NCBI GenBank assembly: GCA_023140385.1
Contig: JAGLLT010000021.1
Span: forward strand, 1,068-65,067
Direction: 5' to 3'
Length of the DNA: 64,000 nucleotides
Origin: Candidatus Omnitrophota bacterium
GTDB taxonomy: Bacteria > Omnitrophota > Gorgyraeia > JAGLLT01
The notes under the pieces were generated by a model. It did no database searches and was not told where the DNA came from. It worked only from the letters and a program-made list of their open reading frames with translations. Position numbers and translations under genes: made by a program. The number at the start of each line of letters is the position of its first letter. Positions within the stretch are counted from its first letter, which is position 1. Below, in pieces: positions 1 through 64,000 of the stretch.

Positions 1-2246
1 GAAACGAACGCTTTGCTATGGACGCGTATAGAAGATTTATCCAGATGTTCGGCGACGTGGTTATGGGCGTTAAGCACGAATTATTTGAAAATCAACTGCA
101 GGTCGTTAAGACTAAGTATGAAATTAAAGAGGATACCGCACTGGATGCCGAAATGCTCAGGGAGGTAGTTGAGCGATATCTGAAAGTATATAAAAAAGAA
201 ACCCGTCAGAATTTTCCAAATGATCCTTATCTACAATTGAAGCATTCTATAAACGCGGTTTTTAATTCATGGAATAACGAGCGGGCCATAAAGTACCGCC
301 GGATTAATGATATTAAGGGCCTCCTGGGAACGGCCGTTAATGTGCAGGCGATGGTTTTTGGCAATATGGGTGAGACGTCGGGTACCGGAGTTGCTTTTAC
401 AAGGGATCCCTCTACCGGAAAGAATGAGTTTTACGGTGAGTATTTGATGAATGCTCAGGGGGAAGACGTGGTGGCCGGCATCAGGACGCCGCGGCATATT
501 GCCAGCCTTAAGAGAGTGAATAAAAAGGTATACATGCAGTTGATGAGTATCAGGAAGAAGCTGGAAGCGCACTATAAAGATATGCAGGATCTTGAGTTCA
601 CAATTCAGGAAGGCAAGCTCTTTATGCTTCAGACCAGAAACGGCAAGCGGACAGCCGCCGCCGCGGTTAAAACAGCCGTTGATATGGTGAAAGAAAAATT
701 GATAAGTGAAAAGACGGCGCTTTGCAGGATAGATCCAATGCAGCTTGATCAGCTGCTTCATCCAACCTTTGACCCGAAGATAGAAAAGAGTCAGAGTATA
801 ATAGCGAAAGGCTTGCCGGCATCTCCGGGCGCGGCCTGCGGCCGTGTAATTTTTAGTTCTGAAAAAGCCGAAGAGTGGGCGGGCCGCAAAGAGGACGTTA
901 TTTTATGCAGGATTGAAACCTCGCCTGAGGATATTGGTGGTATGGATGTGGCTAAGGGCATTCTTACTTCACGCGGCGGAATGACTTCTCACGCGGCGGT
1001 AGTAGCCCGCGGAATGGGTGTCTGCTGTGTAGCCGGCGCCGGTGAAATAGAGATTGATTATAAGGCTAAAAGGTTTAAAGCGGGTTCGGTAACTATCAAA
1101 GAAGGCGATTGGATTTCGCTTAACGGTTCAATGGGGAATGTGTATGAGGGAAAGATACGTACGGTGGAGTCTTCGCTTTCGAGTGACTTTTCAACAATAA
1201 TGAAATGGACTGACAAGTATAGAAAGCTTGGGGTCAGGGCAAACGCTGATACGCCTTTTGACGCGAAGATTGCCGTTAATTTTGGCGCTGAGGGTATCGG
1301 CCTTTGCAGGACAGAACATATGTTCTTTGAGGGCGATCGCATCATTGCCTTTAGGGAGATGATATTGGCCGATGATGAGGCCGGAAGAAAAAAGGCGCTT
1401 AAAAAACTTCTCCCTATACAGAGAAAGGATTTTGTCGGCATCTTTAAGGCTTTAAAAGGCAGGCCTTGCACTATCAGGCTGCTTGATCCTCCGCTTCATG
1501 AATTTTTGCCGCATGATGCCGCCGGACAAAAAGAAATGTCAAAGGTGATGGGCATATCCGTAATGAAAATAAAGCAAAAGATTGAGTCTTTAAAGGAATT
1601 TAATCCTATGCTGGGACATAGAGGCTGCCGACTTGGCCTTATTTACCCTGAGATATCAGAAATGCAGGTAAGGGCAATTATTGAAGCCGCTATAGTTCTT
1701 AAGAAGGCGGGGATGAAGGTACAGCCTGAAATAATGATTCCTCTGGTAGGTCATTATATGGAGCTTAAAATAGCCAGAGAGAGAGCTGAGAAGGTAATTG
1801 ATGAGGTTTTTAAAGAGAAGAAGATCAAGGTTAATTATTTAATTGGTACGATGATAGAGGTTCCCCGGGCCGCGGTTACCGCCGATGAAGTGGCTGAATA
1901 CGCTGACTTCTTTTCCTTTGGAACAAACGATCTCACGCAGATGGGCTGTGGTTTTTCAAGGGATGACGCCGGTAAATTTTTGCCTGATTATGTCTCAATG
2001 GGTATCTACGATTACGATCCCTTTCAGGTGCTTGACGCCGCGGGTGTAGGCAAGCTGATTGAAATTGCCGTCAATTTGGGCAGAAGAACAAACAAAAAAA
2101 TTAAAATCGGTATTTGCGGTGAACATGGGGGAGAGCCCAGGAGCATTGATTTCTGTAATGCCGCGGGATTAAATTACGTGAGTTGTTCTCCTTACAGGGT
2201 ACCTATTGCCAGGCTGGCCGCGGCCCAGGCTTCACTAAAGAGATAG
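1..2246 (+). CDS. ppdK: pyruvate, phosphate dikinase (C-terminal ~740 aa; 5' end lies upstream of window)
   Basis: PEP-utilising enzyme mobile domain and TIM-barrel motifs (GGMTSHAAVVARGMGVCCV, GICGEHGGEP); ORF is open to the window edge. Confidence 0.9.
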   Translation, partial: NERFAMDAYRRFIQMFGDVVMGVKHELFENQLQVVKTKYEIKEDTALDAEMLREVVERYLKVYKKETRQNFPNDPYLQLKHSINAVFNSWNNERAIKYRRINDIKGLLGTAVNVQAMVFGNMGETSGTGVAFTRDPSTGKNEFYGEYLMNAQGEDVVAGIRTPRHIASLKRVNKKVYMQLMSIRKKLEAHYKDMQDLEFTIQEGKLFMLQTRNGKRTAAAAVKTAVDMVKEKLISEKTALCRIDPMQLDQLLHPTFDPKIEKSQSIIAKGLPASPGAACGRVIFSSEKAEEWAGRKEDVILCRIETSPEDIGGMDVAKGILTSRGGMTSHAAVVARGMGVCCVAGAGEIEIDYKAKRFKAGSVTIKEGDWISLNGSMGNVYEGKIRTVESSLSSDFSTIMKWTDKYRKLGVRANADTPFDAKIAVNFGAEGIGLCRTEHMFFEGDRIIAFREMILADDEAGRKKALKKLLPIQRKDFVGIFKALKGRPCTIRLLDPPLHEFLPHDAAGQKEMSKVMGISVMKIKQKIESLKEFNPMLGHRGCRLGLIYPEISEMQVRAIIEAAIVLKKAGMKVQPEIMIPLVGHYMELKIARERAEKVIDEVFKEKKIKVNYLIGTMIEVPRAAVTADEVAEYADFFSFGTNDLTQMGCGFSRDDAGKFLPDYVSMGIYDYDPFQVLDAAGVGKLIEIAVNLGRRTNKKIKIGICGEHGGEPRSIDFCNAAGLNYVSCSPYRVPIARLAAAQASLKR

Positions 2247-2258
2247 CCGGATAAAGTT

Positions 2259-3236
2259 ATGGATATTATTAAACTTTATTTAAAAGACATAAAAGACATT
2301 CCCCTTTTAACACCCGAAAGAGAACAAAAACTTGCCAGGCGTATAAAGAGAGGCAATAGAGAGGCGCGCGCCGAGATGATACGCTCAAACCTTCGCCTGG
2401 TTATCAATATTGCCAAGAGGTACAAATATTTTGGAGTCGGCATCTCTGACCTGATAGAAGAGGGGAATCTTGGGTTGATGAAGGCGGTGCTTAAGTTTGA
2501 ACCGAAGAAGGGGTACAGATTTAGCACTTACGCGTCCTGGTGGATAAAGCAATACATAACCAGGGCCATCGCCAATCAGGGCAAGACAATCAGAATTCCC
2601 GTTTATATGGCCGAGATTATAACCCGCTGGCGAAAAGTTACGGAGCAGTTAGCTCATAAATTAGGCCGGGCTCCCAACCTCAGGGAGGTGACCAAGGTTA
2701 TGAAGATGAGCATGGAGAAGGTTAAGCAGATAAATGAAATCGCGTCTAAGGCCAGTTCTCTGGATGCTCCCATCGGTGAAGATGGTTCCGGACAGTTTAT
2801 GGACTTAATTGAGGATGAAAATATTTTATCTCCTACTGATGAGTTGGCTAAAATATTACAGAAGGAAAGAGTGAGCGCTTTGCTTAATCTTATATCAGAG
2901 AGAGAGAAGGAGATATTAAATCTGCGCTTTGGCCTGAAGGACGGGCAAAGTTACACGCTGGGTGAGACGGCAAAAAGGTTTGGTATTACGAGAGAGAGGG
3001 TAAGGCAGATAGAGGGCGCCGCTATGAAAAAGCTGAAGCTTTATCTGGCCGCTCAGGAGGGAATTGATTTAGATAAACACGAAAAATTACAAAAGAAGAA
3101 AAAAATAAAAGCCAACCTAAAAATGTCCAAAAAAAAACTTAAGGATGCGTTGCAAAAGAAGTCCGCGAAGCAAGTAAGCAAAAAAAGGCGGCCTTCTTTG
3201 ATAAAAAAGATATCAGGCAAAAAAAAGAAGAGTTAG
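2259..3236 (+). CDS. RNA polymerase sigma-70 family factor with ~70-aa Lys-rich C-terminal tail
   Basis: Region 2 (DLIEEGNLGLMKAVLKFEPKKGYRFSTYASWWIKQYITRAIANQGKTIRIP) and region 4 HTH (LGETAKRFGITRERVRQIE); C-terminus is KKKKIKANLKMSKKKLK...GKKKKS. Confidence 0.85.
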   Translation: MDIIKLYLKDIKDIPLLTPEREQKLARRIKRGNREARAEMIRSNLRLVINIAKRYKYFGVGISDLIEEGNLGLMKAVLKFEPKKGYRFSTYASWWIKQYITRAIANQGKTIRIPVYMAEIITRWRKVTEQLAHKLGRAPNLREVTKVMKMSMEKVKQINEIASKASSLDAPIGEDGSGQFMDLIEDENILSPTDELAKILQKERVSALLNLISEREKEILNLRFGLKDGQSYTLGETAKRFGITRERVRQIEGAAMKKLKLYLAAQEGIDLDKHEKLQKKKKIKANLKMSKKKLKDALQKKSAKQVSKKRRPSLIKKISGKKKKS

Positions 3237-3241
3237 AAAGT

Positions 3242-3318
3242 GCCCCAATAGCTCAGATGGATAGAGCACAGGTTTCCTAAACCTGGTGTCGGAGGTTCGA
3301 ATCCCCCTTGGGGCGCCA
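3242..3318 (+). tRNA. tRNA-Arg (anticodon CCU)
   Basis: Cloverleaf: acceptor GCCCCAA/TTGGGGC, anticodon loop TTCCTAA, T-loop TTCGAAT, 3' CCA encoded; one A.C mismatch in T-stem. Confidence 0.8.
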
Positions 3319-3328
3319 ACATTGACCC

Positions 3329-3357
3329 TTGACAAGCAGTAGATTGTATGATATAGT
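3329..3357 (+). promoter_or_regulatory. sigma-70-type promoter, TTGACA-17 nt-TATAGT
   Basis: Near-consensus -35/-10 with 17-nt spacer directly after the tRNA; it would give a ~220-nt leader before the CDS at 3582. Confidence 0.45.
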
Positions 3358-3581
3358 TTAGCCAACGTGCAGGGGGAGCACAAAATCCTGTTGGCTTTAC
3401 CATCATAGGTAGCTTTAATCTTTAGCAAGAAAGGGGGGATAAGGAGAATTAACCAAGCCGCTAGAGGTTACTTAATATATGATGATAAGCATATAAATTA
3501 GTAATTATGTATCTAAGGCTTTTGCCTTAGTCAAAAAATAAATCAAGAACTATAATTAAGACTCTTTAAAGGAGGAAATTA

Positions 3582-5048
3582 ATGAAGAAGTTAACCCTTA
3601 TATGTGCCTTAGTACTGCTGATAGTTTTTAGCGCAGTAGCTAATGCCGAAGTACAGAGAATAAGGGTCAGCGGAGATATTAGCACTTACGGTGTGTGGCA
3701 GCAGTATGATACGTTTTATTATGACGCGACAGGTGTTAACACTTCACCTGATACCACATTCTGGGCGACAACCGTAGGTCTAAATTTTGATGCTGACTTA
3801 ACCGATAACGTCTCCGGACGTTTGAGGCTTGTTAATCAGAGAATCTGGGACTATACTGATGGTGACGCGACAGCGATGGATATTGGTGTAGCTGAAGCAT
3901 ATGTTGTTCTGCAGGAGATGCTTTATGAGCCTTTAACATTGACCATTGGTCGTCAGCCGCTCTACTACGGTAGAGGTTTTGTGCTTGGCTCTAACGTCAT
4001 TGATCCTGAAGGCGACGTCTACAACAATGCTAGCCTTTCTCAGTATGACGCTTTTGATGCCATTAAGGCGGTATTGGATTATGAGAGCTTTAAGGTTGAT
4101 TTAGTTTACTCTAAAATCGACGAAGGTACAGACAACAACGTCCGCAATATGATTTCATCAAGAGACGACTTTGATCTATGGTTAGTCAATGTCGGCATAC
4201 CTTTTGATGACTATGAAGCGGAAGCAGAGCTTTATTATCTTGGTATCAATAACCAGGATACAGGCAACGTGACTACTTATTGGACAGGTCCTCGCGGGCG
4301 TGCCCTGGACGGAAACGTTGTAGTAAGAGTACCCCATCAGGAAGTTCATACAATTGGCGCGAGAGGAAGTATGGTGCCGGTTGAGAATTTAAGTATCTTT
4401 GGTGAGTTAGCCTATCAGTTTGGTGATTGGGGCACGACTGACTACAATGCGGTTCACAACGTAATCGGTTCCAAAACACTTGACATCAGCGCTTTGGGCG
4501 GTGAAGTCGGCGGCGATTATCTATTTGCTGACGTAACCGGTACTCCGAAGCTCGGTTTGTGCTATAGCTTTAGAGAAGGTGAAGATTATAACAGCTATCC
4601 TCATGAAGAAGGTGATTATGATAACTTTTATACACCGTTTATGAAGAAGTCCGACACAGTTATTTATGGCTGGAACGGACGTTACTTTGGTAACTTTGCA
4701 AACAGTGTAGATGCTAATGACACTTCATGGGATCAGAATATGCACCAGATATTGGTTTCAGGTAATATTGATCCTTTAGCTTACTGGGACATTGATGACG
4801 TTCATATGGGACTAAGATATGCCTGGTTCCACTTTGAAAATCCGCCGGTTAGCGGACGTGATAAGCATGCCGGTGACGAACTGGATGTAACCTTAACTTA
4901 TGATTACACCGAAGACGTTCAGTTTGGCCTGGTAGCCGCTTGGTTCTGGCCGGGTGATTACTACAAAGATGATAATCCTAACAACGCAGCCGGTTCTGAT
5001 GGTGACATCGTGACCAGCGTATGCGGTTCTTGTAAACTTACTTTCTAA
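3582..5048 (+). CDS. secreted beta-barrel outer-membrane-type protein, function unknown
   Basis: Signal peptide MKKLTLICALVLLIVFSAVANA; alternating-polarity strands rich in Y/G/D; C-terminal ...KLTF ending in Phe (OMP signature); strong RBS AAGGAGG. Confidence 0.5.
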   Translation: MKKLTLICALVLLIVFSAVANAEVQRIRVSGDISTYGVWQQYDTFYYDATGVNTSPDTTFWATTVGLNFDADLTDNVSGRLRLVNQRIWDYTDGDATAMDIGVAEAYVVLQEMLYEPLTLTIGRQPLYYGRGFVLGSNVIDPEGDVYNNASLSQYDAFDAIKAVLDYESFKVDLVYSKIDEGTDNNVRNMISSRDDFDLWLVNVGIPFDDYEAEAELYYLGINNQDTGNVTTYWTGPRGRALDGNVVVRVPHQEVHTIGARGSMVPVENLSIFGELAYQFGDWGTTDYNAVHNVIGSKTLDISALGGEVGGDYLFADVTGTPKLGLCYSFREGEDYNSYPHEEGDYDNFYTPFMKKSDTVIYGWNGRYFGNFANSVDANDTSWDQNMHQILVSGNIDPLAYWDIDDVHMGLRYAWFHFENPPVSGRDKHAGDELDVTLTYDYTEDVQFGLVAAWFWPGDYYKDDNPNNAAGSDGDIVTSVCGSCKLTF

Positions 5049-5080
5049 TTTTAAGAAATGTAAGTTAGTTAAAGCAGAAA

Positions 5081-5115
5081 AGCCCCGCGAGAGTTACTCT
5101 CGCGGGGCTTTTTGT
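5081..5115 (+). terminator. rho-independent terminator
   Basis: AGCCCCGCGAGAG-TTAC-TCTCGCGGGGCT stem-loop followed by TTTTT. Confidence 0.8.
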
Positions 5116-5144
5116 TTGACAAAAGAAAATAATTATGCTATAGT
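5116..5144 (+). promoter_or_regulatory. sigma-70-type promoter, TTGACA-17 nt-TATAGT
   Basis: Second copy of the same consensus architecture, 85 nt upstream of the CDS at 5228. Confidence 0.45.
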
Positions 5145-5162
5145 TTAAGCGGAATTAATTCC

Positions 5163-5210
5163 TGCCTACGCTGAAGCTACGGCAGGCAGGCGTCCCGAAA
5201 CTTCGGGACT
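5163..5210 (+). promoter_or_regulatory. two tandem hairpins in the 5' leader (CCTGCC..GGCAGG; GTCCCGAA-AC-TTCGGGAC)
   Basis: Perfect 8-bp stem GTCCCGAA/TTCGGGAC and a 6-bp CCTGCC/GGCAGG stem lie between the promoter and the RBS AAGGAGG. Confidence 0.3.
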
Positions 5211-5227
5211 CATTAAGGAGGTAAGAA

Positions 5228-5596
5228 ATGGCTGATGAAGTAAGGAAAGAAGATGTAGTGAAGAAAGAAGATGTAGGCCTCAAAGAAGATAAGGAGACGC
5301 AAGAGGGTAAGGTCTGGGCGATTTTAGCTTATCTTGGAATATTGTGCCTTCTACCTTTATTACTTAAGAAAGAAAACAAGTTTGCTCTTCATCACGGCAA
5401 GCAAGGCTTGATACTTTTTATTGCTGAAATGACAGCCTTATTTGTTAATATAATTCCTGTGATTGGCCAGATAGTCTTTGGAGTTGTTTATTTGGCAGCC
5501 GGTATTTTTTCAATTGTAGGAATAGTTAAAGTTCTGATGGGTGAGTACTGGAAGGCCCCTTTAATATCTGATATAGCCGATAAGATTAAAATCTAA
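5228..5596 (+). CDS. small membrane protein (DUF4870-like, 2 TM)
   Basis: WAILAYLGILCLLPLLLKKENKFALHHGKQGLILFI plus a second TM; Glu/Lys-rich N-terminus. Confidence 0.45.
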   Translation: MADEVRKEDVVKKEDVGLKEDKETQEGKVWAILAYLGILCLLPLLLKKENKFALHHGKQGLILFIAEMTALFVNIIPVIGQIVFGVVYLAAGIFSIVGIVKVLMGEYWKAPLISDIADKIKI

Positions 5597-5630
5597 AAAT
5601 GAAATTGGCAGCACATTCGAAGATAGTTAA

Positions 5631-5667
5631 AAAAACCGCTAAGTATTGCTCTTAGCGGTTTTTTTAT
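5631..5667 (+). terminator. rho-independent terminator
   Basis: AAAAAACCGCTAAG-TATTGCT-CTTAGCGGTTTTTTT. Confidence 0.75.
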
Positions 5668-5692
5668 AAAGTTAAAGGGGAGGGGGAGGCAG

Positions 5693-6064
5693 ATGCTATT
5701 TGGTCTTTTAGGAAAAAAGAAAAAAAATGATCGGGGAAGCGTAAAGAAAGCAGTTAAGCCTAAAGCAAAAACCCGACCCGTTAGTAAGATTAAAAAGCAG
5801 ATTGTGGGTGAGGTTACGCATTATTTTTCTAAGGTTAAGGCGGCGGTTATAAAGATTAAAAAAGGCCCCGTTAACGCGGGCGATATTATATATATAAAAG
5901 GCCATACTACCGACTTTAAGCAGAAAATTTCATCAATGCAAATAGACCGCAAGCTGGTTGATAAAGCGGCGAAAGGCAAGGAAGTTGGCGTACGGGTAAA
6001 GAGAAGAGTCAGGGTAGGCGATGTTGTATATAAAAACATAACGGGAAAGGCAGTAAAAAGATGA
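5693..6064 (+). CDS. small basic protein with Lys-rich N-terminus and beta-barrel (EF-Tu domain-2-like) C-terminal part
   Basis: KKKKNDRGSVKKAVKPKAKTRP then VGEVTHYFSKVKAAVIKIKKGPVNAGDIIYIKG...VRVGDVVYK; RBS GGGAGGGGGAGG. Confidence 0.45.
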   Translation: MLFGLLGKKKKNDRGSVKKAVKPKAKTRPVSKIKKQIVGEVTHYFSKVKAAVIKIKKGPVNAGDIIYIKGHTTDFKQKISSMQIDRKLVDKAAKGKEVGVRVKRRVRVGDVVYKNITGKAVKR

Positions 6065-6717
6065 AGAAAGCAAAAGATAGTCATAAATATACCTTTGAGG
6101 CAGATGACCCATGGAGAGTTTTTCGTATTATGTCCGAGTTTGTTGACGGCTTTGATGACTTATCGAAGATAGGTAAAGCCGTAACATTTTTTGGGGGAAC
6201 CAAAATAAAAAAGGATAGTAAGTACTATAAACTTGCCCAAAAGGCGGCCCATAAGCTGTCTAAATGCGGCTATGCTATTGTAACCGGCGCCGGCCCGGGA
6301 ATTATGGAGGCGGCCAATCGCGGGGCAAGAGAGGCGGGAGGCATTTCAGTGGGCCTAAATATTGAAATTCCGCTTCAGCAAAAGCCTAATCCCTATATCA
6401 CTAAATCGCTATATTTTAGGTACTTTTTTGTGAGAAAGGTTATGTTTGCTAAGTATTCAAAAGCCGTTATTGTTTTTCCGGGCGGCTACGGCACTCTGGA
6501 TGAGTTTGCTGAGTTTATAACTCTACTTCAAACGGAAAAAATTGAACCATTTCCGGTAATTGTTTTTGGCAAGAAGTACTGGTCAGGCCTTTTAGAATGG
6601 CTTAAAGGCCCAATGCTAAAACACGGTTTAATAAGCAAGGAAAACCTCAATGTTTTCAAAGTAACGGATAGTGTTAATGAGGTAGCAAGTATTATTAACG
6701 GTTTTTACAATAAGTAA
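6061..6717 (+). CDS. LOG family protein (cytokinin riboside 5'-monophosphate phosphoribohydrolase / TIGR00730)
   Basis: GAGPGIMEAANRGA and PGGYGTLDEF motifs; ATGA overlap with the upstream gene. Confidence 0.85.
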   Translation: MKKAKDSHKYTFEADDPWRVFRIMSEFVDGFDDLSKIGKAVTFFGGTKIKKDSKYYKLAQKAAHKLSKCGYAIVTGAGPGIMEAANRGAREAGGISVGLNIEIPLQQKPNPYITKSLYFRYFFVRKVMFAKYSKAVIVFPGGYGTLDEFAEFITLLQTEKIEPFPVIVFGKKYWSGLLEWLKGPMLKHGLISKENLNVFKVTDSVNEVASIINGFYNK

Positions 6718-6745
6718 GAAGTAAATCGCTGAGTAAAAAGACAGA

Positions 6746-6774
6746 AAACCCGGCATTATTGCCGGGTTTTTTTG
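6746..6774 (+). terminator. rho-independent terminator
   Basis: AAACCCGGCA-TTAT-TGCCGGGTTT followed by TTTTT. Confidence 0.75.
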
Positions 6775-7250
6775 TTGAGCAGGTGTTATCAATCCGCCTC
6801 CGAAGCCTTGGCGAAGGAGGATAAATGTTGTATCTTAGTGATACAAAAGGAGTTATAAGATATGTTGTGTAACCTATTGATATAAAAGAAGATATGATAG
6901 TTAGTAAGATAGAGCCGGTAATGCTTGAGGGAGGCTGTTTCCGGCTTTTTTTGTTATTAGCGAATACTTGCAGAGTATAGCGAAGTGAGTGAAGTGAGAT
7001 GAAGGTAGAAAGAGAGATTAAAAGAAAAATTATATAAACAATAAAGGAATTTGAAAAGCTCGTTTTGTGTGATGCCTATGTCCTATAATGTATATTATGT
7101 TAACTACAGCATAACAAAATAGTATCTCTAACCTGTTTAAATATAGTAAGTTATAGATGATATATGGTATCTTGTGGATAAAGTTTTGTTGATTGTTAAA
7201 GTGTTTGAAACAAACTTGTCAGATTGCAGTGTGGGTGTATATAGGCGGCT

Positions 7251-8696
7251 TTAGGCGGGGTGTTGCTTTGGACGGTGCAAGGAAAATAGTTGGTTTTTTG
7301 TGGTATTTATAACTTTTAGTTGCTCTTTATATATGGGCAGAATCTTATTTTTTAATTTGCAAGGGATTTCCTCCGCTTTATAGATTTTGAGATACTTATT
7401 TTTTAAAGGTACTATCCGTAGCGTTTTTAGGTGTTTTTCAAGAAAAAAATCTATCAGCCTTCCCTTCTCTCCTCTTTTATAGGCCATATAAAAAGCCAGT
7501 TGCTGCTGTTCCTTTGATTGCTGCGACACCTCATACTGATCAGTTTTAAGGCCTCCAAGGCAAGAGTACAGCCTTTTATGCTTTATGTCGAGCATATCAC
7601 TTTTGTAACCTATTTTTTTTGTATCCATACCAAAGGCCTTCATAAAGATAGATAGCCGGGCGCACTTTGAGCAATTACAGCACCACCTGGGTTCATTGCC
7701 GGCATCCAGGGAGTCACAGGAAACTTCGTATTGACCTAAATAAGGGTATCTTTGATGAAGAAGCCCCATTAGGAACAAGTTGGTTAATGGCGTAATCACG
7801 CTTGTTACAGCGGTATTATTTGAGGTAAACTGTCCTATTATCTGATTTATATACCTTTGCCATTTTAAACTTTGATCCGGCGCCGGATAAGTAAGAAAAC
7901 CGTTTTTGCTTATAAAGGGGAAGTTCATATCCTGTTGATTTCCCATGATGATATATTTTGCTTTGTAATAGTGAACAAAAGGCAGGGCCATTAGGCAGAA
8001 CCCCAAAATCATATGTATATAGCCCAGACAGCTTTCTTTTGTATTCCAGAACTCAAAATCACAAAGTTTTTCTATTTGATTAGTTATTATATTAACCCCT
8101 ATTCCCTGCTCAGCGGAGATTTTTTGAGCCATTTTGAGCTTTAGCCTGTTTTCGGAAGGAGATTCAGTATCGTTTATATAGAGGCAAATTGGATCCACCC
8201 CGGCTTCTCTCAAGATTCCCAGTGTCGCGAGACTGTCTTTGCCGAAGGACAATGGTACAATCGCTTTATTGCTTCTTGTGTTTAAACGCCATTCAGGGGG
8301 ATACTTTACTTTTTCATCTTTAAACAGATATGAAACATTGTTATGACGCTTTAGCGTTTGCAGTAAACCATCATCATAACTGTTAATCGCGGAAGGAATT
8401 CCTTCTATGGTTAGCAGGTCTACGTAGGGCTTAATAAGGGGTGTAGATATATTTTTATATATAATGCTGTTAGTGGGCGCTACAAGAGGAATATTCGCGG
8501 TTAGCGTGTAAACTAAATTGTCCACCAGGAAATTTTTACATTCTTGCGGGTATTCGGCCCAGATATTTCCCGGATAGCTTAAGTCAAAATTGCGCCCATT
8601 TACCTTTAAGCGCAGGCCGTCTTTACGTAATTCGCATTCAATTACAAGAAGCTTATGTTTTGTTTTTCTCATTTGCCGCGCTTTTGGCATAGGCAC
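7251..8696 (-). CDS. PP-loop superfamily ATPase (TtcA/TtuA/PAPS-reductase-like core) with Cys cluster and ~130-aa N-terminal domain of unknown type
   Basis: SFGKDS (degenerate SGGxDS PP-loop) and a C-terminal C..WCCNCSKCARL cluster; start may be an internal Met (e.g. 8672), since the ORF overlaps the upstream gene end. Confidence 0.55.
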   Translation of the reverse strand: MPMPKARQMRKTKHKLLVIECELRKDGLRLKVNGRNFDLSYPGNIWAEYPQECKNFLVDNLVYTLTANIPLVAPTNSIIYKNISTPLIKPYVDLLTIEGIPSAINSYDDGLLQTLKRHNNVSYLFKDEKVKYPPEWRLNTRSNKAIVPLSFGKDSLATLGILREAGVDPICLYINDTESPSENRLKLKMAQKISAEQGIGVNIITNQIEKLCDFEFWNTKESCLGYIHMILGFCLMALPFVHYYKAKYIIMGNQQDMNFPFISKNGFLTYPAPDQSLKWQRYINQIIGQFTSNNTAVTSVITPLTNLFLMGLLHQRYPYLGQYEVSCDSLDAGNEPRWCCNCSKCARLSIFMKAFGMDTKKIGYKSDMLDIKHKRLYSCLGGLKTDQYEVSQQSKEQQQLAFYMAYKRGEKGRLIDFFLEKHLKTLRIVPLKNKYLKIYKAEEIPCKLKNKILPIYKEQLKVINTTKNQLFSLHRPKQHPA

Positions 8697-8934
8697 ATTT
8701 TTTTCTTAACTCTTCCCTGCCTCTTAAAGCCTCTTCTATCGGTACACAGTTTATTATTGTGCCGTTTACAGTTTTGTGTAAGCCGAACCTTTTCTGATAA
8801 ATATCGCAGTAATATTTATTATCTTTATCTTTTTTTAAATGCTGGCAGGGGTCGCCGTCTTCACTTCCACAGCAGATGCCGCATCTTTGACATATGGCCT
8901 CAAAGTCTAAATTAACTATGGTATTTTTTATCAT
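8653..8934 (-). CDS. YkgJ family CxxCxxCC zinc/iron-chelating domain protein
   Basis: CQRCGICCGS...PCQHL...CDIYQKRFGLHK matches the PF03692-type pattern. Confidence 0.55.
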   Translation of the reverse strand: MIKNTIVNLDFEAICQRCGICCGSEDGDPCQHLKKDKDNKYYCDIYQKRFGLHKTVNGTIINCVPIEEALRGREELRKKCAYAKSAANEKNKT

Positions 8935-8940
8935 CAGCTC

Positions 8941-9261
8941 TTAACTGACAACGCTTCCCGTCTTTACGCTTTTTTCAGGTATTAAAATTGCCAGGTTTTC
9001 ATCATCTTTAGCTGCCAGAAGCATTCCTTCGGAGATTTCTCCTCTTATGGTTGCCGGCTCTATATTGACCAAGACAACTATCTGTTTGTCTTTTAGCTCC
9101 TCAGGCGTGTAATATTTTTTGATACCGGATATTATTTGCCTTGATTCGTTTTCAATTTCAACTCTGAGAATATATAGCATGTCCGCGTTCGGATGTTCTT
9201 TTACTTCGATAATTTTAGCAATTTTTAACTCCAATTTTTTGAAATCTTCAAAAGTAATCAT
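8941..9261 (-). CDS. tRNA-binding domain protein (CsaA/YgjH/Trbp111 family)
   Basis: KIAKIIEVKEHPNADMLYILRVEIENESRQIISGI...IVVLVNIEPATIRGEISEGMLLAA, typical of the MetRS C-terminal-like tRNA-binding fold. Confidence 0.75.
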   Translation of the reverse strand: MITFEDFKKLELKIAKIIEVKEHPNADMLYILRVEIENESRQIISGIKKYYTPEELKDKQIVVLVNIEPATIRGEISEGMLLAAKDDENLAILIPEKSVKTGSVVS

Positions 9262-9287
9262 TTTCTCTCCCTATTCTGCCCCGAAAG

Positions 9288-9941
9288 TTAATTCTGTGTA
9301 ATTTTGACCAAAACGTCATTTCTGATATCATCTATTATTTTACTTAAAGCCTCGTCCAGTAATTTTAATTTGTAGTTGAATCCTCTTGAGTATCTGGCCG
9401 AGCTAAAGAGGCCCGTAGGAAGTTTTTTGTCCTCGCTAAAGATATAGCTTTTATCAATAAGCATCTTATTTGCGGAGTCCGTCAATTTAATTTTAATTTC
9501 AATGGCTATAATAAATTCATCTTTGGACCAAATACTGGCTACTTGCTTCAAATACGGAACTACCGTTGTTTTTGGCAGTTGAAGTGCTGCCTGAAAATGC
9601 TCTACAGAACCTGATAATGTATAGTCAGAGGCATTTCTTTTGTCTTCCTGAAAGGCGCTTGCAATCAACAGGCCGCTTTTTTTGAGTTCTTGCTTAAGAA
9701 TTCTGTTTAAAGAAACAGTTATATTTTCCTCAAAGTGCGAGTCCCTGGAAGCAAACTTTAAAAACCTTCCGTTTTTACCTGTTCGTTCTTGTTCGGGACG
9801 ATTATCACTAAAAGTTTCTATGTTTATGCTGTGCTCCCGGCGGCACCGGATATCGCTTTCTGAAATTGAATACTTAATTATGTGCCTGGAGCAGCCGCTG
9901 ATGATAACAGTTAATAAAACGATAATAAAAATTTTTTTCAT
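9288..9941 (-). CDS. lipoprotein, function unknown
   Basis: Signal peptide plus lipobox LTVIISGC at the N-terminus. Confidence 0.5.
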   Translation of the reverse strand: MKKIFIIVLLTVIISGCSRHIIKYSISESDIRCRREHSINIETFSDNRPEQERTGKNGRFLKFASRDSHFEENITVSLNRILKQELKKSGLLIASAFQEDKRNASDYTLSGSVEHFQAALQLPKTTVVPYLKQVASIWSKDEFIIAIEIKIKLTDSANKMLIDKSYIFSEDKKLPTGLFSSARYSRGFNYKLKLLDEALSKIIDDIRNDVLVKITQN

Positions 9942-9965
9942 AAATTTAGCCTTTTGTAAAATAGT

Positions 9966-10322
9966 TTATTTTGTTTCCTTGTCCTCTTCCCATCTAATTA
10001 AAATATTTCCTTCAAAATAAAGCCTTTTTGTCCTGGAGAGATAATCGGCATCCAGCGGAATCGCCGGATAGCGCGCGTCGTAGACCCACTCTTCCTTCTC
10101 ATCTGTCCACGCGTCCGGGGCTGTGGTAATTGTTTTGGCCGGCTTGCCCCACAACTCTAGTACCTCTTCTTTCGGCATTCCCCTGCGGAGAGAGTCTGTT
10201 CCCAGAGGGTGCTGTAATATCTGAGCCGGCGAAGGGGGCGTTATTTCGGCGCAAGATAGCCCTACCACACCTAAAAATAACAATATGGCAATAATTATTC
10301 CCTGCTTCATGTCTACCTCCAA
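9966..10322 (-). CDS. secreted hypothetical protein
   Basis: N-terminal hydrophobic signal MKQGIIIAILLFLGVVGLSCAE. Confidence 0.4.
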   Translation of the reverse strand: MEVDMKQGIIIAILLFLGVVGLSCAEITPPSPAQILQHPLGTDSLRRGMPKEEVLELWGKPAKTITTAPDAWTDEKEEWVYDARYPAIPLDADYLSRTKRLYFEGNILIRWEEDKETK

Positions 10323-10351
10323 AGGTTATGTTATGGTTTTTTGTAAACTAA

Positions 10352-11629
10352 CTACCGCTTGTCATCCTCATCTTTAGAATCAAAGCACAGAAAAACCCAC
10401 TTCTTAATGTATCTATTTTTCATAAAGTATTTCCAAACCATTTTACTGCGGTAATTTTCTATCATTAGCATCGTAACTCCAAGACTAATACCCAGGCATT
10501 CCTCGGTATGCCATTTTTTATCGACGTTGAAGGCGTCGATAAAGCCATATTTTTTATATACTTTATTTCCGTATCTATTATACATATGTCTTAAGGCTGA
10601 TATTGAGAGCTTTGGTGTAAAAGCGATGGATCCACCCGCTCCATAAGGGCATATAGTTCCGTCGTGAATTGAGTGGCCGGGTTTTGCCCCATAGCCTCTA
10701 TAGCCGCTTGGCCCCAAGGATGCTGTTAGCCCCCAGATATTCGGGCCGTAAGTGCGATAATGGTTCTGTTGGTCAATACAGAATTTTCTATTAGCTTTTG
10801 TGGCCTCGATAGAGTTTTTAAACCAATTTATACCTTGATCGTCAAGTTTCCTGAAGTCTATCCATGCGTGTGAATATTGATAGGTAAAAAGGCTGCCCGT
10901 AGAACAGTAGATAAGCTCGTAATCACCATATTTTGCTACCGATCTCTTCCAGGTAGACCAGCTTTTGGCTTTAATGGGGTATGTGGGTGAGCCGATAGCC
11001 AACGCGTAAAGTATCATAGCCTCACTGTAAGAGTCCCAGTAAGATGGAAAAATGCCTGTTTCCGGTTTCCAACCCATGCTGATGAGGTTGTTTTTCATCA
11101 GCCAGGGCCAATCTACCCGGCGATAAAGCGCAGTAGCAACCTTTTCGACTTCAGTTCCCTTAAAGTATTCACCCGCAAAAAGAGCGCCTGCCAGAAATAG
11201 GGCGGTGTCTATTGAAGATATTTCACATTCCCATACCCTTTTACCGGTCCGCATATCAAGAAAATGATAGAAAAAGCCGTGTTCATTGGGAACTTTATCT
11301 CTGAAGGTAATAAGCGTTTTGAGAACTCTATTATAGGCTCTATCATGGTCTACCCATCCCCTCTCTGCCCCGATACATATTGCCGTAAGGCCGAAGCCGC
11401 AAGCTGCTATACTCGAAGGGGCGCCTACGCGGGAACTATCCTTAATCAGGCCGTTTCTTGGATTTGCTTCTTTCCAGAAGTAGTCAAATATATCTTTTTC
11501 AAGCTTTATCAGGAACTTTTTGTCGCTCTCTGACAGGCGTTCTTGCGGCAGCGCGTTCGCGGAAAAAAGAGGAAGCGGTAGAATGCTTAAAAGAAAAATT
11601 AAAGCTGCTTTTTTAAAAAAACAAACCAT
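10352..11629 (-). CDS. secreted six-hairpin (alpha/alpha)6 glycoside hydrolase-like protein (putative glucoamylase/GH144-like family)
   Basis: Signal peptide; Trp/Tyr-rich motifs (WGLTASLGPSGY, GYGAKPGH, YGFIDAFN) resembling the bacterial glucoamylase-like family. Confidence 0.45.
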   Translation of the reverse strand: MVCFFKKAALIFLLSILPLPLFSANALPQERLSESDKKFLIKLEKDIFDYFWKEANPRNGLIKDSSRVGAPSSIAACGFGLTAICIGAERGWVDHDRAYNRVLKTLITFRDKVPNEHGFFYHFLDMRTGKRVWECEISSIDTALFLAGALFAGEYFKGTEVEKVATALYRRVDWPWLMKNNLISMGWKPETGIFPSYWDSYSEAMILYALAIGSPTYPIKAKSWSTWKRSVAKYGDYELIYCSTGSLFTYQYSHAWIDFRKLDDQGINWFKNSIEATKANRKFCIDQQNHYRTYGPNIWGLTASLGPSGYRGYGAKPGHSIHDGTICPYGAGGSIAFTPKLSISALRHMYNRYGNKVYKKYGFIDAFNVDKKWHTEECLGISLGVTMLMIENYRSKMVWKYFMKNRYIKKWVFLCFDSKDEDDKR

Positions 11630-11648
11630 AATAACTGTAAAAGCTTCC

Positions 11649-12377
11649 TTATTTTGTATTTTTATAAAAATCCAACAGTTTGGCCATTTCCGCTATATAT
11701 TGTTCGTTTTGTGTGATGGGGCCTTTAATTTTTTCTGTTGCCGAAGATAGCTGGGCAGCGTTCTTTTTTAAGTTTTGATTAACGTCAGCTATTTTCTTTA
11801 GGAGGTCTTTCGCCATTTTTTCTCTTTGGCTAAAGGATGAGATAGCTTCATTTATCAGTTTAGCCAGCCTTTGGAATTCGTCGGCCCACCTTAAATGAAT
11901 GCGAACGTCCATGTCTCCTTTTATAAATCTTTTCATCGTTTCTTCAAAGCGGTAAACCGGTCCGGCGATTCGGTGAGTCAAAAATATGCTAAACGATATA
12001 ATTAAGCCAAGTAGAACAAAAATCCAGGGGACAAGCTTTTGATTGACTTCGTATAGGATTTCCATGACTACTCCCCGCTCGTAATCAGACAGCATTTTCG
12101 CTGTCTCAGGGAAAAACATATCAAACTCTCTTTCTTCTCTAATGCCGGCGGAATAACGAGCCACCTGCCGCTGTCTTATATCGGCAGCAGTATTAATTCT
12201 CATCTTTAATTTATCAGTTGAAAATTCAGGCAGGACGGAATTAAGAATGTTGAAGTAGAGGGTAGCCGCTGTAATAAAGGTTGCTATCAGCAGTGTAATG
12301 CCGATAATCGAAGAAATTTTTAACTGAAAAACAGGTTTTATTAAATATTGCCTTCTGCGGAAAGATGGTTTATCCAT
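11649..12377 (-). CDS. HAMP domain-containing membrane protein (two TM, no recognisable output domain)
   Basis: Two TM helices flank a periplasmic loop; HAMP-like LTHRIAGPVYRFEETMKRFIKGDMDVRIHLRWADEFQRLAKLINEA. Confidence 0.55.
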   Translation of the reverse strand: MDKPSFRRRQYLIKPVFQLKISSIIGITLLIATFITAATLYFNILNSVLPEFSTDKLKMRINTAADIRQRQVARYSAGIREEREFDMFFPETAKMLSDYERGVVMEILYEVNQKLVPWIFVLLGLIISFSIFLTHRIAGPVYRFEETMKRFIKGDMDVRIHLRWADEFQRLAKLINEAISSFSQREKMAKDLLKKIADVNQNLKKNAAQLSSATEKIKGPITQNEQYIAEMAKLLDFYKNTK

Positions 12378-12420
12378 GTTACCCGTTTTCTCCTTATTTT
12401 AATAGGGTTTAAAGAAGGCA

Positions 12421-12882
12421 TCAGGACTTTATCTTATAAATAAGTTCAACAATTTCCCGTTCACCCATATTTTGCCGCTCCTTCTCCATGAAGCCGTTCT
12501 TTAAGAAAAGATTAATGACGGCCTTCATGCGGCCGGTTGAACGGAATAGAATACGCTTGTAGCTCTTTATTCTGCAAAAGTCAATTACTCTATGGAGTAG
12601 AGTATCTTCAATATTCCTTCCTCGATAGCCACGATGAATAAAAAATCTCCTTATCAGCGCCACGTCGTTACTTTCATTTAAGACGCCTATAACAGCAATA
12701 ATTTTTTCTTCTTCTTCGACAATTAAAAAAATATTTTTATCCGCCTCATAAATTTGCCGCAAGTTATTCAGGTTATTATCGGGCAGTTTTTGCTGCCCGC
12801 CTGAGAGTTCTTCTTTAAGGCTTCTGTCGATGAAGTTTTTTACCTCTTTTAAATCTGTTTCTTTAAACTCTCTAATTTCCAT
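12421..12882 (-). CDS. GNAT family N-acetyltransferase
   Basis: Motif A-like RRFFIHRGYRGRNIEDTLLHRVIDF. Confidence 0.6.
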   Translation of the reverse strand: MEIREFKETDLKEVKNFIDRSLKEELSGGQQKLPDNNLNNLRQIYEADKNIFLIVEEEEKIIAVIGVLNESNDVALIRRFFIHRGYRGRNIEDTLLHRVIDFCRIKSYKRILFRSTGRMKAVINLFLKNGFMEKERQNMGEREIVELIYKIKS

Positions 12883-12883
12883 T

Positions 12884-13684
12884 TTAGAACTTTATGAAAT
12901 TATTGAAGCTTTTTGTGATACCCAAGGTTACCGACCAGTCCCGGCTTTCATCTGTTAAGCCTATGCCGCCGCCTATGTCCCAGGCCCAATTCTCCCTTTT
13001 GCCCTGGGCGCCTATCAGTAAGCATAAAAAGTCATTATTGTCATTTGAAAAGGCCTGGCCGCTGATCCCAAGAGCTAAATTCAAGGTATCATCGGCAGGA
13101 ATTAGAACGCCTAAGTTGTAGTAAAGTACGTCGTCCTGATTGCTGTTATGATGTGGATTGCCCAGTATTCCCATACCGAGATTGAGATGGCAGGCTGTAT
13201 TGCCGAGATGCTTGCTGAGCAGTAAGGAATTAAAGAAGTCAAATTCATCAGTACCCAGCCTGTCTTCATTACTCGCGTTTGGCAGCTTAGTGCTAAAATT
13301 AAGGCCGATTGCCGGATAATTATCCTCTTGCCTAAGTTGTACCTTTGTAGAGAGGCGTATGTCACCTGCCCCGTACGCGCTATCAGTTTCGTCAACATAC
13401 AGGCAGTCAAAGAGTGTTTGAATTTCAACGATTTTACCCGCGCCCAGCATCATGCCCAAAGAAGGCAAGCGGGCCTCGTCCCGGTTTTTTTGACCGCTGT
13501 CAAAGGCTAATTTTTTGTTCTCGAGATATTCAACCCCTATCCGCACCTCCAGTGTGCCCGCCTCAATGACGTTCGCGTCTTGTGTGTCGAGCGGCATAAG
13601 GTTGGCGGCTTTGAGCGAACCATGACTTATAATAAGCAAAAAACAAATTACGGCAATCAGTAATTGAAGCCGTTTTTTTATCAT
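12884..13684 (-). CDS. secreted outer-membrane beta-barrel-like protein (MetA-pathway/transporter-like family)
   Basis: Signal peptide; beta-rich; C-terminal ...NNFIKF ending in Phe; RBS AGGAGG. Confidence 0.4.
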   Translation of the reverse strand: MIKKRLQLLIAVICFLLIISHGSLKAANLMPLDTQDANVIEAGTLEVRIGVEYLENKKLAFDSGQKNRDEARLPSLGMMLGAGKIVEIQTLFDCLYVDETDSAYGAGDIRLSTKVQLRQEDNYPAIGLNFSTKLPNASNEDRLGTDEFDFFNSLLLSKHLGNTACHLNLGMGILGNPHHNSNQDDVLYYNLGVLIPADDTLNLALGISGQAFSNDNNDFLCLLIGAQGKRENWAWDIGGGIGLTDESRDWSVTLGITKSFNNFIKF

Positions 13685-13712
13685 TTAGAGCCTCCTGCCT
13701 TTTTAAGATATA

Positions 13713-13991
13713 TTGTCAAAACTAGTTACTCTTTATACGTTTAAAAAACTCTAAACCCTAAACTCTAATATCTAAATCCTAAATAATTTCAAAATTCTAA
13801 TGCTCAAATGTTATAAACCTTAAGTGTCTTTGTTTTGGTCATTTGCCTGCCTGTCGGTAGGCAGGTATTTTGGACATTTGGATTTGTTTAGTATTTAGTG
13901 CTTAGTATTTAGGATTTTTACAATAAATATAACTCTTTTAAATCACGTGGTTCTTTTGCAATTTTTTAAACAACTTTGACAGTATGCAACC
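13713..13991 (+). repeat. intergenic repeat family 1, copy A (with 20-bp CCTGCC..GGCAGG hairpin insert at 13846-13865)
   Basis: ~85-95% identical to the copies at 25930, 45121, 46151 and 56911; internal inverted repeats AAATCCTAAATA/TATTTAGGATTT and CAAATGT/ACATTTG. Confidence 0.85.
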
Positions 13992-13995
13992 AGCG

Positions 13996-15099
13996 CTATT
14001 TTTTTATTCTTTGACTGATGACGTTTTTTATGAGGCGCTCAGAAATTCCTTCACGTATTATGACCTTTCCGATGTTTACCGGCAGGACAAATCTGTTTTT
14101 CCCGGAGATAAATTTTTTGTCATGCAAGTAAGCCGGCATTATTTTTTCTAATGGAGCGTTTTTTATGTGGATAGGCAGGCCGATCATTGAGATGATACTT
14201 TCGATGCGGCAGAGAGTTTTTTGATTACAGATTTTTAACCTGCAGGCTATTTCACTGGCGCATATCATGCCTATGGCGATAGCCTCTCCGTGAGTATAAC
14301 TTTTGCCGTAGTCTGACGCCGTTTCAATGGCGTGCCCAATGGTGTGGCCGAAGTTAAGAATGGTGCGTATGCCTTTGGTTTCTCTTTCATCTTGTGATAC
14401 GACCCTGGCCTTTATTCGCGACGATTGGATGATGATGTGGCTGAGAGCTTCCTTATCCAATTCAAGTATTTTATGGTAGTTAAGTTCAATAAACCTAAAA
14501 AGCTGGCTATCGGTTATAACGCCGTATTTGATTACTTCAGCCAGCCCCGTTTTGAGTTGTCTTAAGTTCAGGGATGACACGGTGGATACATCGCTAAAAA
14601 CCAAACGCGGCTGGTAAAACGCGCCCAATAAGTTTTTCCCATATTGTAAATCAACCGCTACTTTGCCGCCAATGCTTGAATCAACCTGAGCCAAAAGGCT
14701 GGTTGGTACCTGCACGTAAGGAATTCCTCTTTTGTAAACGGCAGCCGCAAAGCCGCTTAAATCTCCGATTACTCCTCCACCCAGCGCGATTACGAAGATT
14801 CTCTTTCGTACGTCAATACGCGCTATTTTAGAAATGACTTTACTCAGACAACTTACCGATTTCGCTTTTTCTGAGTCAGGCACTTCGATAAAATCATTTT
14901 TTATGGAAGATTTTGAGAGAGTTTTTACTATTTTTTCGTTATATAATTTTTTTATTTTGGAGTTGCTGATAATTACGGCGTGATTGCCGATATTTGACTC
15001 TTTTAACAGCCTGCCCAGGCAATTGAACTGGTTGTTCGCTATGTAGATACCGTAGCTTCTTTCTTTTAGATTTACTGTGATCTTTTTTAAGTTTTTCAT
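13996..15099 (-). CDS. aroB: 3-dehydroquinate synthase
   Basis: VIALGGGVIGDLSGFAAAVYKRGIPYVQVPTSLLAQVDSSIGGKVAVD. Confidence 0.9.
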   Translation of the reverse strand: MKNLKKITVNLKERSYGIYIANNQFNCLGRLLKESNIGNHAVIISNSKIKKLYNEKIVKTLSKSSIKNDFIEVPDSEKAKSVSCLSKVISKIARIDVRKRIFVIALGGGVIGDLSGFAAAVYKRGIPYVQVPTSLLAQVDSSIGGKVAVDLQYGKNLLGAFYQPRLVFSDVSTVSSLNLRQLKTGLAEVIKYGVITDSQLFRFIELNYHKILELDKEALSHIIIQSSRIKARVVSQDERETKGIRTILNFGHTIGHAIETASDYGKSYTHGEAIAIGMICASEIACRLKICNQKTLCRIESIISMIGLPIHIKNAPLEKIMPAYLHDKKFISGKNRFVLPVNIGKVIIREGISERLIKNVISQRIKK

Positions 15100-15169
15100 G
15101 TGGTTTAGTATAACAATAATAAGGAGTTAAGTCAAGTTAGTTATTGAGGTTATGAGTGCCTGAAATAAC

Positions 15170-15826
15170 TTAATGGATGCTGTATAGATTAATGATAAAA
15201 CCGACAATAGCAAGAATAAAATCAGCGAGTGCTGTGAAATAAAACAGCATAAAAATAATTATAATTCCGTAGGGAGCGATTTTCTTATACCGCCAGGCCG
15301 TCTCCCGCGGCAGGAATGCCTCTAATATTCGAGAGCCGTCCAAGGGATGTACGGGAATTAGATTAAATACGCCTAAAAATAAATTAATCAAAATAAGGTA
15401 GATCAAAAAGAGTATAAAAGGATTGGTGATTACTATATTATTACTTAAACTAAGAATTTCAGAAGGCAAAATACCGCCCAAGCGCAGCAGTCCGGCGGCG
15501 CAGGTAGCTGTAAAAAGGTTAGCCGCCGGCCCGGCCAGCGATACGTAGACCATATCCTTTTTAGGATTATTTAGGTTGTAGGAATTAATCGGCACGGGTT
15601 TTGCCCAGCCGAAAAGTATAGGAAAGTTTATGATAAGAAGAAAAGCGGGCGCGGCAATTGTGCCTATGGGATCAATGTGCGCTATAGGATTAAAGGTAAC
15701 TCTTCCCGCTTCCCGCGCTGTCGGGTCGCCTAATTTTTCAGCCGTCCATCCATGAGCGAACTCGTGAATAATTATCGCGACCGTAAAGGCTAAAATTAAA
15801 AAAAGTTTATCAATAATAAAAAACAT
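15170..15826 (-). CDS. site-2 protease family (M50) membrane metalloprotease
   Basis: HEFAHGWTA HExxH motif in a polytopic membrane protein. Confidence 0.7.
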   Translation of the reverse strand: MFFIIDKLFLILAFTVAIIIHEFAHGWTAEKLGDPTAREAGRVTFNPIAHIDPIGTIAAPAFLLIINFPILFGWAKPVPINSYNLNNPKKDMVYVSLAGPAANLFTATCAAGLLRLGGILPSEILSLSNNIVITNPFILFLIYLILINLFLGVFNLIPVHPLDGSRILEAFLPRETAWRYKKIAPYGIIIIFMLFYFTALADFILAIVGFIINLYSIH

Positions 15827-15838
15827 TTCATTCTTTTT

Positions 15839-16666
15839 TTAATTTAACAGTTCTATTTTGACAACATAAATCAGGGGGTATCTGGAGGCGGCATTGCTCT
15901 TTTCACCGTAGAGCTTAACTTTGCAGTTTACGTAAGTATCTAAATCAAGAGCCGCGCTCTTTAAATAATATTTTGTTTTTCTGCCGGTTTTGAGTTTATG
16001 CGTGGCATCTACTCCGAAAACCCTTCCTAAATCTCTTATTGTTCCTTCCGCGCTATAGATTTCCTTTGAAGCAGGCCGCAGTTTGCTCTTTTCTTTATCT
16101 TTTTCTTTCGGATAGACGATTACCTTTATTTTATTTTCAACTTTTTTAGCATAGGTTTTTTCTTTTAGCCCGGCTTGTTCAATTTTTTTACAGTCGCTAT
16201 AGTAGTCGACAAACGGTTTTTTTATCCATCCGCTGCAGTTAGCCGGAGCTTTTATTTTATACCAGCCGGCGACAGTACCGACAACCTTAACTTTAAAGCC
16301 CCTCTCTAATTTACCCAGGACGTTGTAGCTGGAACCGGGGCCGGCTCTTACGTTTAAAATAGTAACCTGAACCAGGCCGCTATTCGATATGTACTCTTTG
16401 GCGACATAACAATATACGTCATTGGGAAGTTCTATCTTGTACCAGCCGTAGTATATGCCCCGGACTACAATTTTATCTCCCTTAGACAGCTGTTTTAACG
16501 AAGTAAAATTTTTGTTATAACCGGCCCTTAAATTTACTCTCCCGGCTTTTACTTTTCCTACAAATGGATAATCCCGGGCGTTAAGCGGAGCGGCGGCTAA
16601 TATGGAAGCGGTTATAGCGGCCAGAATAACTGCTCTTTTAACTGAATAAAAGCCGGTTATCCGCAT
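15839..16666 (-). CDS. secreted protein with two bacterial SH3 (SH3b) domains
   Basis: Signal peptide; repeated GRVNLRAGYN...GWYKIELP and VTILNVRAGPGSSYNVLGKL...GWYKIKAP. Confidence 0.65.
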   Translation of the reverse strand: MRITGFYSVKRAVILAAITASILAAAPLNARDYPFVGKVKAGRVNLRAGYNKNFTSLKQLSKGDKIVVRGIYYGWYKIELPNDVYCYVAKEYISNSGLVQVTILNVRAGPGSSYNVLGKLERGFKVKVVGTVAGWYKIKAPANCSGWIKKPFVDYYSDCKKIEQAGLKEKTYAKKVENKIKVIVYPKEKDKEKSKLRPASKEIYSAEGTIRDLGRVFGVDATHKLKTGRKTKYYLKSAALDLDTYVNCKVKLYGEKSNAASRYPLIYVVKIELLN

Positions 16667-16926
16667 TACTTTTCTTTGCCTTTTTGAGACTGAGCTTCTT
16701 CTTTGGTAGACTTCTCCGCTTCCTCGGCAGCCTTCTCTTCCGCTTCCTTAGGCTTTTGTTTCTTCAGCTTTAACTTCATTACTTTAACTTTAGGCAGGCC
16801 GAACACCGAATCATTCTCATTCCACTTGCCCCGCTCTTTGAGCTTACTGATCTTCTCAAAACGGTTAAGGACGCTTCTTATCTTTTTGTCCTTGGAAGCT
16901 GATTTTAAGCTTTTATGTTGTGACAT
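16666..16926 (-). CDS. small basic Lys/Glu-rich protein (possibly Sbp-like)
   Basis: MSQHKSLKSASKDKKIRSVLNRFEKISKLKERGKW... then a KE-rich tail; family assignment uncertain. Confidence 0.35.
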   Translation of the reverse strand: MSQHKSLKSASKDKKIRSVLNRFEKISKLKERGKWNENDSVFGLPKVKVMKLKLKKQKPKEAEEKAAEEAEKSTKEEAQSQKGKEK

Positions 16927-16942
16927 CCCTTCCTCCTCTTTT

Positions 16943-17569
16943 TTAATTCTGAATTAAACGGCTTTTAACATAACACCCTTTGTATTCCTCACTAAGTTTT
17001 TTTCTGAGTTTTCGCGCTTTCACTTTGTCTTTATAGTTTCCTACAAAAACAATGTGGTACTTGTTATTTGAATCGATAAAAGCTGTATATCCGCGTTTTT
17101 TTAGTTTTTCAGCCTCTTTTTCCGCCCGGGATAACTGAGCGTAAGCGGCAAGCTGCAAACTGTAGGTTTTATAAGCGGGCGGCTTTTTGTCTTCTATCGC
17201 GCCAGCCGCCATCTGCTCCCCCTGTTTTTCTTCTACGGCCTTACTTTCGATTTGCCGCTCTTCCTCCAACCCTATAGTTGCTTTCCGGCTGTTTTCTTTT
17301 TTAACGGCCTCAGTTTCTGCCGTTACGGCAAGCTTGTCTGTCTTACCCGCGGCGGGTAAACTCATTCTTTTGCCTTTTTCTACTCCAAGGGAAAATATTA
17401 CAACATAGAGCAGAATGACGGCTATTATTAAAGAAACCAGTTTTTCGCGTGAGATACTGATTAGTATATTTTTTAGCTTGGGCACGCTTTTAAACGCTTT
17501 TGCCTTTTTAACGCGGCCCTTTGGAAATTCACTGAATAATTCTGACTGATATTCACGGTTTTCGTTCAT
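16943..17569 (-). CDS. SPOR domain-containing membrane protein
   Basis: Single TM plus C-terminal SPOR-like YSLQLAAYAQLSRAEKEAEKLKKRGYTAFIDSNNKYHIVFVGNYKDKVKARKL. Confidence 0.65.
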   Translation of the reverse strand: MNENREYQSELFSEFPKGRVKKAKAFKSVPKLKNILISISREKLVSLIIAVILLYVVIFSLGVEKGKRMSLPAAGKTDKLAVTAETEAVKKENSRKATIGLEEERQIESKAVEEKQGEQMAAGAIEDKKPPAYKTYSLQLAAYAQLSRAEKEAEKLKKRGYTAFIDSNNKYHIVFVGNYKDKVKARKLRKKLSEEYKGCYVKSRLIQN

Positions 17570-17586
17570 TTATATACCGATTCCCA

Positions 17587-19068
17587 TTAAGCAACTTTTT
17601 TGATTTTTTTAGTTTTTTTAATAACTTTCAGAAAGGCCTTAACGATTTTTGGGTCAAATTGCGTGCCGCTATTTTTGTTTATTTCTTTTATTGCCTGGTC
17701 GATAGATTTAGCTCTGCGATACGGCCTCTTGGTTATCATGGCGTCAAAGGCGTCAACAATCGACAATATTCTGGCGCCGATTGGTATTTCTTTACCCTTT
17801 AATCCTTCCGGATAACCGGAGCCGTCATATTTTTCACGGTGATAAAGAATGATCGGTATGGCCGGCTCTAAAACTTTAAGATGCTTGAGAATCGACGCGC
17901 TTTTTGTAGGATGCTGTTTTATCATTTTAAATTCTTTGCTTGTTAGTCTTGAGTTTTTTTGAAGAATTTTTTCAGGTATGCCTATTTTGCCGACGTCATG
18001 CAGTTTAACGGCGTAATTCAGGGCATTAATATTATCTTTGGATAAATTCAGTTCGTGGGCAATGTCGGTTATTAGTTTTTTAAATTTTGCCTCCGGTATA
18101 TGAGCCTGTCTGTAGATACCTGAAAGCGTTGTGAGCGATTTAATGCTTCCTACGGCTACCTTTTCCCGCTGTTTGTTTAGCCTCGCGTTTTTAATGGCAA
18201 CGACGGCTTGCTCAGACAAGGTACTTAGGATTTCCTGGTCAAAGTAATTAAAAGGTTTTTTATCTACTTTGTCAGCGACTACAATGACACCAAGAACATC
18301 TTCTTCTATAAGCGGCATTGCGAGACAATGTTCTGTTAACATGGGGATTGCTTTTTTAGCTGATTGGCCGGCCATGCCGTCACCGAATTTAATCTTATGG
18401 GTGTCTGATAACTGCCCTCTTGGAGTTACGCAGGCCATTGGTTTTAAACATCGCCCGTTTTTTTCCGTCAGATAAATGGAGCATTTTTTAACCTTCATTA
18501 CTTGAAGAGATAATCTTGCCAAGCGCGGCAAAAGATCCTTCAGATCAAGAGTAGTGCTTATGAGCCTGTGTATGGTGTGAATGGTCGAAAGGGCCGCTGT
18601 TCTGGGCTGAATGGTTTCATAGAGCCTTGTGAGCTCCATATCGTTCTGCATTTTTAAAACAGCGGTATTTAAATAAGACTGAAAAATTAGGCTGTACTCT
18701 TTCGCGTTTAAACATTGAATATCGGCGGTTATTACATAGCCAAACAGGTAGTTTTCGCTTAAAAATGGAAAAATGTACGCTGTTGAGTTAGCATCGTATT
18801 TAACTCCTACCGGATTATGACTTTTTTTAACTTTATGAAGCGAGGCATAGATAGTAATAAAAACTTTTTTATCTTTTTCCGACTTTTTATGCTTATTTAG
18901 AAAAGAGGCTGGGAATTTATCTTTAAACTCAGGAATCAACTGCGGGACTGTTTCTATTTCCAGCCAAACTGTTTTTTTTCCCCAGGCCTTGAGGAATACC
19001 TTTTTCATTTTTTGATATTCTTCAGAAGTGATTAAGTTATGAAATAATTCCCCTTTGTTTTTTTTCAT
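17587..19068 (-). CDS. GAF domain + HD-GYP phosphodiesterase (c-di-GMP turnover)
   Basis: C-terminal HDVGKIGIP...YHREKYDGSGYPEGLKG (HD and GYP motifs); GAF-like region upstream. Confidence 0.7.
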   Translation of the reverse strand: MKKNKGELFHNLITSEEYQKMKKVFLKAWGKKTVWLEIETVPQLIPEFKDKFPASFLNKHKKSEKDKKVFITIYASLHKVKKSHNPVGVKYDANSTAYIFPFLSENYLFGYVITADIQCLNAKEYSLIFQSYLNTAVLKMQNDMELTRLYETIQPRTAALSTIHTIHRLISTTLDLKDLLPRLARLSLQVMKVKKCSIYLTEKNGRCLKPMACVTPRGQLSDTHKIKFGDGMAGQSAKKAIPMLTEHCLAMPLIEEDVLGVIVVADKVDKKPFNYFDQEILSTLSEQAVVAIKNARLNKQREKVAVGSIKSLTTLSGIYRQAHIPEAKFKKLITDIAHELNLSKDNINALNYAVKLHDVGKIGIPEKILQKNSRLTSKEFKMIKQHPTKSASILKHLKVLEPAIPIILYHREKYDGSGYPEGLKGKEIPIGARILSIVDAFDAMITKRPYRRAKSIDQAIKEINKNSGTQFDPKIVKAFLKVIKKTKKIKKVA

Positions 19069-19095
19069 TTAACGCTATCCTTTTTTTCCGCGGGA

Positions 19096-20247
19096 TTAGA
19101 CTCTTTCATAAGGATCGAATAATTTTTTGTATTCATCGAGGGCGTACCTGTCGGTCATACCGGCCATATAATCGCAGATAACCCGGTACTTACCGTCCCT
19201 TTTTAAATACTTCAGCCTGGCTTGAGGCATTAAGGCCGGTTGTTTTATGTATATTTTAAATAAATCATGTAAAAACCTGGTCGACTTATCAGACATTCTG
19301 ATTACATGAGGATGCATATAAAGATTGTCGTATAAAAATTTAGCGGCTTCCGCTTTTTGTTTATTGAAAACCGGACTAAAGGTTACTATCGCTTTCTTTT
19401 GATTGATTGCTTTTTGGCTGGATGTTATTTTAGCCATCTTTAATTTTTTATTAGTTTCTTCAATTAAATCAGAAACGTAATAATTAATCATTTCTCTTAT
19501 CGTAAGATGTCTTATTGCTTCTTCATCAGCCCTTCGATATTTTTGGTTGACTTTTCTTTGAGCTAATTTCCAGATTTTAATTTTATCAAGATTTTCCATA
19601 GAAATCAAGCCGGAAGTTATACCGTCATCTAAATCATGATTATTATAAGCTATTTCATCGGCAACGTTTACGACTTGAGCTTCCAATGATGGGTTTTTTT
19701 TAGGGTTGAAACTAGAAGTCCTGGGTGTATCGTATATGCTTTTGTGTTTTATTATTCCTTCTCTTACCTCCCAGCTTAAGTTTAGTCCTTTAAAGTCGGG
19801 GTGTTTCTCTTCCAGATAGTCAACGATTCTGAGAGCCTGCAAATTATGCTCAAAGCCGCCATTTTTTTTCATCATTTCATTCAGCGCTTTTTCACCGGAG
19901 TGGCCAAAAGGCGTATGCCCTATGTCATGAGCCAGAGCGATGGCCTCGACCAGGTCTTCATTTAGCCCAAGAGCGCGAGCTATGGTTCGCGCGATCTGAG
20001 TTACTTCCAGGGTATGAGTTAGGCGGGTCCGGTAATGGTCGCCTTCATAGTTTACAAAAACCTGTGTTTTATACTGGAGCCGCCTGAAGGCCGTAGAATA
20101 AGTAATTCTGTCTTTATCGCGCTGATAGGCTGTGCGGTAAGGATGTTCACTTTCCTTGTGAACCCTACCCCTGCTTTGGCTGCTTTTTGCGGCGTAATTA
20201 GCCAGATATTGTTCTTCTTTTTTTTCAGTATCTTTACGAGTTATCAT
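19096..20247 (-). CDS. dgt: dGTPase-like HD-domain triphosphohydrolase
   Basis: TRLTHTLEVTQIARTIARALGLNEDLVEAIALAHDIGHTPFGHSGE. Confidence 0.8.
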   Translation of the reverse strand: MITRKDTEKKEEQYLANYAAKSSQSRGRVHKESEHPYRTAYQRDKDRITYSTAFRRLQYKTQVFVNYEGDHYRTRLTHTLEVTQIARTIARALGLNEDLVEAIALAHDIGHTPFGHSGEKALNEMMKKNGGFEHNLQALRIVDYLEEKHPDFKGLNLSWEVREGIIKHKSIYDTPRTSSFNPKKNPSLEAQVVNVADEIAYNNHDLDDGITSGLISMENLDKIKIWKLAQRKVNQKYRRADEEAIRHLTIREMINYYVSDLIEETNKKLKMAKITSSQKAINQKKAIVTFSPVFNKQKAEAAKFLYDNLYMHPHVIRMSDKSTRFLHDLFKIYIKQPALMPQARLKYLKRDGKYRVICDYMAGMTDRYALDEYKKLFDPYERV

Positions 20248-21509
20248 TGTTTCGCGACTAACTTAAGAAGCTCCTTTTTATCTACACTGGTTTGTGTGTG
20301 TTTGGCCATATCTTTTACTGTAAATGTTTTGCTTTTAAGTTCATTTTCACCTATTATTATTACATATCCGGCTTCGAGCCGGTTAGCTTGGCGCATCTGC
20401 GCTTTAAGAGATTTAATTTCATAAGCCATATGAGCCTGAATGCCGGTTTGTCTGATGTGATGGAGTATTTCAAAACTCATTTCATATGAAGGCTCATCTA
20501 AAGCGGCGATATAAACCGTTTTAGCTTTGTTTATTTTAAATTCGATATTTTCAGATTCGCAGGCAAGCAGCAGTCTTTCAATGCCGAAAGCGAAACCGCA
20601 GGCACCCATCTCAGGCCCTCCAAAAGAACTGATAAGGTTATCGTAGCGACCGCCGCCGCATATGGCGTTTTGAGCTCCTAAGCCTGTATGGGTGAGTTCA
20701 AAAGTTGTGCCGGTATAATAATCCAAGCCTCTTACCAGAAACCGGTTTTCTTTAAACGGTATTTTTAATTGTTTAAGAATTTTTTTTAATTTTTCATAGT
20801 GATTAAGGCATTTTTCACAGATGCAATCAAATGGTGTCGGAAAATCATCCATCAATTCGCGGCAAGTTGGATTTTTGCAGTCCAATATTCTTAAAGGATT
20901 GTTTTTGATTCTGCGTTGGCAATTAACGCATAATTTAGATATTAGACGCGGTTTATTTTCGGCGATTTTCGCGAGCCGCTTTTTATATTTATGCCTGTCA
21001 TTTCCGCAACCGAGGGAGTTGATTTGAATCTCATAGTTTTTGAGTTTAAGAGTTTTGACGATCTCATCCATTAAAGCGATAATCTCCGCGTCAAGATAAG
21101 GGCTGTAAGATCCTATAGCTTCAGCTCCGAACTGATGAAATTGCCTATAACGGCCCGCTTGAGGGCGCTCACTTCTGAACATGGGCCCTATGTAGAAAAA
21201 TTTTGCCAAACCGGTTTGCTTATCAATGTTATGTTCTATATATGCTCTAGCTACGGAGGGGGTTTCTTCCGGCCTAAGCGATATACTGCGATTGGCGTTA
21301 TCGGAAAAAGTGAACATTTCTTTTTGGACAATATCGGTTTCTTCGCCAATACTTCTTTTAAATAAAGACGTATGTTCAATGATGGGGGTACGAATTTCCT
21401 GATAACCGTAGCACTCAAATATTCGGCGGGCGGACTCCTCCAGGTGGCGCCACTTGTTTATCTTTGGAGACAATATATCGTTTGTGCCTTTAAGGGATTT
21501 GATTTTCAT
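20244..21509 (-). CDS. hisS: histidine--tRNA ligase
   Basis: Class II aaRS motifs: N-terminal KGTNDILSP, FRSERPQAGRYRQFHQFGAEAIG, GGGRYDNLI. Confidence 0.9.
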   Translation of the reverse strand: MKIKSLKGTNDILSPKINKWRHLEESARRIFECYGYQEIRTPIIEHTSLFKRSIGEETDIVQKEMFTFSDNANRSISLRPEETPSVARAYIEHNIDKQTGLAKFFYIGPMFRSERPQAGRYRQFHQFGAEAIGSYSPYLDAEIIALMDEIVKTLKLKNYEIQINSLGCGNDRHKYKKRLAKIAENKPRLISKLCVNCQRRIKNNPLRILDCKNPTCRELMDDFPTPFDCICEKCLNHYEKLKKILKQLKIPFKENRFLVRGLDYYTGTTFELTHTGLGAQNAICGGGRYDNLISSFGGPEMGACGFAFGIERLLLACESENIEFKINKAKTVYIAALDEPSYEMSFEILHHIRQTGIQAHMAYEIKSLKAQMRQANRLEAGYVIIIGENELKSKTFTVKDMAKHTQTSVDKKELLKLVAKQ

Positions 21510-21577
21510 ATGGGGTGTTTTGATGTAGATTAACCGTAGTTTTTAGTATTAAAACCGTTTATATTAAAAATAAATAG

Positions 21578-21850
21578 CTATTTAATCATCTTTTTCATTA
21601 TTAAACCGGGTTTAAATATAACCACCTTTTTGGGCGGAACCGGAACAACTTCGCCGGTTCGGGGATTTCTTCCTGTTCTTCCCCGCCTTTGCTTTATTTT
21701 AAAAACACCGAAATTACGCAACTCTACTTTTTTGCCTTCTTGTAGGTTTTCAATGATGCATTGAAGTATCTTTTGTACTACCCTTTTGACGTCAATTTGT
21801 TTGATTTTGGTTTCACTTGCTATTCTTAAGACAATGTCTTTTTTTGTCAT
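21578..21850 (-). CDS. HU/IHF family DNA-binding protein
   Basis: 90 aa with RNFGVFKIKQRRGRTGRNPRTGEVVPVPPKKVVIFKPG. Confidence 0.85.
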   Translation of the reverse strand: MTKKDIVLRIASETKIKQIDVKRVVQKILQCIIENLQEGKKVELRNFGVFKIKQRRGRTGRNPRTGEVVPVPPKKVVIFKPGLIMKKMIK

Positions 21851-21921
21851 CTGCCATCCTCCCCCATTTTTCTAACTCTTTATGTTTCTAAGAGTAATAT
21901 ATCATATTGGAACCAAATATG

Positions 21922-24900
21922 TCAAGCGCAAACTTCAATAAATACGGCATCTTGCCCGACCAATTTCTCTATACGGTTAATTAAGGCTTCATCAGCCTTA
22001 ACCTTTATATCTGAGTTGGCCAGTATTTTTTGATTTTTGCCTTGCGGGCTTATGAAGTTCAAATAAACCGGAGTTCTTCCCGGATGTACTGCCAGCACTT
22101 CCTTTAACTCTTTTAAAGTTTTTTCTTCCAGGCCCGCGGTCAGAAGTTTAATTTCGAGGCTTGAGGTATATTTGGTTCTGGCTTCTTTTATGGAAATAAT
22201 CTCGTCAGCGATAATCTTGGGAGTTTCTTCGCGTAAATTCAACCTCCCTTTAATAAAAACAATAGCATCAATCTTTATAAAATTTGAACATTTTGCGTAT
22301 GACTTTGGAAAAACAAGCACGTCTGTCTGGCCGCTCAGGTCTTCAAGCCTGACAATGGCCATTTTTTCACCCTTTTTTTTGGTAACCGTTTGCTTTATTT
22401 TGGCGATAACCCCCGCAATGGTTATTTCACTGCCGTCTTTACCCGTAGATAAACGTGATATCTGTAGTTTTGAGAAAAACTTAAGAGTTTTTTCGTATTT
22501 TGCCAGTGGATGGCCGGTTATATAAAAGCCTAACATATCTTTTTCGTAGGCCAATAGTTGATTTTCCGGCCATTCATCAATTTGCGGTATTTCTTTGAAG
22601 GTCTTTCCAAAGCTTCCCTCCTCTTGCGGCCCGTCCAAGAAAGAAAGTTGGCCGCTGGCCTTATCCTTTTGTATGCTGCAAGCCGCATCCATAACTTTAT
22701 CCAGTATTGCCGTTAGCTGTGACCTGTAGAGTCTGAAGCTATGAAAAGCGCCGCATTTAATCAGGCTTTCAATCACTCTTCTATTAACCAGCCTTGAATC
22801 AATCCGCTTGCACAAATCATATAGGGACTTAAAATTGCCTTCTTTTAACCTCGCCTTTATTATTGAATTTATAGCTCCTTCGCCGACATTTTTCACAGCG
22901 GATAGGCCGAAGCGTATAGCTTTTTTTTCCTTTATTACCGTAAACTCAGAGAAACTTTCATTTACGTCGGGAGGAAGTATTTCAATCCCTAATTTTTTAG
23001 CATCTTCAATGTAGAGAGCTATCTTATCCATATCATTTTTTTCACTGCTCAAGAGCGCGGTCATGAATTCCACGGGGTAATTTGCCTTAAGATAGGCTGT
23101 TTGATAGGCTATAGCCGCGTAGCAAGTTGTATGCGCCTTATTGAAGCCGTAACCTGTAAAATGAGATATGAGGGTAAAGATTTCTTCCGCCTTGTTTTTG
23201 TTAATGCCTCCGGCCGCGGCGCCTTTGATAAAATCGCCGTGAAGCTCCTCCATCTCTTCAGGCCTTTTTTTACTGATGGCGCGCATAAGGATATCAGCCT
23301 GGGCAAGAGAAAAACCCGCCAATTTGATACCCATGACCATAATTTGATCCTGGTGCAAAAGTACTCCGTATGTATCTTTAAGTATCGGTTTAAGCTGAGG
23401 ATGAACGTAGACTACGGGAACCTTGCCATGTTTCCTTTTAATAAATTCGTCTACCAGGCCGCTGCCCAGCGGCCCCGGGCGATATAGCGCCAGAAGCGCG
23501 ACGATATCATCAAAAACCTCAGGTTTCAGTTTTCTCAGAAGATCCCTCATTCCTGAACTTTCAAGCTGAAAAACGCCCATTGATTTTGCCGCGCTTAGGA
23601 GTTTATAGGTTTTCTTGTCATTAAGGGGTAGGCCGTTAATGTCGATGGTATCGCCCCGCACCCTTTTTACAATCTTACATGCTTTATCGATAACAGTTAG
23701 TGTCTTGAGTCCCAAGAAATCCATCTTAACCAGGCCGATTTTCTTTAGTGATTCCATATCGTAACCGGTTGTAATCTGATCATCGGCTGTTTTAAACAGG
23801 GGTATGTGATTTGTCAAATCATCTTCAGAGATAACGACTCCTGCCGCGTGCATCGAAGCGTGCCTTTTTAATCCCTCAAGCGTCTTTGAAGTGTTAATTA
23901 ATTGGGCGATTTTCTCATCGTTTTCGTATAATTTTTTTAAGTCAGGTTCTAATTTCAAGGCTTTATTAAGAGTCATCTTTGGGTCTGACGGTATCATCTT
24001 TGCTATTTTATCAGCCTCGTTATAGGAGAGGCTCATAACCCTGGCGACGTCTCTGATAACGGCCCTGGCCGCCATGCTTCCAAAGGTAATTATCTGAGCC
24101 ACGTTTCTCTTGCCGTATTTATTTGCTACATAATCAATAACTTCCTGCCTGCGTTCATAGCAAAAGTCTATATCAATATCAGGCAGGCTGATTCTCTCGG
24201 GATTGAGAAATCTTTCAAAGATTAAATTATGCTGAATGGGATCTATGCCTGTAATGTCAAGAACATAGGCGACTACGCTGCCCGCGGCGGATCCCCTGCC
24301 CGGGCCTACGGGGATGTTTTGACTTTTAGCAAACTTTACAAAGTCCCAAACCATTAGGAAATAACTTGTAAATCCGGCATTTTCGATGATATTTAACTCA
24401 TAATCAAGCCTTTTTTTCAAATTTTCGTTAATAGTCGTATACTTTTTTTTTGCTCCTTCAAGGCAGAGATTTGTCAGGTATTCATTACTGTTTATGCCGT
24501 TCGGAGTCTTATAGCGCGGTAAATGGTCTTTATCAAAGGACAGTTCCAGATTACATCTTTCTGTAATCTCTATAGTATTTCTTATAGCTTCCGGCGTTTC
24601 TTTAAAGAGTTCTTTCATTTCCTGGGGGCTCTTGAAGTAAAATTCGTTGGTACTTAGCCTCATTCTGCCGGGGTCATCTAAGGTTGTTTGTGTCTGCAGG
24701 CAGAGAAGCGCTTCGTGCGCTTGAGCATGCTCTTTTTTTATATAATGAACGTCATTAGTGGCTACTAGAGGAATGTTTATTTCTTTGGAAAGGCGAATAA
24801 GAAGTTTATTGACCTTCTTTTGTTCTTTAAGGCCGTGATCTTGTATTTCCAGATAAAAGTTTTTACTGAAAATACCGGCAAGCTCGCCGATATAATTTAC

Positions 24901-25374
24901 AGCTTTATCAACTTTGTCCTTGAGTAATAGCTGGGGGATAGTTCCTTTTAAGCAGCCGCTTAAGGCTATTATTCCGCGGCTGTGTTCAGAGAGCATTTCT
25001 TTATCAACTCGCGGCTTATAATAGAAACCTTCTGTGTAGCCGGCGGAGACCAGCTTCATCAGATTTTGATAGCCTGTTTCATCTTTAGCTAAAAGGGTAA
25101 TGTGGTTGGCGGCTCCTCTTGCTCCTCCTGATGATTTATCAAACCTTGATTTCGGCGCCAGGTACATTTCGGCGCCGATTATCGGTTTTATTCCCTGCTT
25201 CATCGCGTGGGTATAAAAGTGGATGGCTCCGAACATATTGCCGTGGTCAGTAATTGCCGCCGCCGGCATTTTAAATTCGCGCGCTGTTTCCATTATATCT
25301 TCAATGCGGCAGGCACCGTCTAAAAGACTGTACAAAGTATGAGTATGTAGATGAACAAAATCAGAATGTTTCAT
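21922..25374 (-). CDS. dnaE: DNA polymerase III alpha subunit
   Basis: 1150 aa; N-terminal PHP (HLHTHTLYSLLDGA), polymerase core, OB-fold. Confidence 0.95.
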   Translation of the reverse strand: MKHSDFVHLHTHTLYSLLDGACRIEDIMETAREFKMPAAAITDHGNMFGAIHFYTHAMKQGIKPIIGAEMYLAPKSRFDKSSGGARGAANHITLLAKDETGYQNLMKLVSAGYTEGFYYKPRVDKEMLSEHSRGIIALSGCLKGTIPQLLLKDKVDKAVNYIGELAGIFSKNFYLEIQDHGLKEQKKVNKLLIRLSKEINIPLVATNDVHYIKKEHAQAHEALLCLQTQTTLDDPGRMRLSTNEFYFKSPQEMKELFKETPEAIRNTIEITERCNLELSFDKDHLPRYKTPNGINSNEYLTNLCLEGAKKKYTTINENLKKRLDYELNIIENAGFTSYFLMVWDFVKFAKSQNIPVGPGRGSAAGSVVAYVLDITGIDPIQHNLIFERFLNPERISLPDIDIDFCYERRQEVIDYVANKYGKRNVAQIITFGSMAARAVIRDVARVMSLSYNEADKIAKMIPSDPKMTLNKALKLEPDLKKLYENDEKIAQLINTSKTLEGLKRHASMHAAGVVISEDDLTNHIPLFKTADDQITTGYDMESLKKIGLVKMDFLGLKTLTVIDKACKIVKRVRGDTIDINGLPLNDKKTYKLLSAAKSMGVFQLESSGMRDLLRKLKPEVFDDIVALLALYRPGPLGSGLVDEFIKRKHGKVPVVYVHPQLKPILKDTYGVLLHQDQIMVMGIKLAGFSLAQADILMRAISKKRPEEMEELHGDFIKGAAAGGINKNKAEEIFTLISHFTGYGFNKAHTTCYAAIAYQTAYLKANYPVEFMTALLSSEKNDMDKIALYIEDAKKLGIEILPPDVNESFSEFTVIKEKKAIRFGLSAVKNVGEGAINSIIKARLKEGNFKSLYDLCKRIDSRLVNRRVIESLIKCGAFHSFRLYRSQLTAILDKVMDAACSIQKDKASGQLSFLDGPQEEGSFGKTFKEIPQIDEWPENQLLAYEKDMLGFYITGHPLAKYEKTLKFFSKLQISRLSTGKDGSEITIAGVIAKIKQTVTKKKGEKMAIVRLEDLSGQTDVLVFPKSYAKCSNFIKIDAIVFIKGRLNLREETPKIIADEIISIKEARTKYTSSLEIKLLTAGLEEKTLKELKEVLAVHPGRTPVYLNFISPQGKNQKILANSDIKVKADEALINRIEKLVGQDAVFIEVCA

Positions 25375-25409
25375 AGTTTAAGCAGGGCTTGTTATTTTTT
25401 TAAGATGTG

Positions 25410-25901
25410 TTATTTGTCACAATGTTTTTTCTGAGTATCTTTTAATCTTTTATACAGTTCATCAAGAGCTTCCGGGACGACCTTGGTTTTGGCAATAATG
25501 GGCATAAAATTAGTATCACCCTGCCAGCGAGGCACAATATGAACGTGTAGATGTTCCGCGTAACCTGCTCCGGCGATACTCCCGATGTTTATGCCAATAT
25601 TAAAAGCGGATGGCTTAAGAACCGCTTTAAGCAAATTTATAGATTTATTAATCATCTCCATCAATTCTAATGCTTCCTCTTTATCGAGGCCATCCAGGTC
25701 TTGAATGTGGCGGTAAGGAGCTACCATGATATGGCCGTTATTGTAGGGGTATATATTTAACATTGAAAAGACATATCTGCCTTTGGTTACTATGTACTCT
25801 TTGTTACCGCTTTTGGATTTTGGCTTCAGGCAAAATATGCACCCCTTAGTTTTTTTTGACTTAGCATACTTCGCTCTCCATGGAGCCCAAAGTTTTTCCA
25901 T
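25410..25901 (-). CDS. HIT family hydrolase
   Basis: Histidine triad HLHVHIVPR. Confidence 0.8.
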   Translation of the reverse strand: MEKLWAPWRAKYAKSKKTKGCIFCLKPKSKSGNKEYIVTKGRYVFSMLNIYPYNNGHIMVAPYRHIQDLDGLDKEEALELMEMINKSINLLKAVLKPSAFNIGINIGSIAGAGYAEHLHVHIVPRWQGDTNFMPIIAKTKVVPEALDELYKRLKDTQKKHCDK

Positions 25902-25929
25902 TACTGCCTCCCTATCTCTTCTATCGTAC

Positions 25930-26197
25930 TGTCAAAATTATTTACCCTTTATACGTTTAAAAAACTCTAAACAAACTCTAAATCCTAATATCTAAATCCT
26001 AAATAATCTCAAAATTCTAATGCTCAAATGTTATAAACCTTAAGTGTTTTTGTTTTGGTCATTTGTATTTTGGACATTTGGATTTGTTTAGTGTTTCGGA
26101 TTTAGTATTTAGGATTTTCCTCTCCCTCCATGATAAAAATATTCCTTTTAAATCACTTAGTTTCCTTATAATTTATCATACAACTTGTGATATTACC
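25930..26197 (+). repeat. intergenic repeat family 1, copy B (no central insert; divergent 3' third)
   Basis: Shares the CTGTCAAAA..TTTATACGTTTAAAAAACTCTAAAC..TTTTGGTCATTTG..GGACATTTGGATTTG blocks and the 3' CATACAACTTGTGATATTACC block. Confidence 0.85.
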
Positions 26198-27185
26198 TGC
26201 ATCCGATAATGTAAAAGAAATAAACGGCTACAATAAAGATGATAAACATAAAGATAACATCCCACCCTAACTTTAAAAATGACTTTTTGCTGCGATAACT
26301 TATGCCGCTGATGATAATAGCGGAAAAAAGTATGCATAAGATGAGAGTAAATAAATGAGATAAGTCTATTACTGAGAGTATTTGATCTTTTCTGTAGCAA
26401 ATATCCGTTAAGGGAATTATGAGAGTATCAAAAAAGTTGCTGCCCAGAATGTTTCCGATTGCCATATTAACCGAACCCAGCCGCAAAGCGGTAATTGAGA
26501 CGATTAGTTCCGGCAAAGAGGTAACCACGGCCAGAAAGACAAGGCCGACAAAGTTGTCACTTAAAGGAGTGTTCTCCACTATAGCGGCGCCGCATTCGGC
26601 TATTTTCAGTCCTGATATGACAACGATAGCCGCCGAGATGCCAAACTTCAGCCAGAGCCGGCCTATAGTTTTTTTGCCGTTACTTTTTTCTTCATTTTTT
26701 TCCTGGCCGTGCTGATAAAGCATGCGTGTGGAAAAAATGAAGATGATGATAATCAGGTAGCTTTCATAGCCGATATTAAAAAACCCTAAATGGACTCCCG
26801 CTATTTCTCTTAGCAGGAGTGATAAAGAGATTATGGCAAGAATGCCAATGGTTATGCTTGCCGTCAGGATATGTTTTCTACCGGATAAAGAAAGTATGCC
26901 GCCTTTTCCCTGTATGAAGTCAAGGACGCCTATTATCATCAAGTTTATCAGGATGGAGCCCAGGACGTCGGAAGCGGCCATGTTGGGCAGGTCAACCATT
27001 ACGGCTGAACTAATGCTCGCGATGAGTTCAGGTAGAGAGGTTATGACAGCCAGAAATATTATACCGAACAGCGCTTCTGAAAAGAAGGTTTGTTTAGAAA
27101 TATCACGTCCGTAGACAGAGAGTTTGTAACCGAAGAAGATAATTAGTCCGGAAAAGAGCGCGAATTGCAAATAAACTGTAAGCAT
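26193..27185 (-). CDS. CaCA family sodium/calcium exchanger membrane protein (YrbG-like)
   Basis: Two alpha-repeat motifs GNILGSNFFDTLIIPL and ASDVLGSILINLMIIG; ~10 TM. Confidence 0.75.
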   Translation of the reverse strand: MLTVYLQFALFSGLIIFFGYKLSVYGRDISKQTFFSEALFGIIFLAVITSLPELIASISSAVMVDLPNMAASDVLGSILINLMIIGVLDFIQGKGGILSLSGRKHILTASITIGILAIISLSLLLREIAGVHLGFFNIGYESYLIIIIFIFSTRMLYQHGQEKNEEKSNGKKTIGRLWLKFGISAAIVVISGLKIAECGAAIVENTPLSDNFVGLVFLAVVTSLPELIVSITALRLGSVNMAIGNILGSNFFDTLIIPLTDICYRKDQILSVIDLSHLFTLILCILFSAIIISGISYRSKKSFLKLGWDVIFMFIIFIVAVYFFYIIGCR

Positions 27186-27196
27186 TTTGCTTCCCT

Positions 27197-27691
27197 TTAA
27201 CTGTTTAGTTTTATGATTTCTCCAACTACTTTATCAGAGACGCTTATGATGCCTATTGATTTGTAAGGAGAAAGTATACCGTCTGTCGGGCTGCCCGGGT
27301 TAAAAAATAGAATACCTTTGGTTGTTTCATTTAGCGGGCAGTGGGTATGCCCAAAAACAACCGCGTCAATTTTGATGCCGCAAAACTCCCGATGAACCGT
27401 TTCCAGGCGTTTTGACGCCCGCCCTAACTCGTGGATTAACCCAATTTTAAAATTGCCTACAGTTACTATTTTCTTTTGGGGGAGTTTCGCTTTTACGGCG
27501 AAAGAGTCCATATTGCCGGAGACGGCGGTAACAGAGGCTACTTTATTGAGTTGTTCTATAGCGCTTAATTCCGTGATATCTCCGGCATGCAGAATGAAGT
27601 CAACGCCTTTGAGCCGATCCAGTAGTTGTTTGGGGATTTGGGGGCAATTTGCCGGGATATGCGTATCTGATATAACACCGATTTTAATCAT
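27197..27691 (-). CDS. metallophosphoesterase (YfcE/MJ0936 family)
   Basis: GVISDTHIP, HAGDI, VVFGHTHCP motifs. Confidence 0.8.
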   Translation of the reverse strand: MIKIGVISDTHIPANCPQIPKQLLDRLKGVDFILHAGDITELSAIEQLNKVASVTAVSGNMDSFAVKAKLPQKKIVTVGNFKIGLIHELGRASKRLETVHREFCGIKIDAVVFGHTHCPLNETTKGILFFNPGSPTDGILSPYKSIGIISVSDKVVGEIIKLNS

Positions 27692-27733
27692 TTTTGTCTT
27701 CCCTTGTTGTTTTTCTTACCCCACCTACCGCTA

Positions 27734-28423
27734 TTATGGCAGATAATAAAATGGATTTTGAGGCTTGTGTCCTTTTCTTATCTCGAAATATAACTGGGGA
27801 GTTTCGCTTCTTCCGGTTGAGCCGACTTTAGCTATGACTTCCCCCTGCTTTACAGCCTGCCCCGCGGCAACTAAGTTCTCCGAATTATGCGCGTATACAG
27901 TAATAAATCCATCGTGATGGTCGATGATAATAGTCTTCCCCTTGCCCTTAACCTTATCTTCGCAAAAGGAAATTTCACCGGATCTGGCCGCCACAATCTT
28001 TACCCCTTCTTTAGCTTTTATTTTTATTCCCTTGCTTTTTATACCGTTATACCTTATACCGAATTGAGTTAGCACTCTACCTTTTACGGGCCAGATAAAA
28101 CCTGAGTCGGAAGTGAAAAACCTCTTATTGATTTTAGTATAAGCGTCTTTAGCCGCGTTAGGAATAAAGATCAACTGGCCGGAGTTGATTTTTGAGGCAT
28201 CGGGAATCTTATTGGCCGCGATAAGATCGCCTAATCTAATATTATAGTCCTTTGAAATACTCCACAAGGTTTCGTTGTTCGCGACCTTATGATATATTCC
28301 CGGAACAGAGGCTATATTGGACATCTTTGACATAGACTTCTTTTTTGCGGCACAGCCGCAAATTAACAGGATAAATGCCGCGATAACCGCTAAATCAAAA
28401 AGACGCTTTGCTAAAGTACTCAT
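27734..28423 (-). CDS. LysM + M23 family peptidase lipoprotein
   Basis: LysM (YHKVANNETLWSISKDYNI) plus M23 (HHDGFITVYAHN, PQLYFEIR); start moved to MSTLAKR... with lipobox LLICGC, because the longer ORF runs into tRNA-Gly. Confidence 0.75.
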   Translation of the reverse strand: MSTLAKRLFDLAVIAAFILLICGCAAKKKSMSKMSNIASVPGIYHKVANNETLWSISKDYNIRLGDLIAANKIPDASKINSGQLIFIPNAAKDAYTKINKRFFTSDSGFIWPVKGRVLTQFGIRYNGIKSKGIKIKAKEGVKIVAARSGEISFCEDKVKGKGKTIIIDHHDGFITVYAHNSENLVAAGQAVKQGEVIAKVGSTGRSETPQLYFEIRKGHKPQNPFYYLP

Positions 28424-28444
28424 AAGTGAAAATGACCTTTTTTT

Positions 28445-28518
28445 GTTTATTCTTGGAGCGGACGAGGGGAATCGAACCCCCATATAGAGCTTGGGAAGCT
28501 CTCATTCTACCATTGAAT
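28445..28518 (-). tRNA. tRNA-Gly (anticodon CCC)
   Basis: RC gives GCGGACG acceptor, anticodon loop TTCCCAA, T-loop TTCGATT, CCA end. Confidence 0.85.
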
Positions 28519-28559
28519 CACGTCCGCGTGGTTTAGAAACCGCTAAATTATCCTACATG

Positions 28560-29459
28560 TTAAAAGCTAATGAGTTCTTTGAATTCACGAAACCTTTTAT
28601 TAATTTCCGCCTGTTTTAATTTTTTTAAACGCTCTATAGAAAAAGATTCCACGTTGAATGATGCTAAGATACTACCATAAATAACCGCTTTTTTGAAGTT
28701 AGATTTGGTCAAACTTTTTTTCATTGCCAAATAGCCCATGAAACCGCCCGCGAAGGCGTCGCCCGAACCTGTTGGATCACATACGTTTTCCAGCGGATAG
28801 GCCGCTGAACAGAATTTAAACTGTTTTGTGAATACCAGGGCACCATGCTCACCCTTTTTTATAACGACCATTTTGGGCCCCATCGTAAGCATTTTATTTC
28901 CCGCTTTAATAAGATTTGACCGGCCGGTTAACTGTTTAGCCTCTGAGTCGTTAACAATAAAGATTTCGATAACCTTTAAAACTTTCATAAGGCTTGCTCT
29001 TTTATTTTCTATCCAGAGATTCATCGAGTCGCAGGCGGTTAGCCTTGGCTTTGAAATTTGCTTAAGAACTTTTAGCTGAAGGTCGGGGTCTATGTTGGCC
29101 AGAAATACATAGCCGCTCTTTTTGTATTGCTCGGGCAGAATGGGATTAAAGTTTTCAAAAACATTTAGGTGGGTAAATATAGTTTCGCGGTTGTTAAAAT
29201 CAGCTGAATATCTGCCTTTCCATCTGAAGGTTTTGCCTTCGGCAATTTCCAGGCCGTTTAGATTGATTTTTTTTCTCTTTAAAAAGTCAATGTCTTTTTT
29301 GCAGAAGTCTTTTCCGACTACAGCGACCAGGTTTACCGGACAAAAAAAGCCCGCGGCAAGTGAGAAAAAAAGCGCGGAGCCTCCCAGAACGTTGCTCCTT
29401 TTTCCAAAAGGTGTTTCTACCGAATCATAAGCTACGGAACCTACGACAAGTAAACTCAT
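28560..29459 (-). CDS. PfkB family carbohydrate/nucleoside kinase
   Basis: DPTGSGDAFAGGFMGYL signature. Confidence 0.75.
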   Translation of the reverse strand: MSLLVVGSVAYDSVETPFGKRSNVLGGSALFFSLAAGFFCPVNLVAVVGKDFCKKDIDFLKRKKINLNGLEIAEGKTFRWKGRYSADFNNRETIFTHLNVFENFNPILPEQYKKSGYVFLANIDPDLQLKVLKQISKPRLTACDSMNLWIENKRASLMKVLKVIEIFIVNDSEAKQLTGRSNLIKAGNKMLTMGPKMVVIKKGEHGALVFTKQFKFCSAAYPLENVCDPTGSGDAFAGGFMGYLAMKKSLTKSNFKKAVIYGSILASFNVESFSIERLKKLKQAEINKRFREFKELISF

Positions 29460-30742
29460 TTTTTTAATACCTCATCCATTGTTTTTATAGCGCAAAATTC
29501 AGAACACATTGAGCAAACGTCCTCTTTTTTTGACTTTAGCGAGGCGTATATCATTTCAGGCCTTTCTTTTTCAATCGCCAGGGATATCTGTTTTTTAAAA
29601 TTTCTCTTTTTTCTTGCTTTGGCTATGGCTTTGTCGTTCTTGAGAGCTTTGGGTATTCCTTTCGCGATGTCCCCGGCGTGAGCCGCTACGCGCGAGGCAA
29701 TTAAGCCTATTTTAACGTCTTCTTTTGTTGGCAGCCCTAAATGTTCTGCCGGCGTCAAGTAGCAAATAAAATCGGCGCCATAGCTGGCCGCTACCGCTGA
29801 ACCTATGCAGGCGGCGAAATGATCATAGCCTAATGCCGAATCAGTTACCAGCGGCCCCAGCACATAGAAAGGAGCTTCGTTGCAAAGTTTCTTTTGGAGT
29901 TCCATATTCATTTTTATTTCATTTAAAGGGACGTGCCCCGGCCCTTCTATCATTGCCTGGACACCTTTGCTATTTGCTCTTTTAGCGAGTTCGCCCAGTA
30001 TAATCAACTCCTGTATTTGAGCCCTGTCGGTGGCGTCATCTATGCAGCCCGGCCTTAAACCGTCTCCCAGGGAAATGGTTACGTCATTTTTGCGAAGAAT
30101 TTTAAGCACGTCATCAAAGTGTTCGTAGAGAGGGTTCTCCTTCTCGTTTTTCATCATCCAATTGGCCAGAAAAGCCCCGCCTCGGCTCACGACATTCATT
30201 AATCGCCCCTGATTTTTTAAGCGCGAAAGCCCCTCTCTGGTTAACCCGCAGTGCAAGGTCATAAAATCAACTCCGTCATTGGATTGTTCTTCTATGGTTT
30301 TAAAGATATCCTCGATTTTAATATCCTTGATTTGCTTTCCTTTTCTCATCGTTTCCACCACTGTTTCATAGATGGGAACCGTGCCGACTGAAATAGGGGA
30401 TTTTTCAATTATTGACCTTCTGATGTGCCTTAAGTTTCCCCCGATACTCAGATCCATTAGGGCGTCAGCCTTATACCTTAAGCAGATTTTTAACTTTTCC
30501 AGTTCGGTTTTTAAACACACAAAATCCGGCGATGTTCCCAGATTGACGTTGACCTTTGTGCTCAACCCCTTACCTATGGCGCAGGGTTGAGCCGGGCTAT
30601 GTATTGGGTTTGAACATATTACAGCTTTTCCTTGAGCAATCCTGCCGGTTAAGGTATCCGGGGAGACACCCTCTTTTTTAGCTATCTTTTGTATTAGGGT
30701 AACTTTCGTTTTTTTTCTGATTTTTTCAAGTAAAGTTAGCAT
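29456..30742 (-). CDS. thiC: phosphomethylpyrimidine synthase
   Basis: Conserved ThiC core and C-terminal CSMCSEFC cluster motif. Confidence 0.9.
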   Translation of the reverse strand: MLTLLEKIRKKTKVTLIQKIAKKEGVSPDTLTGRIAQGKAVICSNPIHSPAQPCAIGKGLSTKVNVNLGTSPDFVCLKTELEKLKICLRYKADALMDLSIGGNLRHIRRSIIEKSPISVGTVPIYETVVETMRKGKQIKDIKIEDIFKTIEEQSNDGVDFMTLHCGLTREGLSRLKNQGRLMNVVSRGGAFLANWMMKNEKENPLYEHFDDVLKILRKNDVTISLGDGLRPGCIDDATDRAQIQELIILGELAKRANSKGVQAMIEGPGHVPLNEIKMNMELQKKLCNEAPFYVLGPLVTDSALGYDHFAACIGSAVAASYGADFICYLTPAEHLGLPTKEDVKIGLIASRVAAHAGDIAKGIPKALKNDKAIAKARKKRNFKKQISLAIEKERPEMIYASLKSKKEDVCSMCSEFCAIKTMDEVLKK

Positions 30743-31359
30743 TGACTATCCAGTTTTTCTATTAGTTTATTTGTTTGGCCCGCGGGATCGGCGCTCTCAA
30801 TAATAAATGAAAAGACCGCAATTCTTTTGGCTTTGATAGCGCTGAGCCTGGAAATGTTTTGCGGATTTATGCCGCCTATTACAAAATATGGCACCGGTGT
30901 CATATTTATAATTTCTTCGATAATTTTTAAACCGACCGGTTTTAAGCGCGGTTTGGTCGCGGTCAAAAAGGCCGGGCCGATTCCTATATAGTCCGCGCCT
31001 TCTTTAAAGGCATCTTTAGCCTCTTTTATATTATGTGTCGACTTTCCGATTATATATTTTTTTCCTAAAAGCCTGCGTGTTTCCCCTATGCTTAGGTCAT
31101 TTTGCCCCAGATGCACCCCGTCAGCGCCGCTCAAAAAAGCTATATCAGGCCGGTCATTGATGATTAACAGTTTATCATACTGTTGCACTATCTTTTTTAG
31201 TTCCAGCGCTTTGTTCAAAAAAAAGCTGTCACTTTCTTTCTTCATTCTCAGCTGAACGAGGTCCGCGCCGTATTTTAAACATTTACGAACGGCCCTTATA
31301 TCCTTGCCGATGATTAGATAAAGACGAGATTTTTTTAAAAGTTTTCTTTTCGAGATCAT
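30736..31359 (-). CDS. thiE: thiamine-phosphate synthase
   Basis: LYLIIGKD..., HLGQND..., IGIGPAF...T motifs; start uncertain because of overlap with the upstream ORF. Confidence 0.75.
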   Translation of the reverse strand: MISKRKLLKKSRLYLIIGKDIRAVRKCLKYGADLVQLRMKKESDSFFLNKALELKKIVQQYDKLLIINDRPDIAFLSGADGVHLGQNDLSIGETRRLLGKKYIIGKSTHNIKEAKDAFKEGADYIGIGPAFLTATKPRLKPVGLKIIEEIINMTPVPYFVIGGINPQNISRLSAIKAKRIAVFSFIIESADPAGQTNKLIEKLDSQC

Positions 31360-31735
31360 ATATTTTGTATCTGATTGATTTAAAACCAATTGATTTTTTC
31401 TTATTAATTAACTTGGAAAATTCTTCCAGGACACGCAGTGACTCTTTGGCTCTTTGTAGATTAGCAAAAAATATTTCAGTTACGTTTCTTTTATTAAGTT
31501 CGGATAGACTGCTTTTTTTGCCAACGTCTTTGCCGGTTGAGCGGGAGCCAAGCAGTTTTTCTTGTTTTACATCCAATTCATCGAGGGCTGAGGTAATGCT
31601 GTGCCTGAGATCTTTAAAACTTTTGGTAAGCTGTTTGTCGTTTAAAATAAACCTTGCTATGTCTTCTGAAACTCGCAGTCCCTCTTTGGCCCTATTATAA
31701 TTGGCGTCAATTGTCCGATATATTTCTTTATCCAC
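31283..31735 (-). CDS. ThiE-associated N-terminal-domain-like protein (apparently split from thiE by a frameshift)
   Basis: TIDANYNRAKEGLRVSEDIARF-type motif; ORF tail overlaps the thiE 5' end by ~100 nt in another frame. Confidence 0.4.
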   Translation of the reverse strand: MDKEIYRTIDANYNRAKEGLRVSEDIARFILNDKQLTKSFKDLRHSITSALDELDVKQEKLLGSRSTGKDVGKKSSLSELNKRNVTEIFFANLQRAKESLRVLEEFSKLINKKKSIGFKSIRYKIYDLEKKTFKKISSLSNHRQGYKGRS

Positions 31736-31739
31736 TGTT

Positions 31740-32240
31740 TTAAAGTGTATCTTTCTTTATGGATTTGATAATGCCGCTTGTGGAATATCCCTTTAAAAAT
31801 GAAATAACTGCCGTTTTGCCGCCGTACGACTTTACAAAATCCGAGCCTACAATGTCAGTTTTCTTCCAATCCGACCCCTTTATGATGACGTCAGGCTTAA
31901 GCAGCTTAATGACTTTTAAGGGCGTTTTTTCTTTAAAGGGGACCGCATAGTCAGTGGATTCGAGCGCGGCTATTACCGCCAGGCGGCCCTTTAGCGGCGT
32001 TATTGGCCGCTTATTTCCTTTTATGCGTTTAACCGAGCTGTCTGTGTTAAGCGCTACTACTAAAATGTGACATTTTTTTTTGGCCGCCTCAAGATATTTA
32101 ACGTGCCCGGCGTGAATTATGTCAAAACAGCCGTTGGTGAATCCTATAGTCTTATTTCTTTTTCGCAGTTTTCTTATAATAAGCTCCAACTGCTTTAGGT
32201 TCTTAATTTTCGCGTTTATCATTTTACATATTGTTTTCAA
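31740..32240 (-). CDS. D-glycero-beta-D-manno-heptose 1-phosphate adenylyltransferase (RfaE domain II / cytidylyltransferase-like)
   Basis: GFTNGCFDIIHAGHVKYLEAAK nucleotidyltransferase motif. Confidence 0.75.
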   Translation of the reverse strand: MKTICKMINAKIKNLKQLELIIRKLRKRNKTIGFTNGCFDIIHAGHVKYLEAAKKKCHILVVALNTDSSVKRIKGNKRPITPLKGRLAVIAALESTDYAVPFKEKTPLKVIKLLKPDVIIKGSDWKKTDIVGSDFVKSYGGKTAVISFLKGYSTSGIIKSIKKDTL

Positions 32241-32817
32241 TTATATCGCAAAAGATATGAATACAGCAAATGTGAGCTTCCTGAATGACAGGAGCGCTTT
32301 GAGATGGAACCCTTAGGGATAGCCGGCAGATACTGCTTAGCGGTGACTCATCTTTTCCGGTTAGTCCAATGGTAATAAGCCCCAGTTCATTAGCCTTTTT
32401 GACCGCCTTAATAACGTTTGCCGAATTGCCGCTGGTAGAGATGCCCAGAGCGATGTCGCCTTTTTGCCCCAGAGCTTCTATTTGCCGCGAGAAGATTTCC
32501 GAGTAGTCGTAATCATTGGCAACCGCGGTCAGGATTGAACTGTTTGTCGTAAGCGCCATCGCGGGAACGGCCCCTCTTTCCTTTTTAAATCTGCCGATAA
32601 GTTCAGCGGCCATATGCTGACTGTCGGCCGCGCTGCCGCCATTTCCGAAAATAATAATCTTTTTTCCGTTTTTTACGGCGGAGACCATTGCCTTTGCTAT
32701 CTTCTCAATGGTGCCTACAGACTTATCAAGAAGCTCTTTCTTGGCGTCTATACTGTTTTGAAGCAGGTTCTCTATTTTTTCTTTCATTTTTAAATCACCC
32801 AAAGAACTCTTCGGCAA
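32224..32817 (-). CDS. gmhA: phosphoheptose isomerase (SIS domain)
   Basis: IIFGNGGSAADSQHMAAEL. Confidence 0.85.
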   Translation of the reverse strand: MPKSSLGDLKMKEKIENLLQNSIDAKKELLDKSVGTIEKIAKAMVSAVKNGKKIIIFGNGGSAADSQHMAAELIGRFKKERGAVPAMALTTNSSILTAVANDYDYSEIFSRQIEALGQKGDIALGISTSGNSANVIKAVKKANELGLITIGLTGKDESPLSSICRLSLRVPSQSAPVIQEAHICCIHIFCDIIENNM

Positions 32818-33826
32818 TCGCGTAATACTCTTTGGTTACCGTCCGTAGTTTGCCTAGTATTTTTTCAATTTTTACAGCTCCTATTTTATTGCCCTGAAGA
32901 CTGACCATATATCCTGATTTACCCTGCATAATCAACTCCACGGCCTTAACGCCGAATTTAGTACCCAGTATTCTGTCATAAGCTGACGGCGAACCTCCCC
33001 GCAATAAATGCCCTAAAACAGTTACTCTTGTTTCAAAGCCGGTTTTTTCCTCAATCATAGCGGCTAATCGCTGGCCTATTCCTCCAAGCTTCACGTGGCC
33101 GAAGGCATCCAGCTCCTCGCTCTGAAGGATTGTTTTACCGGAAGATAGTTTTGCTCCTTCGGCAACAACAATAATACTAAAGTGCTTTCCTCTCTTTTTT
33201 CTTTTTTTTATGCTGTCGATAAGTTCATCTATCTTAATCGGTATTTCCGGTATCAGGGCATAGTCGCCTCCGCCAGCGATGGCCGCGTCAACCGCTATCC
33301 AGCCCGCGTGCCGTCCCATGACCTCTACAACCATAACCCGGTGGTGTGATTCCGCCGTTGTATGCAGGCGGTCAATGGCTTCTGTGGCTATATTTACGGC
33401 GGTATCAAAGCCGAAAGTAGAGTCAGTTAGCGGTACATCGTTATCAATAGTTTTTGGTATGCCGATAACAGGGAATCCATCCTTAGAGAACTTTGCGGCT
33501 ACACCCAGAGTGTCTTCGCCGCCAATGGCTACCAGAGCGGTTAGCTTTAATTTTTTAAAGTTTTGCTTTGCCTTCTTTAATAGTTCATTATTTTCGTAAG
33601 GGTTAGTGCGGGAGGTGCCTAATATGGTGCCTCCTTTAGGAAGAATACCCGAGGTTGACTTTAGATCGAGTTTCTGGGTAAAGTTTTGCACGAGGCCCTT
33701 CCAACCGTTTTTTATACCGATTACCTCAAAGCCTTCATTAAGCGCCTTTCTTACGACCGCCCTGATAACCGGATTGAGGCCGGGGCAATCACCGCCTCCT
33801 GTTAAAACTCCAATCTTTTTTGCCAT
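32795..33826 (-). CDS. pfkA: 6-phosphofructokinase
   Basis: GVLTGGGDCPGLNPVIRAVV and MGRHAGW motifs. Confidence 0.85.
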   Translation of the reverse strand: MAKKIGVLTGGGDCPGLNPVIRAVVRKALNEGFEVIGIKNGWKGLVQNFTQKLDLKSTSGILPKGGTILGTSRTNPYENNELLKKAKQNFKKLKLTALVAIGGEDTLGVAAKFSKDGFPVIGIPKTIDNDVPLTDSTFGFDTAVNIATEAIDRLHTTAESHHRVMVVEVMGRHAGWIAVDAAIAGGGDYALIPEIPIKIDELIDSIKKRKKRGKHFSIIVVAEGAKLSSGKTILQSEELDAFGHVKLGGIGQRLAAMIEEKTGFETRVTVLGHLLRGGSPSAYDRILGTKFGVKAVELIMQGKSGYMVSLQGNKIGAVKIEKILGKLRTVTKEYYAIAEEFFG

Positions 33827-33879
33827 TTTTTACCTTTCATAGTTTATAAACTGGTAAGTTCTGTAAATACGTATAAGTT

Positions 33880-34479
33880 TTAAGCGCGGCTTTCGTATTG
33901 AAAAGGCGCCTGCGGGGCATCTTCTTTTTTATCCCTGGCCGCCCTTTTTTCTTTATCCAATATTTTTACAATGTGAACTTTAACATTTATCTCTTCTTCA
34001 ATGCCGAGCAGGCTTTGCACCTTTAACTTGATCGTGTTTTGTATTTTTCCCGATACTTCGGGGATAGGAAAGTCCTGAAGTATATATACCTTACATAATA
34101 TCTGAACCCCTTCTTTGTTAACTTTTACGCTGGGCCTCAACTCCTTGATTTCTTTAAAGTCCCTGGCCAATCTTTTGACAAAATCTTCAATAGCTGAAAG
34201 CGCAACCGTTACCTGTCCGCTGGGATTTTCGTATGAAAGAGTTTTTTCTTTTTTAGAACCGCCAAAGGCCAACTGTAAGATGCATAAGGAAACTACAATA
34301 GTGGCAGCGCCGATAAAACCGATAATCATCCTGATATTTGTGTCCGTCGACAGGCTGTTAACCAGTTGATATATATTTTGCGGGGTTATGCTTCCTGTTG
34401 AGTAGGAAATAAGAGCTGTGCCTATGGCCAAAAATATCAACGTGTAAAAAAATATTATAATTCCGTTAAATACTTTCAC
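33880..34479 (-). CDS. membrane-anchored Asp23/Gls24 family protein
   Basis: Two N-terminal TM helices plus an Asp23-like C-terminal region. Confidence 0.5.
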   Translation of the reverse strand: MKVFNGIIIFFYTLIFLAIGTALISYSTGSITPQNIYQLVNSLSTDTNIRMIIGFIGAATIVVSLCILQLAFGGSKKEKTLSYENPSGQVTVALSAIEDFVKRLARDFKEIKELRPSVKVNKEGVQILCKVYILQDFPIPEVSGKIQNTIKLKVQSLLGIEEEINVKVHIVKILDKEKRAARDKKEDAPQAPFQYESRA

Positions 34480-34516
34480 CTTTTTCTTCCCTCCTTTTTT
34501 GACCTTACCCGTTTGT

Positions 34517-35863
34517 TTATGAGGTACCTAAAAATCTTTGAGCAAAATCGGTGTAGTAGTGCCCCTTTATAAACTCAGGAACGTTCAGCACCTTTTTATG
34601 AAAGTCTATCGTATTTTTCGTAGGATGAATTATATACTCGTCAAGGGCTCTTTTCATTATGCTTATGGCTTCCTGCCTTGTTTTTCCGTAAACGATGAGC
34701 TTGGATATAAGCGAGTCATAATAGGGCGGTATGATATAGCCCTGATAAACGGCAGAGTCTAATCGGACGCCCGGCCCTGAGGGGGCGTTATATGTTTCTA
34801 TCTTTCCCGGCGAAGGAATGAAGCCGTTTTCATAATCTTCCGCGTTGATTCTGCACTCGATAGCATGCCCTTTTATTTCTATTTTATCCTGGGAAAGATT
34901 AAGCTTTTTGCCGGCTGATAAGCGAATTTGTTCCTTAATAATATCTATGCCGGTAACCATTTCAGTGACGGGATGCTCAACCTGTACCCTGGTATTCATT
35001 TCCATAAAGTAAAATTTTCCGTCTTCGTCGAGGAGGAATTCAATAGTACCTATGTTATTATAGCCGGCAACCCTGGCGGCCTTTACAGCCATCTCTCCCA
35101 TCCTTTTCCTTAATCTTTTATTCATAGCCGGCGATGGAGCTTCCTCAAGAAGCTTCTGGTGCCGCCTCTGAATGGTGCAGTCCCTTTCCCCCAAGTGGAC
35201 TATGTTTTGATAGTTGTCCGCCATTATCTGAAACTCTATGTGCCTTGGGCGCTCAAAGTATTTCTCAATATAAATGTCTGAGTTCCCGAAGTTAATCTCG
35301 GCTTCTGATTGTGCTGTTATTAAAGCGTTTATTAGCCTGCCGTCGTTGTGGGCAATACGCATACCTTTGCCTCCGCCGCCCGCGGCCGCCTTTAAAATAA
35401 CTGGATATTTAATCCGGGCGGCTATTTTGATGGCATCTTCTTTTTCTTTAATCGCCTGACTGCTGCCCGGCAGGATGGGGATGCCGTGCTTTTTCATCAG
35501 GTTTTTGGCTTTTAGTTTATCTCCCATTTCCCGAATGACGGCCGGCTTAGGGCCGATAAAAGTAATTTGGCAGGACTCGCAGATTTCAGCAAAATGGGCG
35601 TTCTCTGCCAGAAAGCCGTATCCCGGATGAATAGCCTCAACGTCTGTAATTTCAGCGGCGCTTATTATGGCCGGTATGTTAAGGTAACTGTTTTTAGAGT
35701 CACTGGGGCCGATACATATTGCCTCATCTGCCAGGCGCGCCGGAAGTGAGTCAATGTCGGCTTCGGAGTAAACGGCAACCGTTCTGATACCCATATCCTT
35801 ACAGGCCCTGATGACGCGCAGTGCTATTTCTCCTCTATTAGCAATCAATATTTTTGAAAACAT
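34517..35863 (-). CDS. accC: acetyl-CoA carboxylase biotin carboxylase subunit
   Basis: ATP-grasp motifs; [22 protein letters not shown]-terminus. Confidence 0.9.
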
Positions 35864-35864
35864 T

Positions 35865-36311
35865 TTATTCTGCCGGTTCCAGTAAAAAGATGACTTGCCC
35901 GTATTCTACGCTTCCGCCGCTTTCACCCAGTATTTGAACGATTTTGCCCGCCGTTTCCGACTTTATCTCGTTCATGAGTTTCATCGCTTCAATAATACAC
36001 AAAACATCGTCAGGCTTAACTGTTTGTCCTACCTCTACGAATGGCTGGGCGTCAGGCGCCGGAGAGCGATAGAAGGTGCCGATCATCGGCGCTTTAATCT
36101 CAATTATTTTTTTACCCCCGGCATCCTCACCTGTCTTTTCAGGCGGCTGTTGTTTGTGGCTCTCCTCCGCGGTAGGTTCTTCTATGATCCTTTTAACGGA
36201 TATACCCTCTTTTTTAAGCCTAATTTTTAGGCCGTTTTTTTCAATTTCGATTTCACAAAGCTTATTTTCATTCATTAGCTTGATCATCTCTTCAATTTCT
36301 TTTAAATTCAT
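35865..36311 (-). CDS. accB: biotin carboxyl carrier protein
   Basis: Biotinyl-lysine motif [10 protein letters not shown]. Confidence 0.85.
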
Positions 36312-36321
36312 AACCTTTACC

Positions 36322-36885
36322 TCACTTGGCTTTTCCGGCGTATTGTTTTGTTCTTGTGTCTATCTTAATCCTGTCACCTTCATTTATGAAGATGGGAACC
36401 TGTATTTTGGCGCCGTTCTCCAGCAGTGCTGTTTTAGTGCTTGTGCTTTTTGCCGTATCACCCCTGGCGCCGGGCTCGGCATGTTTAATCCGAAGTTCAA
36501 TGAAATTAGGCAGATTGAGACTGATGATTTCATTTTCGGCAATAGCTGCCGTTACCTCGGTATTTTCTGTCAGAAAATCAAGTATATCACCGCATACATT
36601 TTTATTGAGCGGCAGTTGTTCATAGTTCTCTTGGTCCATAAAGTAGTAAATTTCGTGGTCGTGATAAAGATAGGTAAGCTTTTTTTCTTCGAGAAAGACA
36701 TTTTCTATTTTTTCATCGGAACGAAAGGTTTTTTCTATTATTCCGTCTGTCTTAAGATTTTTGAGTTTGGTTCTATAATACGCCGGCCCTTTGCCGGGCT
36801 TTACGTGCTGATAGCCGGTTATTGAGAAAAGCTTATTATCTGTTTTGATGACTATTCCTGTTTTAAATTGAGTTGGGGATATCAT
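36322..36885 (-). CDS. efp: elongation factor P
   Basis: 187 aa with [16 protein letters not shown] and three OB-like domains. Confidence 0.9.
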
Positions 36886-37939
36886 TGCTTAAAACCTCGT
36901 AACCATTTTTAGTAACCAGAACTATGTCTTCTACTCTTATGCCAAAACGGCCGGGCAGGTATATTCCCGGCTCTATTGTAAAGACCATCCCGGCCTTTAA
37001 GCATTCGGTGTTATTTAAACTTACAGCCGGCGGCTCATGAACATTTAAGCCTACCCCATGGCCGGCGGCATGGATAAAATATTTTTCCAGCTTAAATTTC
37101 TTAAAGTGGTTTCTTGCCGCAAGGTCTACTTCAGAAATTTTTCTACCGGGGCTCACTTTTTGTATAGCCTCTTGCTGAGCTTTAATGACAATACTTAAAA
37201 TTTTACTAAAGCCTGGTTTCATTTTACTCAAAGTATATACTCTTGTCAAGTCTGAATTGTAACCATAAATCTTTGCGCCTAAATCAATTAGCAGATTTGA
37301 TTTACTGTTTATTTTTTTGCCTGAAGATTGAGCGTGAGCGCAGGCTGTTCTTGCGCCGCTAATTACCATCGTTTCATAACCGCCTTTATCTGCCTCGTGC
37401 CTTAAAATGTAAAAGTCGAGCAAGGCGGCGATTTCTTTTTCCGTGCGGCCGGCTTTTTTCAACCTTTTAAAGTAATTAAAAGCCTTACCCGTAATATGAA
37501 TGGCTTGCCTTATAGCCTTTATCTCGCTTTCGTCTTTTATCGCCATCATAGAATTTAATATATGGCCGGTAGGTATCAGCTGAACCTTATTTAAATCCTT
37601 TCTAAGAAATAAGTACTGATTGACGCTTAGATGCTGCTGCTCTATGCCGGTTCTCTTGAGATTTAGGCCGGAGATTAGCTTTGCGAGGCCTTTTAGGGGT
37701 TTTTTAGAAAACACCGCCTCAAAAGTATATTTATTTATACGCAGTGTCTCTTTGTAGCGGGCATCGGTAAAAAGATAAATTTTTTTTGAAGTTACCAACA
37801 AAAAAGAGTCTTCGGCCGAATATCCGGTCAGATAATAGATTCTCTCTTTTTTACTGATCACAAGCGCCTCAATTCCCTCTTTTTTCATAGATATTTTGAG
37901 GCGGCAGACTCTTTTTTTAAAGTTGAAACTGATTTTCAT
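36863..37939 (-). CDS. pepP: Xaa-Pro aminopeptidase (M24 family)
   Basis: HAAGHGVGLNVHE and M24 pita-bread fold motifs. Confidence 0.8.
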   Translation of the reverse strand: MKISFNFKKRVCRLKISMKKEGIEALVISKKERIYYLTGYSAEDSFLLVTSKKIYLFTDARYKETLRINKYTFEAVFSKKPLKGLAKLISGLNLKRTGIEQQHLSVNQYLFLRKDLNKVQLIPTGHILNSMMAIKDESEIKAIRQAIHITGKAFNYFKRLKKAGRTEKEIAALLDFYILRHEADKGGYETMVISGARTACAHAQSSGKKINSKSNLLIDLGAKIYGYNSDLTRVYTLSKMKPGFSKILSIVIKAQQEAIQKVSPGRKISEVDLAARNHFKKFKLEKYFIHAAGHGVGLNVHEPPAVSLNNTECLKAGMVFTIEPGIYLPGRFGIRVEDIVLVTKNGYEVLSNDIPNSI

Positions 37940-37960
37940 AATTTGGCGGCCTAAGATTGT

Positions 37961-38404
37961 TTATGTTTTGTCTTTAAGAATTTTTGTCATTGCCGTCAGT
38001 CCCAGGATATAACTATGCATGCCAAAACCCGAAATTTGCCCCCGGCTGACAGGAGCAATGAGTGAAGTGTGCCTAAATTCTTCGCGCGCGTAAATATTTG
38101 AAAGGTGAACTTCTATCGCGGGTATACTCGCGGCCGATATGGCATCTCTAATGGCCACACTGGTATGCGTATAGGCCGCGGGATTTATAATTATGCCCTG
38201 AAATTCATTCTTCGCTTTGCCTATTAAGTCAACGATTTCCCCTTCATGATTTGACTGGACAATCTTTAATTTAATATTCAGGCGGCCGGCCTCTTTTTCG
38301 AGTTCGGCGTTGATTTTTTCTATGGTTACCTTTCCGTAAACCTCGGGCTCTCTTTCCCCCAAAAGGTTAAGATTGGGCCCGTGTATTAAAAGTATCTGGT
38401 ACAT
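37961..38404 (-). CDS. aroQ: type II 3-dehydroquinate dehydratase
   Basis: [21 protein letters not shown] and downstream conserved Arg/His. Confidence 0.9.
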
Positions 38405-38460
38405 CTTCTTCCTCCCTATCTTTACTGTTGTATTGTAAAAAATATCTGAATTTAATCACC

Positions 38461-38700
38461 AATAACCAAGTTATACCCTAATCCTATGCTTCGCTTCTTA
38501 TATCAAGACGTTCGCATTCGCTCACTCTAAGGATTAAGACGCTCACTTTGTTCGCTCTAAGGATTAAGTTTTTTTCACTTAATCCCCGCTCTTACTCAAT
38601 CCTATTTTTTAATCCTTTAACTTAATCCTTAGAGCTCACCAACAATTTGTCGATGGTGAGCGTCTTAATCCTTAATCCTGTTTTTTGCGTCTTGGTTATT
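38461..38700 (+). repeat. intergenic repeat family 2, copy 1 (bounded by 10-bp inverted repeat AATAACCAAG / CTTGGTTATT)
   Basis: ~100-bp core CAAGACGTTCGCATTCGCTCACTCTAAGGATTAAGACGCTCACTTTGTTC..CACTTAATCCCCGC shared with 61897-61998; multiple GGATTAAG/CTTAATCC units. Confidence 0.8.
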
Positions 38701-38860
38701 TGTCAGGCGTCCCGGCTTCATCTTTAAGCATTATAGGGATGCCGTTGATTATCGGATATTCCCTGCCGCATTTATCGCAGACGATTTTATCATTCAGAGG
38801 CTTAACACTGCTCTTGCAGGCGGGGCAGATTAAGATTTCAAGCAACTCTTTGTTTATCAT
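38696..38860 (-). CDS. Trm112-like / UPF0434 (YcaR) small zinc-ribbon-like protein, 54 aa (not in ORF track)
   Basis: RC translation MINKELLEILICPACKSSVKPLNDKIVCDKCGREYPIINGIPIMLKDEAGTPDK matches the LxxLxCPxC...C..C..YPIxDGIPxML family signature. Confidence 0.6.
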   Translation of the reverse strand: MINKELLEILICPACKSSVKPLNDKIVCDKCGREYPIINGIPIMLKDEAGTPDK

Positions 38861-39836
38861 AACTTATTTCCTTTTCGATTTCTGAAATTGTTAATTTATG
38901 ATAACCGCTTAACAAATAAACTACTCCTCCTATAAGGCTGAGGCATAGGAGATAAAACAGCCACATAAGGGCCAGAGCTGCGGCTTCCGCCCTATCAACC
39001 AGAGAGCCGAAGAGTAGTACAAAGGCGAATTCGCGGGGGCCGGTGCCCCCTAAAGATGGAATCATGCTGGCGGCGCTGATAATGGGTATAAAAAGAAAGA
39101 AAATCGAGTAGTTCACTTGAAGGTGAAGGCTTTTGGATATAATAAAACAAACTGTAATAATCAGCACCTGTCCTCCAAAGGCTATTAGAAAGGCAAACAG
39201 GCTCGCGCGCTTATGCCGGCCGAAGTCGTTTAAGACCCCGTATATTTTTTGCGCCGGCTCTTCTATTTTTCGAAGTCCGCACAGTGATATTAAGAACTTA
39301 AACTTTTGGGCCAGCCGGTGATTAAGGGAAAAGACGACGAAGAAAACAGCCAGTCCGAAAACGGCAAAGATGAAAAACCTCATTTTAAATGGTATTATAT
39401 CGGCGCCCGCGATAAATAAGGCCGCGATTGCTATAGAGACAATAGACATAAGGCCGATTGTTCTGTCGGCAAAAACAGCTGTATAGCACTCTACTTTTTT
39501 CTTTTTAAATTTCTCTGAGGCATAGTATGCTTTAGCTATGTCTCCGCCTACCGCTGTTGGCAGGAAGCTGTTAAAAAAGAAGGCTATAAAGTTTAACCGA
39601 AGAGATTCCGTAAAGTTCAATTTTAACTTTTGTGTTGATAAAACGACCTTCAGCCTTAATGACAGCAGTAAAACATTGACAATAAATAAAAAAAACCCCG
39701 CAAAAAGGTAATATTTGTTTGCCGAGCTCAAAATCTCTCCCAGCTCACCGGCATTCTCTTTCAAAAAGTACCAGAGAATTAATATAATTATCAGGGTAAC
39801 GGCAACTCTGGAAATTAAAAAAATATGTTTTTTCAC
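38838..39836 (-). CDS. UPF0104 / flippase-like (MprF-type TM domain) membrane protein
   Basis: 8 predicted TM helices; PTAVGGDIAKAYY motif. Confidence 0.55.
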   Translation of the reverse strand: MKKHIFLISRVAVTLIIILILWYFLKENAGELGEILSSANKYYLFAGFFLFIVNVLLLSLRLKVVLSTQKLKLNFTESLRLNFIAFFFNSFLPTAVGGDIAKAYYASEKFKKKKVECYTAVFADRTIGLMSIVSIAIAALFIAGADIIPFKMRFFIFAVFGLAVFFVVFSLNHRLAQKFKFLISLCGLRKIEEPAQKIYGVLNDFGRHKRASLFAFLIAFGGQVLIITVCFIISKSLHLQVNYSIFFLFIPIISAASMIPSLGGTGPREFAFVLLFGSLVDRAEAAALALMWLFYLLCLSLIGGVVYLLSGYHKLTISEIEKEISYDKQRVA

Positions 39837-40027
39837 AACCGCAACTATATCACATATAAGGGGATAAGTAAAGTTAAAATTAGAATTGCATCAAGCCTTT
39901 ATCGTCTTATACCTTCTTACTTTTCATAATTATGACACAAGTGTATCATAAAAGAAACAGACGTTAAGTCCCACCGCATTAAATAACCCCCAACTCCTTT
40001 AATTCCCAAATCATGAGATATACCCAT

Positions 40028-40630
40028 TTAATTGTTTTGTCCAGATAACCTTTGCCCTTTTGATTCCATTTTTATCAAGAAATTAGTATTGTGTCCCCCG
40101 ATTAGCATTGGCTTGTTATCTTTTTTTATTTCGTCTTGCCATTTATTTACATTTGAAATCAATCCATCAACTAAATCACATAATTCTTTTAGATATTTCT
40201 CATTAAGTGGGTACAGTGTTTCTTTTGAAATGGTACTTATGCCATGGATTTTGTTTGTTTCGGTGTTCACCTGATAAGCCAATTCATTTTGTTCTTGAAA
40301 TGCATGCGCATAAATTTTAGTTGCTTGATTTATAATGTATTCATGCAATTTTACGTATTTTTTGGGAATATGTTTTTTGTTTAATCCTGCGTTGCGAGTT
40401 GTAGAGTTGAAACATCTTCTATATTTAATAAAAATCGCTGTATATAGCGCATCAATAACCACAACCTTTGTTAAATTTTTGGGGAAAATTTCATCCTTAA
40501 TTTTTTTTAATAGAATTTGGCAAATTTTTTTTATTCTTTCAAGATCTCTATTTTGTATAGATGTCAAACCAGATAATCTTAATAATTTCTTGTTGGTGGT
40601 TTTTATTTTATTTAACTTAAAATTTGCCAT
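40028..40630 (-). CDS. hypothetical protein in low-GC island
   Basis: 200 aa with no recognisable motif; AT-rich codon usage unlike the flanking genes. Confidence 0.4.
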   Translation of the reverse strand: MANFKLNKIKTTNKKLLRLSGLTSIQNRDLERIKKICQILLKKIKDEIFPKNLTKVVVIDALYTAIFIKYRRCFNSTTRNAGLNKKHIPKKYVKLHEYIINQATKIYAHAFQEQNELAYQVNTETNKIHGISTISKETLYPLNEKYLKELCDLVDGLISNVNKWQDEIKKDNKPMLIGGHNTNFLIKMESKGQRLSGQNN

Positions 40631-40790
40631 AGTTTAAATTAATTATTTAAAGATAACGTTTGAACTCACTGGTTTTTACGGAGCACAGCGGAGTAAAAAT
40701 CCAGTGCAGGGTCAAAGCAGTGCCTGACCCCGTTGTTTAATAACACGCGCAGCGAAAAAAGTCAGGTTGAGCAAATTGTTATGTGTTCTT

Positions 40791-41165
40791 TTATTTCTTT
40801 TTCAATTTGTGTGAAAACAATGTGCTTGATAGGTGATGTATTTTCTTCCTTTTTTGCCCTATGTCAGATCTTTTTATTTTTTTATAATAGTCGTAATTAC
40901 ATTTGTTGCCATAAATACGAAACTTTGTAACCAAAAATCCACCTATAATCAAAACAATTCCGATTTTCCAGTTTATGAAAAGATAAATAACTCCTCCAAT
41001 CATTAGATATCCAGTTATTACACTTAAAAGAGGATTTGGTCCCATAGGAATTACATGAACTATTGAAGCAATAAGAAATAATGCTATTGCTAATTTCCAG
41101 TTGAAAAAAATAAAAATTATAGTAAGTACAAAGAGCAACGATTTAATTATATTAAGAATTTTCAT
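40791..41165 (-). CDS. small 4-TM membrane protein with basic C-terminal tail (island gene)
   Basis: Four hydrophobic helices followed by KKIKRSDIGQKRKK...KLKKK. Confidence 0.45.
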   Translation of the reverse strand: MKILNIIKSLLFVLTIIFIFFNWKLAIALFLIASIVHVIPMGPNPLLSVITGYLMIGGVIYLFINWKIGIVLIIGGFLVTKFRIYGNKCNYDYYKKIKRSDIGQKRKKIHHLSSTLFSHKLKKK

Positions 41166-41255
41166 AGATTTATATTATATCTCAGATAACATTTGAGCTT
41201 ACCTACTGGGTTGAGCTCCTTTTGTGCGCTCCCTCCAGATAGATGAAGCGATTTG

Positions 41256-41597
41256 TTATGATATTTTGTCCTTATATTTCTCATAATCTGAGAGATATGC
41301 TCTCTCAGATTCATCTATAAACTCTTGTTTTCTGTCTCTGAGATCTCGAAGTTTTCCATGTATGCTCTTGTAGACAATCTGATGAGCTTGGTTTTTAATT
41401 TTCTCTTCAACATATTCATCAAAATCTACCTCTTTGCTAAGTATCGAATTTACAAGATTTAATAAATCCTCTTTAGTGATCCTGTCAATTGGTTGAAATT
41501 CACCATCCTTATCAAGAAAATGACCAAGATCATTATCGATCTTCAATAGCTTCATATGCTTGCCTCCTGCTTTCATAGGCTTCCAATCCCGCCTCAA
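41256..41597 (-). CDS. hypothetical small acidic/helical protein overlapping the 3' end of the PHP-ATPase gene
   Basis: Likely start is an internal Met (MKLLKIDND..., ~41555); charged and helical with no motif. Confidence 0.4.
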   Translation of the reverse strand: MRRDWKPMKAGGKHMKLLKIDNDLGHFLDKDGEFQPIDRITKEDLLNLVNSILSKEVDFDEYVEEKIKNQAHQIVYKSIHGKLRDLRDRKQEFIDESERAYLSDYEKYKDKIS

Positions 41598-43560
41598 GTG
41601 AATTCAACATAATTTTATGATTTTTGATAGATCTCCCGTCGATGGATTTGAGTATCTTATCGGTTGGATGTCCAGAGTAAATCCTATAAATTGTCTTCCC
41701 ACTCTCTACTTCCTTGTTGGCATACAGCAGGTAATCTGCACTAACAGAGGCCCCCACCGTGCTATTGTGTGTAACCACAACCACAGGCATTGATTCTGAT
41801 ATTTCCCTTAGAATTTGATTCACATCACTTTTTAGAAACATATTGTCGAATGAGGATTCTGGCTCATCAATGAGTAAAATATCAAAGTTTTGGGCATCTT
41901 TGATTTCCTGTAGCAATCGAAATTCGGACCGTTCTCCTCCTGAAACGTCAACGCCATCAGAATTTAGAATTTTGTATTCAATTTTTGTAAACAGTCTGTA
42001 TAGTTCTGATCGTACTAAGTGGTTATCAGCCATTAGAGCTTGTAGGTACCGGTATGGGGCTCCGTATTCTTTCAGAGCTTCCTTAAATGATGTGTTTACT
42101 CCACTTGCAGATTTAATCTCTCCAGCCTTAGTGAATGCACCTTTGCTAGCAACAACAGAAAATCCTTGAACATTCTCCTCAAATATTATAGACTCTTTCC
42201 GCAAGCTGTTCACAATATCTTCGAATCGTTTCACCTTTCTGTCTTCCATGCACACTCGATACAAATCAACATCATTAACCTGAATGGCAGATGTGCGCGT
42301 TTTTAGACTATCTTTTGTATCTTTGATAATCCCATTGAGAAACCGCCTTTTTTTATTTTCCAGCGCCTTACTCCAGAGCAATTCAATTAATTCACACGCA
42401 AGTTTTTTCAAAGACTTTATATCAACATGTTTCTCGATAATATTCCTGTATTCGATGTTCTCAATAACTTGACGAACTGATGAAATGAGTTCTTTTAGAA
42501 CTATGTCATCCCTTACAGGAAATGCTGTCTCATCAAAGAGGGCAACTTTTGAATATGCATCACGCCTATATGCTTCTTCTGCTGACTTAAGGAGGGAAGA
42601 AATATAATTCTCAACATCCCGCTTGTTACGTTCTAAGTCAACATTCATCACATCATCTAAGACTGACTTGAATGCAGATAGGTAACGATCAAGAAAAGTA
42701 CTACGTTTTTTTTGAACTTCGTTTTTAAACTCACGATCATACGCTGCCTCGTCTCGTTGAACCAATGAAAACTGTCTGATATATTTTACCCCTTCATATA
42801 CATCATTTATCTTATTCAAAGTATATGTTTTACCAGTTGATCTATCACCAAGGAGGACATTCAATCCTGTGGACATCTTTTGTCCGTCATCAAAAATCTG
42901 AAATAAGGAATTACCGTCATCCTCTGACAAAAAAACTTTACCCTTGTCTCTAAGGCAGGCCCTAATGGCACTAAAGCTCAACTCGCCGCAATCCAGAAAA
43001 GTCTGTCTTGTAGGCAAACTACATAGGCTATCACTTGCCCTAACATCACTAAATAGAACAGGGGTCAGTTTTGTTTTATCTTTTATGACACGGATAAATT
43101 TCTTTGCGCTATCGACCTCACCTGCTGTGATATAGGAAGAGAGTTCCTCTAGTGTTTTACCCCGAATGGAGGGCTTTTTGTCATGATGGGGGATAATTAA
43201 ATAACTGTTTAGGTTTCCGTAAATATTTTTCAGATTATCTACTGTAATGCTATCATCAACATGAGATATTCTTTTTAAGACCTCATCAGACCTAGATTCA
43301 AAGTCTTCAATGTCTGATCCGTCGCTCAAAAGTAATATATGGCAATTATCCAGGTTTATCTCAATTCCTGGGAATACTGTAATGGGTAGTGATTCATTTA
43401 TAGCCCTGAATTGTTCCGCGTTAAATTTATTATGATTAGTTATCGCAATAGCATCCAGATTAGCTTCTGTTACGTATCTTTTTAGACTATCCATGCAGAA
43501 AGTAAAGTCGCTATCACTGATGGTTTTAATGGTGTGAATGTGTAGATCTATTTTTTTCAT
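41533..43560 (-). CDS. PHP-domain phosphoesterase fused to SMC/Rad50-like ABC ATPase (Ppl/OLD-class defence-like)
   Basis: N-terminal IDLHIHT, ITNHN, IIPHHD (PHP); then Walker A LLGDRSTGKTYTL, a helical insert, signature VSGGERSEF, Walker B ILLIDEPESSFD and H-loop VVVTHN. Confidence 0.7.
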   Translation of the reverse strand: MKKIDLHIHTIKTISDSDFTFCMDSLKRYVTEANLDAIAITNHNKFNAEQFRAINESLPITVFPGIEINLDNCHILLLSDGSDIEDFESRSDEVLKRISHVDDSITVDNLKNIYGNLNSYLIIPHHDKKPSIRGKTLEELSSYITAGEVDSAKKFIRVIKDKTKLTPVLFSDVRASDSLCSLPTRQTFLDCGELSFSAIRACLRDKGKVFLSEDDGNSLFQIFDDGQKMSTGLNVLLGDRSTGKTYTLNKINDVYEGVKYIRQFSLVQRDEAAYDREFKNEVQKKRSTFLDRYLSAFKSVLDDVMNVDLERNKRDVENYISSLLKSAEEAYRRDAYSKVALFDETAFPVRDDIVLKELISSVRQVIENIEYRNIIEKHVDIKSLKKLACELIELLWSKALENKKRRFLNGIIKDTKDSLKTRTSAIQVNDVDLYRVCMEDRKVKRFEDIVNSLRKESIIFEENVQGFSVVASKGAFTKAGEIKSASGVNTSFKEALKEYGAPYRYLQALMADNHLVRSELYRLFTKIEYKILNSDGVDVSGGERSEFRLLQEIKDAQNFDILLIDEPESSFDNMFLKSDVNQILREISESMPVVVVTHNSTVGASVSADYLLYANKEVESGKTIYRIYSGHPTDKILKSIDGRSIKNHKIMLNSLEAGLEAYESRRQAYEAIEDR

Positions 43561-43892
43561 TGTACACCCCGATCAATACTGGCATTATTTACATCATAAC
43601 AATTAATAGAAGTAATACATAAATTTATGGTTTTTTCATGAAAATCTCTTTTTATTGATATTTATTATATATCTAGGCTATTTGTGCGTCAAGGTGAAAA
43701 ATTATGGGTAGTTACGACAAAAGATAAATTGATAATATTTTGTAATTGCTCTATGATATTAGAAAATATGTATTGCGTATAATATGGAGTTTTTGCGGAA
43801 AAGGAATATATCTATGCGGCAAAGTTAAGAAGGCTTCAAAAATGAAATAATCACTTTTAATTAATTCTATGAAGGGCGGCTAAGGGCGGTTT

Positions 43893-45092
43893 CTAATCAT
43901 TATCCGCGGGGAGTTCTTCGGGTGGGATGGGTTCTTCTTCTTTTGGCGGGAGGGGGAGGTTGCGGGCGGTTCTTAGGAGGTCGATTTTATTTAGCGGTTT
44001 TTCAAGTTGTCTTTTTCTGGTGGTGATCAGACTTTCATACTCTTTTTGGGCGGCTCCAATTCGTTCACCTACCCTTTTTAACTTTTCCACAAAGGAGCCC
44101 CACTCTTTCTTGAATCTGCCTAAGAGTGACAATATCTCATTGGATGTTTTTTCTAAAGTGAAGTTGTCGACCGCCTGGCGGATGACTGCCAAAATGGCAA
44201 AAAGTGTGATGGGTGAGCAGATAATCACCTTCTCCTTAATAGCATTGTCAAATATGGCGCTGTCCTGTTCATGAATAAAGGCGTATATTTGTTCATTGGG
44301 GATAAAAAGAAGGACATAATCAACGGTATTTTGTTCAGGGTTAATGTATTCACGGGTAGTTATTTCTTTAATTCTTAATTTGACATCAGCCATAAATTTA
44401 TCGCGAAAACTTTTCTTTTCCACTTTAGAATCGCATTCAACATACCTGGCATAGTTATCCAGCGGAAACTTTACATCCATATTCAGCTTTAACTCTCGGG
44501 GCAGTAAAAAGGTAAAGTCAGGGCGCGAGCCGGCTTCTTCGATTGTTTTTTGTTTTAAGTAGTTTACGTTTTCGATTAAACCCGTCAGCCGCAGGACGTC
44601 TTCAGCCATTCGTTCTCCCCACTGCCCTCTTGATTTGGTGCTGGCCAGGGCTTCACGCAGGCTGTTTGTTGTCTGGGCAAGAATTTGGTTTTGCTCATTA
44701 ACCGTTTTAAGCTGATTGGAAAGCTCGCCGAATTTCTGAGTTCTGTCTTTTTCCAAATCCTTCATCAAGACAGAAACGCTTTCGAGTTCGCCGGACATAC
44801 GGTTCAACTGCTGGTCTATGAGCTCTTTCTTTGAGATTAACTCTCTGGCGGTTAGCTCTCTTTCGGATTCAAGCTTAGACTTGGCTAATTTAAAAAACTC
44901 ATCAGTTGTTCGTGAAAGTGCGTCTGACGACAAGTCGCTAAAAGTGTTTTTTAACTTTTCAATAAGCAGGTCGGTTTCCTGTTTATGCTGCGCCTGACTT
45001 TTTTTGTAAAGGTGGCGCGTTATGACAGCGGTTAAAGCAGCCCCCAGAAAAAATCCTGTTAGCGTAGAGATTAAAATAACGGTTATATCCAC
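43893..45092 (-). CDS. rmuC: DNA recombination protein RmuC
   Basis: N-terminal TM, long coiled coil and conserved RmuC C-terminal domain; GTG start. Confidence 0.8.
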   Translation of the reverse strand: MDITVILISTLTGFFLGAALTAVITRHLYKKSQAQHKQETDLLIEKLKNTFSDLSSDALSRTTDEFFKLAKSKLESERELTARELISKKELIDQQLNRMSGELESVSVLMKDLEKDRTQKFGELSNQLKTVNEQNQILAQTTNSLREALASTKSRGQWGERMAEDVLRLTGLIENVNYLKQKTIEEAGSRPDFTFLLPRELKLNMDVKFPLDNYARYVECDSKVEKKSFRDKFMADVKLRIKEITTREYINPEQNTVDYVLLFIPNEQIYAFIHEQDSAIFDNAIKEKVIICSPITLFAILAVIRQAVDNFTLEKTSNEILSLLGRFKKEWGSFVEKLKRVGERIGAAQKEYESLITTRKRQLEKPLNKIDLLRTARNLPLPPKEEEPIPPEELPADND

Positions 45093-45120
45093 TTAAATCT
45101 CCCTAATAAATTATTCGTAT

Positions 45121-45315
45121 TGTCAAAACTATTTACTCTCTCTAAACCCTAATATCTAAATCCTAAATAATTTCAAAATTCTAATGTTCAAATGTTATAA
45201 ACCTTAAGTGCCTTTGTTTTGGTCATTTGCATTTTGGACATTTGGATTTGTTTAGTATTTAGTGCTTAGTATTTATGATTTCCCGTCCTTCATACAACTT
45301 TTAACATTACCAAAT
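45121..45315 (+). repeat. intergenic repeat family 1, copy C (5' block shortened)
   Basis: TGTCAAAACTATTTACTC...CTAAACCCTAATATCTAAATCCTAAATAATTTC...GGTCATTTGCATTTTGGACATTTGGATTTG...CATACAACTTTTAACATTACCAAAT. Confidence 0.85.
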
Positions 45316-46127
45316 CAATATATACCGATTCCGGCATAGCCTACGACGCTGGAGGAGTCGCCGCTGGCCCTAGCGCTTGTTTCGTATCTTATTAACTCAG
45401 CTTTTTTTGCGCCCACCTTTTTTACTGTCTCCAGTAAAACGCATGTTGGGGCGGCACCGCACATGCTGAGATTGAGTGTTTCTTTAAGGTTTAAGAGCCT
45501 GCCGGTGTCAAGTGCCAGGATGGCTTCTATAGCCGCCTTGTCTTTTTTCTCGGCCGCCTCCTGTGGTTCATAATGGGTTAAGTCGGTTGAGGCAATTATA
45601 GTCGCTTCTTTTTTTAAGGTTTGTAAAGTTTGGGTTATTTCTTCCGCGATAGCTGTATAGATTTCTTTTTTAGCTTCGGATATTATTATGGGTACTATTT
45701 TAAACTTATTTTTTACGTACTGCAATAAAGGAAGCTGTACCTCGATAGAGTGTTCTTGCGTATGAGCTTCGTTGTCTTCTTCTATATATTTTGAGTTTTT
45801 TAGCAATTTTAAGCAAAACTCTCTATCTACTTCTATCTGTCCAAACGGGGTCTGCCAGAAATCTGCCGTAGAAAGACTAAAGGCCGTCCTTCCTCCCCGG
45901 GTGTGCCTGGTTCCCAGGATTATTACAAGCTCGGCCAGTTCAAAACTCAGAATGGTGTCATGGGCCGTCTTGCCTGAATAGATGTAGCCCGCGTGCGGCA
46001 GAATGAGCCCCTTTGCCCTGCCCTTTTTGGTTATTTTTTGCTGGGGTAAAAATGATTCAATAAGGTTTGATAAATTTGTATAGTCTGCCGGATAAAACCA
46101 ATCGCCAAAAGCGGCTTTTCTTATCAT
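45315..46127 (-). CDS. MEMO1 family protein (AmmeMemoRadiSam system protein B)
   Basis: GLILPHAGYIYSG and conserved His/Asp/Cys residues of the Memo fold. Confidence 0.8.
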   Translation of the reverse strand: MIRKAAFGDWFYPADYTNLSNLIESFLPQQKITKKGRAKGLILPHAGYIYSGKTAHDTILSFELAELVIILGTRHTRGGRTAFSLSTADFWQTPFGQIEVDREFCLKLLKNSKYIEEDNEAHTQEHSIEVQLPLLQYVKNKFKIVPIIISEAKKEIYTAIAEEITQTLQTLKKEATIIASTDLTHYEPQEAAEKKDKAAIEAILALDTGRLLNLKETLNLSMCGAAPTCVLLETVKKVGAKKAELIRYETSARASGDSSSVVGYAGIGIY

Positions 46128-46150
46128 ACTGCCCTCACAAAAATAATCGT

Positions 46151-46390
46151 ATTGTTAAAATTATTTATCCTTTTATACGTTTAAAAAGCTCTAAACAAAC
46201 TCTAAACCCTAATATCTAAATCCTAAATAATTTCAAAATTCTAATGTTCAAATGTTATAAATCTTAAGTGTTTTTGTTTTGGTCATTTGTATTTTGCGTG
46301 CCCCGTAGTTAAATGCGAAGCATTTGTACTACTGGGGGACATTTGGATTTGTTTAGTATTTGGTGCTTAGTATTTAGGGTTTTTACAATG
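46151..46390 (+). repeat. intergenic repeat family 1, copy D (41-bp nested-hairpin insert at 46297-46337)
   Basis: Family blocks present; extra CGTGCCCCGTAGTT-AAATGC-GAA-GCATTT-GTACTACTGGGG at the same central position as the copy A insert. Confidence 0.85.
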
Positions 46391-49036
46391 CTAATCTTCC
46401 AGCCCGCCGGGTTTAAGGATGATGGTTGTGTAATTATCCAGATTGAGGTACTTATTTATAACGGCATTAATATCATCAAGAGTGACCTGTTCTATCTTTT
46501 CTTCATATCTGAGGTAGTTGTTAAAACCCAGGCCGTACATTTCATCAAGGGCGCATTTGAAGGCCAGGGCGGCATTTGTTTCAAGCCCGATAAAGTACGC
46601 TCCCGACAAATACTTTTTAGCCTCCTTCATCTCCTCTGCTGAAATTGAATGTTTTTTTAATTTTTTTATTTCATTCAACAGGCTCTCTTTTGATTTATTA
46701 ATCAGGCTTTCTTCGGTGGCGATGTAGAAGACATAACAGCCGGGTTCAAAGCCGGACATTGAGAATGTTCCCAGGGTGTACGCCAAGCCCTGTTTATCTC
46801 TCAGGTTGTAAAATAATCGCGACCCTCCCCCGTTCAAAACGGCGTTTAAAACCTCAAAAGCATACCTGTCTTTATCTGTGACAGATGGTGAAGTAAAGCC
46901 CATCATTATAAGCGCCTGTTCTTTGTTTACCCGGTTGGCAACCTCGATTTTTTTGCGGTGGAAGTTATCGGCTGAAAGAGTTACTTTGGGCCGGCCGCAG
47001 CCGGCGCTTTTAAAGTTGGCAAAATACTTTTTAACATCTTCTTCCACCTGCCGGCAGTCAATATCACCGAAAATAGAAAGTGTCAGATTAGAAGGCCTGA
47101 CCGTTTTTCGGTAAAAGTTCAGGATATCGCTCCTTTGTATTTTTGAAATAGATTCAGGTGTTCCCAAGGGGTCTAACCGGTAAGGATGGTTCTTGAAGAA
47201 GTTACCTCTTAAGAGCAAAAAACCTTCTTTAAAAATGTCATCTTTTGAGCTGTCAATGGCGGCAGTTATCAACTGCTTCCGGTGGTTAATTTCTGACTCC
47301 AAAAAGGCCGGATTTGTCAGTATGTCGCTTAAAAGTTCAAGGCCGTAGTTTATATCGTTGCTAAGCAAGTTCATAGAGATGCCAAAGCTGTTATTTTGAC
47401 TGAAAGTTCCGATACTTGCTCCTCTGGCCTCAAGCTCCGTGGATATCTGCAGTTTCGCGCGTTTTGCCGTGCCGCAGGTAAAGAGGGATGTCATAAGGTT
47501 AGAAAGTCCGTTATTTTTTTCATCTTCCAGCCTGACTCCGCCTTTAAAGACCGCCTGGACGTCTACTATGGGGAAGGCGCGGTCTTCTTTTAATAAAAGA
47601 GTTATTTTGTTGGGCAGAACAACCTTCTTTATTATATTCTTCGCGGCGGTTTCTTTTGAAGAAAGCAAAGACTCTTCTATTTTTGAACCGGCCGGCAGAA
47701 CGGCAGACACGGTTAGACGGCTTCTTAGAAGATACAGATTAGCTGTTCTATTAATATCTTCTCGGGTAACCAGATTAAGCCTTTTTATATATTTATCCGT
47801 AAAGCAGGCATCGTTGGTTATTAGCAAAGAGACAGCCATATCCCTGGCTTGTGACTCCACAGTTTGCAGGTAGTTTATGGAGTTGCTGATAGCAATGTTT
47901 TTTGCTTTAGACAGCTCCTCCTCTGAAACGCCATTTATCTTGATATTTTCTATTTCATCTATTACCGCGTTATAAAAAGCGTCAAATTTGTCACCGTCTA
48001 TTAGCGCTCTGATGGCAAAAAGTCCGTTATCGCGGGGCGTATAGTTGCCGGCGCTTATGGAATGAGCAAGCTTTTGCTCATCTTTAATGTTTACGTTTAA
48101 TCGTGAACTCCTGCCTTCGCCCAGAATGATTGCCAGTAGATCGAGGGCATACAAATCAGATGAGTTTATATCAACACTTTTAAAACCCATAGCAACGTAT
48201 CCCATCCTATTGTCCGAATACTCCACAATAAATCGTTCGCCTTGCTGCTCAGGTTCTTTAATGGATAATGGCGCGATGACGCGGGGTTTTCTTTTGAAAC
48301 TGCCGAAGGCCTTATTGACTTTATCAAAGGCATCCTGCCGGCGTATATCACCGGCAATAGAGATAATGATGTTGTCCGGGATGTAGACTTTATTGTAGAA
48401 GTTTATCAGATCTTCTCTTTTTAGCTTCAGGAAAAGTTCTTCGTAGCCTATGATAGGATACTTGTAAGGGTGAACGAAAAAGGCCTTTTGCCAGAGATTC
48501 CTTAAGGCAACCCTGGAGGGTTTATCCATGGTCATATAGATTTCTTTTAAAATAACCTCTTTTTCTTTTAAGTATTCATTTTTATTAAAAGAGGAATTTT
48601 GTATAATATCGGATACTAAATTTAAGGCTTCGTCAAAGCCGCTTTTCGGAACAATTAGGTAGTAGTTTGTGTGCTCCGATGATGTATAAGCGTTAATAGT
48701 TCCTCCAAGAGATTTTATCAGTTTATGAACCTCGCCCGCTTTGAGATTTTTTGTCCCTTTAAACAGCATATGCTCGATAAAGTGGGATATTCCGCAACCG
48801 CTATAGTTGCTTTCATTGGCTGAACCCGTATCAATCAGAGCGTTTATGGCAACGATTGGGTGGCGATGATCTTCTTTGATGATTAAACGCAGGCCGTTGT
48901 CCAGTTCATAGCTGTAAACTGTTCCCGGTTTTTCTGTAAGCCTGTTTTCACGTAAAGCAAAAACTTTAACGCTCGAGGATAATATAAAAACCGTTAAAAA
49001 AATTGTGAAAAGAATTTTAAAATGTTTTTTTATCAT
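46391..49036 (-). CDS. secreted tandem M16 (pitrilysin/insulinase) family zinc peptidase
   Basis: Signal peptide; HFIEHMLFKGT (HxxEH); two M16 halves, 881 aa. Confidence 0.8.
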   Translation of the reverse strand: MIKKHFKILFTIFLTVFILSSSVKVFALRENRLTEKPGTVYSYELDNGLRLIIKEDHRHPIVAINALIDTGSANESNYSGCGISHFIEHMLFKGTKNLKAGEVHKLIKSLGGTINAYTSSEHTNYYLIVPKSGFDEALNLVSDIIQNSSFNKNEYLKEKEVILKEIYMTMDKPSRVALRNLWQKAFFVHPYKYPIIGYEELFLKLKREDLINFYNKVYIPDNIIISIAGDIRRQDAFDKVNKAFGSFKRKPRVIAPLSIKEPEQQGERFIVEYSDNRMGYVAMGFKSVDINSSDLYALDLLAIILGEGRSSRLNVNIKDEQKLAHSISAGNYTPRDNGLFAIRALIDGDKFDAFYNAVIDEIENIKINGVSEEELSKAKNIAISNSINYLQTVESQARDMAVSLLITNDACFTDKYIKRLNLVTREDINRTANLYLLRSRLTVSAVLPAGSKIEESLLSSKETAAKNIIKKVVLPNKITLLLKEDRAFPIVDVQAVFKGGVRLEDEKNNGLSNLMTSLFTCGTAKRAKLQISTELEARGASIGTFSQNNSFGISMNLLSNDINYGLELLSDILTNPAFLESEINHRKQLITAAIDSSKDDIFKEGFLLLRGNFFKNHPYRLDPLGTPESISKIQRSDILNFYRKTVRPSNLTLSIFGDIDCRQVEEDVKKYFANFKSAGCGRPKVTLSADNFHRKKIEVANRVNKEQALIMMGFTSPSVTDKDRYAFEVLNAVLNGGGSRLFYNLRDKQGLAYTLGTFSMSGFEPGCYVFYIATEESLINKSKESLLNEIKKLKKHSISAEEMKEAKKYLSGAYFIGLETNAALAFKCALDEMYGLGFNNYLRYEEKIEQVTLDDINAVINKYLNLDNYTTIILKPGGLED

Positions 49037-49037
49037 A

Positions 49038-49700
49038 TCAGGCGGTCTCTTCAGCTTTTTTAAGCTTTCCGTAACAGATTAATGTGTCGCCTTCCATCAA
49101 AATATCGTCCGCGCCGGGCGCGGGTATAATTTTGTGATTTCTTTCTATCGCCAGAACCAGAACGTCTTTTTCCCGGAAGTTAGCATCTTTTAATTTAATG
49201 CCCGCGTTTTTTGACTCTTTGGTAAGCGTAATTTCAGCAATACCGTAATTTTGCGCTAAACGCAGCACTTCGTCAAATGAGCGTTTTTTCAGCGTTGTCC
49301 GATTTTCCAGATAACCTGAGACTGTTTTTCTGAAACTTTTCACAAAAGGCCGGTATCTGCTCAAAAACAAAACAGCCAGACTGATAAACATTAAGGCCGA
49401 TACCTGCAGTGTGGCGGGGAGCAATTCGTGATGAGTTGAAAAAGCGTTGATGATAAGAGATATCAGAGATGCCCAGGTTATGAATCCCACAATCATCAAA
49501 AGCATAATTATTTGCCTGCGCTGATTATGAGTGACGACGTCTTCAGCCTCTTTGGTGGTAAAACCGGTGGCTGTAAAGGCTGAAAGTGCCTGAAATCTGG
49601 CGCTTTTCATGTTCAGGCCGGTCATATGCAGGGCAATGGCCGCGATTTCCACGATTAATACCAGTAAAATTAACGGGATAGCGAGAATGAGGAAGGCCAT
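49038..49700 (-). CDS. membrane protein with C-terminal TrkA-C (RCK_C) domain
   Basis: Three N-terminal TM helices plus a C-terminal RCK_C-like beta domain (GDTLICYG). Confidence 0.45.
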   Translation of the reverse strand: MAFLILAIPLILLVLIVEIAAIALHMTGLNMKSARFQALSAFTATGFTTKEAEDVVTHNQRRQIIMLLMIVGFITWASLISLIINAFSTHHELLPATLQVSALMFISLAVLFLSRYRPFVKSFRKTVSGYLENRTTLKKRSFDEVLRLAQNYGIAEITLTKESKNAGIKLKDANFREKDVLVLAIERNHKIIPAPGADDILMEGDTLICYGKLKKAEETA

Positions 49701-49714
49701 AAGAACTTCTCCTT

Positions 49715-50668
49715 TTAATAGTTAATACGTCTAAACTTTTCGCCAAAGGGGATAAATTTTTTTATGATAAACTTTATAGTGCAAGCTTTAATTTTTTTCT
49801 TTATCTCAGTTATTTTTTTATTAACCGCTTCTTCCCCTTTTTCTATCATTATATCAATTTTTGAAAAGTGCGCCCAACTCAAATTTTTTACGTCAGGCTC
49901 AATAATGATATCGGCGTACTTCATTTTCATCAGATTGAGTTCGTGCCTCCTAATGTCATCAGCTTGAAAAATGATATCGTAGCCTTGCTTAAACTCTTTA
50001 GGCTGGATATTTTTATCAACGTTAATGCCGATAACAATATCGGCGCCTAATTTTCTTGCCGGCTGGGCCGGAAGCAGAGTTACTATGCCTCCGTCAATCA
50101 GGAGCCTCTCTCCGTCTTCTACAGGTGGGAATACGCCGGGTATGGATGAACTAGCCATTAGCGCTTTGAGCATATTGCCTTCACTGAAGATTACTTCTTC
50201 ACCCTTGTTTATATCGGTAGCCACGCAAGCGTATTTAATGACTGCTTCATTAAAGTTTTTTTCATCAACCAGTTCCTTGATAAGATTACTCATTTCACTA
50301 CCGTCATCAATGTAGCCTTTAATAGCCCGCAGATTCCAGAGAAAAAGGTCGGTAGCGTAAGCGGCCAAACTTTCGATAATCAGGCGTTTTTCAGCCGGCT
50401 CGTCTTCAGCGGCCAGAGACTCTAATAGTAATAAGTTTTTATTGGACATAAGAGGCTTCACTTTTTGTTCTAAAGCTTCCGCGTCCGGATTGACCGCGTA
50501 GGCTGCTCCCATAATAGCTCCCATGCTTGTTCCAACAATCATATCCGGCCGAATGCCGGCTTTCTCAAAGGCTTTTAAAGCACCGATATGAGCCAGCCCT
50601 CTGGCACCGCCTCCACCTAAGGCGAATGCAATCTTTGGTTTAAAATTTAACATATACCTCTTTTCCAA
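49715..50668 (-). CDS. patatin-like phospholipase
   Basis: GGGGARG oxyanion motif, GTSMG nucleophile elbow, and DGG catalytic Asp. Confidence 0.8.
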   Translation of the reverse strand: MEKRYMLNFKPKIAFALGGGGARGLAHIGALKAFEKAGIRPDMIVGTSMGAIMGAAYAVNPDAEALEQKVKPLMSNKNLLLLESLAAEDEPAEKRLIIESLAAYATDLFLWNLRAIKGYIDDGSEMSNLIKELVDEKNFNEAVIKYACVATDINKGEEVIFSEGNMLKALMASSSIPGVFPPVEDGERLLIDGGIVTLLPAQPARKLGADIVIGINVDKNIQPKEFKQGYDIIFQADDIRRHELNLMKMKYADIIIEPDVKNLSWAHFSKIDIMIEKGEEAVNKKITEIKKKIKACTIKFIIKKFIPFGEKFRRINY

Positions 50669-50731
50669 CTTCTTTTAAATATTTTATAGTGGCTATAATT
50701 ATATCATAAAATCTTTCAAAATTGTCAAAGT

Positions 50732-51460
50732 TTACATAATCCTTGGATGCATTGTTTCTATTTCAATATTTCCCGTAACCGCTAATTTTTTACCTTTGAT
50801 TATGACCGCGCCTGATATTCGTTTTTCTTTTTTTATAAGGCGAATAACCTTATCTATATCAGATGCTTTTTTTACCATATTAGCCGCGCTTGTAGCCCAG
50901 GCGTCTGCCAGAGCGCAATTTTTGGCTACAATTACCGTCGCGTCTGACTTTCCGTAGCTGAAGGAGTGGCCAATGGTGCCGCTTGAGGTGCATATGCCCC
51001 AAGGGGTTTTTGATCTGGGCAGAATAATGGCTAACTTATTGCTTAAAGGCGATTTGCCGGCCAGTATACCTACGGCTGACCGGCGCTCCAGCTTTAAGAA
51101 AATATCGCCGCCGTTATCTACGATAACCTCGGGATTATCTTTAAGCAGTTTCCTGCCTACGTATTCAGCTATCGCCCCAGCCACAGCTGCCATCGGGCCC
51201 ACTTTGGCCGCCTCCGCCGCCTTTAGCATAGCTTTTATAATAGCCGGAGCTAACGGGTCTAATTTTAGCGGTTTAAAGTTTTCTGAAAATTCAGGGCGCG
51301 ACCCGGCGTAGGCTTCTATTTGTTTTCTTGCCGCAGACAGATAACTTTTTGCTTCAAGGAGGGATCTATTGCTTGAGTAAATAAAAAGACTTGACTCTTT
51401 TATCTTTACTTTATATGGGTACAGATATCGCTTATTATCCTGCGTGAGAGAGAGGATCAT
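50732..51460 (-). CDS. hypothetical protein (UPF0280-like)
   Basis: GPMAAVAGAIAEYVG and VIVDNGGDIF motifs; family assignment tentative. Confidence 0.3.
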   Translation of the reverse strand: MILSLTQDNKRYLYPYKVKIKESSLFIYSSNRSLLEAKSYLSAARKQIEAYAGSRPEFSENFKPLKLDPLAPAIIKAMLKAAEAAKVGPMAAVAGAIAEYVGRKLLKDNPEVIVDNGGDIFLKLERRSAVGILAGKSPLSNKLAIILPRSKTPWGICTSSGTIGHSFSYGKSDATVIVAKNCALADAWATSAANMVKKASDIDKVIRLIKKEKRISGAVIIKGKKLAVTGNIEIETMHPRIM

Positions 51461-51476
51461 TGTTTACGAATGAACC

Positions 51477-52097
51477 TTATTTATTCTTAAAAGATATAGT
51501 GACGTTAAAGGTTGCCTCTTTCTGCTTAAGGTTTTTGGGAAACGGAGGAAAGGGATTAGCTTTTTTAATGCTGTCTAACGCTGCCATTCTAAGCAAGACG
51601 TTGGAAGATGACTTTTTTTCATTAATCCTTATTATTTTTAGCTGACCGTCAGAAGCCAAGGTGAAGGATAGATGAACTTCTCCATGGGAAATTAAACCCG
51701 GATAAATAATATAATTTTTAACTTTAGCTTTAAGCAGTTGATGGTAATTCGGATATTCTTCTTTTTTGGAAAAACTTACTTTGGCTGTCGCGACTATCTT
51801 TTCTTGTTTAGCGGTTTGCCCGAGCTTTGCTTTCTTTTTTTCTACCTTGTCGGCCGATTTTTCTTTTACCTTTGTATAGTTTGATATCTTAGGGGAAACT
51901 TTTTTTACTAATTTCCGGGCGGGCTTGCTGTAGGCATCAATGGTTTTTTCACGGCTTTTCTCAATCTGCGGAATATAGGTGGCTTCCACTTGAGTCATCT
52001 TTTTAGTGAGCGAAAAGCTGTTGCCGGGAAAAAAAAGAAAGCTATGGCTTATAAAAGAAATAATCAACGCGATAATAAAGGTCTTATCGTTACTCAT
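51477..52097 (-). CDS. TonB family energy-transducer-like protein
   Basis: N-terminal TM, Lys-rich linker and a C-terminal TonB_C-like ~90 aa. Confidence 0.55.
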   Translation of the reverse strand: MSNDKTFIIALIISFISHSFLFFPGNSFSLTKKMTQVEATYIPQIEKSREKTIDAYSKPARKLVKKVSPKISNYTKVKEKSADKVEKKKAKLGQTAKQEKIVATAKVSFSKKEEYPNYHQLLKAKVKNYIIYPGLISHGEVHLSFTLASDGQLKIIRINEKKSSSNVLLRMAALDSIKKANPFPPFPKNLKQKEATFNVTISFKNK

Positions 52098-52200
52098 TAT
52101 TTGGTTACCTTAAGCTAAAAACACCATATATAGTTACTTCCGCTATAACTCTACCATATATATAGTATAAATACAAGCATTAGGCAAGCATTATTTAAGA

Positions 52201-52782
52201 TTATTTTAGTATTTGAATCCGATGCGGCGGCCAGAAGATAAAAAAGGCCTTGCCTACTATGTTTTCTTCAGGGACAAAACCCCAATAGCGGGAGTCTTTG
52301 CTCGCGTAGCTGTTATCTCCGAGCGCGTAATAGGAGTCCGCCGGAACAATAATTTCATCCTGCCCAAAAGGCCCGGCCGCGTAGTAATGATTTTTAGTTA
52401 TCCGCGGCAGTTCAGTTCGGCTCCCGTTTATTAATATTTTTCCATCATTAATTTTTATTCTATCTCCTTCTTTTCCTATCAGCCTTTTTATGAAGTCTCT
52501 TTTTTGATCAAGGGGATACTTGAAGACTATGATGTCGCCCCTTGCGGGAGATCCGAAGCCGGGAAGCCTGAAGTTGGTAAAGGGGACTTTGGCTCCATAG
52601 GTTAGCTTGGTAACTAATAATTTATCACCCACTTTAAGGGTGGGTATCATAGAGCCGGAGGGAATTTTAAACGACTGCACGAAAAAGGTACGTAAAATTA
52701 AGGCTAAAATAACGGCTATTACCAATGTTTCAACCCATTCTCTTGTCGCGGATTTTCTACTTTTCATCATTAATCCTTTCAA
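52201..52782 (-). CDS. lepB: signal peptidase I
   Basis: SGSMIPTL (catalytic Ser) and GDNSYASKDSRYWGFV (Lys box). Confidence 0.85.
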   Translation of the reverse strand: MKGLMMKSRKSATREWVETLVIAVILALILRTFFVQSFKIPSGSMIPTLKVGDKLLVTKLTYGAKVPFTNFRLPGFGSPARGDIIVFKYPLDQKRDFIKRLIGKEGDRIKINDGKILINGSRTELPRITKNHYYAAGPFGQDEIIVPADSYYALGDNSYASKDSRYWGFVPEENIVGKAFFIFWPPHRIQILK

Positions 52783-54578
52783 ATTTTTAATATTTCTTTA
52801 AAGGCCTCTTGGGGTATCTGAACGTTTCCAAACTGTTTCATACGCTTCTTGCCCCTTTTTTGTTTATCCCACAACTTCCTTTTACGGGTAATATCGCCTC
52901 CGTAGCACTTGCCGGTGACGTGTTTTTTTAAAGCTGAAATATTGGTTCTGGCAATTACCTTACTGCCTATCGCCGCTTGAACGGCTACCTGAAATAATTG
53001 CCGGGGAATTAAACTCCTTAATTTTTCGGCGATATCTCTCGCCCTGTAAGGGGCCTTGTCTTTGTGGGTAATAAAACTAAACGCGTCAAATACACGCCCG
53101 TTAATCATTATGTCAACCTTGACCATATCCGCCTTTTTGTAAGCGGTAAAGTCATAGTCAAAGGACGCGTAGCCCCTGGTGATTGACTTTAGCTTATCAT
53201 AAAAGTCAACGATTACTTCACTTAGCGGCAGTTCGTAGGTTATAATCAGCCTGTTTTCTCCCAGATATTCAGTCGCGATGTAAATACCGCGCTTATTCTT
53301 CACCAACTGCATAATATCGCTGACGTACTCCTGGGGCGTAATTATGAAGGCTTTTATCCAGGGTTCATTTATATTAGTGATTTTTTGGACCTCGGGAAAC
53401 TTTGAGGGATTGTGAATATCAACAACCTCGCCGTTGCTTTTTTCTATCCTGTAAACCACGCTGGGAACGGTGATTACCAGGCTGATATCAAATTCTCTTT
53501 CAATTCTTTCCTGAATAATTTCAGAATGGAGCAGTCCCAGAAAACCGCACCTGAAGCCAAAGCCCAGAGATTCGGAAGACTCTTGCTCATAAGTAAACGA
53601 CGCGTCGCTTAGTCTCAATTTTTCCAGAGCGCTTTTTAGTTCCACAAAATCTTTACTGTTTTCCGGATAGATTCCGCAAAAAACAAAGGGTTTTATCTTT
53701 TTGTAGCCGGGAAGCCTCTGGGCGGCCGGCTTGAGACTGGAGGTAATGGTTTCTCCAACGCTCACCTCTTTGGCGTTCTTTATGTTGCAGGTAATATAGC
53801 CCACCTCCCCGCATTGGAGTTTGTCCGTTTTTCGCGGTTTTGGAGAAAAGGTTCCTACTTCCTGTACCTGATGAGTAGTGCCGGTATTCATCAGTTTTAT
53901 TTTCATTTGAGGTGTAATTACTCCGTCTATTACGCGCACGTAGATAATGACTCCTTTGTAGATATTAAAACTTGAGTCAAAGACAAGCGCCTTAAGAGGA
54001 GCTTGAGGACTGCCTGAAGGCGGAGGTATGCTTTTGATAATTTGCGATAAAATCTCTTTTATTCCCTCACCCTTTTTAGCGCTGGAAAGAAGGATATCTT
54101 CTTTGTTAAACTTTAAAGCGTTTACCAGCTGATTGTTAGTTCCCTCTATGTCCGCGTGCTGTAGGTCTATTTTATTTATTACGGGAATAATCTTTAAATT
54201 ACTTTCTTTAGCTAAATGGTAGTTAGCTACGGTCTGGGCTTCTATGCCCTCAGAGGCGTCAATCAGCAGCAGCGCCCCCTCGGAGGCGGAAAGGGATTTA
54301 GATACTTCGTAGGTAAAGTCTACGTGCCCGGGAGTGTCAATCAGGTTTAGAATGTATTTTTTGTTATCAGTGTGTTTATAAGAAAATCTTACAGCGGACG
54401 CCTTAATGGTTATTCCGCGTTCACGCTCTAAGTCCATATCGTCAAGCAGCTGCTCTTTTAAGTCACGCTTGCTGATAGCTCCGGTAAATTCGAGAAGCCG
54501 GTCACATAGGGTTGATTTACCGTGGTCTATGTGGGCGATTATGCAAAAATTTCTTATTAGTTTTTGATTATAATGCAT
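52779..54578 (-). CDS. lepA: elongation factor 4
   Basis: IRNFCIIAHIDHGKSTL G-domain and the LepA-specific C-terminal domain. Confidence 0.95.
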   Translation of the reverse strand: MHYNQKLIRNFCIIAHIDHGKSTLCDRLLEFTGAISKRDLKEQLLDDMDLERERGITIKASAVRFSYKHTDNKKYILNLIDTPGHVDFTYEVSKSLSASEGALLLIDASEGIEAQTVANYHLAKESNLKIIPVINKIDLQHADIEGTNNQLVNALKFNKEDILLSSAKKGEGIKEILSQIIKSIPPPSGSPQAPLKALVFDSSFNIYKGVIIYVRVIDGVITPQMKIKLMNTGTTHQVQEVGTFSPKPRKTDKLQCGEVGYITCNIKNAKEVSVGETITSSLKPAAQRLPGYKKIKPFVFCGIYPENSKDFVELKSALEKLRLSDASFTYEQESSESLGFGFRCGFLGLLHSEIIQERIEREFDISLVITVPSVVYRIEKSNGEVVDIHNPSKFPEVQKITNINEPWIKAFIITPQEYVSDIMQLVKNKRGIYIATEYLGENRLIITYELPLSEVIVDFYDKLKSITRGYASFDYDFTAYKKADMVKVDIMINGRVFDAFSFITHKDKAPYRARDIAEKLRSLIPRQLFQVAVQAAIGSKVIARTNISALKKHVTGKCYGGDITRKRKLWDKQKRGKKRMKQFGNVQIPQEAFKEILKI

Positions 54579-54587
54579 GGGATTATA

Positions 54588-56009
54588 CTATTTAATTAAC
54601 TTTGCCGCGAAGTTTATCATAGCGGACGTTGACTTTTTTGTATTTGACTCGGCGTATATCCTTAAGACGGGTTCTGTTCCGGAAAATCTGAAGAGAAGCC
54701 AGCTTCCGTCATCAAGAATAAATTTTATTCCGTCTATCTTTTTTATTTCTTTTATTTTCTTATTAGCTATTGTCTCTGACCGGTAATTTTTTATTTTTGA
54801 TTTCAGCTTTTCACGCGTCTGCCCGGGAAACTTAAAGTCCGCCCTCTGGTAATAAAATTTGCCGAAGTTTTTTTTCATTTCTCCTAAAAGCTCTACAATA
54901 GACTTGCCGGTTTTTGAGAGCATTTCAAGAAGTAGAAGTTGTATGAGGAGTCCGTCGCGGTCAGGCAGGTAGTTTCGTATTCCAATACCGCCCGACTCTT
55001 CCCCCGCCAGTGATACCTTTTCGTTTATCATCAGGTTTGCCAGATATTTGAAGCCAATTGGAGTTTCGATCAGGTTTAAATTATAGCTTTCACATATTTT
55101 GTTAATCAGGTCAGAGGATGAGATGGTTTTACCTATGGCGACACTTTCATTCTTGCAGCGCGTAAAGTATATAATCAAAAGGCCAAAAACTTCGCTGGAG
55201 GTGATAAACCGCCCTCCGGGAGCAATTACTGCCAGGCGATCGCCGTCACCGTCTGTGGCAAGGCCAATGTCGTATTCTCCCTCTTTCATTAAAGAGGTTA
55301 ACTGTTTAAGATTTTTCGCGATCGGCTCGGGAGGAACGTTTCCGAAGTCAGCCCGCGGTTTTTCACGCAAAATAGTAACATTTATCCCGGATGACTTGAG
55401 GATATCCAAAATAATCGCGTTAGAAGCGCCGTGCATGCTGTCAATCAGAACATTTAATTTGCATCTATTCAGGGCTTTCATATCCAGAAAACTCCGGATG
55501 TTCTTTTTGTAAGCGCTAAGGTTGTCTGTTTCTTCAATTAATCCTTTAGTCACGGCAGTTTTAAAGGGAAGGCTTTTAACCTTATTTTTACCTATATAGG
55601 CCTCAATTTTTTCAGTAATTTCCGGGCCGGCGGATGAGCCCATATTTGTCTTGAACTTTATACCGTTAAACTCGGCGGGATTATGGCTTGCTGTAACCAT
55701 TATACCCCCGGAGAGTCCTTGTCTTCCGGCCGCAAGGCTTAAAGCGGGAGTGGGAATAAAGCTCTTTGAGAGTAGGGCCTTGATACCGTTGGCAGCCAGT
55801 ACGCGGGCTATAATTTCCGCGTACTTGTCTGATAAAAAACGTGTATCATAGCCGACTGCCATTTTTACCCGGTGATTTTTATTATTAATTTTATTTACGT
55901 AGTCACAGACAGCCTGAGCCATGATTTCCACGTTTTTATAAGTAAATTCCTTGGCTATAAGCGCTCGCCAACCGTCAGTTCCGAATTTTAAACCTTTATG
56001 TCTTTTAAT
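54588..56009 (-). CDS. phosphoglucomutase/phosphomannomutase family protein
   Basis: TASHNPAEFNG active site; the conserved N-terminal KFGTDGWRALIAKEF lies in-frame upstream of the first canonical start (55931 GTG), so the start is set at ATT 56007-56009 (uncertain). Confidence 0.7.
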   Translation of the reverse strand: MKRHKGLKFGTDGWRALIAKEFTYKNVEIMAQAVCDYVNKINNKNHRVKMAVGYDTRFLSDKYAEIIARVLAANGIKALLSKSFIPTPALSLAAGRQGLSGGIMVTASHNPAEFNGIKFKTNMGSSAGPEITEKIEAYIGKNKVKSLPFKTAVTKGLIEETDNLSAYKKNIRSFLDMKALNRCKLNVLIDSMHGASNAIILDILKSSGINVTILREKPRADFGNVPPEPIAKNLKQLTSLMKEGEYDIGLATDGDGDRLAVIAPGGRFITSSEVFGLLIIYFTRCKNESVAIGKTISSSDLINKICESYNLNLIETPIGFKYLANLMINEKVSLAGEESGGIGIRNYLPDRDGLLIQLLLLEMLSKTGKSIVELLGEMKKNFGKFYYQRADFKFPGQTREKLKSKIKNYRSETIANKKIKEIKKIDGIKFILDDGSWLLFRFSGTEPVLRIYAESNTKKSTSAMINFAAKLIK

Positions 56010-56635
56010 TTTTCAACGGATCCTTTCATATTGTCAGAGCCGAATAAATATGTACCGGCAACCAGCATATTGGCTCCGGCTTCGACTGCCATTTTGGCAG
56101 TTTTGTAGTTTATGCCGCCGTCTACCTCTATATCTCCGGAAAAAGCCCGCCTTATCCGCTTTATTTTTGAAAGGCAGCTGCTGATAAATTCCTGCCCTCC
56201 GAAACCGGGATTGACGGTCATAACCAGCACCAAATCAACCATATTTAATACAGGCGCTATATCTTTTACAGGTGTCCGGGGATTAAGGGAAATGCCGGCC
56301 TTAAGCCCCAGCTCTTTTATTTCCTTTATTAGCTGGATAGGGCGCTCTACCGTTTCGATGTGGACGGTGATAATGTCGCTGCCCGCTTTCACGAAGGCCT
56401 CTAAAAATTTGCGGGGTTTTTCAATCATAAGGTGGACATCCAGAATTAGTTTTGTGTGTTTGCGGATATCCCGGATAATAGCCGGCCCAAAGGTTATGTT
56501 AGGGACAAAGTGTCCATCCATTATGTCGCAATGCAAGAAGTCTACCCCCGCGTCCTCCGCTCTTTTTATCTCAACGGAAAGGTTGGAAAAGTCGGCCGCT
56601 AAAATTGAAGGCCCGGCTTTAATCCTTTTATTCAT
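55988..56635 (-). CDS. rpe: ribulose-phosphate 3-epimerase
   Basis: PSILAADF, HCDIMDGHFVPN, VHLM motifs; start placed at MNKRIKAGP after the upstream ORF stop. Confidence 0.9.
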   Translation of the reverse strand: MNKRIKAGPSILAADFSNLSVEIKRAEDAGVDFLHCDIMDGHFVPNITFGPAIIRDIRKHTKLILDVHLMIEKPRKFLEAFVKAGSDIITVHIETVERPIQLIKEIKELGLKAGISLNPRTPVKDIAPVLNMVDLVLVMTVNPGFGGQEFISSCLSKIKRIRRAFSGDIEVDGGINYKTAKMAVEAGANMLVAGTYLFGSDNMKGSVEKLKDIKV

Positions 56636-56894
56636 CCTTATTGCCTCTGGGGCCGTGCGATTTCTTACCCCTTGTCCTGCCAATCATAACATTTTTGGCC
56701 AGAATATCTTTTGCCTTATTAGTACGTTTAATAATTTTTTCTTCCTGGCTTATAGCCGCCTTTTTTTCTTTAGAACCCTCGGCATCTTCTCTCTTAAGAT
56801 ACCCTTCAGCCTTTTGTTTTTTACCCTTTTCTTCAACTTCCACCGGCTTTTTTCTTTTCAATCTAGAAAATAGATTCATCCTTATTGCCTCCAC
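56628..56894 (-). CDS. small Lys/Glu-rich hypothetical protein
   Basis: Low-complexity charged sequence; probable ATG start at 56879 with GGAGG RBS. Confidence 0.35.
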   Translation of the reverse strand: MEAIRMNLFSRLKRKKPVEVEEKGKKQKAEGYLKREDAEGSKEKKAAISQEEKIIKRTNKAKDILAKNVMIGRTRGKKSHGPRGNKDE

Positions 56895-56910
56895 TTTTTA
56901 ACCATATTGT

Positions 56911-57170
56911 TAAAACTACTTACTCTTTATACGTTTAAAAAACTCTAAACAAACTCTAAATCCTAATATCTAAATCCTAAATAATCTCAAAATTCTAATG
57001 CTCAAATGTTATAAACCTTAAGTGTCTTTGTTTTGGTCATTTGTGTTTTGGACATTTGGATTTGTTTAGTATTTAGTGCTTAGTATTTAGGATTTTTACA
57101 ATGAATATAACTCCTTTAAAACCATTCTGTTCCCTCACGATTTTTCATACAACTTTTGACATTATCCAAA
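56911..57170 (+). repeat. intergenic repeat family 1, copy E (canonical, no insert)
   Basis: Full set of family blocks, including the 3' CATACAACTTTTGACATTATCCAAA that abuts the downstream gene stop. Confidence 0.85.
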
Positions 57171-58256
57171 TTAACGACTACTCTGTAACTGATACACCCT
57201 GGCTATATCTTCCACGCTTATTATACCCTTTAATTCACCTTTTTGCAAAATTAACGCGGTTTTTGAATTAGCGGCGGCCATCTTACTATAAACTGAATTT
57301 AGAGTTTCCCCGAGGCTAACCCTGACAACCTCCTTTGTCATAGCTTCTTTAGCTTTATTCTCACCCTTATGTTCGTGTAGGGCGGAAATTAAATTATATC
57401 TGGTTAATATTCCCAGAACCCTGTCTCCTTCTACAACGGGGAAGTCCTGTTGAGTTGTCTTAAGCGATAGCTCCAGAACGCCGGACAGAGGAGTATCGGG
57501 CCTTATGGAATGATATTCTCCGGCGGCAACATCTTTGACTTTAAACTCTTTTAGCGCGTACTTCAGTTTTACCTGCCTTTCTTCCTGTGAAGCGGCGATG
57601 TAGATAAAAAAGGCTATAAGCATTAATATAGGGTACTGTACTATCATTGCAGTAAGGCCGAAGATAATGGCAAAAAAGTGCCCTATACTGACGGCGATGC
57701 GCGTGGCCTTGATAAAGGGCATATGAGCGGCCAAAAAAGCCCTCAACGCCCTTCCTCCGTCCATAGGAAAGGCCGGCAGGAGATTAAAAAGGGCCAGCAT
57801 AGGATTAATCCAGTACATCCAGAGAATGGTTGATCGCCAGCTATTAAAGCTAATATTAGCCATACTCAGTGCTTTTATATCTCTGCCCATAATGAGGTAA
57901 AGCGGATAAAAAAGTAAAACAGCCAAAACAATATTAAATAACGGGCCGGCTAAAGACATAAGGAACTCCTGCTTTGGTTTATCAGGCATTCGTTCCATAA
58001 AGGCTATGCCGCCTATCGGAAACAGTGTTATGTGTTTTACCTTTATCTTGAATTTTTGAGCAACCAGTGAGTGGCTGATTTCGTGGAATATTACGCAGGT
58101 AAAGAGAAACATAACAAAAACAATGCTCCTCACCGCGTTCATTCCCCCCTGTCTAAAGAAAACTCCGAATCCCACAAAGGCCGGTAAGAGCAGGAAGGTG
58201 AAGTGAATCCTGACCTTGATACCGAAAATCTCAAAAATTTTAAGTGATTTTTCCAT
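57171..58256 (-). CDS. M50 site-2-protease family metalloprotease with C-terminal CBS pair
   Basis: HEISHSLVA HExxH in the TM core, then two CBS-like repeats. Confidence 0.8.
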   Translation of the reverse strand: MEKSLKIFEIFGIKVRIHFTFLLLPAFVGFGVFFRQGGMNAVRSIVFVMFLFTCVIFHEISHSLVAQKFKIKVKHITLFPIGGIAFMERMPDKPKQEFLMSLAGPLFNIVLAVLLFYPLYLIMGRDIKALSMANISFNSWRSTILWMYWINPMLALFNLLPAFPMDGGRALRAFLAAHMPFIKATRIAVSIGHFFAIIFGLTAMIVQYPILMLIAFFIYIAASQEERQVKLKYALKEFKVKDVAAGEYHSIRPDTPLSGVLELSLKTTQQDFPVVEGDRVLGILTRYNLISALHEHKGENKAKEAMTKEVVRVSLGETLNSVYSKMAAANSKTALILQKGELKGIISVEDIARVYQLQSSR

Positions 58257-58259
58257 TTT

Positions 58260-59534
58260 TTAGCTGAAATCGTTTATTACGCGTTTAATTTGTTTTATAT
58301 CTTTTTTTAAGGGGCCGATTGAGGCGAGGTTAAGGTTGTTTTCTTTTAAGATACTGCCGGCAACTCTCTTTATGTCATCAACTGAAACTACTTCAATTTG
58401 TTTGAGTATTTTTTTAATGTCCGGCATTCTGCCCTCAAGGGTAACCTTTTCACCGGCCCACAGCATATTGTCCATAGTATCCTCCAGGTTGATAAGCAGC
58501 TGCCCTGTAAGGAATTCTTTGGCCCTTTTGAGTTCGTCTGTTTTGACGGTTTCTTTCTTAATCAGCGCTAATTCTTTAAGTATAAGGCCAAGCGCCTCTA
58601 TGGTTTTTTTGTTTCTTATGCCGGCATCAATAGTAAAAACACCGGTGTCGCAATATTTTTTTATCGAGGTTGAAATCTGGTAGGCCAGTCCGGACTCTTC
58701 TCTTACCTTTTCAAATAACCTTGATGACATATTGCCTCCCAGTATAACGCTTAAAACGCCAAAGGCGTATCTGTCGGGGTGACTTCTTGAAGGCGTGTGA
58801 AATCCTAAGGACAGGTGAGTCTGTTCGGTATCTTTGTTTAGAAAATTAAAGCTTGCTTTTTTCTGCCTGTTGACATAGTTTTTAAAATTGCCCCGCCCTC
58901 CCGGTTTCAATAATCCGAAGAGGCTGTTTATTTTTTTAGATAGACTATCGATTTTTACTGAGCCGGTAATTATTAAGGCCATATTTGAGGGACAATAATG
59001 TTCTTGCTTATAATCCTCAAGCATCTTTTGGGATGTCGCGTTTACCGTTTTATAGGTGCCTGCCAAAGACCTGCCCAGCGGATGGCCGGGCCACATAATT
59101 TCACCCAAGACGTCGCTGACATGGTAAGCGGGCATATCTTTATACATTCTTATCTCTTCGGCAATAATCATTTTTTCTTTTACGATGTCCTCGGTTTTCA
59201 TCAGGGGATTTATAACTATGTCGGAAATGACATCTATTGCTCTGACCGCGTACTTTTGAGGAACCTTGGCAAAGTAACAGGTTGTCTCCTGCGAGGTAAA
59301 GGCGTTAAGGCTGCCTCCCACACCTTCGATGGACTGCTTGATGTCTTTGGCGGTTTTTTCTTTAGTTCCTCTGAAGACCAGATGCTCTAAAAAATGAGAG
59401 ATGCCGGAATTAGCCGCGTTTTCATATCTTCCTCCCGTTTTGACCCAGATTGACGCGGAGACCGACTTTCTTGAAGCCATAGGGATAAAAACTATCTGTA
59501 ACTTATTTTTAAGCTGTTTAATGACATATTTCAT
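58260..59534 (-). CDS. M16 family zinc peptidase (PqqL/pitrilysin-like)
   Basis: HFLEHLVFRGT HxxEH motif; 424 aa. Confidence 0.8.
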   Translation of the reverse strand: MKYVIKQLKNKLQIVFIPMASRKSVSASIWVKTGGRYENAANSGISHFLEHLVFRGTKEKTAKDIKQSIEGVGGSLNAFTSQETTCYFAKVPQKYAVRAIDVISDIVINPLMKTEDIVKEKMIIAEEIRMYKDMPAYHVSDVLGEIMWPGHPLGRSLAGTYKTVNATSQKMLEDYKQEHYCPSNMALIITGSVKIDSLSKKINSLFGLLKPGGRGNFKNYVNRQKKASFNFLNKDTEQTHLSLGFHTPSRSHPDRYAFGVLSVILGGNMSSRLFEKVREESGLAYQISTSIKKYCDTGVFTIDAGIRNKKTIEALGLILKELALIKKETVKTDELKRAKEFLTGQLLINLEDTMDNMLWAGEKVTLEGRMPDIKKILKQIEVVSVDDIKRVAGSILKENNLNLASIGPLKKDIKQIKRVINDFS

Positions 59535-59538
59535 ATTC

Positions 59539-59970
59539 TCAACCTTTACTTTTGTATTCCAGATAAGTTTGAAGGATTAAACAAGCGGCCACCTTGTCTA
59601 TTTTTTGTTTCCTTTTTCTTCTGGAGAGGTTTTCTAAAATCAATGCCGATTCCGCTTCTTTGGAAGTAAGGCGTTCATCGTAGTTTTCGACGGGAAGGCC
59701 TATTTTTTCCTGAACGACCCTGGAAAATTCAAGTACCGCTTCCGTTTGCTTGCTTAACGTGCCGTCCATATTTAAAGGTAAGCCGATTACAATAAGGCTG
59801 ACCTCCTTATCGATAACTATTTTCTTTAGCGCTTGAATATCAGAGTCAAGAATGCTCCGCGTAATAGTTTTGAAACTTTGGGCGATTGTCCTTGTTTTGT
59901 CACTTAAAGCTACCCCTATCCGCACACTTCCTACGTCTAATCCCATTATTCTCATCGAATTTTCAGGCAT
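59539..59970 (-). CDS. ruvX: Holliday junction resolvase-like protein YqgF/RuvX
   Basis: MRIMGLDVGSVRIGVALSD. Confidence 0.85.
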   Translation of the reverse strand: MPENSMRIMGLDVGSVRIGVALSDKTRTIAQSFKTITRSILDSDIQALKKIVIDKEVSLIVIGLPLNMDGTLSKQTEAVLEFSRVVQEKIGLPVENYDERLTSKEAESALILENLSRRKRKQKIDKVAACLILQTYLEYKSKG

Positions 59971-61060
59971 ACTTTGTTAGTTGCTTACTGCCGGTTAACC
60001 TATCAACAATCTTTTTAATTTTTTGGGCTTCTTCTTTTTTAGCGACTAAGGTCGCGTCGGGAGTCTGGATGATAATCAGCCCTGAGACTCCAATGGTGGC
60101 AATCAGGTGGTTTTTTTCTCCGTAAATTATACAGCTGTCGGTATTGTCACTGACAGATAAGGCGTTAATAATAATGTTCGACTTTTGTTTTTTAAGCCCA
60201 ATCTCCTCCAGGCTTTTCAGGCTGCCCAGGTCGGACCATCCGAAGCCGGCTTTGATAGCCAGTATCTTTTTTGTTTTCTGCATAAGTCCGTAGTCAATTG
60301 AAATAGGTTTTAATTTTTTATAGTTAGAACTTATTGATTTAATCTTTTTTTCACGGGAAAAAACCTTCTCCCCGCTTATTTTAAGGGTTTTAGCCAGAGA
60401 AGGCATATGGGTTTTAATCTCATCGAGAAAGATGTCCTGCCGCCAGACAAACATACCACAGTTGAAGTAATAGCTTCCTGAAGATAGAAATCTTTTCGCT
60501 TTTGCCAGAGACGGTTTTTCAATGAATTTCTCGACTTTATATCCGTAAGTTGAGGCGCTTTTTACGCGCTCACCGAACTTTAAATAGCCGTATCCGGTGG
60601 CCGCGAAGGTCGGTTTTATGCCAATGGTTATCAAGTTTCCGGAGGAGGCCAGGGAAACCGCCCTTTTGACGGTAGTTCTGAATATTTTGTCAGAGGTTAT
60701 GTGTTGATCGGCCGGGACAATGACCATTACGTTTTGTCGGTTTTTTCCTTTTAGGCAGGCAGCTGCCAGCCCTATAGCCGCGGCGGTTCCGCGCGGCTCC
60801 GGTTCGAGGATAAAATTTTTCAGCGGCACTTGAGGAAGCTGTTTTTTTATATCTTTTAACTGCGCCGATGAAGTGATGATAAATATCTGCTTAGAAGCGA
60901 CAATCCCCTTAAATCTATTATAAGTTTTTTCTAACATAGACTGGGAGTTGAATATTCGCAGGAACTGCTTAGGGCGGCCTTTTCTGGATAACGGCCAAAA
61001 GCGCGTTCCTCTGCCACCGGCTAATATAAAAATAAAGACATCGTTTCGGGATATCTTCAC
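59963..61060 (-). CDS. manC: mannose-1-phosphate guanylyltransferase
   Basis: ILAGGRGTRFWPLSRKGRPKQFL nucleotidyltransferase motif. Confidence 0.8.
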   Translation of the reverse strand: MKISRNDVFIFILAGGRGTRFWPLSRKGRPKQFLRIFNSQSMLEKTYNRFKGIVASKQIFIITSSAQLKDIKKQLPQVPLKNFILEPEPRGTAAAIGLAAACLKGKNRQNVMVIVPADQHITSDKIFRTTVKRAVSLASSGNLITIGIKPTFAATGYGYLKFGERVKSASTYGYKVEKFIEKPSLAKAKRFLSSGSYYFNCGMFVWRQDIFLDEIKTHMPSLAKTLKISGEKVFSREKKIKSISSNYKKLKPISIDYGLMQKTKKILAIKAGFGWSDLGSLKSLEEIGLKKQKSNIIINALSVSDNTDSCIIYGEKNHLIATIGVSGLIIIQTPDATLVAKKEEAQKIKKIVDRLTGSKQLTKYA

Positions 61061-61075
61061 GTGATTTTTCTCCTT

Positions 61076-61870
61076 CTAATGAACGGCTTTGGCTAATTTT
61101 GAGGCCAGAAGGCCAACGTCGATTAAGGCCTTCTTTTTTGAACCGGCCAGATGAATCTTATCTATTATAGCGCTACCTACGATAATTCCGTCGGCATAAG
61201 CGGCTATGTCTTTGGCCTGCTTGGCGCAAGATATGCCAAATCCGACGCAAACAGGTTTTTTTGTGAAACTTTTTATTCTGATGATGTCCTTTTTTATCTG
61301 TGACGGAAGACTTTTTCTACTGCCCGTCACGCCGGTCAGGGAGACGTAATAAATAAACCCTTTGGAGTGAGACACAGCTGTTTTTATCCTTGCTTCATCC
61401 GACGTGGGCGCTACGAAGTAGATAGTAGCCAAATCAGCCTTTCTGGCGAAGAGTTCAATCTGGCCCGCTTCATCCGCCGGCAAGTCAGGTATGATAATTC
61501 CGTCTATGCCATTATCTTTGGCATCTTTTACAAAATTTCTTATCCCATAGTGAAATATAGGGTTATAATAACTCATCATTACAAGAGGAACTTTAATTGA
61601 GGCTTCGAGCTCCTTCGCCATCTTAAAGATACTTTTAAGGCTGATATGATTACTCAGGGCGCGCTGTGAGGCCGCCTGTATTGTCGGCCCGTCTGCCAGC
61701 GGATCGGAAAAAGGAACGCCTAATTCTATCAGGTCAACCCCGTTTTTACATAACACCTTAATCAGTTCTTTGGTGGTTTTTAAATCAGGATCCCCGCAGG
61801 TTAAGTAGGCAATAAAGGCCTTCCGCCCCTTTTCTTTAAGTTCTTTAAATTTCTTTTCAATTTTATTCAT
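61076..61870 (-). CDS. trpA: tryptophan synthase alpha chain
   Basis: TrpA motifs (LIELGVPFSDPLADGPTIQ); start corrected to MNKIEKK with GAGGG RBS, because the longer ORF N-terminus is translated repeat sequence. Confidence 0.85.
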   Translation of the reverse strand: MNKIEKKFKELKEKGRKAFIAYLTCGDPDLKTTKELIKVLCKNGVDLIELGVPFSDPLADGPTIQAASQRALSNHISLKSIFKMAKELEASIKVPLVMMSYYNPIFHYGIRNFVKDAKDNGIDGIIIPDLPADEAGQIELFARKADLATIYFVAPTSDEARIKTAVSHSKGFIYYVSLTGVTGSRKSLPSQIKKDIIRIKSFTKKPVCVGFGISCAKQAKDIAAYADGIIVGSAIIDKIHLAGSKKKALIDVGLLASKLAKAVH

Positions 61871-61896
61871 TTTATTGCCCTCGTATAATATGTTTA

Positions 61897-61998
61897 CAAG
61901 ACGTTCGCATTCGCTCACTCTAAGGATTAAGACGCTCACTTTGTTCACTCTAAGAATTAAGTTTTTTTCACTTAATCCCCGCTTTTACTTAATCCTTA
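61897..61998 (+). repeat. intergenic repeat family 2, copy 2 (between trpB and trpA)
   Basis: ~95% identical to 38505-38606. Confidence 0.8.
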
Positions 61999-62008
61999 AT
62001 CCCGTTGC

Positions 62009-63190
62009 TTATTTAATACCCAGAGCTTCAGATACAGCTTCGACATCCTTGTCTCCGCGCCCCGACAGGCACATAACGATAATGTCCTTCTTCTTGAAGC
62101 GTCCGGCCTTTTTTTTAAGGTAGTAAAGCGCGTGAGAAGGTTCAAGAGCGGGTAGAATGCCTTCTGTCCTGGCGAGAAGCTTAAATCCCTCTAAGGCCTC
62201 TTTGTCGGTTACAGCATCGTATTCAGCCCTTTTTGTCTTTTTATAGTAGGAGTGCTCCGGGCCCACTCCCGGATAATCTAAGCCGGGGGCTATTGAATGA
62301 GCGTTTAGGACCTGTCCGTTTTTATCTTGCAAAAGGTAACTTTTTGAGCCGTGAAGGATGCCGACCTCACCTGTTATAAGAGAGGCGGCATGCTTGTATG
62401 ATTTGATGCCGTAACCCGCAGCTTCTATACCTATGAATTTAACCTTTGTTTTCTCAAAAGGATAGAATAATCCGAGAGAATTGCTTCCACCGCCTACGCA
62501 GGCAACTAAATAGTCCGGCAGTTTTCCTTCAAGTTCCATAATCTGTTTTTTTGTTTCGTTGCCGATGATGGTTTGAAAGTCTCTAACCATCATTGGATAT
62601 GGATGCGGGCCGACTACAGAACCCAGTACATAGTAGGTATTCTTCACGTTAGTAACCCAGTCTCTAATTGCTTCATTGGTGGCGTCTTTGAGTGTTTTGC
62701 TTCCGCTGTGGACGGGAATTATTTCCGCCCCCAGGAGTTTCATTCTTGAGACGTTTAGTTTTTGTCTCTTGATGTCCTCGTCTCCCATATAGATGTGGCA
62801 TTTCAAATTAAATAAGGCGCAGACTGTGGCTGTAGCGACACCGTGCTGCCCGGCGCCCGTTTCAGCAATAATGCGGGTTTTACCCATCTTAATTGCCAGC
62901 AAAACCTGTCCTATAGTATTATTGATTTTATGAGCGCCAGTGTGCGCGAGGTCCTCCCTTTTTAGGTAAATCACGGGGCCGTTTATTTCCGCCGAAAGCC
63001 TTTTTGCTTTGTAGAGCGGTGTGGGCCGCCCCACATAATAGTTAAGATAAAAGTTTAATTCAGAGTGGAAATCTTTATTTGTTTTAAGTTTACAGTACGC
63101 TTTTTCCAATTCACTAAGGGCGTTCATTAAGGTCTCGGGAACAAACTTTCCGCCGAAAATTCCGAAATAACCCGCTTTATTGGGTCTCAT
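62009..63190 (-). CDS. trpB: tryptophan synthase beta chain
   Basis: PLP-binding HTGAHKINN and GGGSNA motifs. Confidence 0.95.
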
Positions 63191-63813
63191 ATTTCCTCCT
63201 TTTTCACTTTTAATATAAAGTCTTCAATGAGGCTTTTCAGTTTTTTACCCGGCGCTTCTTCCACCCCCGAAGAAACGTCAACGGCGTAGGGTTTTACCGT
63301 CTTAATCGCTTCGCTTACGTTTTGAGGATTGAGGCCGCCGGACAGGATTATTGGTTTATTTAGCTTTTTTGCCTGTCGGGCAACCTCCCAGTCAAAAGTG
63401 CGCCCTGTTCCGCCGCTGAACTCTTTGGAATAGGTATCTAATAAAAAGGCGTCAGCTTCCCTGTGTTCTTCGGCGCCGTTAAGGCTGTCAATATCCTTTA
63501 TTCTTATGGTTTTTATGATTTTTTTATGGGGCTTAAACTGGAGTATAAATTGGTGGTTTTCGTCCGCGTGAAACTGCAGGGTATCAAAGGGGCAGTTTCT
63601 CAAAACTTCTTTAATGAAGGAGACCGGCTGATTGGCAAAAACAGCTACGCAGTTGATAAAAGGAGGAATAGATTTAAGTATGTAGCTGGCGTTTTCAATA
63701 TTAATCCGTCTTAGCGATTCGGCGAAAATAAAACCCAGGGCGTCGCATCCGGCTTCAATTGCCATTTGAGCATCTTCTAAGTTGGTTATTCCGCAGATCT
63801 TAATCCTTGTCAT
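63187..63813 (-). CDS. trpF: phosphoribosylanthranilate isomerase
   Basis: [30 protein letters not shown]. Confidence 0.85.
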
Positions 63814-64000
63814 TTATCATTGCCCCTTATTTCTTTTATTTTTTCTTTTATATCACCGCTTCTCATAAAGGTTTCACCTATCAGGGCGGCGTTTATGCCC
63901 AGTTTTTCAAGGAGGATGATGTCGCCGCGTGTTTTAATGCCGCTTTCGGAGACCAGGATAATACTTTTATCTTCCGGAATTAATGTCCTGAGTTTCGCGG
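63810..64000 (-). CDS. trpC: indole-3-glycerol phosphate synthase (C-terminal end; gene continues beyond window)
   Basis: RC translation ...[50 protein letters not shown]; its TGA overlaps the trpF ATG (ATGA). Confidence 0.7.
   Translation of the reverse strand, partial: AKLRTLIPEDKSIILVSESGIKTRGDIILLEKLGINAALIGETFMRSGDIKEKIKEIRGNDK

Follow-up and report, generated by a model that had tools for sequence, protein, structure and literature searches.

The Repeat Copies and Their Genomic Setting

The window, a 64-kb stretch of a Ca. Omnitrophota MAG analysed here as a whole, carries five repeat copies (c1 to c5) of 195-280 bp on one strand, each of which occupies the entire spacer between two minus-strand genes (Table 1). 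Five copies in the same orientation filling such spacers had been predicted from the sequence, and repeat and profile searches recovered all of them in their predicted places. A profile made from the copies matches exactly five sites in the 64 kb (E = 1e-57 to 4e-86), and a de novo repeat search finds a 93-nt block with 92-96% identity and a 78-nt block with 65-96% identity between copies. A sixth copy is located at the hisD-hisB junction about 7 kb past the right end of the window, in the same orientation relative to its genes as the other five, giving six copies per ~74 kb of window and extension.

The genes upstream of the copies encode, according to Pfam, DHQ synthase, a Na/Ca exchanger, an M16 peptidase and an M50-CBS peptidase. 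Pfam also confirms HIT, RmuC and Memo as downstream genes, whereas the "OMP-like" protein and the "KE-rich" ORF of the original prediction have no Pfam match. The left ends of the copies are 23-28 nt from the downstream start codon (for c5 this presumes, from coordinate mapping, a start at window position 56879; the GTG at 56894 gives 16 nt), and between the right ends and the upstream stop codon there are 0-10 nt. Copy c2 includes the stop codon of its upstream gene (26193-26195) within its right terminus.

Relatives share the gene order M16, Memo, RmuC, LPG synthase, Trm112 and aroQ, with spacers of 2-48 nt. The spacer at the M16-Memo junction, which holds c4, is 263 nt long in the window and 2-43 nt in syntenic relatives, and that at the Memo-RmuC junction, which holds c3, is 222 nt long compared with 4-48 nt; c3 and c4 are therefore insertions into tight operon junctions. 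The copies are inserted just 3' of stop codons in otherwise tight junctions of this kind and leave the downstream ribosome-binding site intact. Since their flanks are unrelated, segmental duplication as their source is ruled out, and the proposal of a dispersed, modular, non-coding intergenic repeat holds, with copies at unrelated flanks and two sites "empty" in relatives. These repeats also cause breaks or false joins in MAG assemblies and lengthen the spacers of genomes that are otherwise streamlined.

Table 1. Positions of the repeat copies, their parts and a second repeat family in the window
Feature	Position	Strand	Setting or basis
c1, whole element	13713-13985	+	aroB (DHQ synthase)/266-aa ORF junction; profile E=1.7e-81
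c1, terminal inverted repeat	TTGTCAAAAC 13713-13722; ACAACTTTGACA 13970-13981		
c1, left heptamer arm, YYCTAAA type	13753-13814	+	arm HMM E=3e-5
c1, nested 20-nt GC hairpin CCTGCCTGTCGGTAGGCAGG at core centre	13846-13865	+	sequence, alignment
c1, right heptamer arm, TTTGGATTTG then TTTAGRR x4	13867-13917	+	arm HMM E=4e-10
c2, whole element	25930-26197	+	Na/Ca-exchanger/HIT junction; profile E=2.4e-82
c2, arms	25973-26033 and 26058-26117	+	arm HMM
c3, shortened copy	45121-45315	+	Memo/RmuC junction; profile E=8.5e-57
c3, arms	45141-45199 and 45221-45281	+	arm HMM
c4	46151-46390	+	M16 peptidase/Memo junction; profile E=1.5e-68
c4, arms	46197-46258 and 46337-46382	+	arm HMM
c4, nested 43-nt hairpin insert	46296-46338	+	same central point as c1 insert
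c5, most complete copy	56907-57170	+	M50-CBS peptidase/83-aa ORF junction; profile E=3.5e-86
c5, arms	56951-57011 and 57037-57095	+	arm HMM
c5, terminal inverted repeat	TTGTTAAAAC 56907-56916; ACAACTTTTGACA 57149-57161		
Family 2, copy A	38405-38695	-	Trm112/aroQ junction; GGATTAA/TTAATCC heptamers, GAGCGAATGCGAACGTCTTG end
Family 2, copy B, partial	61871-62008	-	trpB/trpA junction

Anatomy of the Element

The core of the element is a 145-nt imperfect palindrome made of two ~60-nt arms of degenerate heptamers, YYCTAAA / TTTAGRR. One arm has the form (YYCTAAA)n...CAAATCCAAATG and the other GTTTTGrACATTTGGATTTG(TTTAGRR)4TTT. In the host genome the core is enclosed by outer modules of ~40-75 nt bearing a terminal inverted repeat of 11-14 nt, (G)TAnTGTyAAAAsT, at their ends; in the alignment of the copies the termini read TGTyAAAAsT / AsTTTTrACA, and they are paired in the + strand fold. 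The three conserved blocks of the original prediction are essentially right, except that c3 and c4 are without some of the outer modules in this alignment. Copy c3 has lost part of the left and the entire right outer module, yet keeps both termini, while c4 has neither the right outer module nor the right terminus. Among the core-carrying loci compared, the outer modules and short terminal repeats are found in this genome only.

The centre of the window copies is only ~25-80 nt long and contains no ORF. The mini-hairpin of c1 is also nested in arms on unrelated contigs, the 43-nt insert of c4 is unique among the sequences compared, and palindromes nested within palindromes are common across the wider family of arms.

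Heptamer Arms and the Gene They Enclose in Other Phyla

An exact 20-mer of the arm is present in genomes of CPR, Planctomycetota and Desulfobacterota, where the similarity extends over 50-160 nt and several of the loci carry several copies. A degenerate arm pattern matches at least 120 metagenome contigs. The arm profile is periodic at 7 nt and stops sharply on its outer side, and its 235 matches in 1.03 Mb of loci combine into 73 left/right pairs with centres mostly of 0-85 nt. The core is a member of a very large cross-phylum family and is not private to this genome. The novelty claimed for the repeat thus needs dividing: no Rfam family and no paper in the searched literature describes the repeat, but its arms are shared with many phyla. 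Full elements are oriented without bias with respect to host genes (14 in sense, 17 in antisense), and half-elements with the TTTAG arm alone, just upstream of genes, are found 52 times in sense and 23 times in antisense. No universal rRNA motif was found in ~140 arm-carrying loci, and of ~150 sampled elements none is inside an rRNA gene.

Between the arms of the full-length members seen is a gene of ~120 aa for a four-helix-bundle protein (PF05635 23S_rRNA_IVP, TIGR02436, Avd-like; IVP), a type originally discovered within intervening sequences of 23S rRNA. Centres of 337-391 nt correspond to this PF05635/TIGR02436 gene, with its ATG inside the 5' arm, and the gene is present between the arms in the related full-length members L005/L008, L121, L140, L141, L143 and L145. 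All four IVP ORFs in the loci have heptamer arms on both flanks, three by the arm profile and one by the family-2 ends described below. Four further IVP genes, picked by protein homology alone from Nitrospirota, Levybacteria, Sedimentisphaerales and Thermodesulfobacteriota, have heptamer runs of the same type in their flanks. These genes occupy housekeeping spacers, for example between two aconitase-family subunit genes, by inference leuC and leuD, and between enolase and phosphatase genes. The arm profile is clear only in L143 (both arms) and L140 (3' arm) and is marginal in L141 and L145 (E about 0.4), the upstream flank of L145 being partly N.

In intact cassettes, (YYCTAAA)n or (YYCGAAA)n runs reach to 8-9 nt before the ATG. 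The protein has 63-76% amino-acid identity across phyla, and the PDB entry of a solved relative, 2RLD, contains five chains of this sequence. The encoded IVP protein is not known to have transposase or nuclease activity; no transposase domain was found in the protein between the arms, and no other gene was found between the same arms. The ~84 kb of host genome examined contain no intact IVP cassette. As to the orientation of the ORF lost from the window copies, L008 and L143 point opposite ways.

A second, related repeat family in the window, with two copies (Table 1), shows a similar relation to this gene. In one contig of Ca. Kappaea an IVP gene lies between the family-2 ends; in a sister contig these ends stand at the same site with no gene between them. 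The Kappaea protein has weak matches to NF033474 and PF22296. Copy A is a gene-less counterpart of this Kappaea cassette.

Folding and RNA Signals

The predicted long-range inverted repeats are real. Compared with shuffled sequences, the window cores reach z = -4.2 to -5.9 when folded as the + strand and -2.1 to -4.6 as the - strand, and palindromic cores have a mean z of about -5.5. Folds of the mRNA-sense (minus) strand of the window cores are 8-15 kcal/mol less stable than those of the + strand, an asymmetry that is not consistent across the wider family (34/59). The stems consist of 5-bp helices broken by 2x2 mismatches, and in folds of intact cassettes the arms form a terminal stem of ~55 nt around the ORF. 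Covariation, which had been proposed as a check of the fold, is not seen in the arms: the fraction pairable at variable columns is 0.59 within an element and 0.63 between elements. The arms of one element are thus no more complementary to each other than arms from different elements and give no covariation support for a selected RNA stem.

In the Rfam scan of the window only two tRNAs reach the gathering score, and no match to c1 or c5 falls below E = 0.7 in relaxed scans. There is no sigma-70-type promoter consensus inside the elements, and searches of both strands of c1 and c5 called no intrinsic terminator (a GC-rich stem-loop with a U-tract after it). The nearest to a terminator is a GC hairpin followed by TATTTTGG, in c1 only.

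Comparison with Known Systems

Intervening sequences (IVSs) of 23S rRNA with an S23p ORF are known from Leptospira, Coxiella burnetii and Brucella, and in that of Coxiella inverted repeats at the ends form a stem, a run of tandem heptamers shortly precedes the S23p ATG, and RNase III excises the element (PMC4990558). The full-length members resemble these IVSs in having terminal inverted repeats that form a long stem around a PF05635 ORF of ~120 aa and, as in Coxiella, tandem heptamers immediately before the ATG, so that the ATG and leader are in or beside the stem. Like the rRNA IVSs, the elements have no promoter of their own and would be transcribed inside a host transcript, they exist in versions with a decayed ORF or none, and their distribution suggests horizontal spread. 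Unlike them, they sit in operon spacers between protein genes rather than in helices 9, 25 or 45 of 23S rRNA, and the ORF-less window copies have multiplied to at least six dispersed copies. The heptamers also differ from those of Coxiella (CTAAA/TTTAG or CGAAA/TTTCG versus GACAGAT), as do the arms, which are ~60 nt long and interrupted every 5 bp versus 28 bp. The link to rRNA IVSs is one of architecture and encoded protein family, not of sequence. Avd, the accessory protein of diversity-generating retroelements (DGRs), has a homologous four-helix-bundle fold and partners with nucleic-acid machinery. Unlike in DGRs, there is neither a reverse transcriptase nor a template or variable repeat beside any cassette examined, and the window copies encode nothing.

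The original prediction likened the repeat to BOX, RUP, Correia and ERIC elements. Compared by description, sequence similarity not being expected, the copies share with Correia, ERIC/IRU, RUP and BOX elements the character of short, non-coding, dispersed spacer elements with inverted repeats that are co-transcribed with their neighbours, and their modular build recalls BOX A-B-C; Correia elements are in addition processed by RNase III. The likeness goes no further than analogy. Target-site duplications are absent: by direct reading there are no direct repeats beside the window copies, and the longest k-mer common to the two flanks of a full element has a mean length of 3.6 nt (39 elements), compared with 3.4 nt in shuffled pairings. 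No transposase is associated with the copies; the product of the related full-length element is an Avd-like four-helix bundle instead. Unlike species-restricted MITEs, the core is conserved in nucleotide sequence across phyla. The copies are better described as miniature IVS-like cassettes than as BOX/Correia-type elements.

Tandem 7-nt intergenic units, often just before start codons, also occur as TAACTGA arrays and as cyanobacterial STRR. Both share with the present arms a patchy cross-phylum spread that suggests horizontal transfer by no evident mechanism, and a stop codon in each unit, so that the arrays stop all three reading frames. The TAACTGA heptamers are intergenic direct repeats of Beggiatoaceae, Cyanobacteria and Bacteroidetes, for which no associated gene was reported and S23/IVS was not mentioned (PMC4679880). 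They differ in heptamer sequence and are almost all direct repeats, unlike the present TTTAGRR units with their two variable positions and inverted arms. Integron attC sites and gene cassettes were rejected as a comparison: the genes between the copies are housekeeping genes syntenic with those of relatives, there is no integrase, and GTTTAG does not match the R' consensus GTTRRRY on direct reading.

Origin and Mobility of the Copies

The arms shared across phyla and the IVP gene between them in full-length members indicate that the window copies are gene-less derivatives of an IVS-like cassette. Six independent deletions are disfavoured because all six copies share one ORF-less centre, and the gene-less units have themselves multiplied in the host genome. 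The copies thus probably constitute a lineage-specific, gene-less, MITE-like family, miniatures of an IVS-like hairpin cassette. The evidence for this is the repetition, the insertion relative to related genomes, the cross-phylum arms, the association of arms and IVP gene, and the hairpin potential.

What we infer is processing by RNase III, the part played by the heptamers and the mechanism of mobility. The element, with no promoter of its own, would be transcribed within the host operon. Its two arms would then pair to a long stem and bring the flanks together. As in 23S rRNA IVSs, this stem may be a substrate of RNase III, which would excise the element from the transcript, or at least cut within it, making the insertion tolerable. 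The conserved heptamers, rather than pairing as such, may be the cis-acting signal, recognised by the putative pentameric protein of the cassette or by the mobilising machinery.

The multiplying unit in this genome could also be mobilised via its outer ends, with the IVS-like core as a passenger. A conventional MITE of this sort would have outer termini TGTCAAAA...TTTTGACA (11-14 nt) recognised by a DDE-type transposase encoded elsewhere, and an IVS-like palindrome nested in its founder. The outer modules and termini common to all six copies, their absence from all other core-carrying loci, the retention of both termini in c3 despite internal loss of outer modules, the pairing of the termini with each other in the + strand fold and the frequency of nested palindromes in the wider family are all consistent with such a MITE. 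It is nevertheless unlikely, as direct repeats are absent beside the window copies and in the wider family, c4 is placed in a spacer like the others without a right terminus, the terminal repeat is short and imperfect, and the ORF lists of the window and extension include no transposase gene.

Alternatively, the copies could be host-selected regulatory or structural spacer modules that tune downstream expression. They might act as a hairpin for processing or insulation, as a read-out promoter, or as a factor-dependent terminator whose arm, poor in G and containing C, resembles a rut site; or the UAG/GGA-rich heptamers might serve an RNA-binding protein as a landing pad. Their placement shortly before start codons with the Shine-Dalgarno sequence intact, the shared orientation of the six relative to genes and the sense preference of TTTAG-only half-elements would suit such a role, as would the sense-strand 5' arm, which on direct reading contains few G and repeats a YC dinucleotide at 7-nt intervals. 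Several facts make this role quite improbable, however: the downstream genes are unrelated in function, relatives manage with spacers of 2-48 nt at the same junctions, promoter and intrinsic terminator consensus are absent from the elements, and full elements are unbiased in orientation. Moreover, near-identical arms in distant phyla bound a selfish-looking gene, which is hard to square with a single-host regulon. It is very improbable indeed that the copies are paralogues of an independent small structured RNA gene (a long-hairpin sRNA or antisense RNA), for although the cores fold significantly better than shuffled sequences, and all five window copies fold better as the + strand, which is antisense to the host genes, this strand asymmetry is inconsistent across the family, the arms do not covary, there is no Rfam match even at relaxed thresholds and no promoter or terminator consensus, and the full-length members seen are protein-coding cassettes.

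Implications

Since about 1990 the origin and mobility of rRNA IVSs, and likewise the function of the very abundant S23p/four-helix-bundle/Avd-like proteins, have been open questions (PMC4990558). With gene-less miniature cassettes as the preferred reading of the window copies, an IVS-like architecture is now placed at ordinary junctions within operons, hundreds of them, in a range of phyla. The arms are conserved between phyla, as is the protein, and gene-less miniatures have clearly multiplied within a genome. Filled and empty sites, full-length and miniature forms and nested insertions provide a large natural data set for the mechanism of insertion, and the four to five TTTAGRR units are a concrete candidate cis-element for the putative pentameric protein. 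More tentatively, IVS-type hairpin cassettes may be widespread cross-phylum selfish elements, "intervening sequences of operons", in which an Avd-like pentamer gene within ~60-nt heptamer arms colonises the housekeeping spacers of CPR, Omnitrophota, Planctomycetota, Desulfobacterota and Nitrospirota. Such elements would spread without target-site duplications, give rise to self-multiplying gene-less miniatures and be tolerated through removal by RNase III, and the four to five heptamers of each arm might bind the five subunits of the protein.

The repeat copies and their sites

Reading the sequence at each site confirmed the five copies (c1-c5) of the original prediction, all on one strand and each occupying the spacer between two minus-strand genes. 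A repeat search of the window places the copies in groups D1-D4, 92-96% identical across a 93-nt block, and a profile built from them has exactly five matches in the 64 kb (E = 1e-57 to 4e-86). The left ends lie 23-28 nt ahead of the downstream start codon, the distance for c5 resting on an annotated start read as window position 56879 by coordinate mapping, and the Shine-Dalgarno sequence of the downstream gene is undamaged. On the right, the copies end 0-10 nt from the stop codon of the upstream gene; in c2 that codon is within the element.

Alignment of the copies shows a modular build in which a core is framed on either side by an outer module that ends in a terminus, the core being an imperfect palindrome with one heptamer arm of the CTAAA type and one of the TTTAG type. 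Most of both outer modules is missing from c3, and c4 has neither right module nor right terminus. Additional GC-rich hairpins, 20 nt in c1 and 43 nt in c4, are inserted at one shared central point. The c1 type (CCTGCCTnnCGGnAGGCAGG, 16-20 nt) also lies within heptamer arms of unrelated metagenome contigs, which suggests that an even smaller palindromic element inserts into the arms, while the hairpin of c4 is different and unique. The flanks of elements are frequently inverted repeats too, giving palindromes nested in palindromes, and in four loci (L029, L114, L117 and L122) the arms are often directly adjoined by a repeat type with GTCATTGCGAG…CTCGCAATGAC hairpins, further evidence that different palindromic elements nest beside or inside one another in these genomes.

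Repeat copies and associated features (neighbouring genes of c1-c5 from Pfam searches)
Feature	Sequence	Positions	Site or content
c1	window	13713-13985	DHQ synthase / 266-aa ORF without Pfam match
c2	window	25930-26197	Na/Ca exchanger / HIT
c3	window	45121-45315	Memo / RmuC
c4	window	46151-46390	M16 peptidase / Memo
c5	window	56907-57170	M50-CBS peptidase / small ORF, then Rpe
Sixth copy	L146	2690-3010	hisD/hisB
Sixth copy, second assembly	L147	2610-3010	
Second family	window	38405-38695	Trm112/aroQ
Second family	window	61871-62008	trpB/trpA
GC hairpin	window	13846-13865	in c1
GC hairpin	L054	351-370	
GC hairpin	L065	3595-3614	
GC hairpin	L112	3052-3070	
GC hairpin	L060	711-726	16 nt
Unique hairpin	window	46296-46338	in c4
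Low-GC island	window	40028-43560	between RmuC and LPG synthase
GIY-YIG gene	L140	1496-1783	separate spacer

A sixth copy lies ~7 kb past the right end of the window, in the same orientation to its genes as c1-c5. Two assemblies of one population part exactly within this copy, with hisD upstream in one and an Fe-hydrogenase gene in the other, reflecting recombination among the copies or else a chimera that assembly produced at the repeat.

Host genome and insertion

The Memo protein of the window is 100% identical to a Candidatus Omnitrophica protein. The window is matched by the MAG GCA_030638025.1 and by independent ENA assemblies, so the repeats are no artefact of a single assembly. In the closest relatives, Memo identity is only 50-58%. 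Spacers measure 2-48 nt in the relatives on contigs L015-L019, which retain the gene order M16, Memo, RmuC, LPG synthase, Trm112, aroQ, whereas the first two of these junctions in the window measure 263 nt (c4) and 222 nt (c3), indicating that c4 and c3 are insertions into tight operon junctions. Profile searches found the repeat family in none of these syntenic relatives. The window repeat is a dispersed, gene-less element inserted in operon junctions. The same region of the window holds a low-GC (0.33) four-gene island that is missing from all syntenic relatives; its 675-aa ORF matches A (E = 8e-297) and its 113-aa ORF matches B (E = 9e-36) of the PADLOC candidate defence system PDC-M49, and those of 124 and 200 aa have no match.

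A cross-phylum family of heptamer arms

The core is not private to the window's genome. A scan in which each GTDB species was represented by a single genome found a 20-mer of the right arm at 10 loci, in CPR bacteria (Falkowbacteria, Jorgensenbacteria, Yanofskybacteria and Saccharibacteria), Sedimentisphaerales, Syntrophorhabdaceae, 'Deltaproteobacteria UBA6106' and, as a weak match, Saprospiraceae. The likeness spans 50-160 nt, and several loci are multi-copy and likewise in gene-to-gene spacers. The part common to the window copies and the other loci is the central ~145 nt only. The 20-mer is not in IMG/VR, so a viral origin is unsupported.

A degenerate arm pattern extends the family to at least 120 metagenome contigs, nearly all with identical architecture. 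The consensus anchored on 115 distinct arms, (TTTnrAn)x3-TTTGGATTTG-(TTTAGrr)x4-TTT, repeats strictly every 7 nt, varies at purine pairs and ends sharply on its outer side. An arm profile identified 235 arms in 1.03 Mb of loci, forming 73 left/right pairs, with centres mostly of 0-85 nt, and 89 unpaired arms. Relative to host genes, full elements are unbiased in orientation (14 vs 17), and half-elements (unpaired TTTAG arms) upstream of genes favour the sense orientation (52 vs 23).

One subfamily of half-elements (L026, L033, L039, L048, L106, L125, L126, L127 and L135) has a conserved block of ~100 nt (…ATAGCGGAGAACCGCACG…GTATCAGCAGATACACGCC…) with hairpin potential ahead of the TTTAG arm; an Rfam scan of ten loci with the block gave no match. 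L135 is a seemingly perfectly palindromic contig, probably an assembly artefact.

The IVP gene between the arms

Two copies from one Falkowbacteria MAG (L005 and L008) and L121 have a centre of 337-391 nt, which is an ORF of 119-126 aa matching PF05635 (23S_rRNA_IVP, hereafter IVP) and TIGR02436 (four helix bundle protein). The ATG and first codons (ATG-TTC-AAA-AC...) are within the CTAAA-type arm, and the TTTAG-type arm starts directly past the stop codon. Each of the four IVP ORFs present in the loci lies between heptamer arms, which match the arm profile of the window family in three cases and in the fourth are the ends of a second family described below. The core is common to a cross-phylum family whose full-length members, where examined, encode an IVS-type four-helix-bundle protein, that is, the type associated with intervening sequences (IVSs) of 23S rRNA.

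A protein search recovered 7,999 homologues among 8,000 candidates scored, with many phyla supplying homologues at 63-76% identity. As an independent test, four IVP genes were picked by protein, blind to DNA, from Nitrospirae, Levybacteria, Sedimentisphaerales and Thermodesulfobacteriota. Each of the four sits in a spacer with housekeeping genes on both sides; examples are the gap between the large- and small-subunit genes of an aconitase-family enzyme (presumably leuC and leuD) and the one after enolase. Direct reading shows (yyCTAAA)n or (yyCGAAA)n up to 8-9 nt before each ATG and GTTTTGAACATTT...(TTTAG/TTTCGrr)n past each stop codon; in L145, whose flank is partly N, the gap before the ATG is longer. 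The arm profile gives clear scores for both arms of L143 and the 3' arm of L140 only; its matches in L141 and L145 are marginal (E about 0.4), so the evidence in the latter two is the heptamer pattern as read. The Nitrospirae contig L140 also holds, nearby, a free-standing 95-aa GIY-YIG gene, another small, selfish-looking cassette.

Gene-less miniatures and the second family

The window copies keep both arms and a remnant of the ATG and have no ORF; comparisons with L008 and L143 contradict each other on the orientation of the lost ORF. All six copies have a short centre and outer modules in common, indicating that the gene-less unit itself multiplied and that the copies are not six separate deletions. 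The outer modules are absent from all other loci compared, and the main rival explanation turns on them: an ordinary transposase would mobilise the composite through the lineage-specific outer termini (TGTCAAAA) in the window's genome, with the IVS-like core as a passenger. A check for target-site duplications found none.

The reading of the window copies as miniature IVS-like cassettes has a parallel in a second window family with GGATTAA/TTAATCC heptamers and a GAGCGAATGCGAACGTCTTG end, whose two copies are 96% identical over 100 nt. Its ends recur in contigs of Ca. Kappaea frigidicola. In one of these (L019) they enclose an IVP gene (PF05635, E = 3e-35) with CTTGTGA heptamers in its 3' flank, and at the matching site of a sister contig (L018) they stand without a gene. 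The second family thus repeats the pattern of gene-less versions of an IVP cassette.

Folding and regulatory signals

The element has strong hairpin potential. Cores on either strand are far more stable than shuffled sequences (mean z about -5.5, 59 elements), in keeping with the long stem of the original prediction. In intact cassettes the predicted RNA fold pairs the arms into a ~55-nt terminal stem enclosing the ORF, with the ATG inside the stem (z = -3.9 and -5.2). Covariation did not bear out a selected stem. Measured by identity and pairability including G-U, arms within an element are no more complementary than arms of different elements (0.59 vs 0.63 pairable at variable columns). The conserved CTAAA/TTTAG motif, rather than compensatory change, accounts for the hairpin potential. 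The result is compatible with young selfish copies or with a sequence-specific cis-signal, and speaks neither for nor against a functional stem. Folding is also strand-dependent in the window copies, where the plus strand (antisense to the genes) is more stable than the mRNA-sense strand by 8-15 kcal/mol. This asymmetry was rejected as a pointer to which RNA strand is functional, as it does not hold across the family (34/59). Among 24 elements outside the window the trend is weak, with less stable folding of the host-sense strand in 15 and the reverse in 9 (p = 0.14).

Consensus scans for the suggested promoter or terminator activity found no sigma-70 promoter or intrinsic terminator inside c1 or c5. 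An Rfam scan of the whole window at gathering thresholds gave only two tRNAs, and relaxed scans of c1 and c5 gave chance-level matches only. Integron attC sites, sigma-54 promoters and DNA uptake sequences were considered from sequence and dropped, as was a CsrA sponge, GGA not being the invariant part. HutP-like UAG-N4 sites are retained as an analogy only.

Relation to rRNA intervening sequences

The IVS of Coxiella burnetii 23S rRNA is a selfish element whose terminal inverted repeats pair into a 28-bp stem, with tandem GACAGAT heptamers directly upstream of the ATG and an S23p (four-helix-bundle) ORF under reductive evolution; it is excised by RNase III, and its origin and mobility are described as unresolved (PMC4990558). 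The arm family has the same architecture and protein family. However, it sits in operon spacers, no rRNA motif is present in any locus carrying arms, and compared with Coxiella its heptamers have another sequence and its arms are longer. The nearest other publication describes heptamer repeats of the sequence TAACTGA that precede start codons in Beggiatoaceae, Cyanobacteria and Bacteroidetes, and it does not mention S23 or IVSs (PMC4679880). Literature searches by sequence strings and family names returned no description of such elements outside rRNA.

The original MITE-like reading holds in part, but the deeper identity of the window copies is a miniature IVS-like cassette. Intact cassettes leave no promoter room, the 43-45 nt upstream being all arm, and the element would therefore be co-transcribed with its host operon. 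By analogy with rRNA IVSs, the arms may form a stem that RNase III cleaves. The entry of a solved relative of the IVP protein (PDB 2RLD) contains five chains of this sequence, and the heptamers may be the recognition site of the pentameric protein or of the mobilising machinery. What has been an oddity of rRNA for 35 years is thereby extended to operon junctions in different phyla; its testable handles are the heptamer arms, RNase III and the pentamer protein.

Follow-up and report, generated by a model that had tools for sequence, protein, structure and literature searches.

Two genes in a low-GC stretch of an Omnitrophota MAG, here called A and B, are a copy of PDC-M49, an already catalogued phage defence candidate, and they are the functional core of the islet in which they lie. 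This 4-kb stretch, which has native rmuC on one side and native LPG_synthase_TM on the other, is in our view probably a mosaic islet of accessory genes, and the evidence as a whole is likewise best explained, with good probability, by an accessory islet built around PDC-M49, a putative ATP-gated PHP nuclease regulated by B.

The analysis covered a 64-kb stretch of DNA (the window). Region 39840–43900 has a GC content of 0.340, the lowest of all 4,061-nt segments in the window, versus 0.411±0.013 (minimum 0.378) for non-overlapping segments. Its four genes, A to D, are all encoded on the minus strand, as are the other features described below, and have the window's lowest GC3 values (A, 0.339; B, 0.28; C, 0.24; D, 0.259), as compared with 0.429±0.056 across the window's 61 ORFs. 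These values bear out the compositionally foreign islet of the preliminary description, and the four ORFs that it named are present (A, 675 aa; B; C, 124 aa; D, 200 aa), although its figure of 30–33% GC applies to the B–D half (0.308) and not to gene A alone (0.377). The AT-rich spacers that it reported are also present: one, between rmuC and gene A (43561..43892), has a GC content of 0.286 and contains the top promoter-like site of the region (TTGACG-17-TATAAT, 43692..43664), and the other, which separates D from the LPG_synthase_TM (UPF0104) gene (39837..40027; GC 0.335), forms the right-hand edge of the islet. The direct upstream neighbor of A is rmuC, which has native composition (GC3 0.465). 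Close relatives and an island-free relative were searched for and none was found; we infer insertion at this site on two grounds, composition and inter-phylum similarity.

Gene A (41533..43560; 675 aa) matched the PADLOC model PDC-M49A (PDLC04680) with E=7.7e-297 and 984 bits, residues 1–673 aligning to profile positions 1–673 of 674. Gene B (41256..41555; 99 aa) matched PDC-M49B (PDLC04682) with E=8.8e-36, residues 15–109 of its long ORF aligning to profile positions 1–95 of 97. Payne et al. (bioRxiv 10.1101/2024.01.29.577857) recovered PDC-M49, one of 145 "phage defence candidates" in PADLOC-DB v2, through its embedding in BREX, DISARM, or type I RM loci and list it as a two-gene cassette (FAM_00021>>FAM_01695 or FAM_00021>>FAM_02682). 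Here, too, a full-length A is followed by an adjacent, co-oriented B, with no further conserved component: a third conserved gene was sought around A/B in 80 loci and none was found. Gene order, orientation, and two-gene make-up are the same as in the catalogued cassette, and both HMMs are matched end to end. Nothing structural sets this copy apart; what differs is the host, an Omnitrophota MAG, and the presence of two unrelated small genes next to the pair. A protein from an Omnitrophica MAG at NCBI has the same sequence as the product of A (100% identity). A literature search found no paper naming PDC-M49. The proposal that the locus is novel therefore has to be abandoned, since A and B match PDC-M49 over their full length; nor does the locus represent a new type of system, and PADLOC annotation would give PDC-M49.

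We analyzed the domains of A; its earlier description as a PHP::ABC-ATPase whose gene is overlapped by that of a small partner was upheld. In the N-terminal PHP phosphoesterase domain (about residues 1–215; 42916..43560), H7, H9, D16, H43, E67, H74, H125, and D172 are invariant in an alignment of homologues. PF02811, one of the Pfam families suggested beforehand, was recovered with E=7.4e-4 and 20.3 bits, below its gathering score of 26.4, whereas the others (AAA_15, AAA_21, and SMC_N) gave no match. Homologues P0021, P0036, and P0100 have a precomputed PF02811 match, and the NCBIfam CehA/McbA domain matches A at 2e-6. The AlphaFold model of A has a mean pLDDT of 49.6, being poor outside the PHP domain and reaching 70–90 over residues 10–125. 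When its confident part was used as a Foldseek query, PHP phosphoesterases were retrieved (E 4e-5 to 1.6e-4, probability 1.0), including 3o0f/3e0f, the RNase AM PHP domain 7ug9, and 2yb1. Both the fold and the metal-binding His/Asp/Glu motifs place A in the PHP superfamily (PF02811).

The fused ABC ATPase begins with a Walker A motif (P-loop; G238-D-R-S-T-G-K-T245, 42826..42849), in which G238, S241, G243, K244, and T245 are invariant among 25 homologues. A mostly helical stretch of ~290 aa separates it from the ABC signature (V539-SGGERSE), which is followed by Walker B and the D-loop (ILLIDEPESSFD, to residue 568 and beyond; 41857..41946). This signature-to-D-loop segment is the most conserved part of A (conservation 0.85–0.88 over residues 526–575), and PstB-type matches cover residues 532–623. 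The invariant ABC motifs comprise Walker A (G238–T245), Q263, the signature (S540–G542), Walker B (D565-E566), the D-loop (S569–D572), and H598; all motifs are present and in order, which makes A an ABC ATPase. Because no catalytic residue of either the PHP or the ABC domain has been lost, A is predicted to be catalytically competent.

The longest ORF of B spans 41256..41597. We placed its start at ATG 41555, giving 99 aa, because gene callers use this ATG in sister contigs, a Shine-Dalgarno sequence lies upstream, and the match to the PADLOC model does not start until residue 15 of the long ORF. The Shine-Dalgarno sequence (AGGAGG) is 7 nt upstream of the ATG, inside gene A, and the 3' end of A overlaps the 5' end of B by 23 nt (41533..41555). 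An overlap of 20, 23, or 26 nt was observed in 75 of 75 loci, consistent with translational coupling. B lies downstream of A in 77 of 80 loci from many phyla; the three remaining contigs stop inside A, leaving 77 informative loci. The evolutionary distances of A and B correlate (Mantel r=0.86; 0 of 999 permutations as high), and one database protein, P0082, is a natural A-B fusion of 771 aa. A and B are thus an obligate, co-evolving pair. The B protein is acidic (net charge −5, pI 5.2) and is modeled as three short strands and one long helix; searches of Pfam and of structures found no sequence or structural relative.

The PADLOC scan of A at E≤1 returned only PDC-M49A, AriA, HEC-01A, HEC-02A, and PDC-M56A, so that the comparison with Ppl, OLD, Gabija, and PARIS made in the preliminary description stands as an analogy and not as family membership. 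Ppl is a single-gene anti-phage system of PHP plus ATPase with proposed nuclease action (Millman et al. 2022; PMC11482910) and appears in the list of ABC-ATPase defences that Payne et al. give (bioRxiv 10.1101/2024.01.29.577857). It resembles A in joining PHP and ATPase in one protein but works without a second gene, while B is an obligate part of PDC-M49 (77/77 informative loci). A is not Ppl, as no Ppl model was among the matches. The best named sequence relative of A is the TrlF family AAA-like ATPase (NCBIfam NF045780; 74.8 bits, E=6e-21), whose match covers the PHP domain and the first half of the ATPase (residues 3–451 of A on profile positions 7–543 of 944). TrlF is a PHP-ATPase of a small growth-restricting operon, the Photorhabdus temperature-restriction locus trlG-trlF-trlR (bioRxiv 10.1101/2020.06.02.129163). 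Membership in this family was rejected on the curated cut-off of 350 bits. Moreover, TrlF has 944 aa, and its partners, TrlG (Alba_2 + HATPase_c_4) and the 79-aa TrlR, are unlike B; no Pfam domains of the Alba_2 or HATPase_c_4 type were detected in B, C, or D.

Similarly, OLD, Gabija GajA, PARIS AriA/AriB, Septu, and HEC-01 to HEC-04 couple an ABC ATPase to a nuclease effector. A gave weak local HMM matches to AriA, HEC-01A, and HEC-02A at the Walker motifs, each of 50–90 residues, the AriA match covering residues 557–613 only. By contrast with these systems, A uses a fused PHP nuclease rather than TOPRIM, HNH, NERD, or PIN, and its partner is a 99-aa acidic protein without a recognizable enzymatic domain. 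TOPRIM was searched for in A to D without a match, and assignment to the OLD, Gabija, or PARIS class was rejected.

The A/B module is mobile across phyla and onto plasmids, in variable contexts rich in defence and mobile elements. A homologue was identified on each of 64 plasmids, of which 48 are conjugative or mobilizable; none was found in phage genomes. The homologue on pTEF2 is located between two recombinase genes, close to Abi and RelE genes. Between the present copy and that of a Deltaproteobacteria MAG, dS is 0.54 and dN/dS is 0.16, indicating recent inter-phylum transfer and purifying selection, respectively. The closest relatives of A (83–85% identity) have neighbors different from those here; the copy with 83% identity has NucS-like, HEPN, and QueC/DpnII-like genes on one side and a type I RM system on the other. 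Genes directly beside A/B relatives include those for integrases, YgjP, HEPN, BrxL, type I S subunits, SduA (Shedu), RT/DRT, Cas1, AbiLi, and MzaA, and recombinase, type I RM, and Abi genes occur nearby; some neighbors are plain housekeeping genes (Sod, Aldedh). A defence-type role, as originally suggested, remains the best guess for A/B, its relatives lying among type I RM, BrxL, Shedu, DRT, HEPN, Abi, integrase, and recombinase genes.

In the mechanism that we propose for A/B, A would dimerize via ATP-sandwiched ABC heads, and the helical stretch modeled between Walker A and the ABC signature may serve as a sensor or dimerization arm. The fused PHP domain would be the effector, a metal-dependent nuclease or phosphoesterase with DNA, RNA, or a nucleotide as candidate substrates. 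Translational coupling would fix the B:A ratio, and B, in the role of regulator or adaptor, may bind A (probably toward the C-terminal end of A) and either silence the nuclease or confer specificity. Infection or foreign DNA would then trigger ATP-dependent activation and nucleic-acid degradation, acting directly or abortively. The locus is a clean example of a defence candidate, and the comparative data justify considering the family for experimental validation, because the pair is obligate, overlapping, and co-evolving, a fusion exists, the motifs are intact, transfer has been recent and under selection, and the contexts are defence islands and plasmids. Should validation succeed, the ABC-ATPase defences would gain a class whose effector is a PHP nuclease and whose regulator is a small acidic protein.

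Instead of phage defence, A/B might act as an addiction or toxin-antitoxin-like stabilizer of mobile elements, with a toxic A and a labile acidic antidote B mediating post-segregational killing. The frequency of A/B on mobile plasmids and its wholly variable genomic context agree with such a role, as does the pTEF2 homologue, which is flanked by recombinase and transposase genes and has a RelE/ParE toxin gene beside it. Circumstantially, B is also small, acidic, in fixed ratio to A, and co-evolving with it. However, B is encoded downstream of A, and a labile antidote is hard to square with a covalent A-B fusion. In addition, the neighbors are mostly defence genes, as in defence islands, and the family itself was discovered by its embedding in BREX, DISARM, or type I RM loci (bioRxiv 10.1101/2024.01.29.577857). 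We regard this role as unlikely; toxin-antitoxin-like and abortive-defence roles are mutually compatible.

RmuC or DUF2130 genes are immediate same-strand neighbors in 6 of 77 other A/B loci, from different phyla. PDC-M49 could be an immune module with an undescribed mechanism, an ABC ATPase and a small acidic partner gating a PHP nuclease, in which an RmuC/DUF2130-type coiled-coil nuclease is a recurrent, optional third component, with C and D as Abi-like single-gene defences; the islet would then be a three-system mini-island. We consider this rather improbable. The same adjacency, together with the position of rmuC directly upstream of A on the same strand, could also fit a housekeeping DNA-repair or recombination factor of the SbcCD/Rad50-Mre11 type acting with RmuC. 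Like SbcCD/Mre11-Rad50 and Wadjet JetC, A combines a metal-dependent phosphoesterase with an ABC ATPase in which a helical stretch separates Walker A from the signature, and Foldseek gave weak matches to Rad50 and JetC with the low-confidence model. Unlike in those proteins, the stretch is only ~290 aa, and A has no Mre11/SbcD calcineurin-fold partner, kleisin, or KITE subunit; HMM searches for the SbcC, SbcD, and Mre11 families gave no match. A/B are patchily distributed, plasmids included, in variable neighborhoods, have an inter-phylum dS indicative of recent transfer, and are foreign in composition next to a native rmuC. Furthermore, A/B are beside none of 80 RmuC relatives. Membership in the SbcCD/Rad50-Mre11 group was therefore rejected, and a repair role with RmuC is very unlikely.

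It is scarcely credible that A to D form one new four-component defence system with the 4-TM and 200-aa proteins as effectors or sensors: the genes share strand and low GC, the gaps in the B–C–D stretch are only 90 and 160 nt, and the order is constant in all sister contigs of the same population, but none of the 77 A/B loci has a C or D homologue within ±8 kb (0/77), which refutes the conserved four-gene cassette proposed earlier, by a criterion that the preliminary description itself had set. A search for terminator-like sites between B, C, and D found none, which leaves room for co-transcription of the four genes. The minimal unit to clone is A plus B, without C and D.

C and D are passengers that share the islet but stand outside PDC-M49, and they were probably acquired horizontally and separately at the same integration spot; their GC3 (0.24–0.26), below that of A (0.34), suggests acquisition apart from A. 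Gene C (40791..41165; 124 aa) encodes a small 4-TM protein whose two TM hairpins form an internal duplication. Its four hydrophobic segments and its basic tail (13 K/R in 41 residues) agree with the initial description, but an alignment showed that the tail is not kept across the family. None of its 33 homologues is beside A/B; they adjoin IS110, integrase, HepT/MNT, HicA, Fic, or resolvase genes, and C is a member of a small, separately mobile membrane-protein family. Gene D (40028..40630; 200 aa; motif YRRCF...LH.Y...AN..YAH) belongs to a very rare family, whose relatives adjoin DUF2164 or integrase genes without A/B, and has a weak match to the phage family phrog_8440 (E=4.9e-8).

Gene A (41533-43560, minus strand) is an ORF of 675 aa encoding a PHP::ABC-ATPase, and gene B, a small partner, overlaps its 3′ end on the same strand (41256-41597 as the longest ORF; 99 aa from the true start, ATG 41555). 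When the two proteins were searched against PADLOC-DB, A matched PDC-M49A from one end to the other (E=7.7e-297; A residues 1-673, profile positions 1-673 of 674) and B matched PDC-M49B (E=8.8e-36). PDC-M49 belongs to a set of 145 "phage defence candidates", untested according to the authors, whose source was genes located within BREX, DISARM and type I RM loci; PDC-M49 is defined as the two-gene cassettes FAM_00021>>FAM_01695 and FAM_00021>>FAM_02682 (Payne et al. and supplement, bioRxiv 10.1101/2024.01.29.577857). Every testable feature of membership in PDC-M49 was found in A and B. Among the more than 1,800 homologues of protein A, one deposited from a Candidatus Omnitrophica MAG is 100% identical to it. 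Thus, the locus, which the preliminary description took for a candidate novel defence locus, is an instance of an already catalogued candidate. No main text in the library searched uses the name PDC-M49, and a literature search gave no relevant study combining PHP, ABC ATPase and defence.

A and B form an obligate, co-evolving pair that resides in a mobile, defence-rich context and has both catalytic centres conserved. We surveyed loci bearing an A homologue, with one genome per species, and analyzed the best 80 of the 341 loci obtained, which cover Omnitrophota, Desulfobacterota, Planctomycetota, Proteobacteria, Bacteroidota, Fibrobacterota, Firmicutes and one archaeal MAG. B was present directly downstream of A in 77 of these 80 loci, and the remaining three contigs stop inside A. 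In 75 of 75 loci, the ATG of B overlaps the stop of A by 20, 23 or 26 nt. The start at 41555 is the one used by gene callers, and AGGAGG lies 7 nt upstream of it, within A; this arrangement is consistent with translational coupling of the two genes. Pairwise distances of A and B were strongly correlated (Mantel r=0.86, matched by 0 of 999 permutations). In addition, a database homologue of 771 aa on a 12.8-kb ENA contig, P0082, carries A (residues 1-673) and B (residues 672-767) head to tail. This arrangement supports physical association of A and B, although P0082 may be a single frameshifted assembly instead of a natural fusion of the Rosetta-stone kind. Members of the B family are acidic, with a median net charge of -6 and a pI of ~4.9, and share the conserved motifs MKLLKI, PIDxITKEDLL, NQAHQIIYKSI and FIDESE. 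A single-sequence model of B consists of three short strands and a 50-residue helix, and gave no meaningful match in the PDB (best E 2.7).

The PHP assignment of A draws on several searches. The Pfam PHP match in A itself is under the gathering threshold (E=7.4e-4), a precomputed PF02811 match is present in three A homologues, and the NCBIfam matches are CehA/McbA and TrlF. In the homologue alignment, the PHP residues H7, H9, D16, H43, E67, H74, H125 and D172 are invariant. The invariant ABC residues are Walker A (G238-T245), Q263, the signature (S540-G542), Walker B (D565-E566) and H598; PstB-type matches span residues 532-623, and the stretch between Walker A and the signature motif is mostly helical and about 290 residues long. 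An AlphaFold2 model built from a 25-sequence alignment had a mean pLDDT of 49.6, with the PHP part alone usable, and a Foldseek search with this confident part retrieved PHP phosphoesterases, among them the RNase AM PHP domain. Because only the PHP part is usable, fold matches to the ABC part are weak evidence. The earlier label "SMC-like" comes down to weak Foldseek matches to JetC and Rad50, since the model is poor in the helical stretch; AAA_15, AAA_21 and SMC_N, which had been proposed for A, had no match in the Pfam search. Sequence searches of the PDB gave only generic ABC-transporter matches at the signature/Walker B region for full-length A, and none for the PHP domain alone.

The nearest named family is TrlF, the PHP-ATPase of a Photorhabdus temperature-restriction operon (bioRxiv 10.1101/2020.06.02.129163), but A scores 74.8 bits against it, far under the 350-bit cut-off, and the operon partners of TrlF differ from the partner of A. 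Ppl combines PHP and ATPase in a single gene (PMC11482910), whereas A has an obligate partner and no Ppl model matched at E<=1; therefore, Ppl is an architectural analogue only. OLD, Gabija and PARIS, which together with Septu and HEC-01 to HEC-04 are among the ABC-ATPase defences (Payne et al., bioRxiv 10.1101/2024.01.29.577857), resemble A only at the level of the Walker motifs, and none of the proteins A-D has a TOPRIM domain. By analogy with ABC-ATPase defences and PHP nucleases, A would act as a dimer in which ATP-driven head engagement controls the fused PHP nuclease, and B may be a stoichiometric regulator or adaptor of A. Infection would then activate the pair, leading to degradation of nucleic acids.

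The guess of a defence-type function was reasonable, given the variable, defence-rich and mobile context of A/B. Directly beside A/B lie genes for integrases, YgjP-like peptidases, RiboL-PSP HEPN, BrxL, type I specificity subunits, Shedu SduA, reverse transcriptases/DRT, Cas1, AbiLi and MzaA, among others, together with some ordinary genes. An 83%-identical copy of A lies between NucS-like, HEPN_LA2681 and QueC/DpnII-like genes and a type I RM system. Each family of neighbouring genes was shared by at most four of the 80 loci, and we found no conserved third gene. An A homologue is carried by 64 plasmids, 45 of them from Enterococcus (E. faecalis in all those listed), and none was found in phage genomes. 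On pTEF2, the pair is flanked by two recombinase genes, with abortive-infection and RelE genes nearby, and resembles cargo of a cassette that can transpose or invert. That A/B is an addiction module, a reading to be set beside this plasmid carriage and the RelE neighbour, appears unlikely in view of the defence-rich surroundings of the pair. At this E. faecalis locus (L174, NZ_CP046110.1 27573-29898), the pair is annotated as 'histidinol-phosphatase' and 'hypothetical protein'; on pTEF2-like pheromone plasmids the recombinases are of the serine type, and a Mu-transposase/AAA pair, Abi, RelE/ParE and DUF4062 genes adjoin.

The window copy of A shares 85% nucleotide identity with a copy in a Deltaproteobacteria MAG (L001:149-2176), with dS 0.54 and dN/dS 0.16, indicating recent inter-phylum transfer and purifying selection of A. 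MAGs that carry homologues with 64-85% protein identity include some labelled Syntrophales, Planctomycetia and Gammaproteobacteria (Candidatus Kentrum). The horizontal spread of A is unusually broad and recent.

The upstream neighbour of A in the window is rmuC (43893-45092; PF02646, E=3.8e-70), which raises the idea that A/B serves in housekeeping repair with RmuC. We regard this as very improbable: among 80 metagenome relatives of RmuC (identity <=70%), none lies next to A/B or shares synteny, and A has neither an SbcCD/Rad50 family match nor an Mre11-type partner beside it. Contigs with identical RmuC or A, retrieved by exact-sequence look-up, all belong to the same population and all carry the full islet (39840-43900). 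Separately, six of the 77 loci, from different phyla, have a gene for a protein of the coiled-coil nuclease type, either DUF2130 (PF09903; five cases) or RmuC (PF02646; one case), as immediate same-strand neighbour of A/B (L012:4081-5283, L018:3230-4513, L051:10417-11826, L064:10445-11836, L027:6279-7688 and L007:10510-12228). PADLOC has no model for DUF2130. The association may mark an optional third component or an independent gene of defence islands, or be due to chance.

The islet was originally noticed for its AT-richness, and calculation of region GC, per-gene GC3 and spacer values confirmed this. Its GC of 0.340 is the minimum among all 4,061-nt windows; those without overlap to it have 0.411±0.013 (minimum 0.378). 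In a sliding window, GC is about 0.30 across 40000-41500 and 0.37-0.39 across gene A, with 0.40-0.45 in the flanks. Among the four genes, A has a GC3 of 0.339, B of 0.28, C of 0.24 and D of 0.259, compared with 0.429±0.056 for the 61 window ORFs of at least 100 aa, so the deviation is mild for A and greatest for C and D. The spacers have GC of 0.286 upstream of A, where a sequence scan found a strong promoter-like site (TTGACG-17-TATAAT, 43692-43664), and 0.335 downstream of D. Both flanking genes, encoding RmuC (GC3 0.465) and LPG_synthase_TM, have native composition. Neither att-like flanking repeats nor a tRNA nor an integrase marks the islet as an insertion. The sole Rfam match in the stretch searched, a sub-threshold mir-1502 (E 0.18) at 38550-38638, lies outside the islet; this spurious match is all that a 290-nt non-coding gap (38405-38695) between the type II dehydroquinase and Trm112p-like genes contains.

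Genes C (40791-41165, 124 aa) and D (40028-40630, 200 aa), both on the minus strand, had been grouped with A and B into one cassette. No homologue of either was found within ±8 kb of A/B in the best 80 of 341 loci, so the small ORFs are not conserved beside PHP-ATPase homologues, and a single four-gene system, which the shared islet might suggest, has hardly any likelihood. The supposedly new combination with a 4-TM protein is likewise coincidental co-location, as C homologues never adjoin A/B. Because C and D lack linkage to A/B and have families of their own in other contexts, the islet is a mosaic made up of three or more units that are mobile independently of one another.

D has one homologue in a 5.8-billion-protein collection and 14 in an exhaustive search of 1.84 billion representatives, with the family motif YRRCF...LH.Y...AN..YAH. 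It weakly matches phage family phrog_8440 (E=4.9e-8), and its relatives adjoin DUF2164 or an integrase gene, in one case of phage type. Pfam, PADLOC, NCBIfam and the PDB gave no assignment for D or the 14 family members. In two distant members, the motif position reads R-H-x-Y-x-A-H, reminiscent of HEPN Rx4-6H; we do not claim this reading, a visual impression from these two sequences.

The C family comprises membrane proteins of 96-123 aa (33 matches, 54-94% identity) with the conserved motif KFRIYGNKCNYDYY; the polybasic tail pointed out in C is not conserved in the alignment. Its members adjoin IS110 transposases, integrases, HepT/MNT, HicA, Fic or resolvase genes. The family is found in metagenomes and MAGs, one labelled Patescibacteria. 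The C homologue is preceded in six contigs by a conserved ORF of 93 aa, whose product is unrelated to B and D. C itself is an internal duplication of two TM hairpins with a repeated FNWK/INWK motif, and gene C contains a DNA repeat (40957-40988 and 41086-41117, 129 nt apart).

Follow-up and report, generated by a model that had tools for sequence, protein, structure and literature searches.

The closest characterised relative of the locus described here is Ppl, reportedly presented by Gao et al. in 2020 as a single-gene defence system. According to the review PMC12904381 and to the work of Xu et al. (Mol Cell 2026) cited in PMC13434339, Ppl is a 3'-5' exonuclease of single-stranded DNA that is held inactive by NTPs and switched on by DNA 3'-OH ends together with NTP depletion; these properties are reported for the E. 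coli protein. A second point of reference is PDC-M49, a PADLOC phage-defence candidate predicted by 'guilt by embedding', an approach in which such candidates are defined by their embedding in BREX, DISARM and type I RM loci (Payne et al. 2024, bioRxiv 10.1101/2024.01.29.577857). A full-text literature search by the name PDC-M49 gave no paper and no experiments on it were found; for 'TrlF', the NCBIfam name connected with Ppl-type proteins, the papers retrieved used these letters in other senses only.

The window, by which we mean the whole analysed stretch of 64,000 nucleotides from Candidatus Omnitrophota bacterium (contig JAGLLT010000021.1), carries a two-gene locus that we compare with these systems. 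Gene A occupies exactly the ATG-to-stop span that the initial annotation had given it, and is a real ORF encoding 675 aa; its location on the minus strand is a detail missing from that annotation. The features of the locus are as follows.

43664-43692, minus strand: promoter-like TTGACG-17-TATAAT, 11 of 12 consensus positions, from a consensus scan (pattern match only)
41533-43560, minus strand: gene A, 675 aa, ATG-to-stop ORF, matching PADLOC PDC-M49A
42946-43560, minus strand: PHP (beta/alpha) barrel of A, residues ~1-205, with conserved putative metal ligands H7, H9, H43, E67, H74, H125 and D172
42766-42906, minus strand: ATPase N-lobe of A, residues ~219-265, with Walker A G238-T245 (K244) and Q-loop Q263, from a profile match and invariant residues
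41986-42750, minus strand: helical arm between the ATPase lobes, residues 271-525, from model secondary structure and Foldseek
41671-41985, minus strand: ATPase C-lobe of A, residues 526-630, with signature S540-G-G542, Walker B D565-E566, D-loop S570-D572 and H-loop H598
41536-41622, minus strand: C-terminal helical tail of A, residues 647-675, with the motif LEAG..AY..R...Y (E656, Y662, R665, Y669)
41563-41568, minus strand: Shine-Dalgarno AGGAGG for gene B, within the last codons of A, read from the sequence
41256-41555, minus strand: gene B, 99 aa, acidic (pI 5.2), ATG at 41555, matching PADLOC PDC-M49B

Profile searches place the pair firmly. Protein A matched the PDC-M49A HMM (PDLC04680) with an E-value of 7.7e-297, aligning residues 1-673 with positions 1-673 of the 674 in the profile, and B matched the PDC-M49B HMM (PDLC04682) at 8.8e-36 from the ATG at 41555 onwards. 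The two genes are adjacent and on the same strand, as in PDC-M49, and no difference from that candidate is apparent at the sequence level; by these matches, the A-B locus is a member of PDC-M49. The pair is thus already catalogued, and the suggestion that the system might be a new variant falls away.

The relation to Ppl is more distant. The PADLOC Ppl HMM (PDLC02208) did not match A, as a whole protein or as either half, even at E<=10; a TrlF-family control protein gave 4.5e-30 with the same HMM and 2.7e-13 with the PDC-M49A HMM. Against the NCBIfam TrlF profile (NF045780), A scored 74.8 bits (E 6.3e-21; residues 3-451 versus profile positions 7-543 of 944), below the curated cut-off of 350, a score that indicates homology and not membership. 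BLASTP and hhalign alignments of A with a TrlF/Ppl-type protein are collinear in both halves, with the C-lobe matching the C-terminus of the latter at an hhalign probability of 97% and the tail motif aligning with LEGGRQAFEAREQKY in the TrlF protein. Both families share the order PHP domain, Walker A lobe, helical insertion, signature/Walker B/H-loop and tail, including the tail motif LE.G..A(F/Y)..R...Y. They differ in that A, at 675 aa, is some 220 residues shorter than the 893-944 aa of Ppl/TrlF, and in that Ppl is encoded by a single gene whereas A is always accompanied by B. Judged from these alignments, A is related to the TrlF/Ppl PHP-ATPase family as a distant, collinear homologue and is not one of its members, so that the initial idea of a short, divergent Ppl relative was right in spirit, although the silence of the Ppl HMM and the constant presence of B speak against counting A as a Ppl. 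Since that HMM misses A, any transfer of the Ppl mechanism to the present locus is a long extrapolation.

Domain organisation of protein A

An AlphaFold model of A built from 106 diverse representatives reached a mean pLDDT of 94.3 and a pTM of 0.80, and replaced an earlier, poor model (pLDDT 64.6, pTM 0.39) built from 63 close homologues of 64-85% identity; searches by sequence turned up no solved structure closely related to A, to B or to a TrlF/Ppl-type protein. In the model, A is a PHP metal-dependent phosphoesterase barrel fused to an ABC ATPase head of the SMC/RecN/Rad50 class with an arm of ~260 residues. The proposal of a PHP-type domain and an SMC/Rad50-like ATPase in one polypeptide is thereby borne out by the model, by Foldseek and by the profile match of the Rad50 N-lobe. 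All the motifs quoted for A were located in the translation, namely DLHIHT (5-10), TNHN (41-44), PGIEIN (64-69) and IPHHD (123-127) in the PHP part, and Walker A GDRSTGKT (238-245), signature VSGGERSEF (539-547), Walker B ILLIDEPE (561-568) and VVVTHN (594-599) in the ATPase part. They are not chance matches, because key residues stay invariant when 106 representatives of the family, with identities as low as 26%, are aligned: H7, H9, N42, H43, E67 and D172 in the PHP domain, and G238, R240, G243, K244, Q263, S540, G542, D565, E566 and H598 in the ATPase.

The (beta/alpha) barrel fold of PHP proteins is present in A. Its Pfam PHP score, 20.3 bits, falls short of the gathering score of 26.4. 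Its metal motif (H7, H9, H43, E67, H125, D172) is invariant or nearly so and closes with D172-x-R174. The canonical last PHP motif is D-x-H, and the metal site of A may therefore differ from the usual one. The stand-alone PHP proteins EndoQ, RNase AM/YciV and TM0559 have no fused ATPase, whereas the A family carries one and ends its metal motif in D-x-R.

Within the ATPase, the A family profile matched the Rad50 N-lobe (3qku) at E 3.6e-6, and the C-lobe matched profiles of ABC nucleotide-binding domains, AriA and SMC. The intervening segment, described initially as an alpha-helical insertion of ~300 aa, is indeed mostly helical but smaller, at ~260 aa, and includes one beta-hairpin (457-474); the model resolves it into long helices at 271-328 and 381-453 with an apical helical cluster at ~340-378. 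In the C-terminal tail, E656 and Y669 are invariant and Y662 and R665 nearly so, and the DNA encoding it also carries the start codon and ribosome-binding site of gene B. Foldseek returned RecN (4ad8, E 5.9e-7) as the best match of the ATPase part of the model, followed by JetC, MukB, an SMC head and the retron I-A ATPase (E 5e-6 to 3e-4), with Rad50 heads also retrieved; the RecN, SMC, MukB and JetC targets are heads with coiled-coil stubs.

Public annotations point elsewhere, naming close homologues 'histidinol-phosphatase', 'phosphotransferase', 'ABC-type dipeptide/oligopeptide/nickel transport ATPase' or 'SufC', and transporter ATPases such as PstB and HisP do match the C-lobe (E 1e-10 to 1e-3). 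That A is an ordinary metabolic or transport protein is nevertheless extremely improbable. The transporter matches cover only the segment with the signature, Walker B and H-loop (~510-630), while the Walker A lobe lies ~270 residues upstream across the helical arm; no NCBIfam score comes anywhere near its cut-off; and no histidine-biosynthesis genes lie nearby. A neighbouring permease had been named beforehand as the sign of a transport-type ATPase, and across 79 loci no permease or substrate-binding gene was adjacent here or recurrent elsewhere, the flanking genes varying from locus to locus.

The structural matches also bear on the initial description of A as an SbcCD/Mre11-Rad50 analogue. 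A shares with those complexes the pairing of a nuclease and an ABC ATPase, and an antiparallel helical arm that separates the two ATPase lobes; unlike theirs, its nuclease is a PHP barrel and is fused, not a separate calcineurin-like subunit. No Metallophos-type (Mre11/SbcD) match was found in A, B or the neighbouring genes, and A has no conserved CxxC and no cysteine in any invariant or nearly invariant column that could form a zinc hook. Its arm measures ~60-70 residues per side, against strands of hundreds of residues in Rad50. What stands of the description is the head with its arm; the SbcD-type nuclease, the zinc hook and the long coiled coil do not, and for A the comparison with SbcCD is an analogy only. 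A housekeeping role would nonetheless accord with the ranking of RecN, then Rad50 and SMC heads, among the Foldseek matches, and with the proofreading or processing of DNA by PHP domains in PolX, Pol III alpha and EndoQ: A-B would then be a compact SbcCD, Mre11-Rad50 or RecN analogue that processes the cell's own DNA ends, a reading on which the genomic context bears below.

The SMC-like defence ATPases Wadjet JetC, Lamassu LmuB and that of retron I-A, together with RecN, resemble A in the ATPase part, and small accessory subunits occur with them as B does with A; in the defence ATPases of this type, however, the effector nuclease is separate and a kleisin or KITE subunit is present, whereas A has its nuclease fused and the 99-aa B as its sole partner. 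OLD/Gabija GajA, PARIS AriA and Septu PtuA resemble A in coupling an ABC ATPase to a nuclease, and weak HMM matches of A to AriA and HEC-01A/02A were obtained, all marginal (E 1e-5 to 1e-3). Those proteins combine TOPRIM or HNH nucleases with AAA_15/AAA_21 ATPases, while A has neither nuclease: no TOPRIM match was found in A, which ends in a helical tail ~45 residues past the ATPase C-lobe.

Gene B and its association with A

The reading of A as a single-chain, single-gene system does not survive inspection of its 3' end. Gene B starts inside the last codons of A, with an overlap of 23 nt in the window, and B lies directly 3' of A and overlaps it by 20, 23 or 26 nt in 79/79 informative loci (78 of 80 genomes and one metagenome contig, in which the sequence runs past A), which makes it the partner of A. 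The B start codon is ATG in 78 of these 79 loci. In the window, a Shine-Dalgarno for B inside A implies, as far as the sequence can tell, translational coupling, and a purine-rich motif of the GGAG(G) type was found <=16 nt 5' of the B start in all 12 homologous loci listed. The median pI of B across loci is 4.9, and 683 homologues of B were found. The identities of A and of B to the window copies are correlated (r = 0.87), and the two genes co-occur and co-diverge everywhere examined; one natural in-frame A-B fusion was recovered (P0082). No recurrent third gene emerged among 377 flanking ORFs. Neither inside a TrlF protein (by hhalign) nor beside its gene was a counterpart of B found. Weak matches of B to GajB (E 1e-3) and Tad5 (E 0.03) were treated as noise.

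These properties raise the prospect of a toxin-antitoxin or plasmid-addiction module, in which the small acidic B would restrain a toxic nuclease A until plasmid loss or host shut-off of expression freed A and killed the cell; this reading overlaps with abortive-infection defence. The overlap of the genes with its apparent translational coupling, the size and acidity of B and the co-divergence of A and B would all suit it. Classical type II toxins, however, are unlike a protein of 675 aa, and the putative toxin here would carry a full regulatory ATPase, its toxicity being putative. For B itself, sequence searches of Pfam, NCBIfam, PADLOC and PDB recognised nothing that would mark an antitoxin or a DNA-binding fold. 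On balance we regard addiction as a minority reading, improbable though with some weight, to which the plasmid-borne copies described below also belong.

The promoter-like site lies ~100 nt 5' of the A start codon. No intrinsic-terminator-like site was seen within 39800-44000, and Rfam identified two tRNAs in the window and nothing else. A 13-nt motif, TCAAAYGTTATCT, present in two copies 3' of B and of the next ORF, was set aside, being matched by 3 of 100 shuffles.

Distribution and genomic context

The gene A family comprises 1875 clusters at 90% identity (E<=1e-3), or 226 at 50% identity (E<1e-30), and its members are nearly uniform in length at ~660-700 aa. Neither a tblastn search of phage records with A nor a search of PHROGs with A or B gave a match. 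A search of 185,579 species genomes recovered the A-B module in 330 (~0.2%), which are scattered over many phyla; the module also occurs in at least one archaeal MAG. Most copies are chromosomal, which counts against the addiction reading. Its presence on plasmids (53 records, with many conjugative or mobilizable plasmids among them) counts in favour of that reading, as does a copy on a pAD1-named E. faecalis plasmid, where A-B sits between recombinase and transposase genes.

In other genomes, PglZ-BrxL can directly precede A-B, and the genes nearby also comprise integrases, a type I restriction enzyme and a type III methyltransferase as well as DRT reverse transcriptases, Shedu, SoFic and nSTAND3. 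We count these surroundings, like the plasmid copies and the scattered distribution, in favour of a defence role; the neighbour counts per family do not name the matched protein, and the enrichment in defence genes is illustrative and not a statistic. The window itself tells against a defence role, in that A-B is flanked there by the housekeeping genes for RmuC, Memo and a flippase-like membrane protein, with no recognised defence gene adjoining it.

The same flanks bear on the repair reading. The position of rmuC upstream of A in the window, together with DUF2130 or RmuC proteins encoded directly beside A-B in 6 of 138 cases from other genomes, would fit a machine for the cell's own DNA ends. 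Yet the genes flanking A-B differ in every locus, and neither A nor B occurs at any of the 80 rmuC loci retrieved from related metagenomes, so the adjacency in the window is incidental. A distribution over only ~0.2% of species genomes that cuts across phyla, and the occurrence on plasmids and beside BREX, RM and DRT genes, further argue against housekeeping, and we judge a repair or recombination role unlikely, more so than addiction. The same 80 rmuC loci (<=70% identical) were tried as anchors for the borders of an island; none included the downstream genes, and the borders are not definable in this way. The module is, overall, rare, phylogenetically patchy and horizontally mobile.

Proposed function and significance

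The reading that we favour, and hold to be somewhat better than even, is that A-B is a mobile two-gene module encoding a nucleotide-gated nuclease complex directed against invading DNA, with B as its regulatory component. We infer this function from sequence, model and context. A and B would form one complex, in which nucleotide binding would drive head-to-head dimerisation of A through the Walker A, signature and D-loop motifs; by analogy with the distantly homologous Ppl, this dimerisation may gate the PHP nuclease, whose target would be invading phage or plasmid DNA. As the putative regulatory subunit, B might inhibit A, serve as a sensor or clamp A at its arm or tail, and may contribute a function that is either built into the longer, single-chain Ppl or dispensable there. 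PHP enzymes span phosphatases, RNases (RNase AM) and lesion-specific endonucleases (EndoQ), a breadth that we counted against this explanation.

A more specific form of this proposal, which we advance tentatively and with odds against it, is that PDC-M49 is an anti-phage or anti-plasmid, minimal two-subunit nuclease machine of the SMC type in which B, and not NTP levels alone, gates or targets the PHP nuclease joined directly to the ATPase head. If that were so, its mechanism would be distinct from that of single-chain Ppl, and it would be the smallest known machine combining an SMC-like head with a nuclease.

Discovery in the strict sense is limited, as the family is already in PADLOC and Ppl has a published mechanism. 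Confirmed as defence, PDC-M49 would nonetheless represent a second, compact branch of PHP-ATPase (Ppl-like) nucleases, one that reaches across many bacterial phyla, at least one archaeal MAG and the pAD1-named Enterococcus faecalis plasmid. The obligate 99-aa B offers a handle on how an SMC/Rad50-type head controls an attached nuclease, and at ~775 aa in total, A and B are small enough for structural and biochemical work. The comparison also corrects public names, 'histidinol-phosphatase', 'phosphotransferase' and 'ABC-type dipeptide transport ATPase' being misleading for the A family.

Catalytic centers and domain architecture of gene A

Gene A, the PHP–ATPase gene, is an ATG-to-stop ORF whose boundaries coincide exactly with those of the initial annotation, which had omitted the strand. 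All the motifs quoted there recur in the product at the residues listed here, alongside the overlapping gene B.

41533..43560, minus strand: gene A, 675 codons
41256..41555, minus strand: gene B, 99-codon ORF; ATG at 41555, AGGAGG ahead of the ATG
Gene A residues 5-10: DLHIHT
Gene A residues 41-44: TNHN
Gene A residues 64-69: PGIEIN
Gene A residues 123-127: IPHHD
Gene A residues 238-245: GDRSTGKT (Walker A)
Gene A residues 539-547: VSGGERSEF (signature)
Gene A residues 561-568: ILLIDEPE (Walker B)
Gene A residues 594-599: VVVTHN (H-loop)

We detected 1875 relatives of gene A (90%-identity clusters); at E<1e-30, they form 226 clusters at 50% identity, almost all with a length of 660-700 aa. An alignment of 106 representatives, with identities down to 26%, revealed invariant residues in the N-terminal part (H7, H9, N42, H43, E67, and D172) and in the ATPase (G238, R240, G243, K244, Q263, S540, G542, D565, E566, and H598), with E568, N573, E656, and Y669 as further invariant positions. 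The many relatives and these invariant columns show that the motifs are not chance matches. Both catalytic centers are strictly conserved, and the domain architecture is established.

An AlphaFold model built on a diverse alignment (mean pLDDT 94.3, pTM 0.80), which replaced a poor model from close homologs only (pLDDT 64.6), predicts that the part beyond the PHP domain is an ABC-type ATPase. Its N-lobe carries Walker A and Q263, and its C-lobe the signature, Walker B, D-loop, and H598; the two are parted by residues 271-525, modeled as two long helical segments (271-328 and 381-453) along with a beta-hairpin and a small cluster of helices at the apex. The modeled helical arm is short, and no zinc hook is present, the conserved cysteine pair being absent from the 106-representative alignment. 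The domain reading of the initial annotation was largely right. The transporter and histidinol-phosphatase annotations were rejected.

Gene B is the obligate partner of gene A

The ATG of gene B precedes the A stop codon by 23 bases. Across 80 loci, each from a different species' genome, a B homolog lies directly downstream of A in 78, and the other two contigs end within A. When one metagenome locus is added to these 78 genomes (79 loci), the overlap is 20, 23, or 26 nt in every case, the B start codon is ATG in 78, and B is 96-117 aa long in 77, the remaining two being cut short at 69 aa; the median pI of these homologs is 4.9. PADLOC profiles PDC-M49A and PDC-M49B match gene A end to end (E 7.7e-297) and gene B from its first residue (E 8.8e-36), respectively, and the identities of A and B homologs to the window copies are correlated (r = 0.87). 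One ENA metagenome contig encodes a 771-aa in-frame A–B fusion, with its junction in the overlap region and the first B residues replaced; it could be real or an assembly indel, and, if real, would provide a Rosetta-stone hint of A–B interaction. No third gene recurs among 377 flanking ORFs. Collectively, the adjacency, overlap, PDC-M49B match, co-divergence, fusion, and lack of another recurring gene show that the unit comprises two genes, with B as an obligate, translationally coupled partner, rather than the single-chain, single-gene system initially proposed. Gene B has 683 homologs; searches of Pfam, NCBIfam, PHROGs, PDB sequences, and the TrlF protein discussed below gave nothing informative.

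Relationship to known systems, distribution, and proposed function

The locus is an instance of PDC-M49, an already catalogued two-gene candidate, rather than a new single-chain system. PDC-M49 is among the 145 'phage defence candidates' of Payne et al. (bioRxiv 10.1101/2024.01.29.577857), derived from genes that lie within BREX, DISARM, and type I RM loci and placed in PADLOC as predictions; a literature search for PDC-M49 by name found no paper.

The suggested kinship with Ppl holds only as distant homology. The NCBIfam TrlF model aligns with A over residues 3-451 (E 6e-21), scoring 75 bits where the cut-off is 350. An 893-aa TrlF protein encoded on an IncI plasmid of E. coli, which matches the PADLOC Ppl model at E 4.5e-30 and PDC-M49A at E 2.7e-13, is collinear with A in the PHP-to-Walker A and signature-to-C-terminus parts by BLASTP and hhalign, sharing the terminal motif LE(A/G)G..A(Y/F)..R...Y. 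However, the PADLOC Ppl HMM does not match A even at E<=10. Since A is about 220 aa shorter and depends on B, whereas no B-like gene adjoins the plasmid TrlF gene, sequence comparison places A as a distant homolog outside the Ppl/TrlF family. On that plasmid (NZ_AP028312.1, locus positions 1498-6396), a type I CBASS pair (cyclase and S-4TM effector) directly precedes the TrlF/Ppl-type gene. Comparisons with SbcCD/Mre11-Rad50 and OLD are best regarded as analogies only, because A lacks the calcineurin-like nuclease and zinc hook of the former and the TOPRIM nuclease of the latter, and its nuclease is fused to the ATPase.

The A–B module was recovered in 330 of 185,579 species genomes scattered across Pseudomonadota, Planctomycetota, Bacteroidota, Bacillota, Spirochaetota, Chloroflexota, Omnitrophota, and one archaeal MAG, and on 53 plasmid records; none was found in phage genomes. 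A pAD1-named E. faecalis plasmid carries it between recombinase and Mu-like transposase genes, and in Rugamonas fusca PglZ-BrxL lies immediately upstream. Other neighbors include a type I restriction subunit, a type III methyltransferase, DRT reverse transcriptases, nSTAND3, Shedu, SoFic, AriA-like ATPases, and four integrases. This context, with counts that are illustrative and carry no formal enrichment test, fits a mobile defense gene; it speaks against a housekeeping repair function, as do the module's rarity and patchy distribution, and we disfavor that reading.

For a defense role, we propose that A and B would form one complex in which the heads engage in a nucleotide-dependent manner via the conserved Walker A, signature, and D-loop motifs and thereby control the PHP nuclease, with invading nucleic acid as the putative substrate. 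B may act as an inhibitor of A, a trigger sensor, or a clamp on its arm or tail. E. coli Ppl, the closest characterized relative, is reported (PMC12904381; Xu et al., Mol Cell 2026, as cited in PMC13434339) to be a 3'-5' ssDNA exonuclease that is off when NTPs occupy both domains and on after NTP depletion with 3'-OH ends. A toxin–antitoxin or addiction module is an alternative reading of the pair, and one compatible with abortive defense. The locus merits experimental testing, although it is only moderately surprising.

Surroundings of the locus and dispersed repeats

A–B sits among housekeeping genes: rmuC is upstream, and on the downstream side a flippase-like gene comes after two orphan ORFs.

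43893..45092: rmuC, upstream gene of A
40791..41165, minus strand: hydrophobic orphan ORF, 124 aa, within the low-GC stretch
40028..40630, minus strand: orphan ORF, 200 aa, matching phage family phrog_8440 (function unannotated; E 4.9e-8)

The rmuC adjacency is incidental, as 80 rmuC loci in related metagenomes all lack A–B. Elsewhere, of 138 flanking positions, five hold a DUF2130 protein immediately next to A–B and one more holds RmuC; this may be coincidental or stem from a common integration preference. About 100 nt ahead of A is a promoter-like TTGACG-17-TATAAT. Directly downstream of B, GC content drops to about 30% (39750-41250), against about 40% in the flanks. Both orphan ORFs may be part of one inserted island together with A–B; comparison of flanking ORFs did not find them accompanying A–B in other genomes.

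A protein identical to the A product is filed under a Candidatus Omnitrophica bacterium MAG, and one NCBI record 100% identical to the B product is titled Candidatus Heimdallarchaeota archaeon. Given these conflicting titles and the bacterial-looking TonB, EF-P, and LepA genes of the window, one of the two MAG bins is probably contaminated.

The window also holds two intergenic repeats.

45140-45281, 46200-46382, 56954-57095, 25976-26120, 13758-13917: copies of a repeat of about 145 nt
38504-38603 and 61897-61996: second repeat, 100 nt, 96% identity between two distant copies

The first, dispersed in at least five same-orientation copies (85-95% identity), looks MITE-like, with terminal inverted repeats AAATCCTAAATACTAA... 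and ...TTAGGATTTAGATATTAGGATTT and small nested insertions in two copies; it matches no Rfam family, and covariation gives no support for an RNA structure. Inside the second-repeat copy near 38.5 kb (38517-38674) lie several inverted repeats whose 19-nt arms are perfect.
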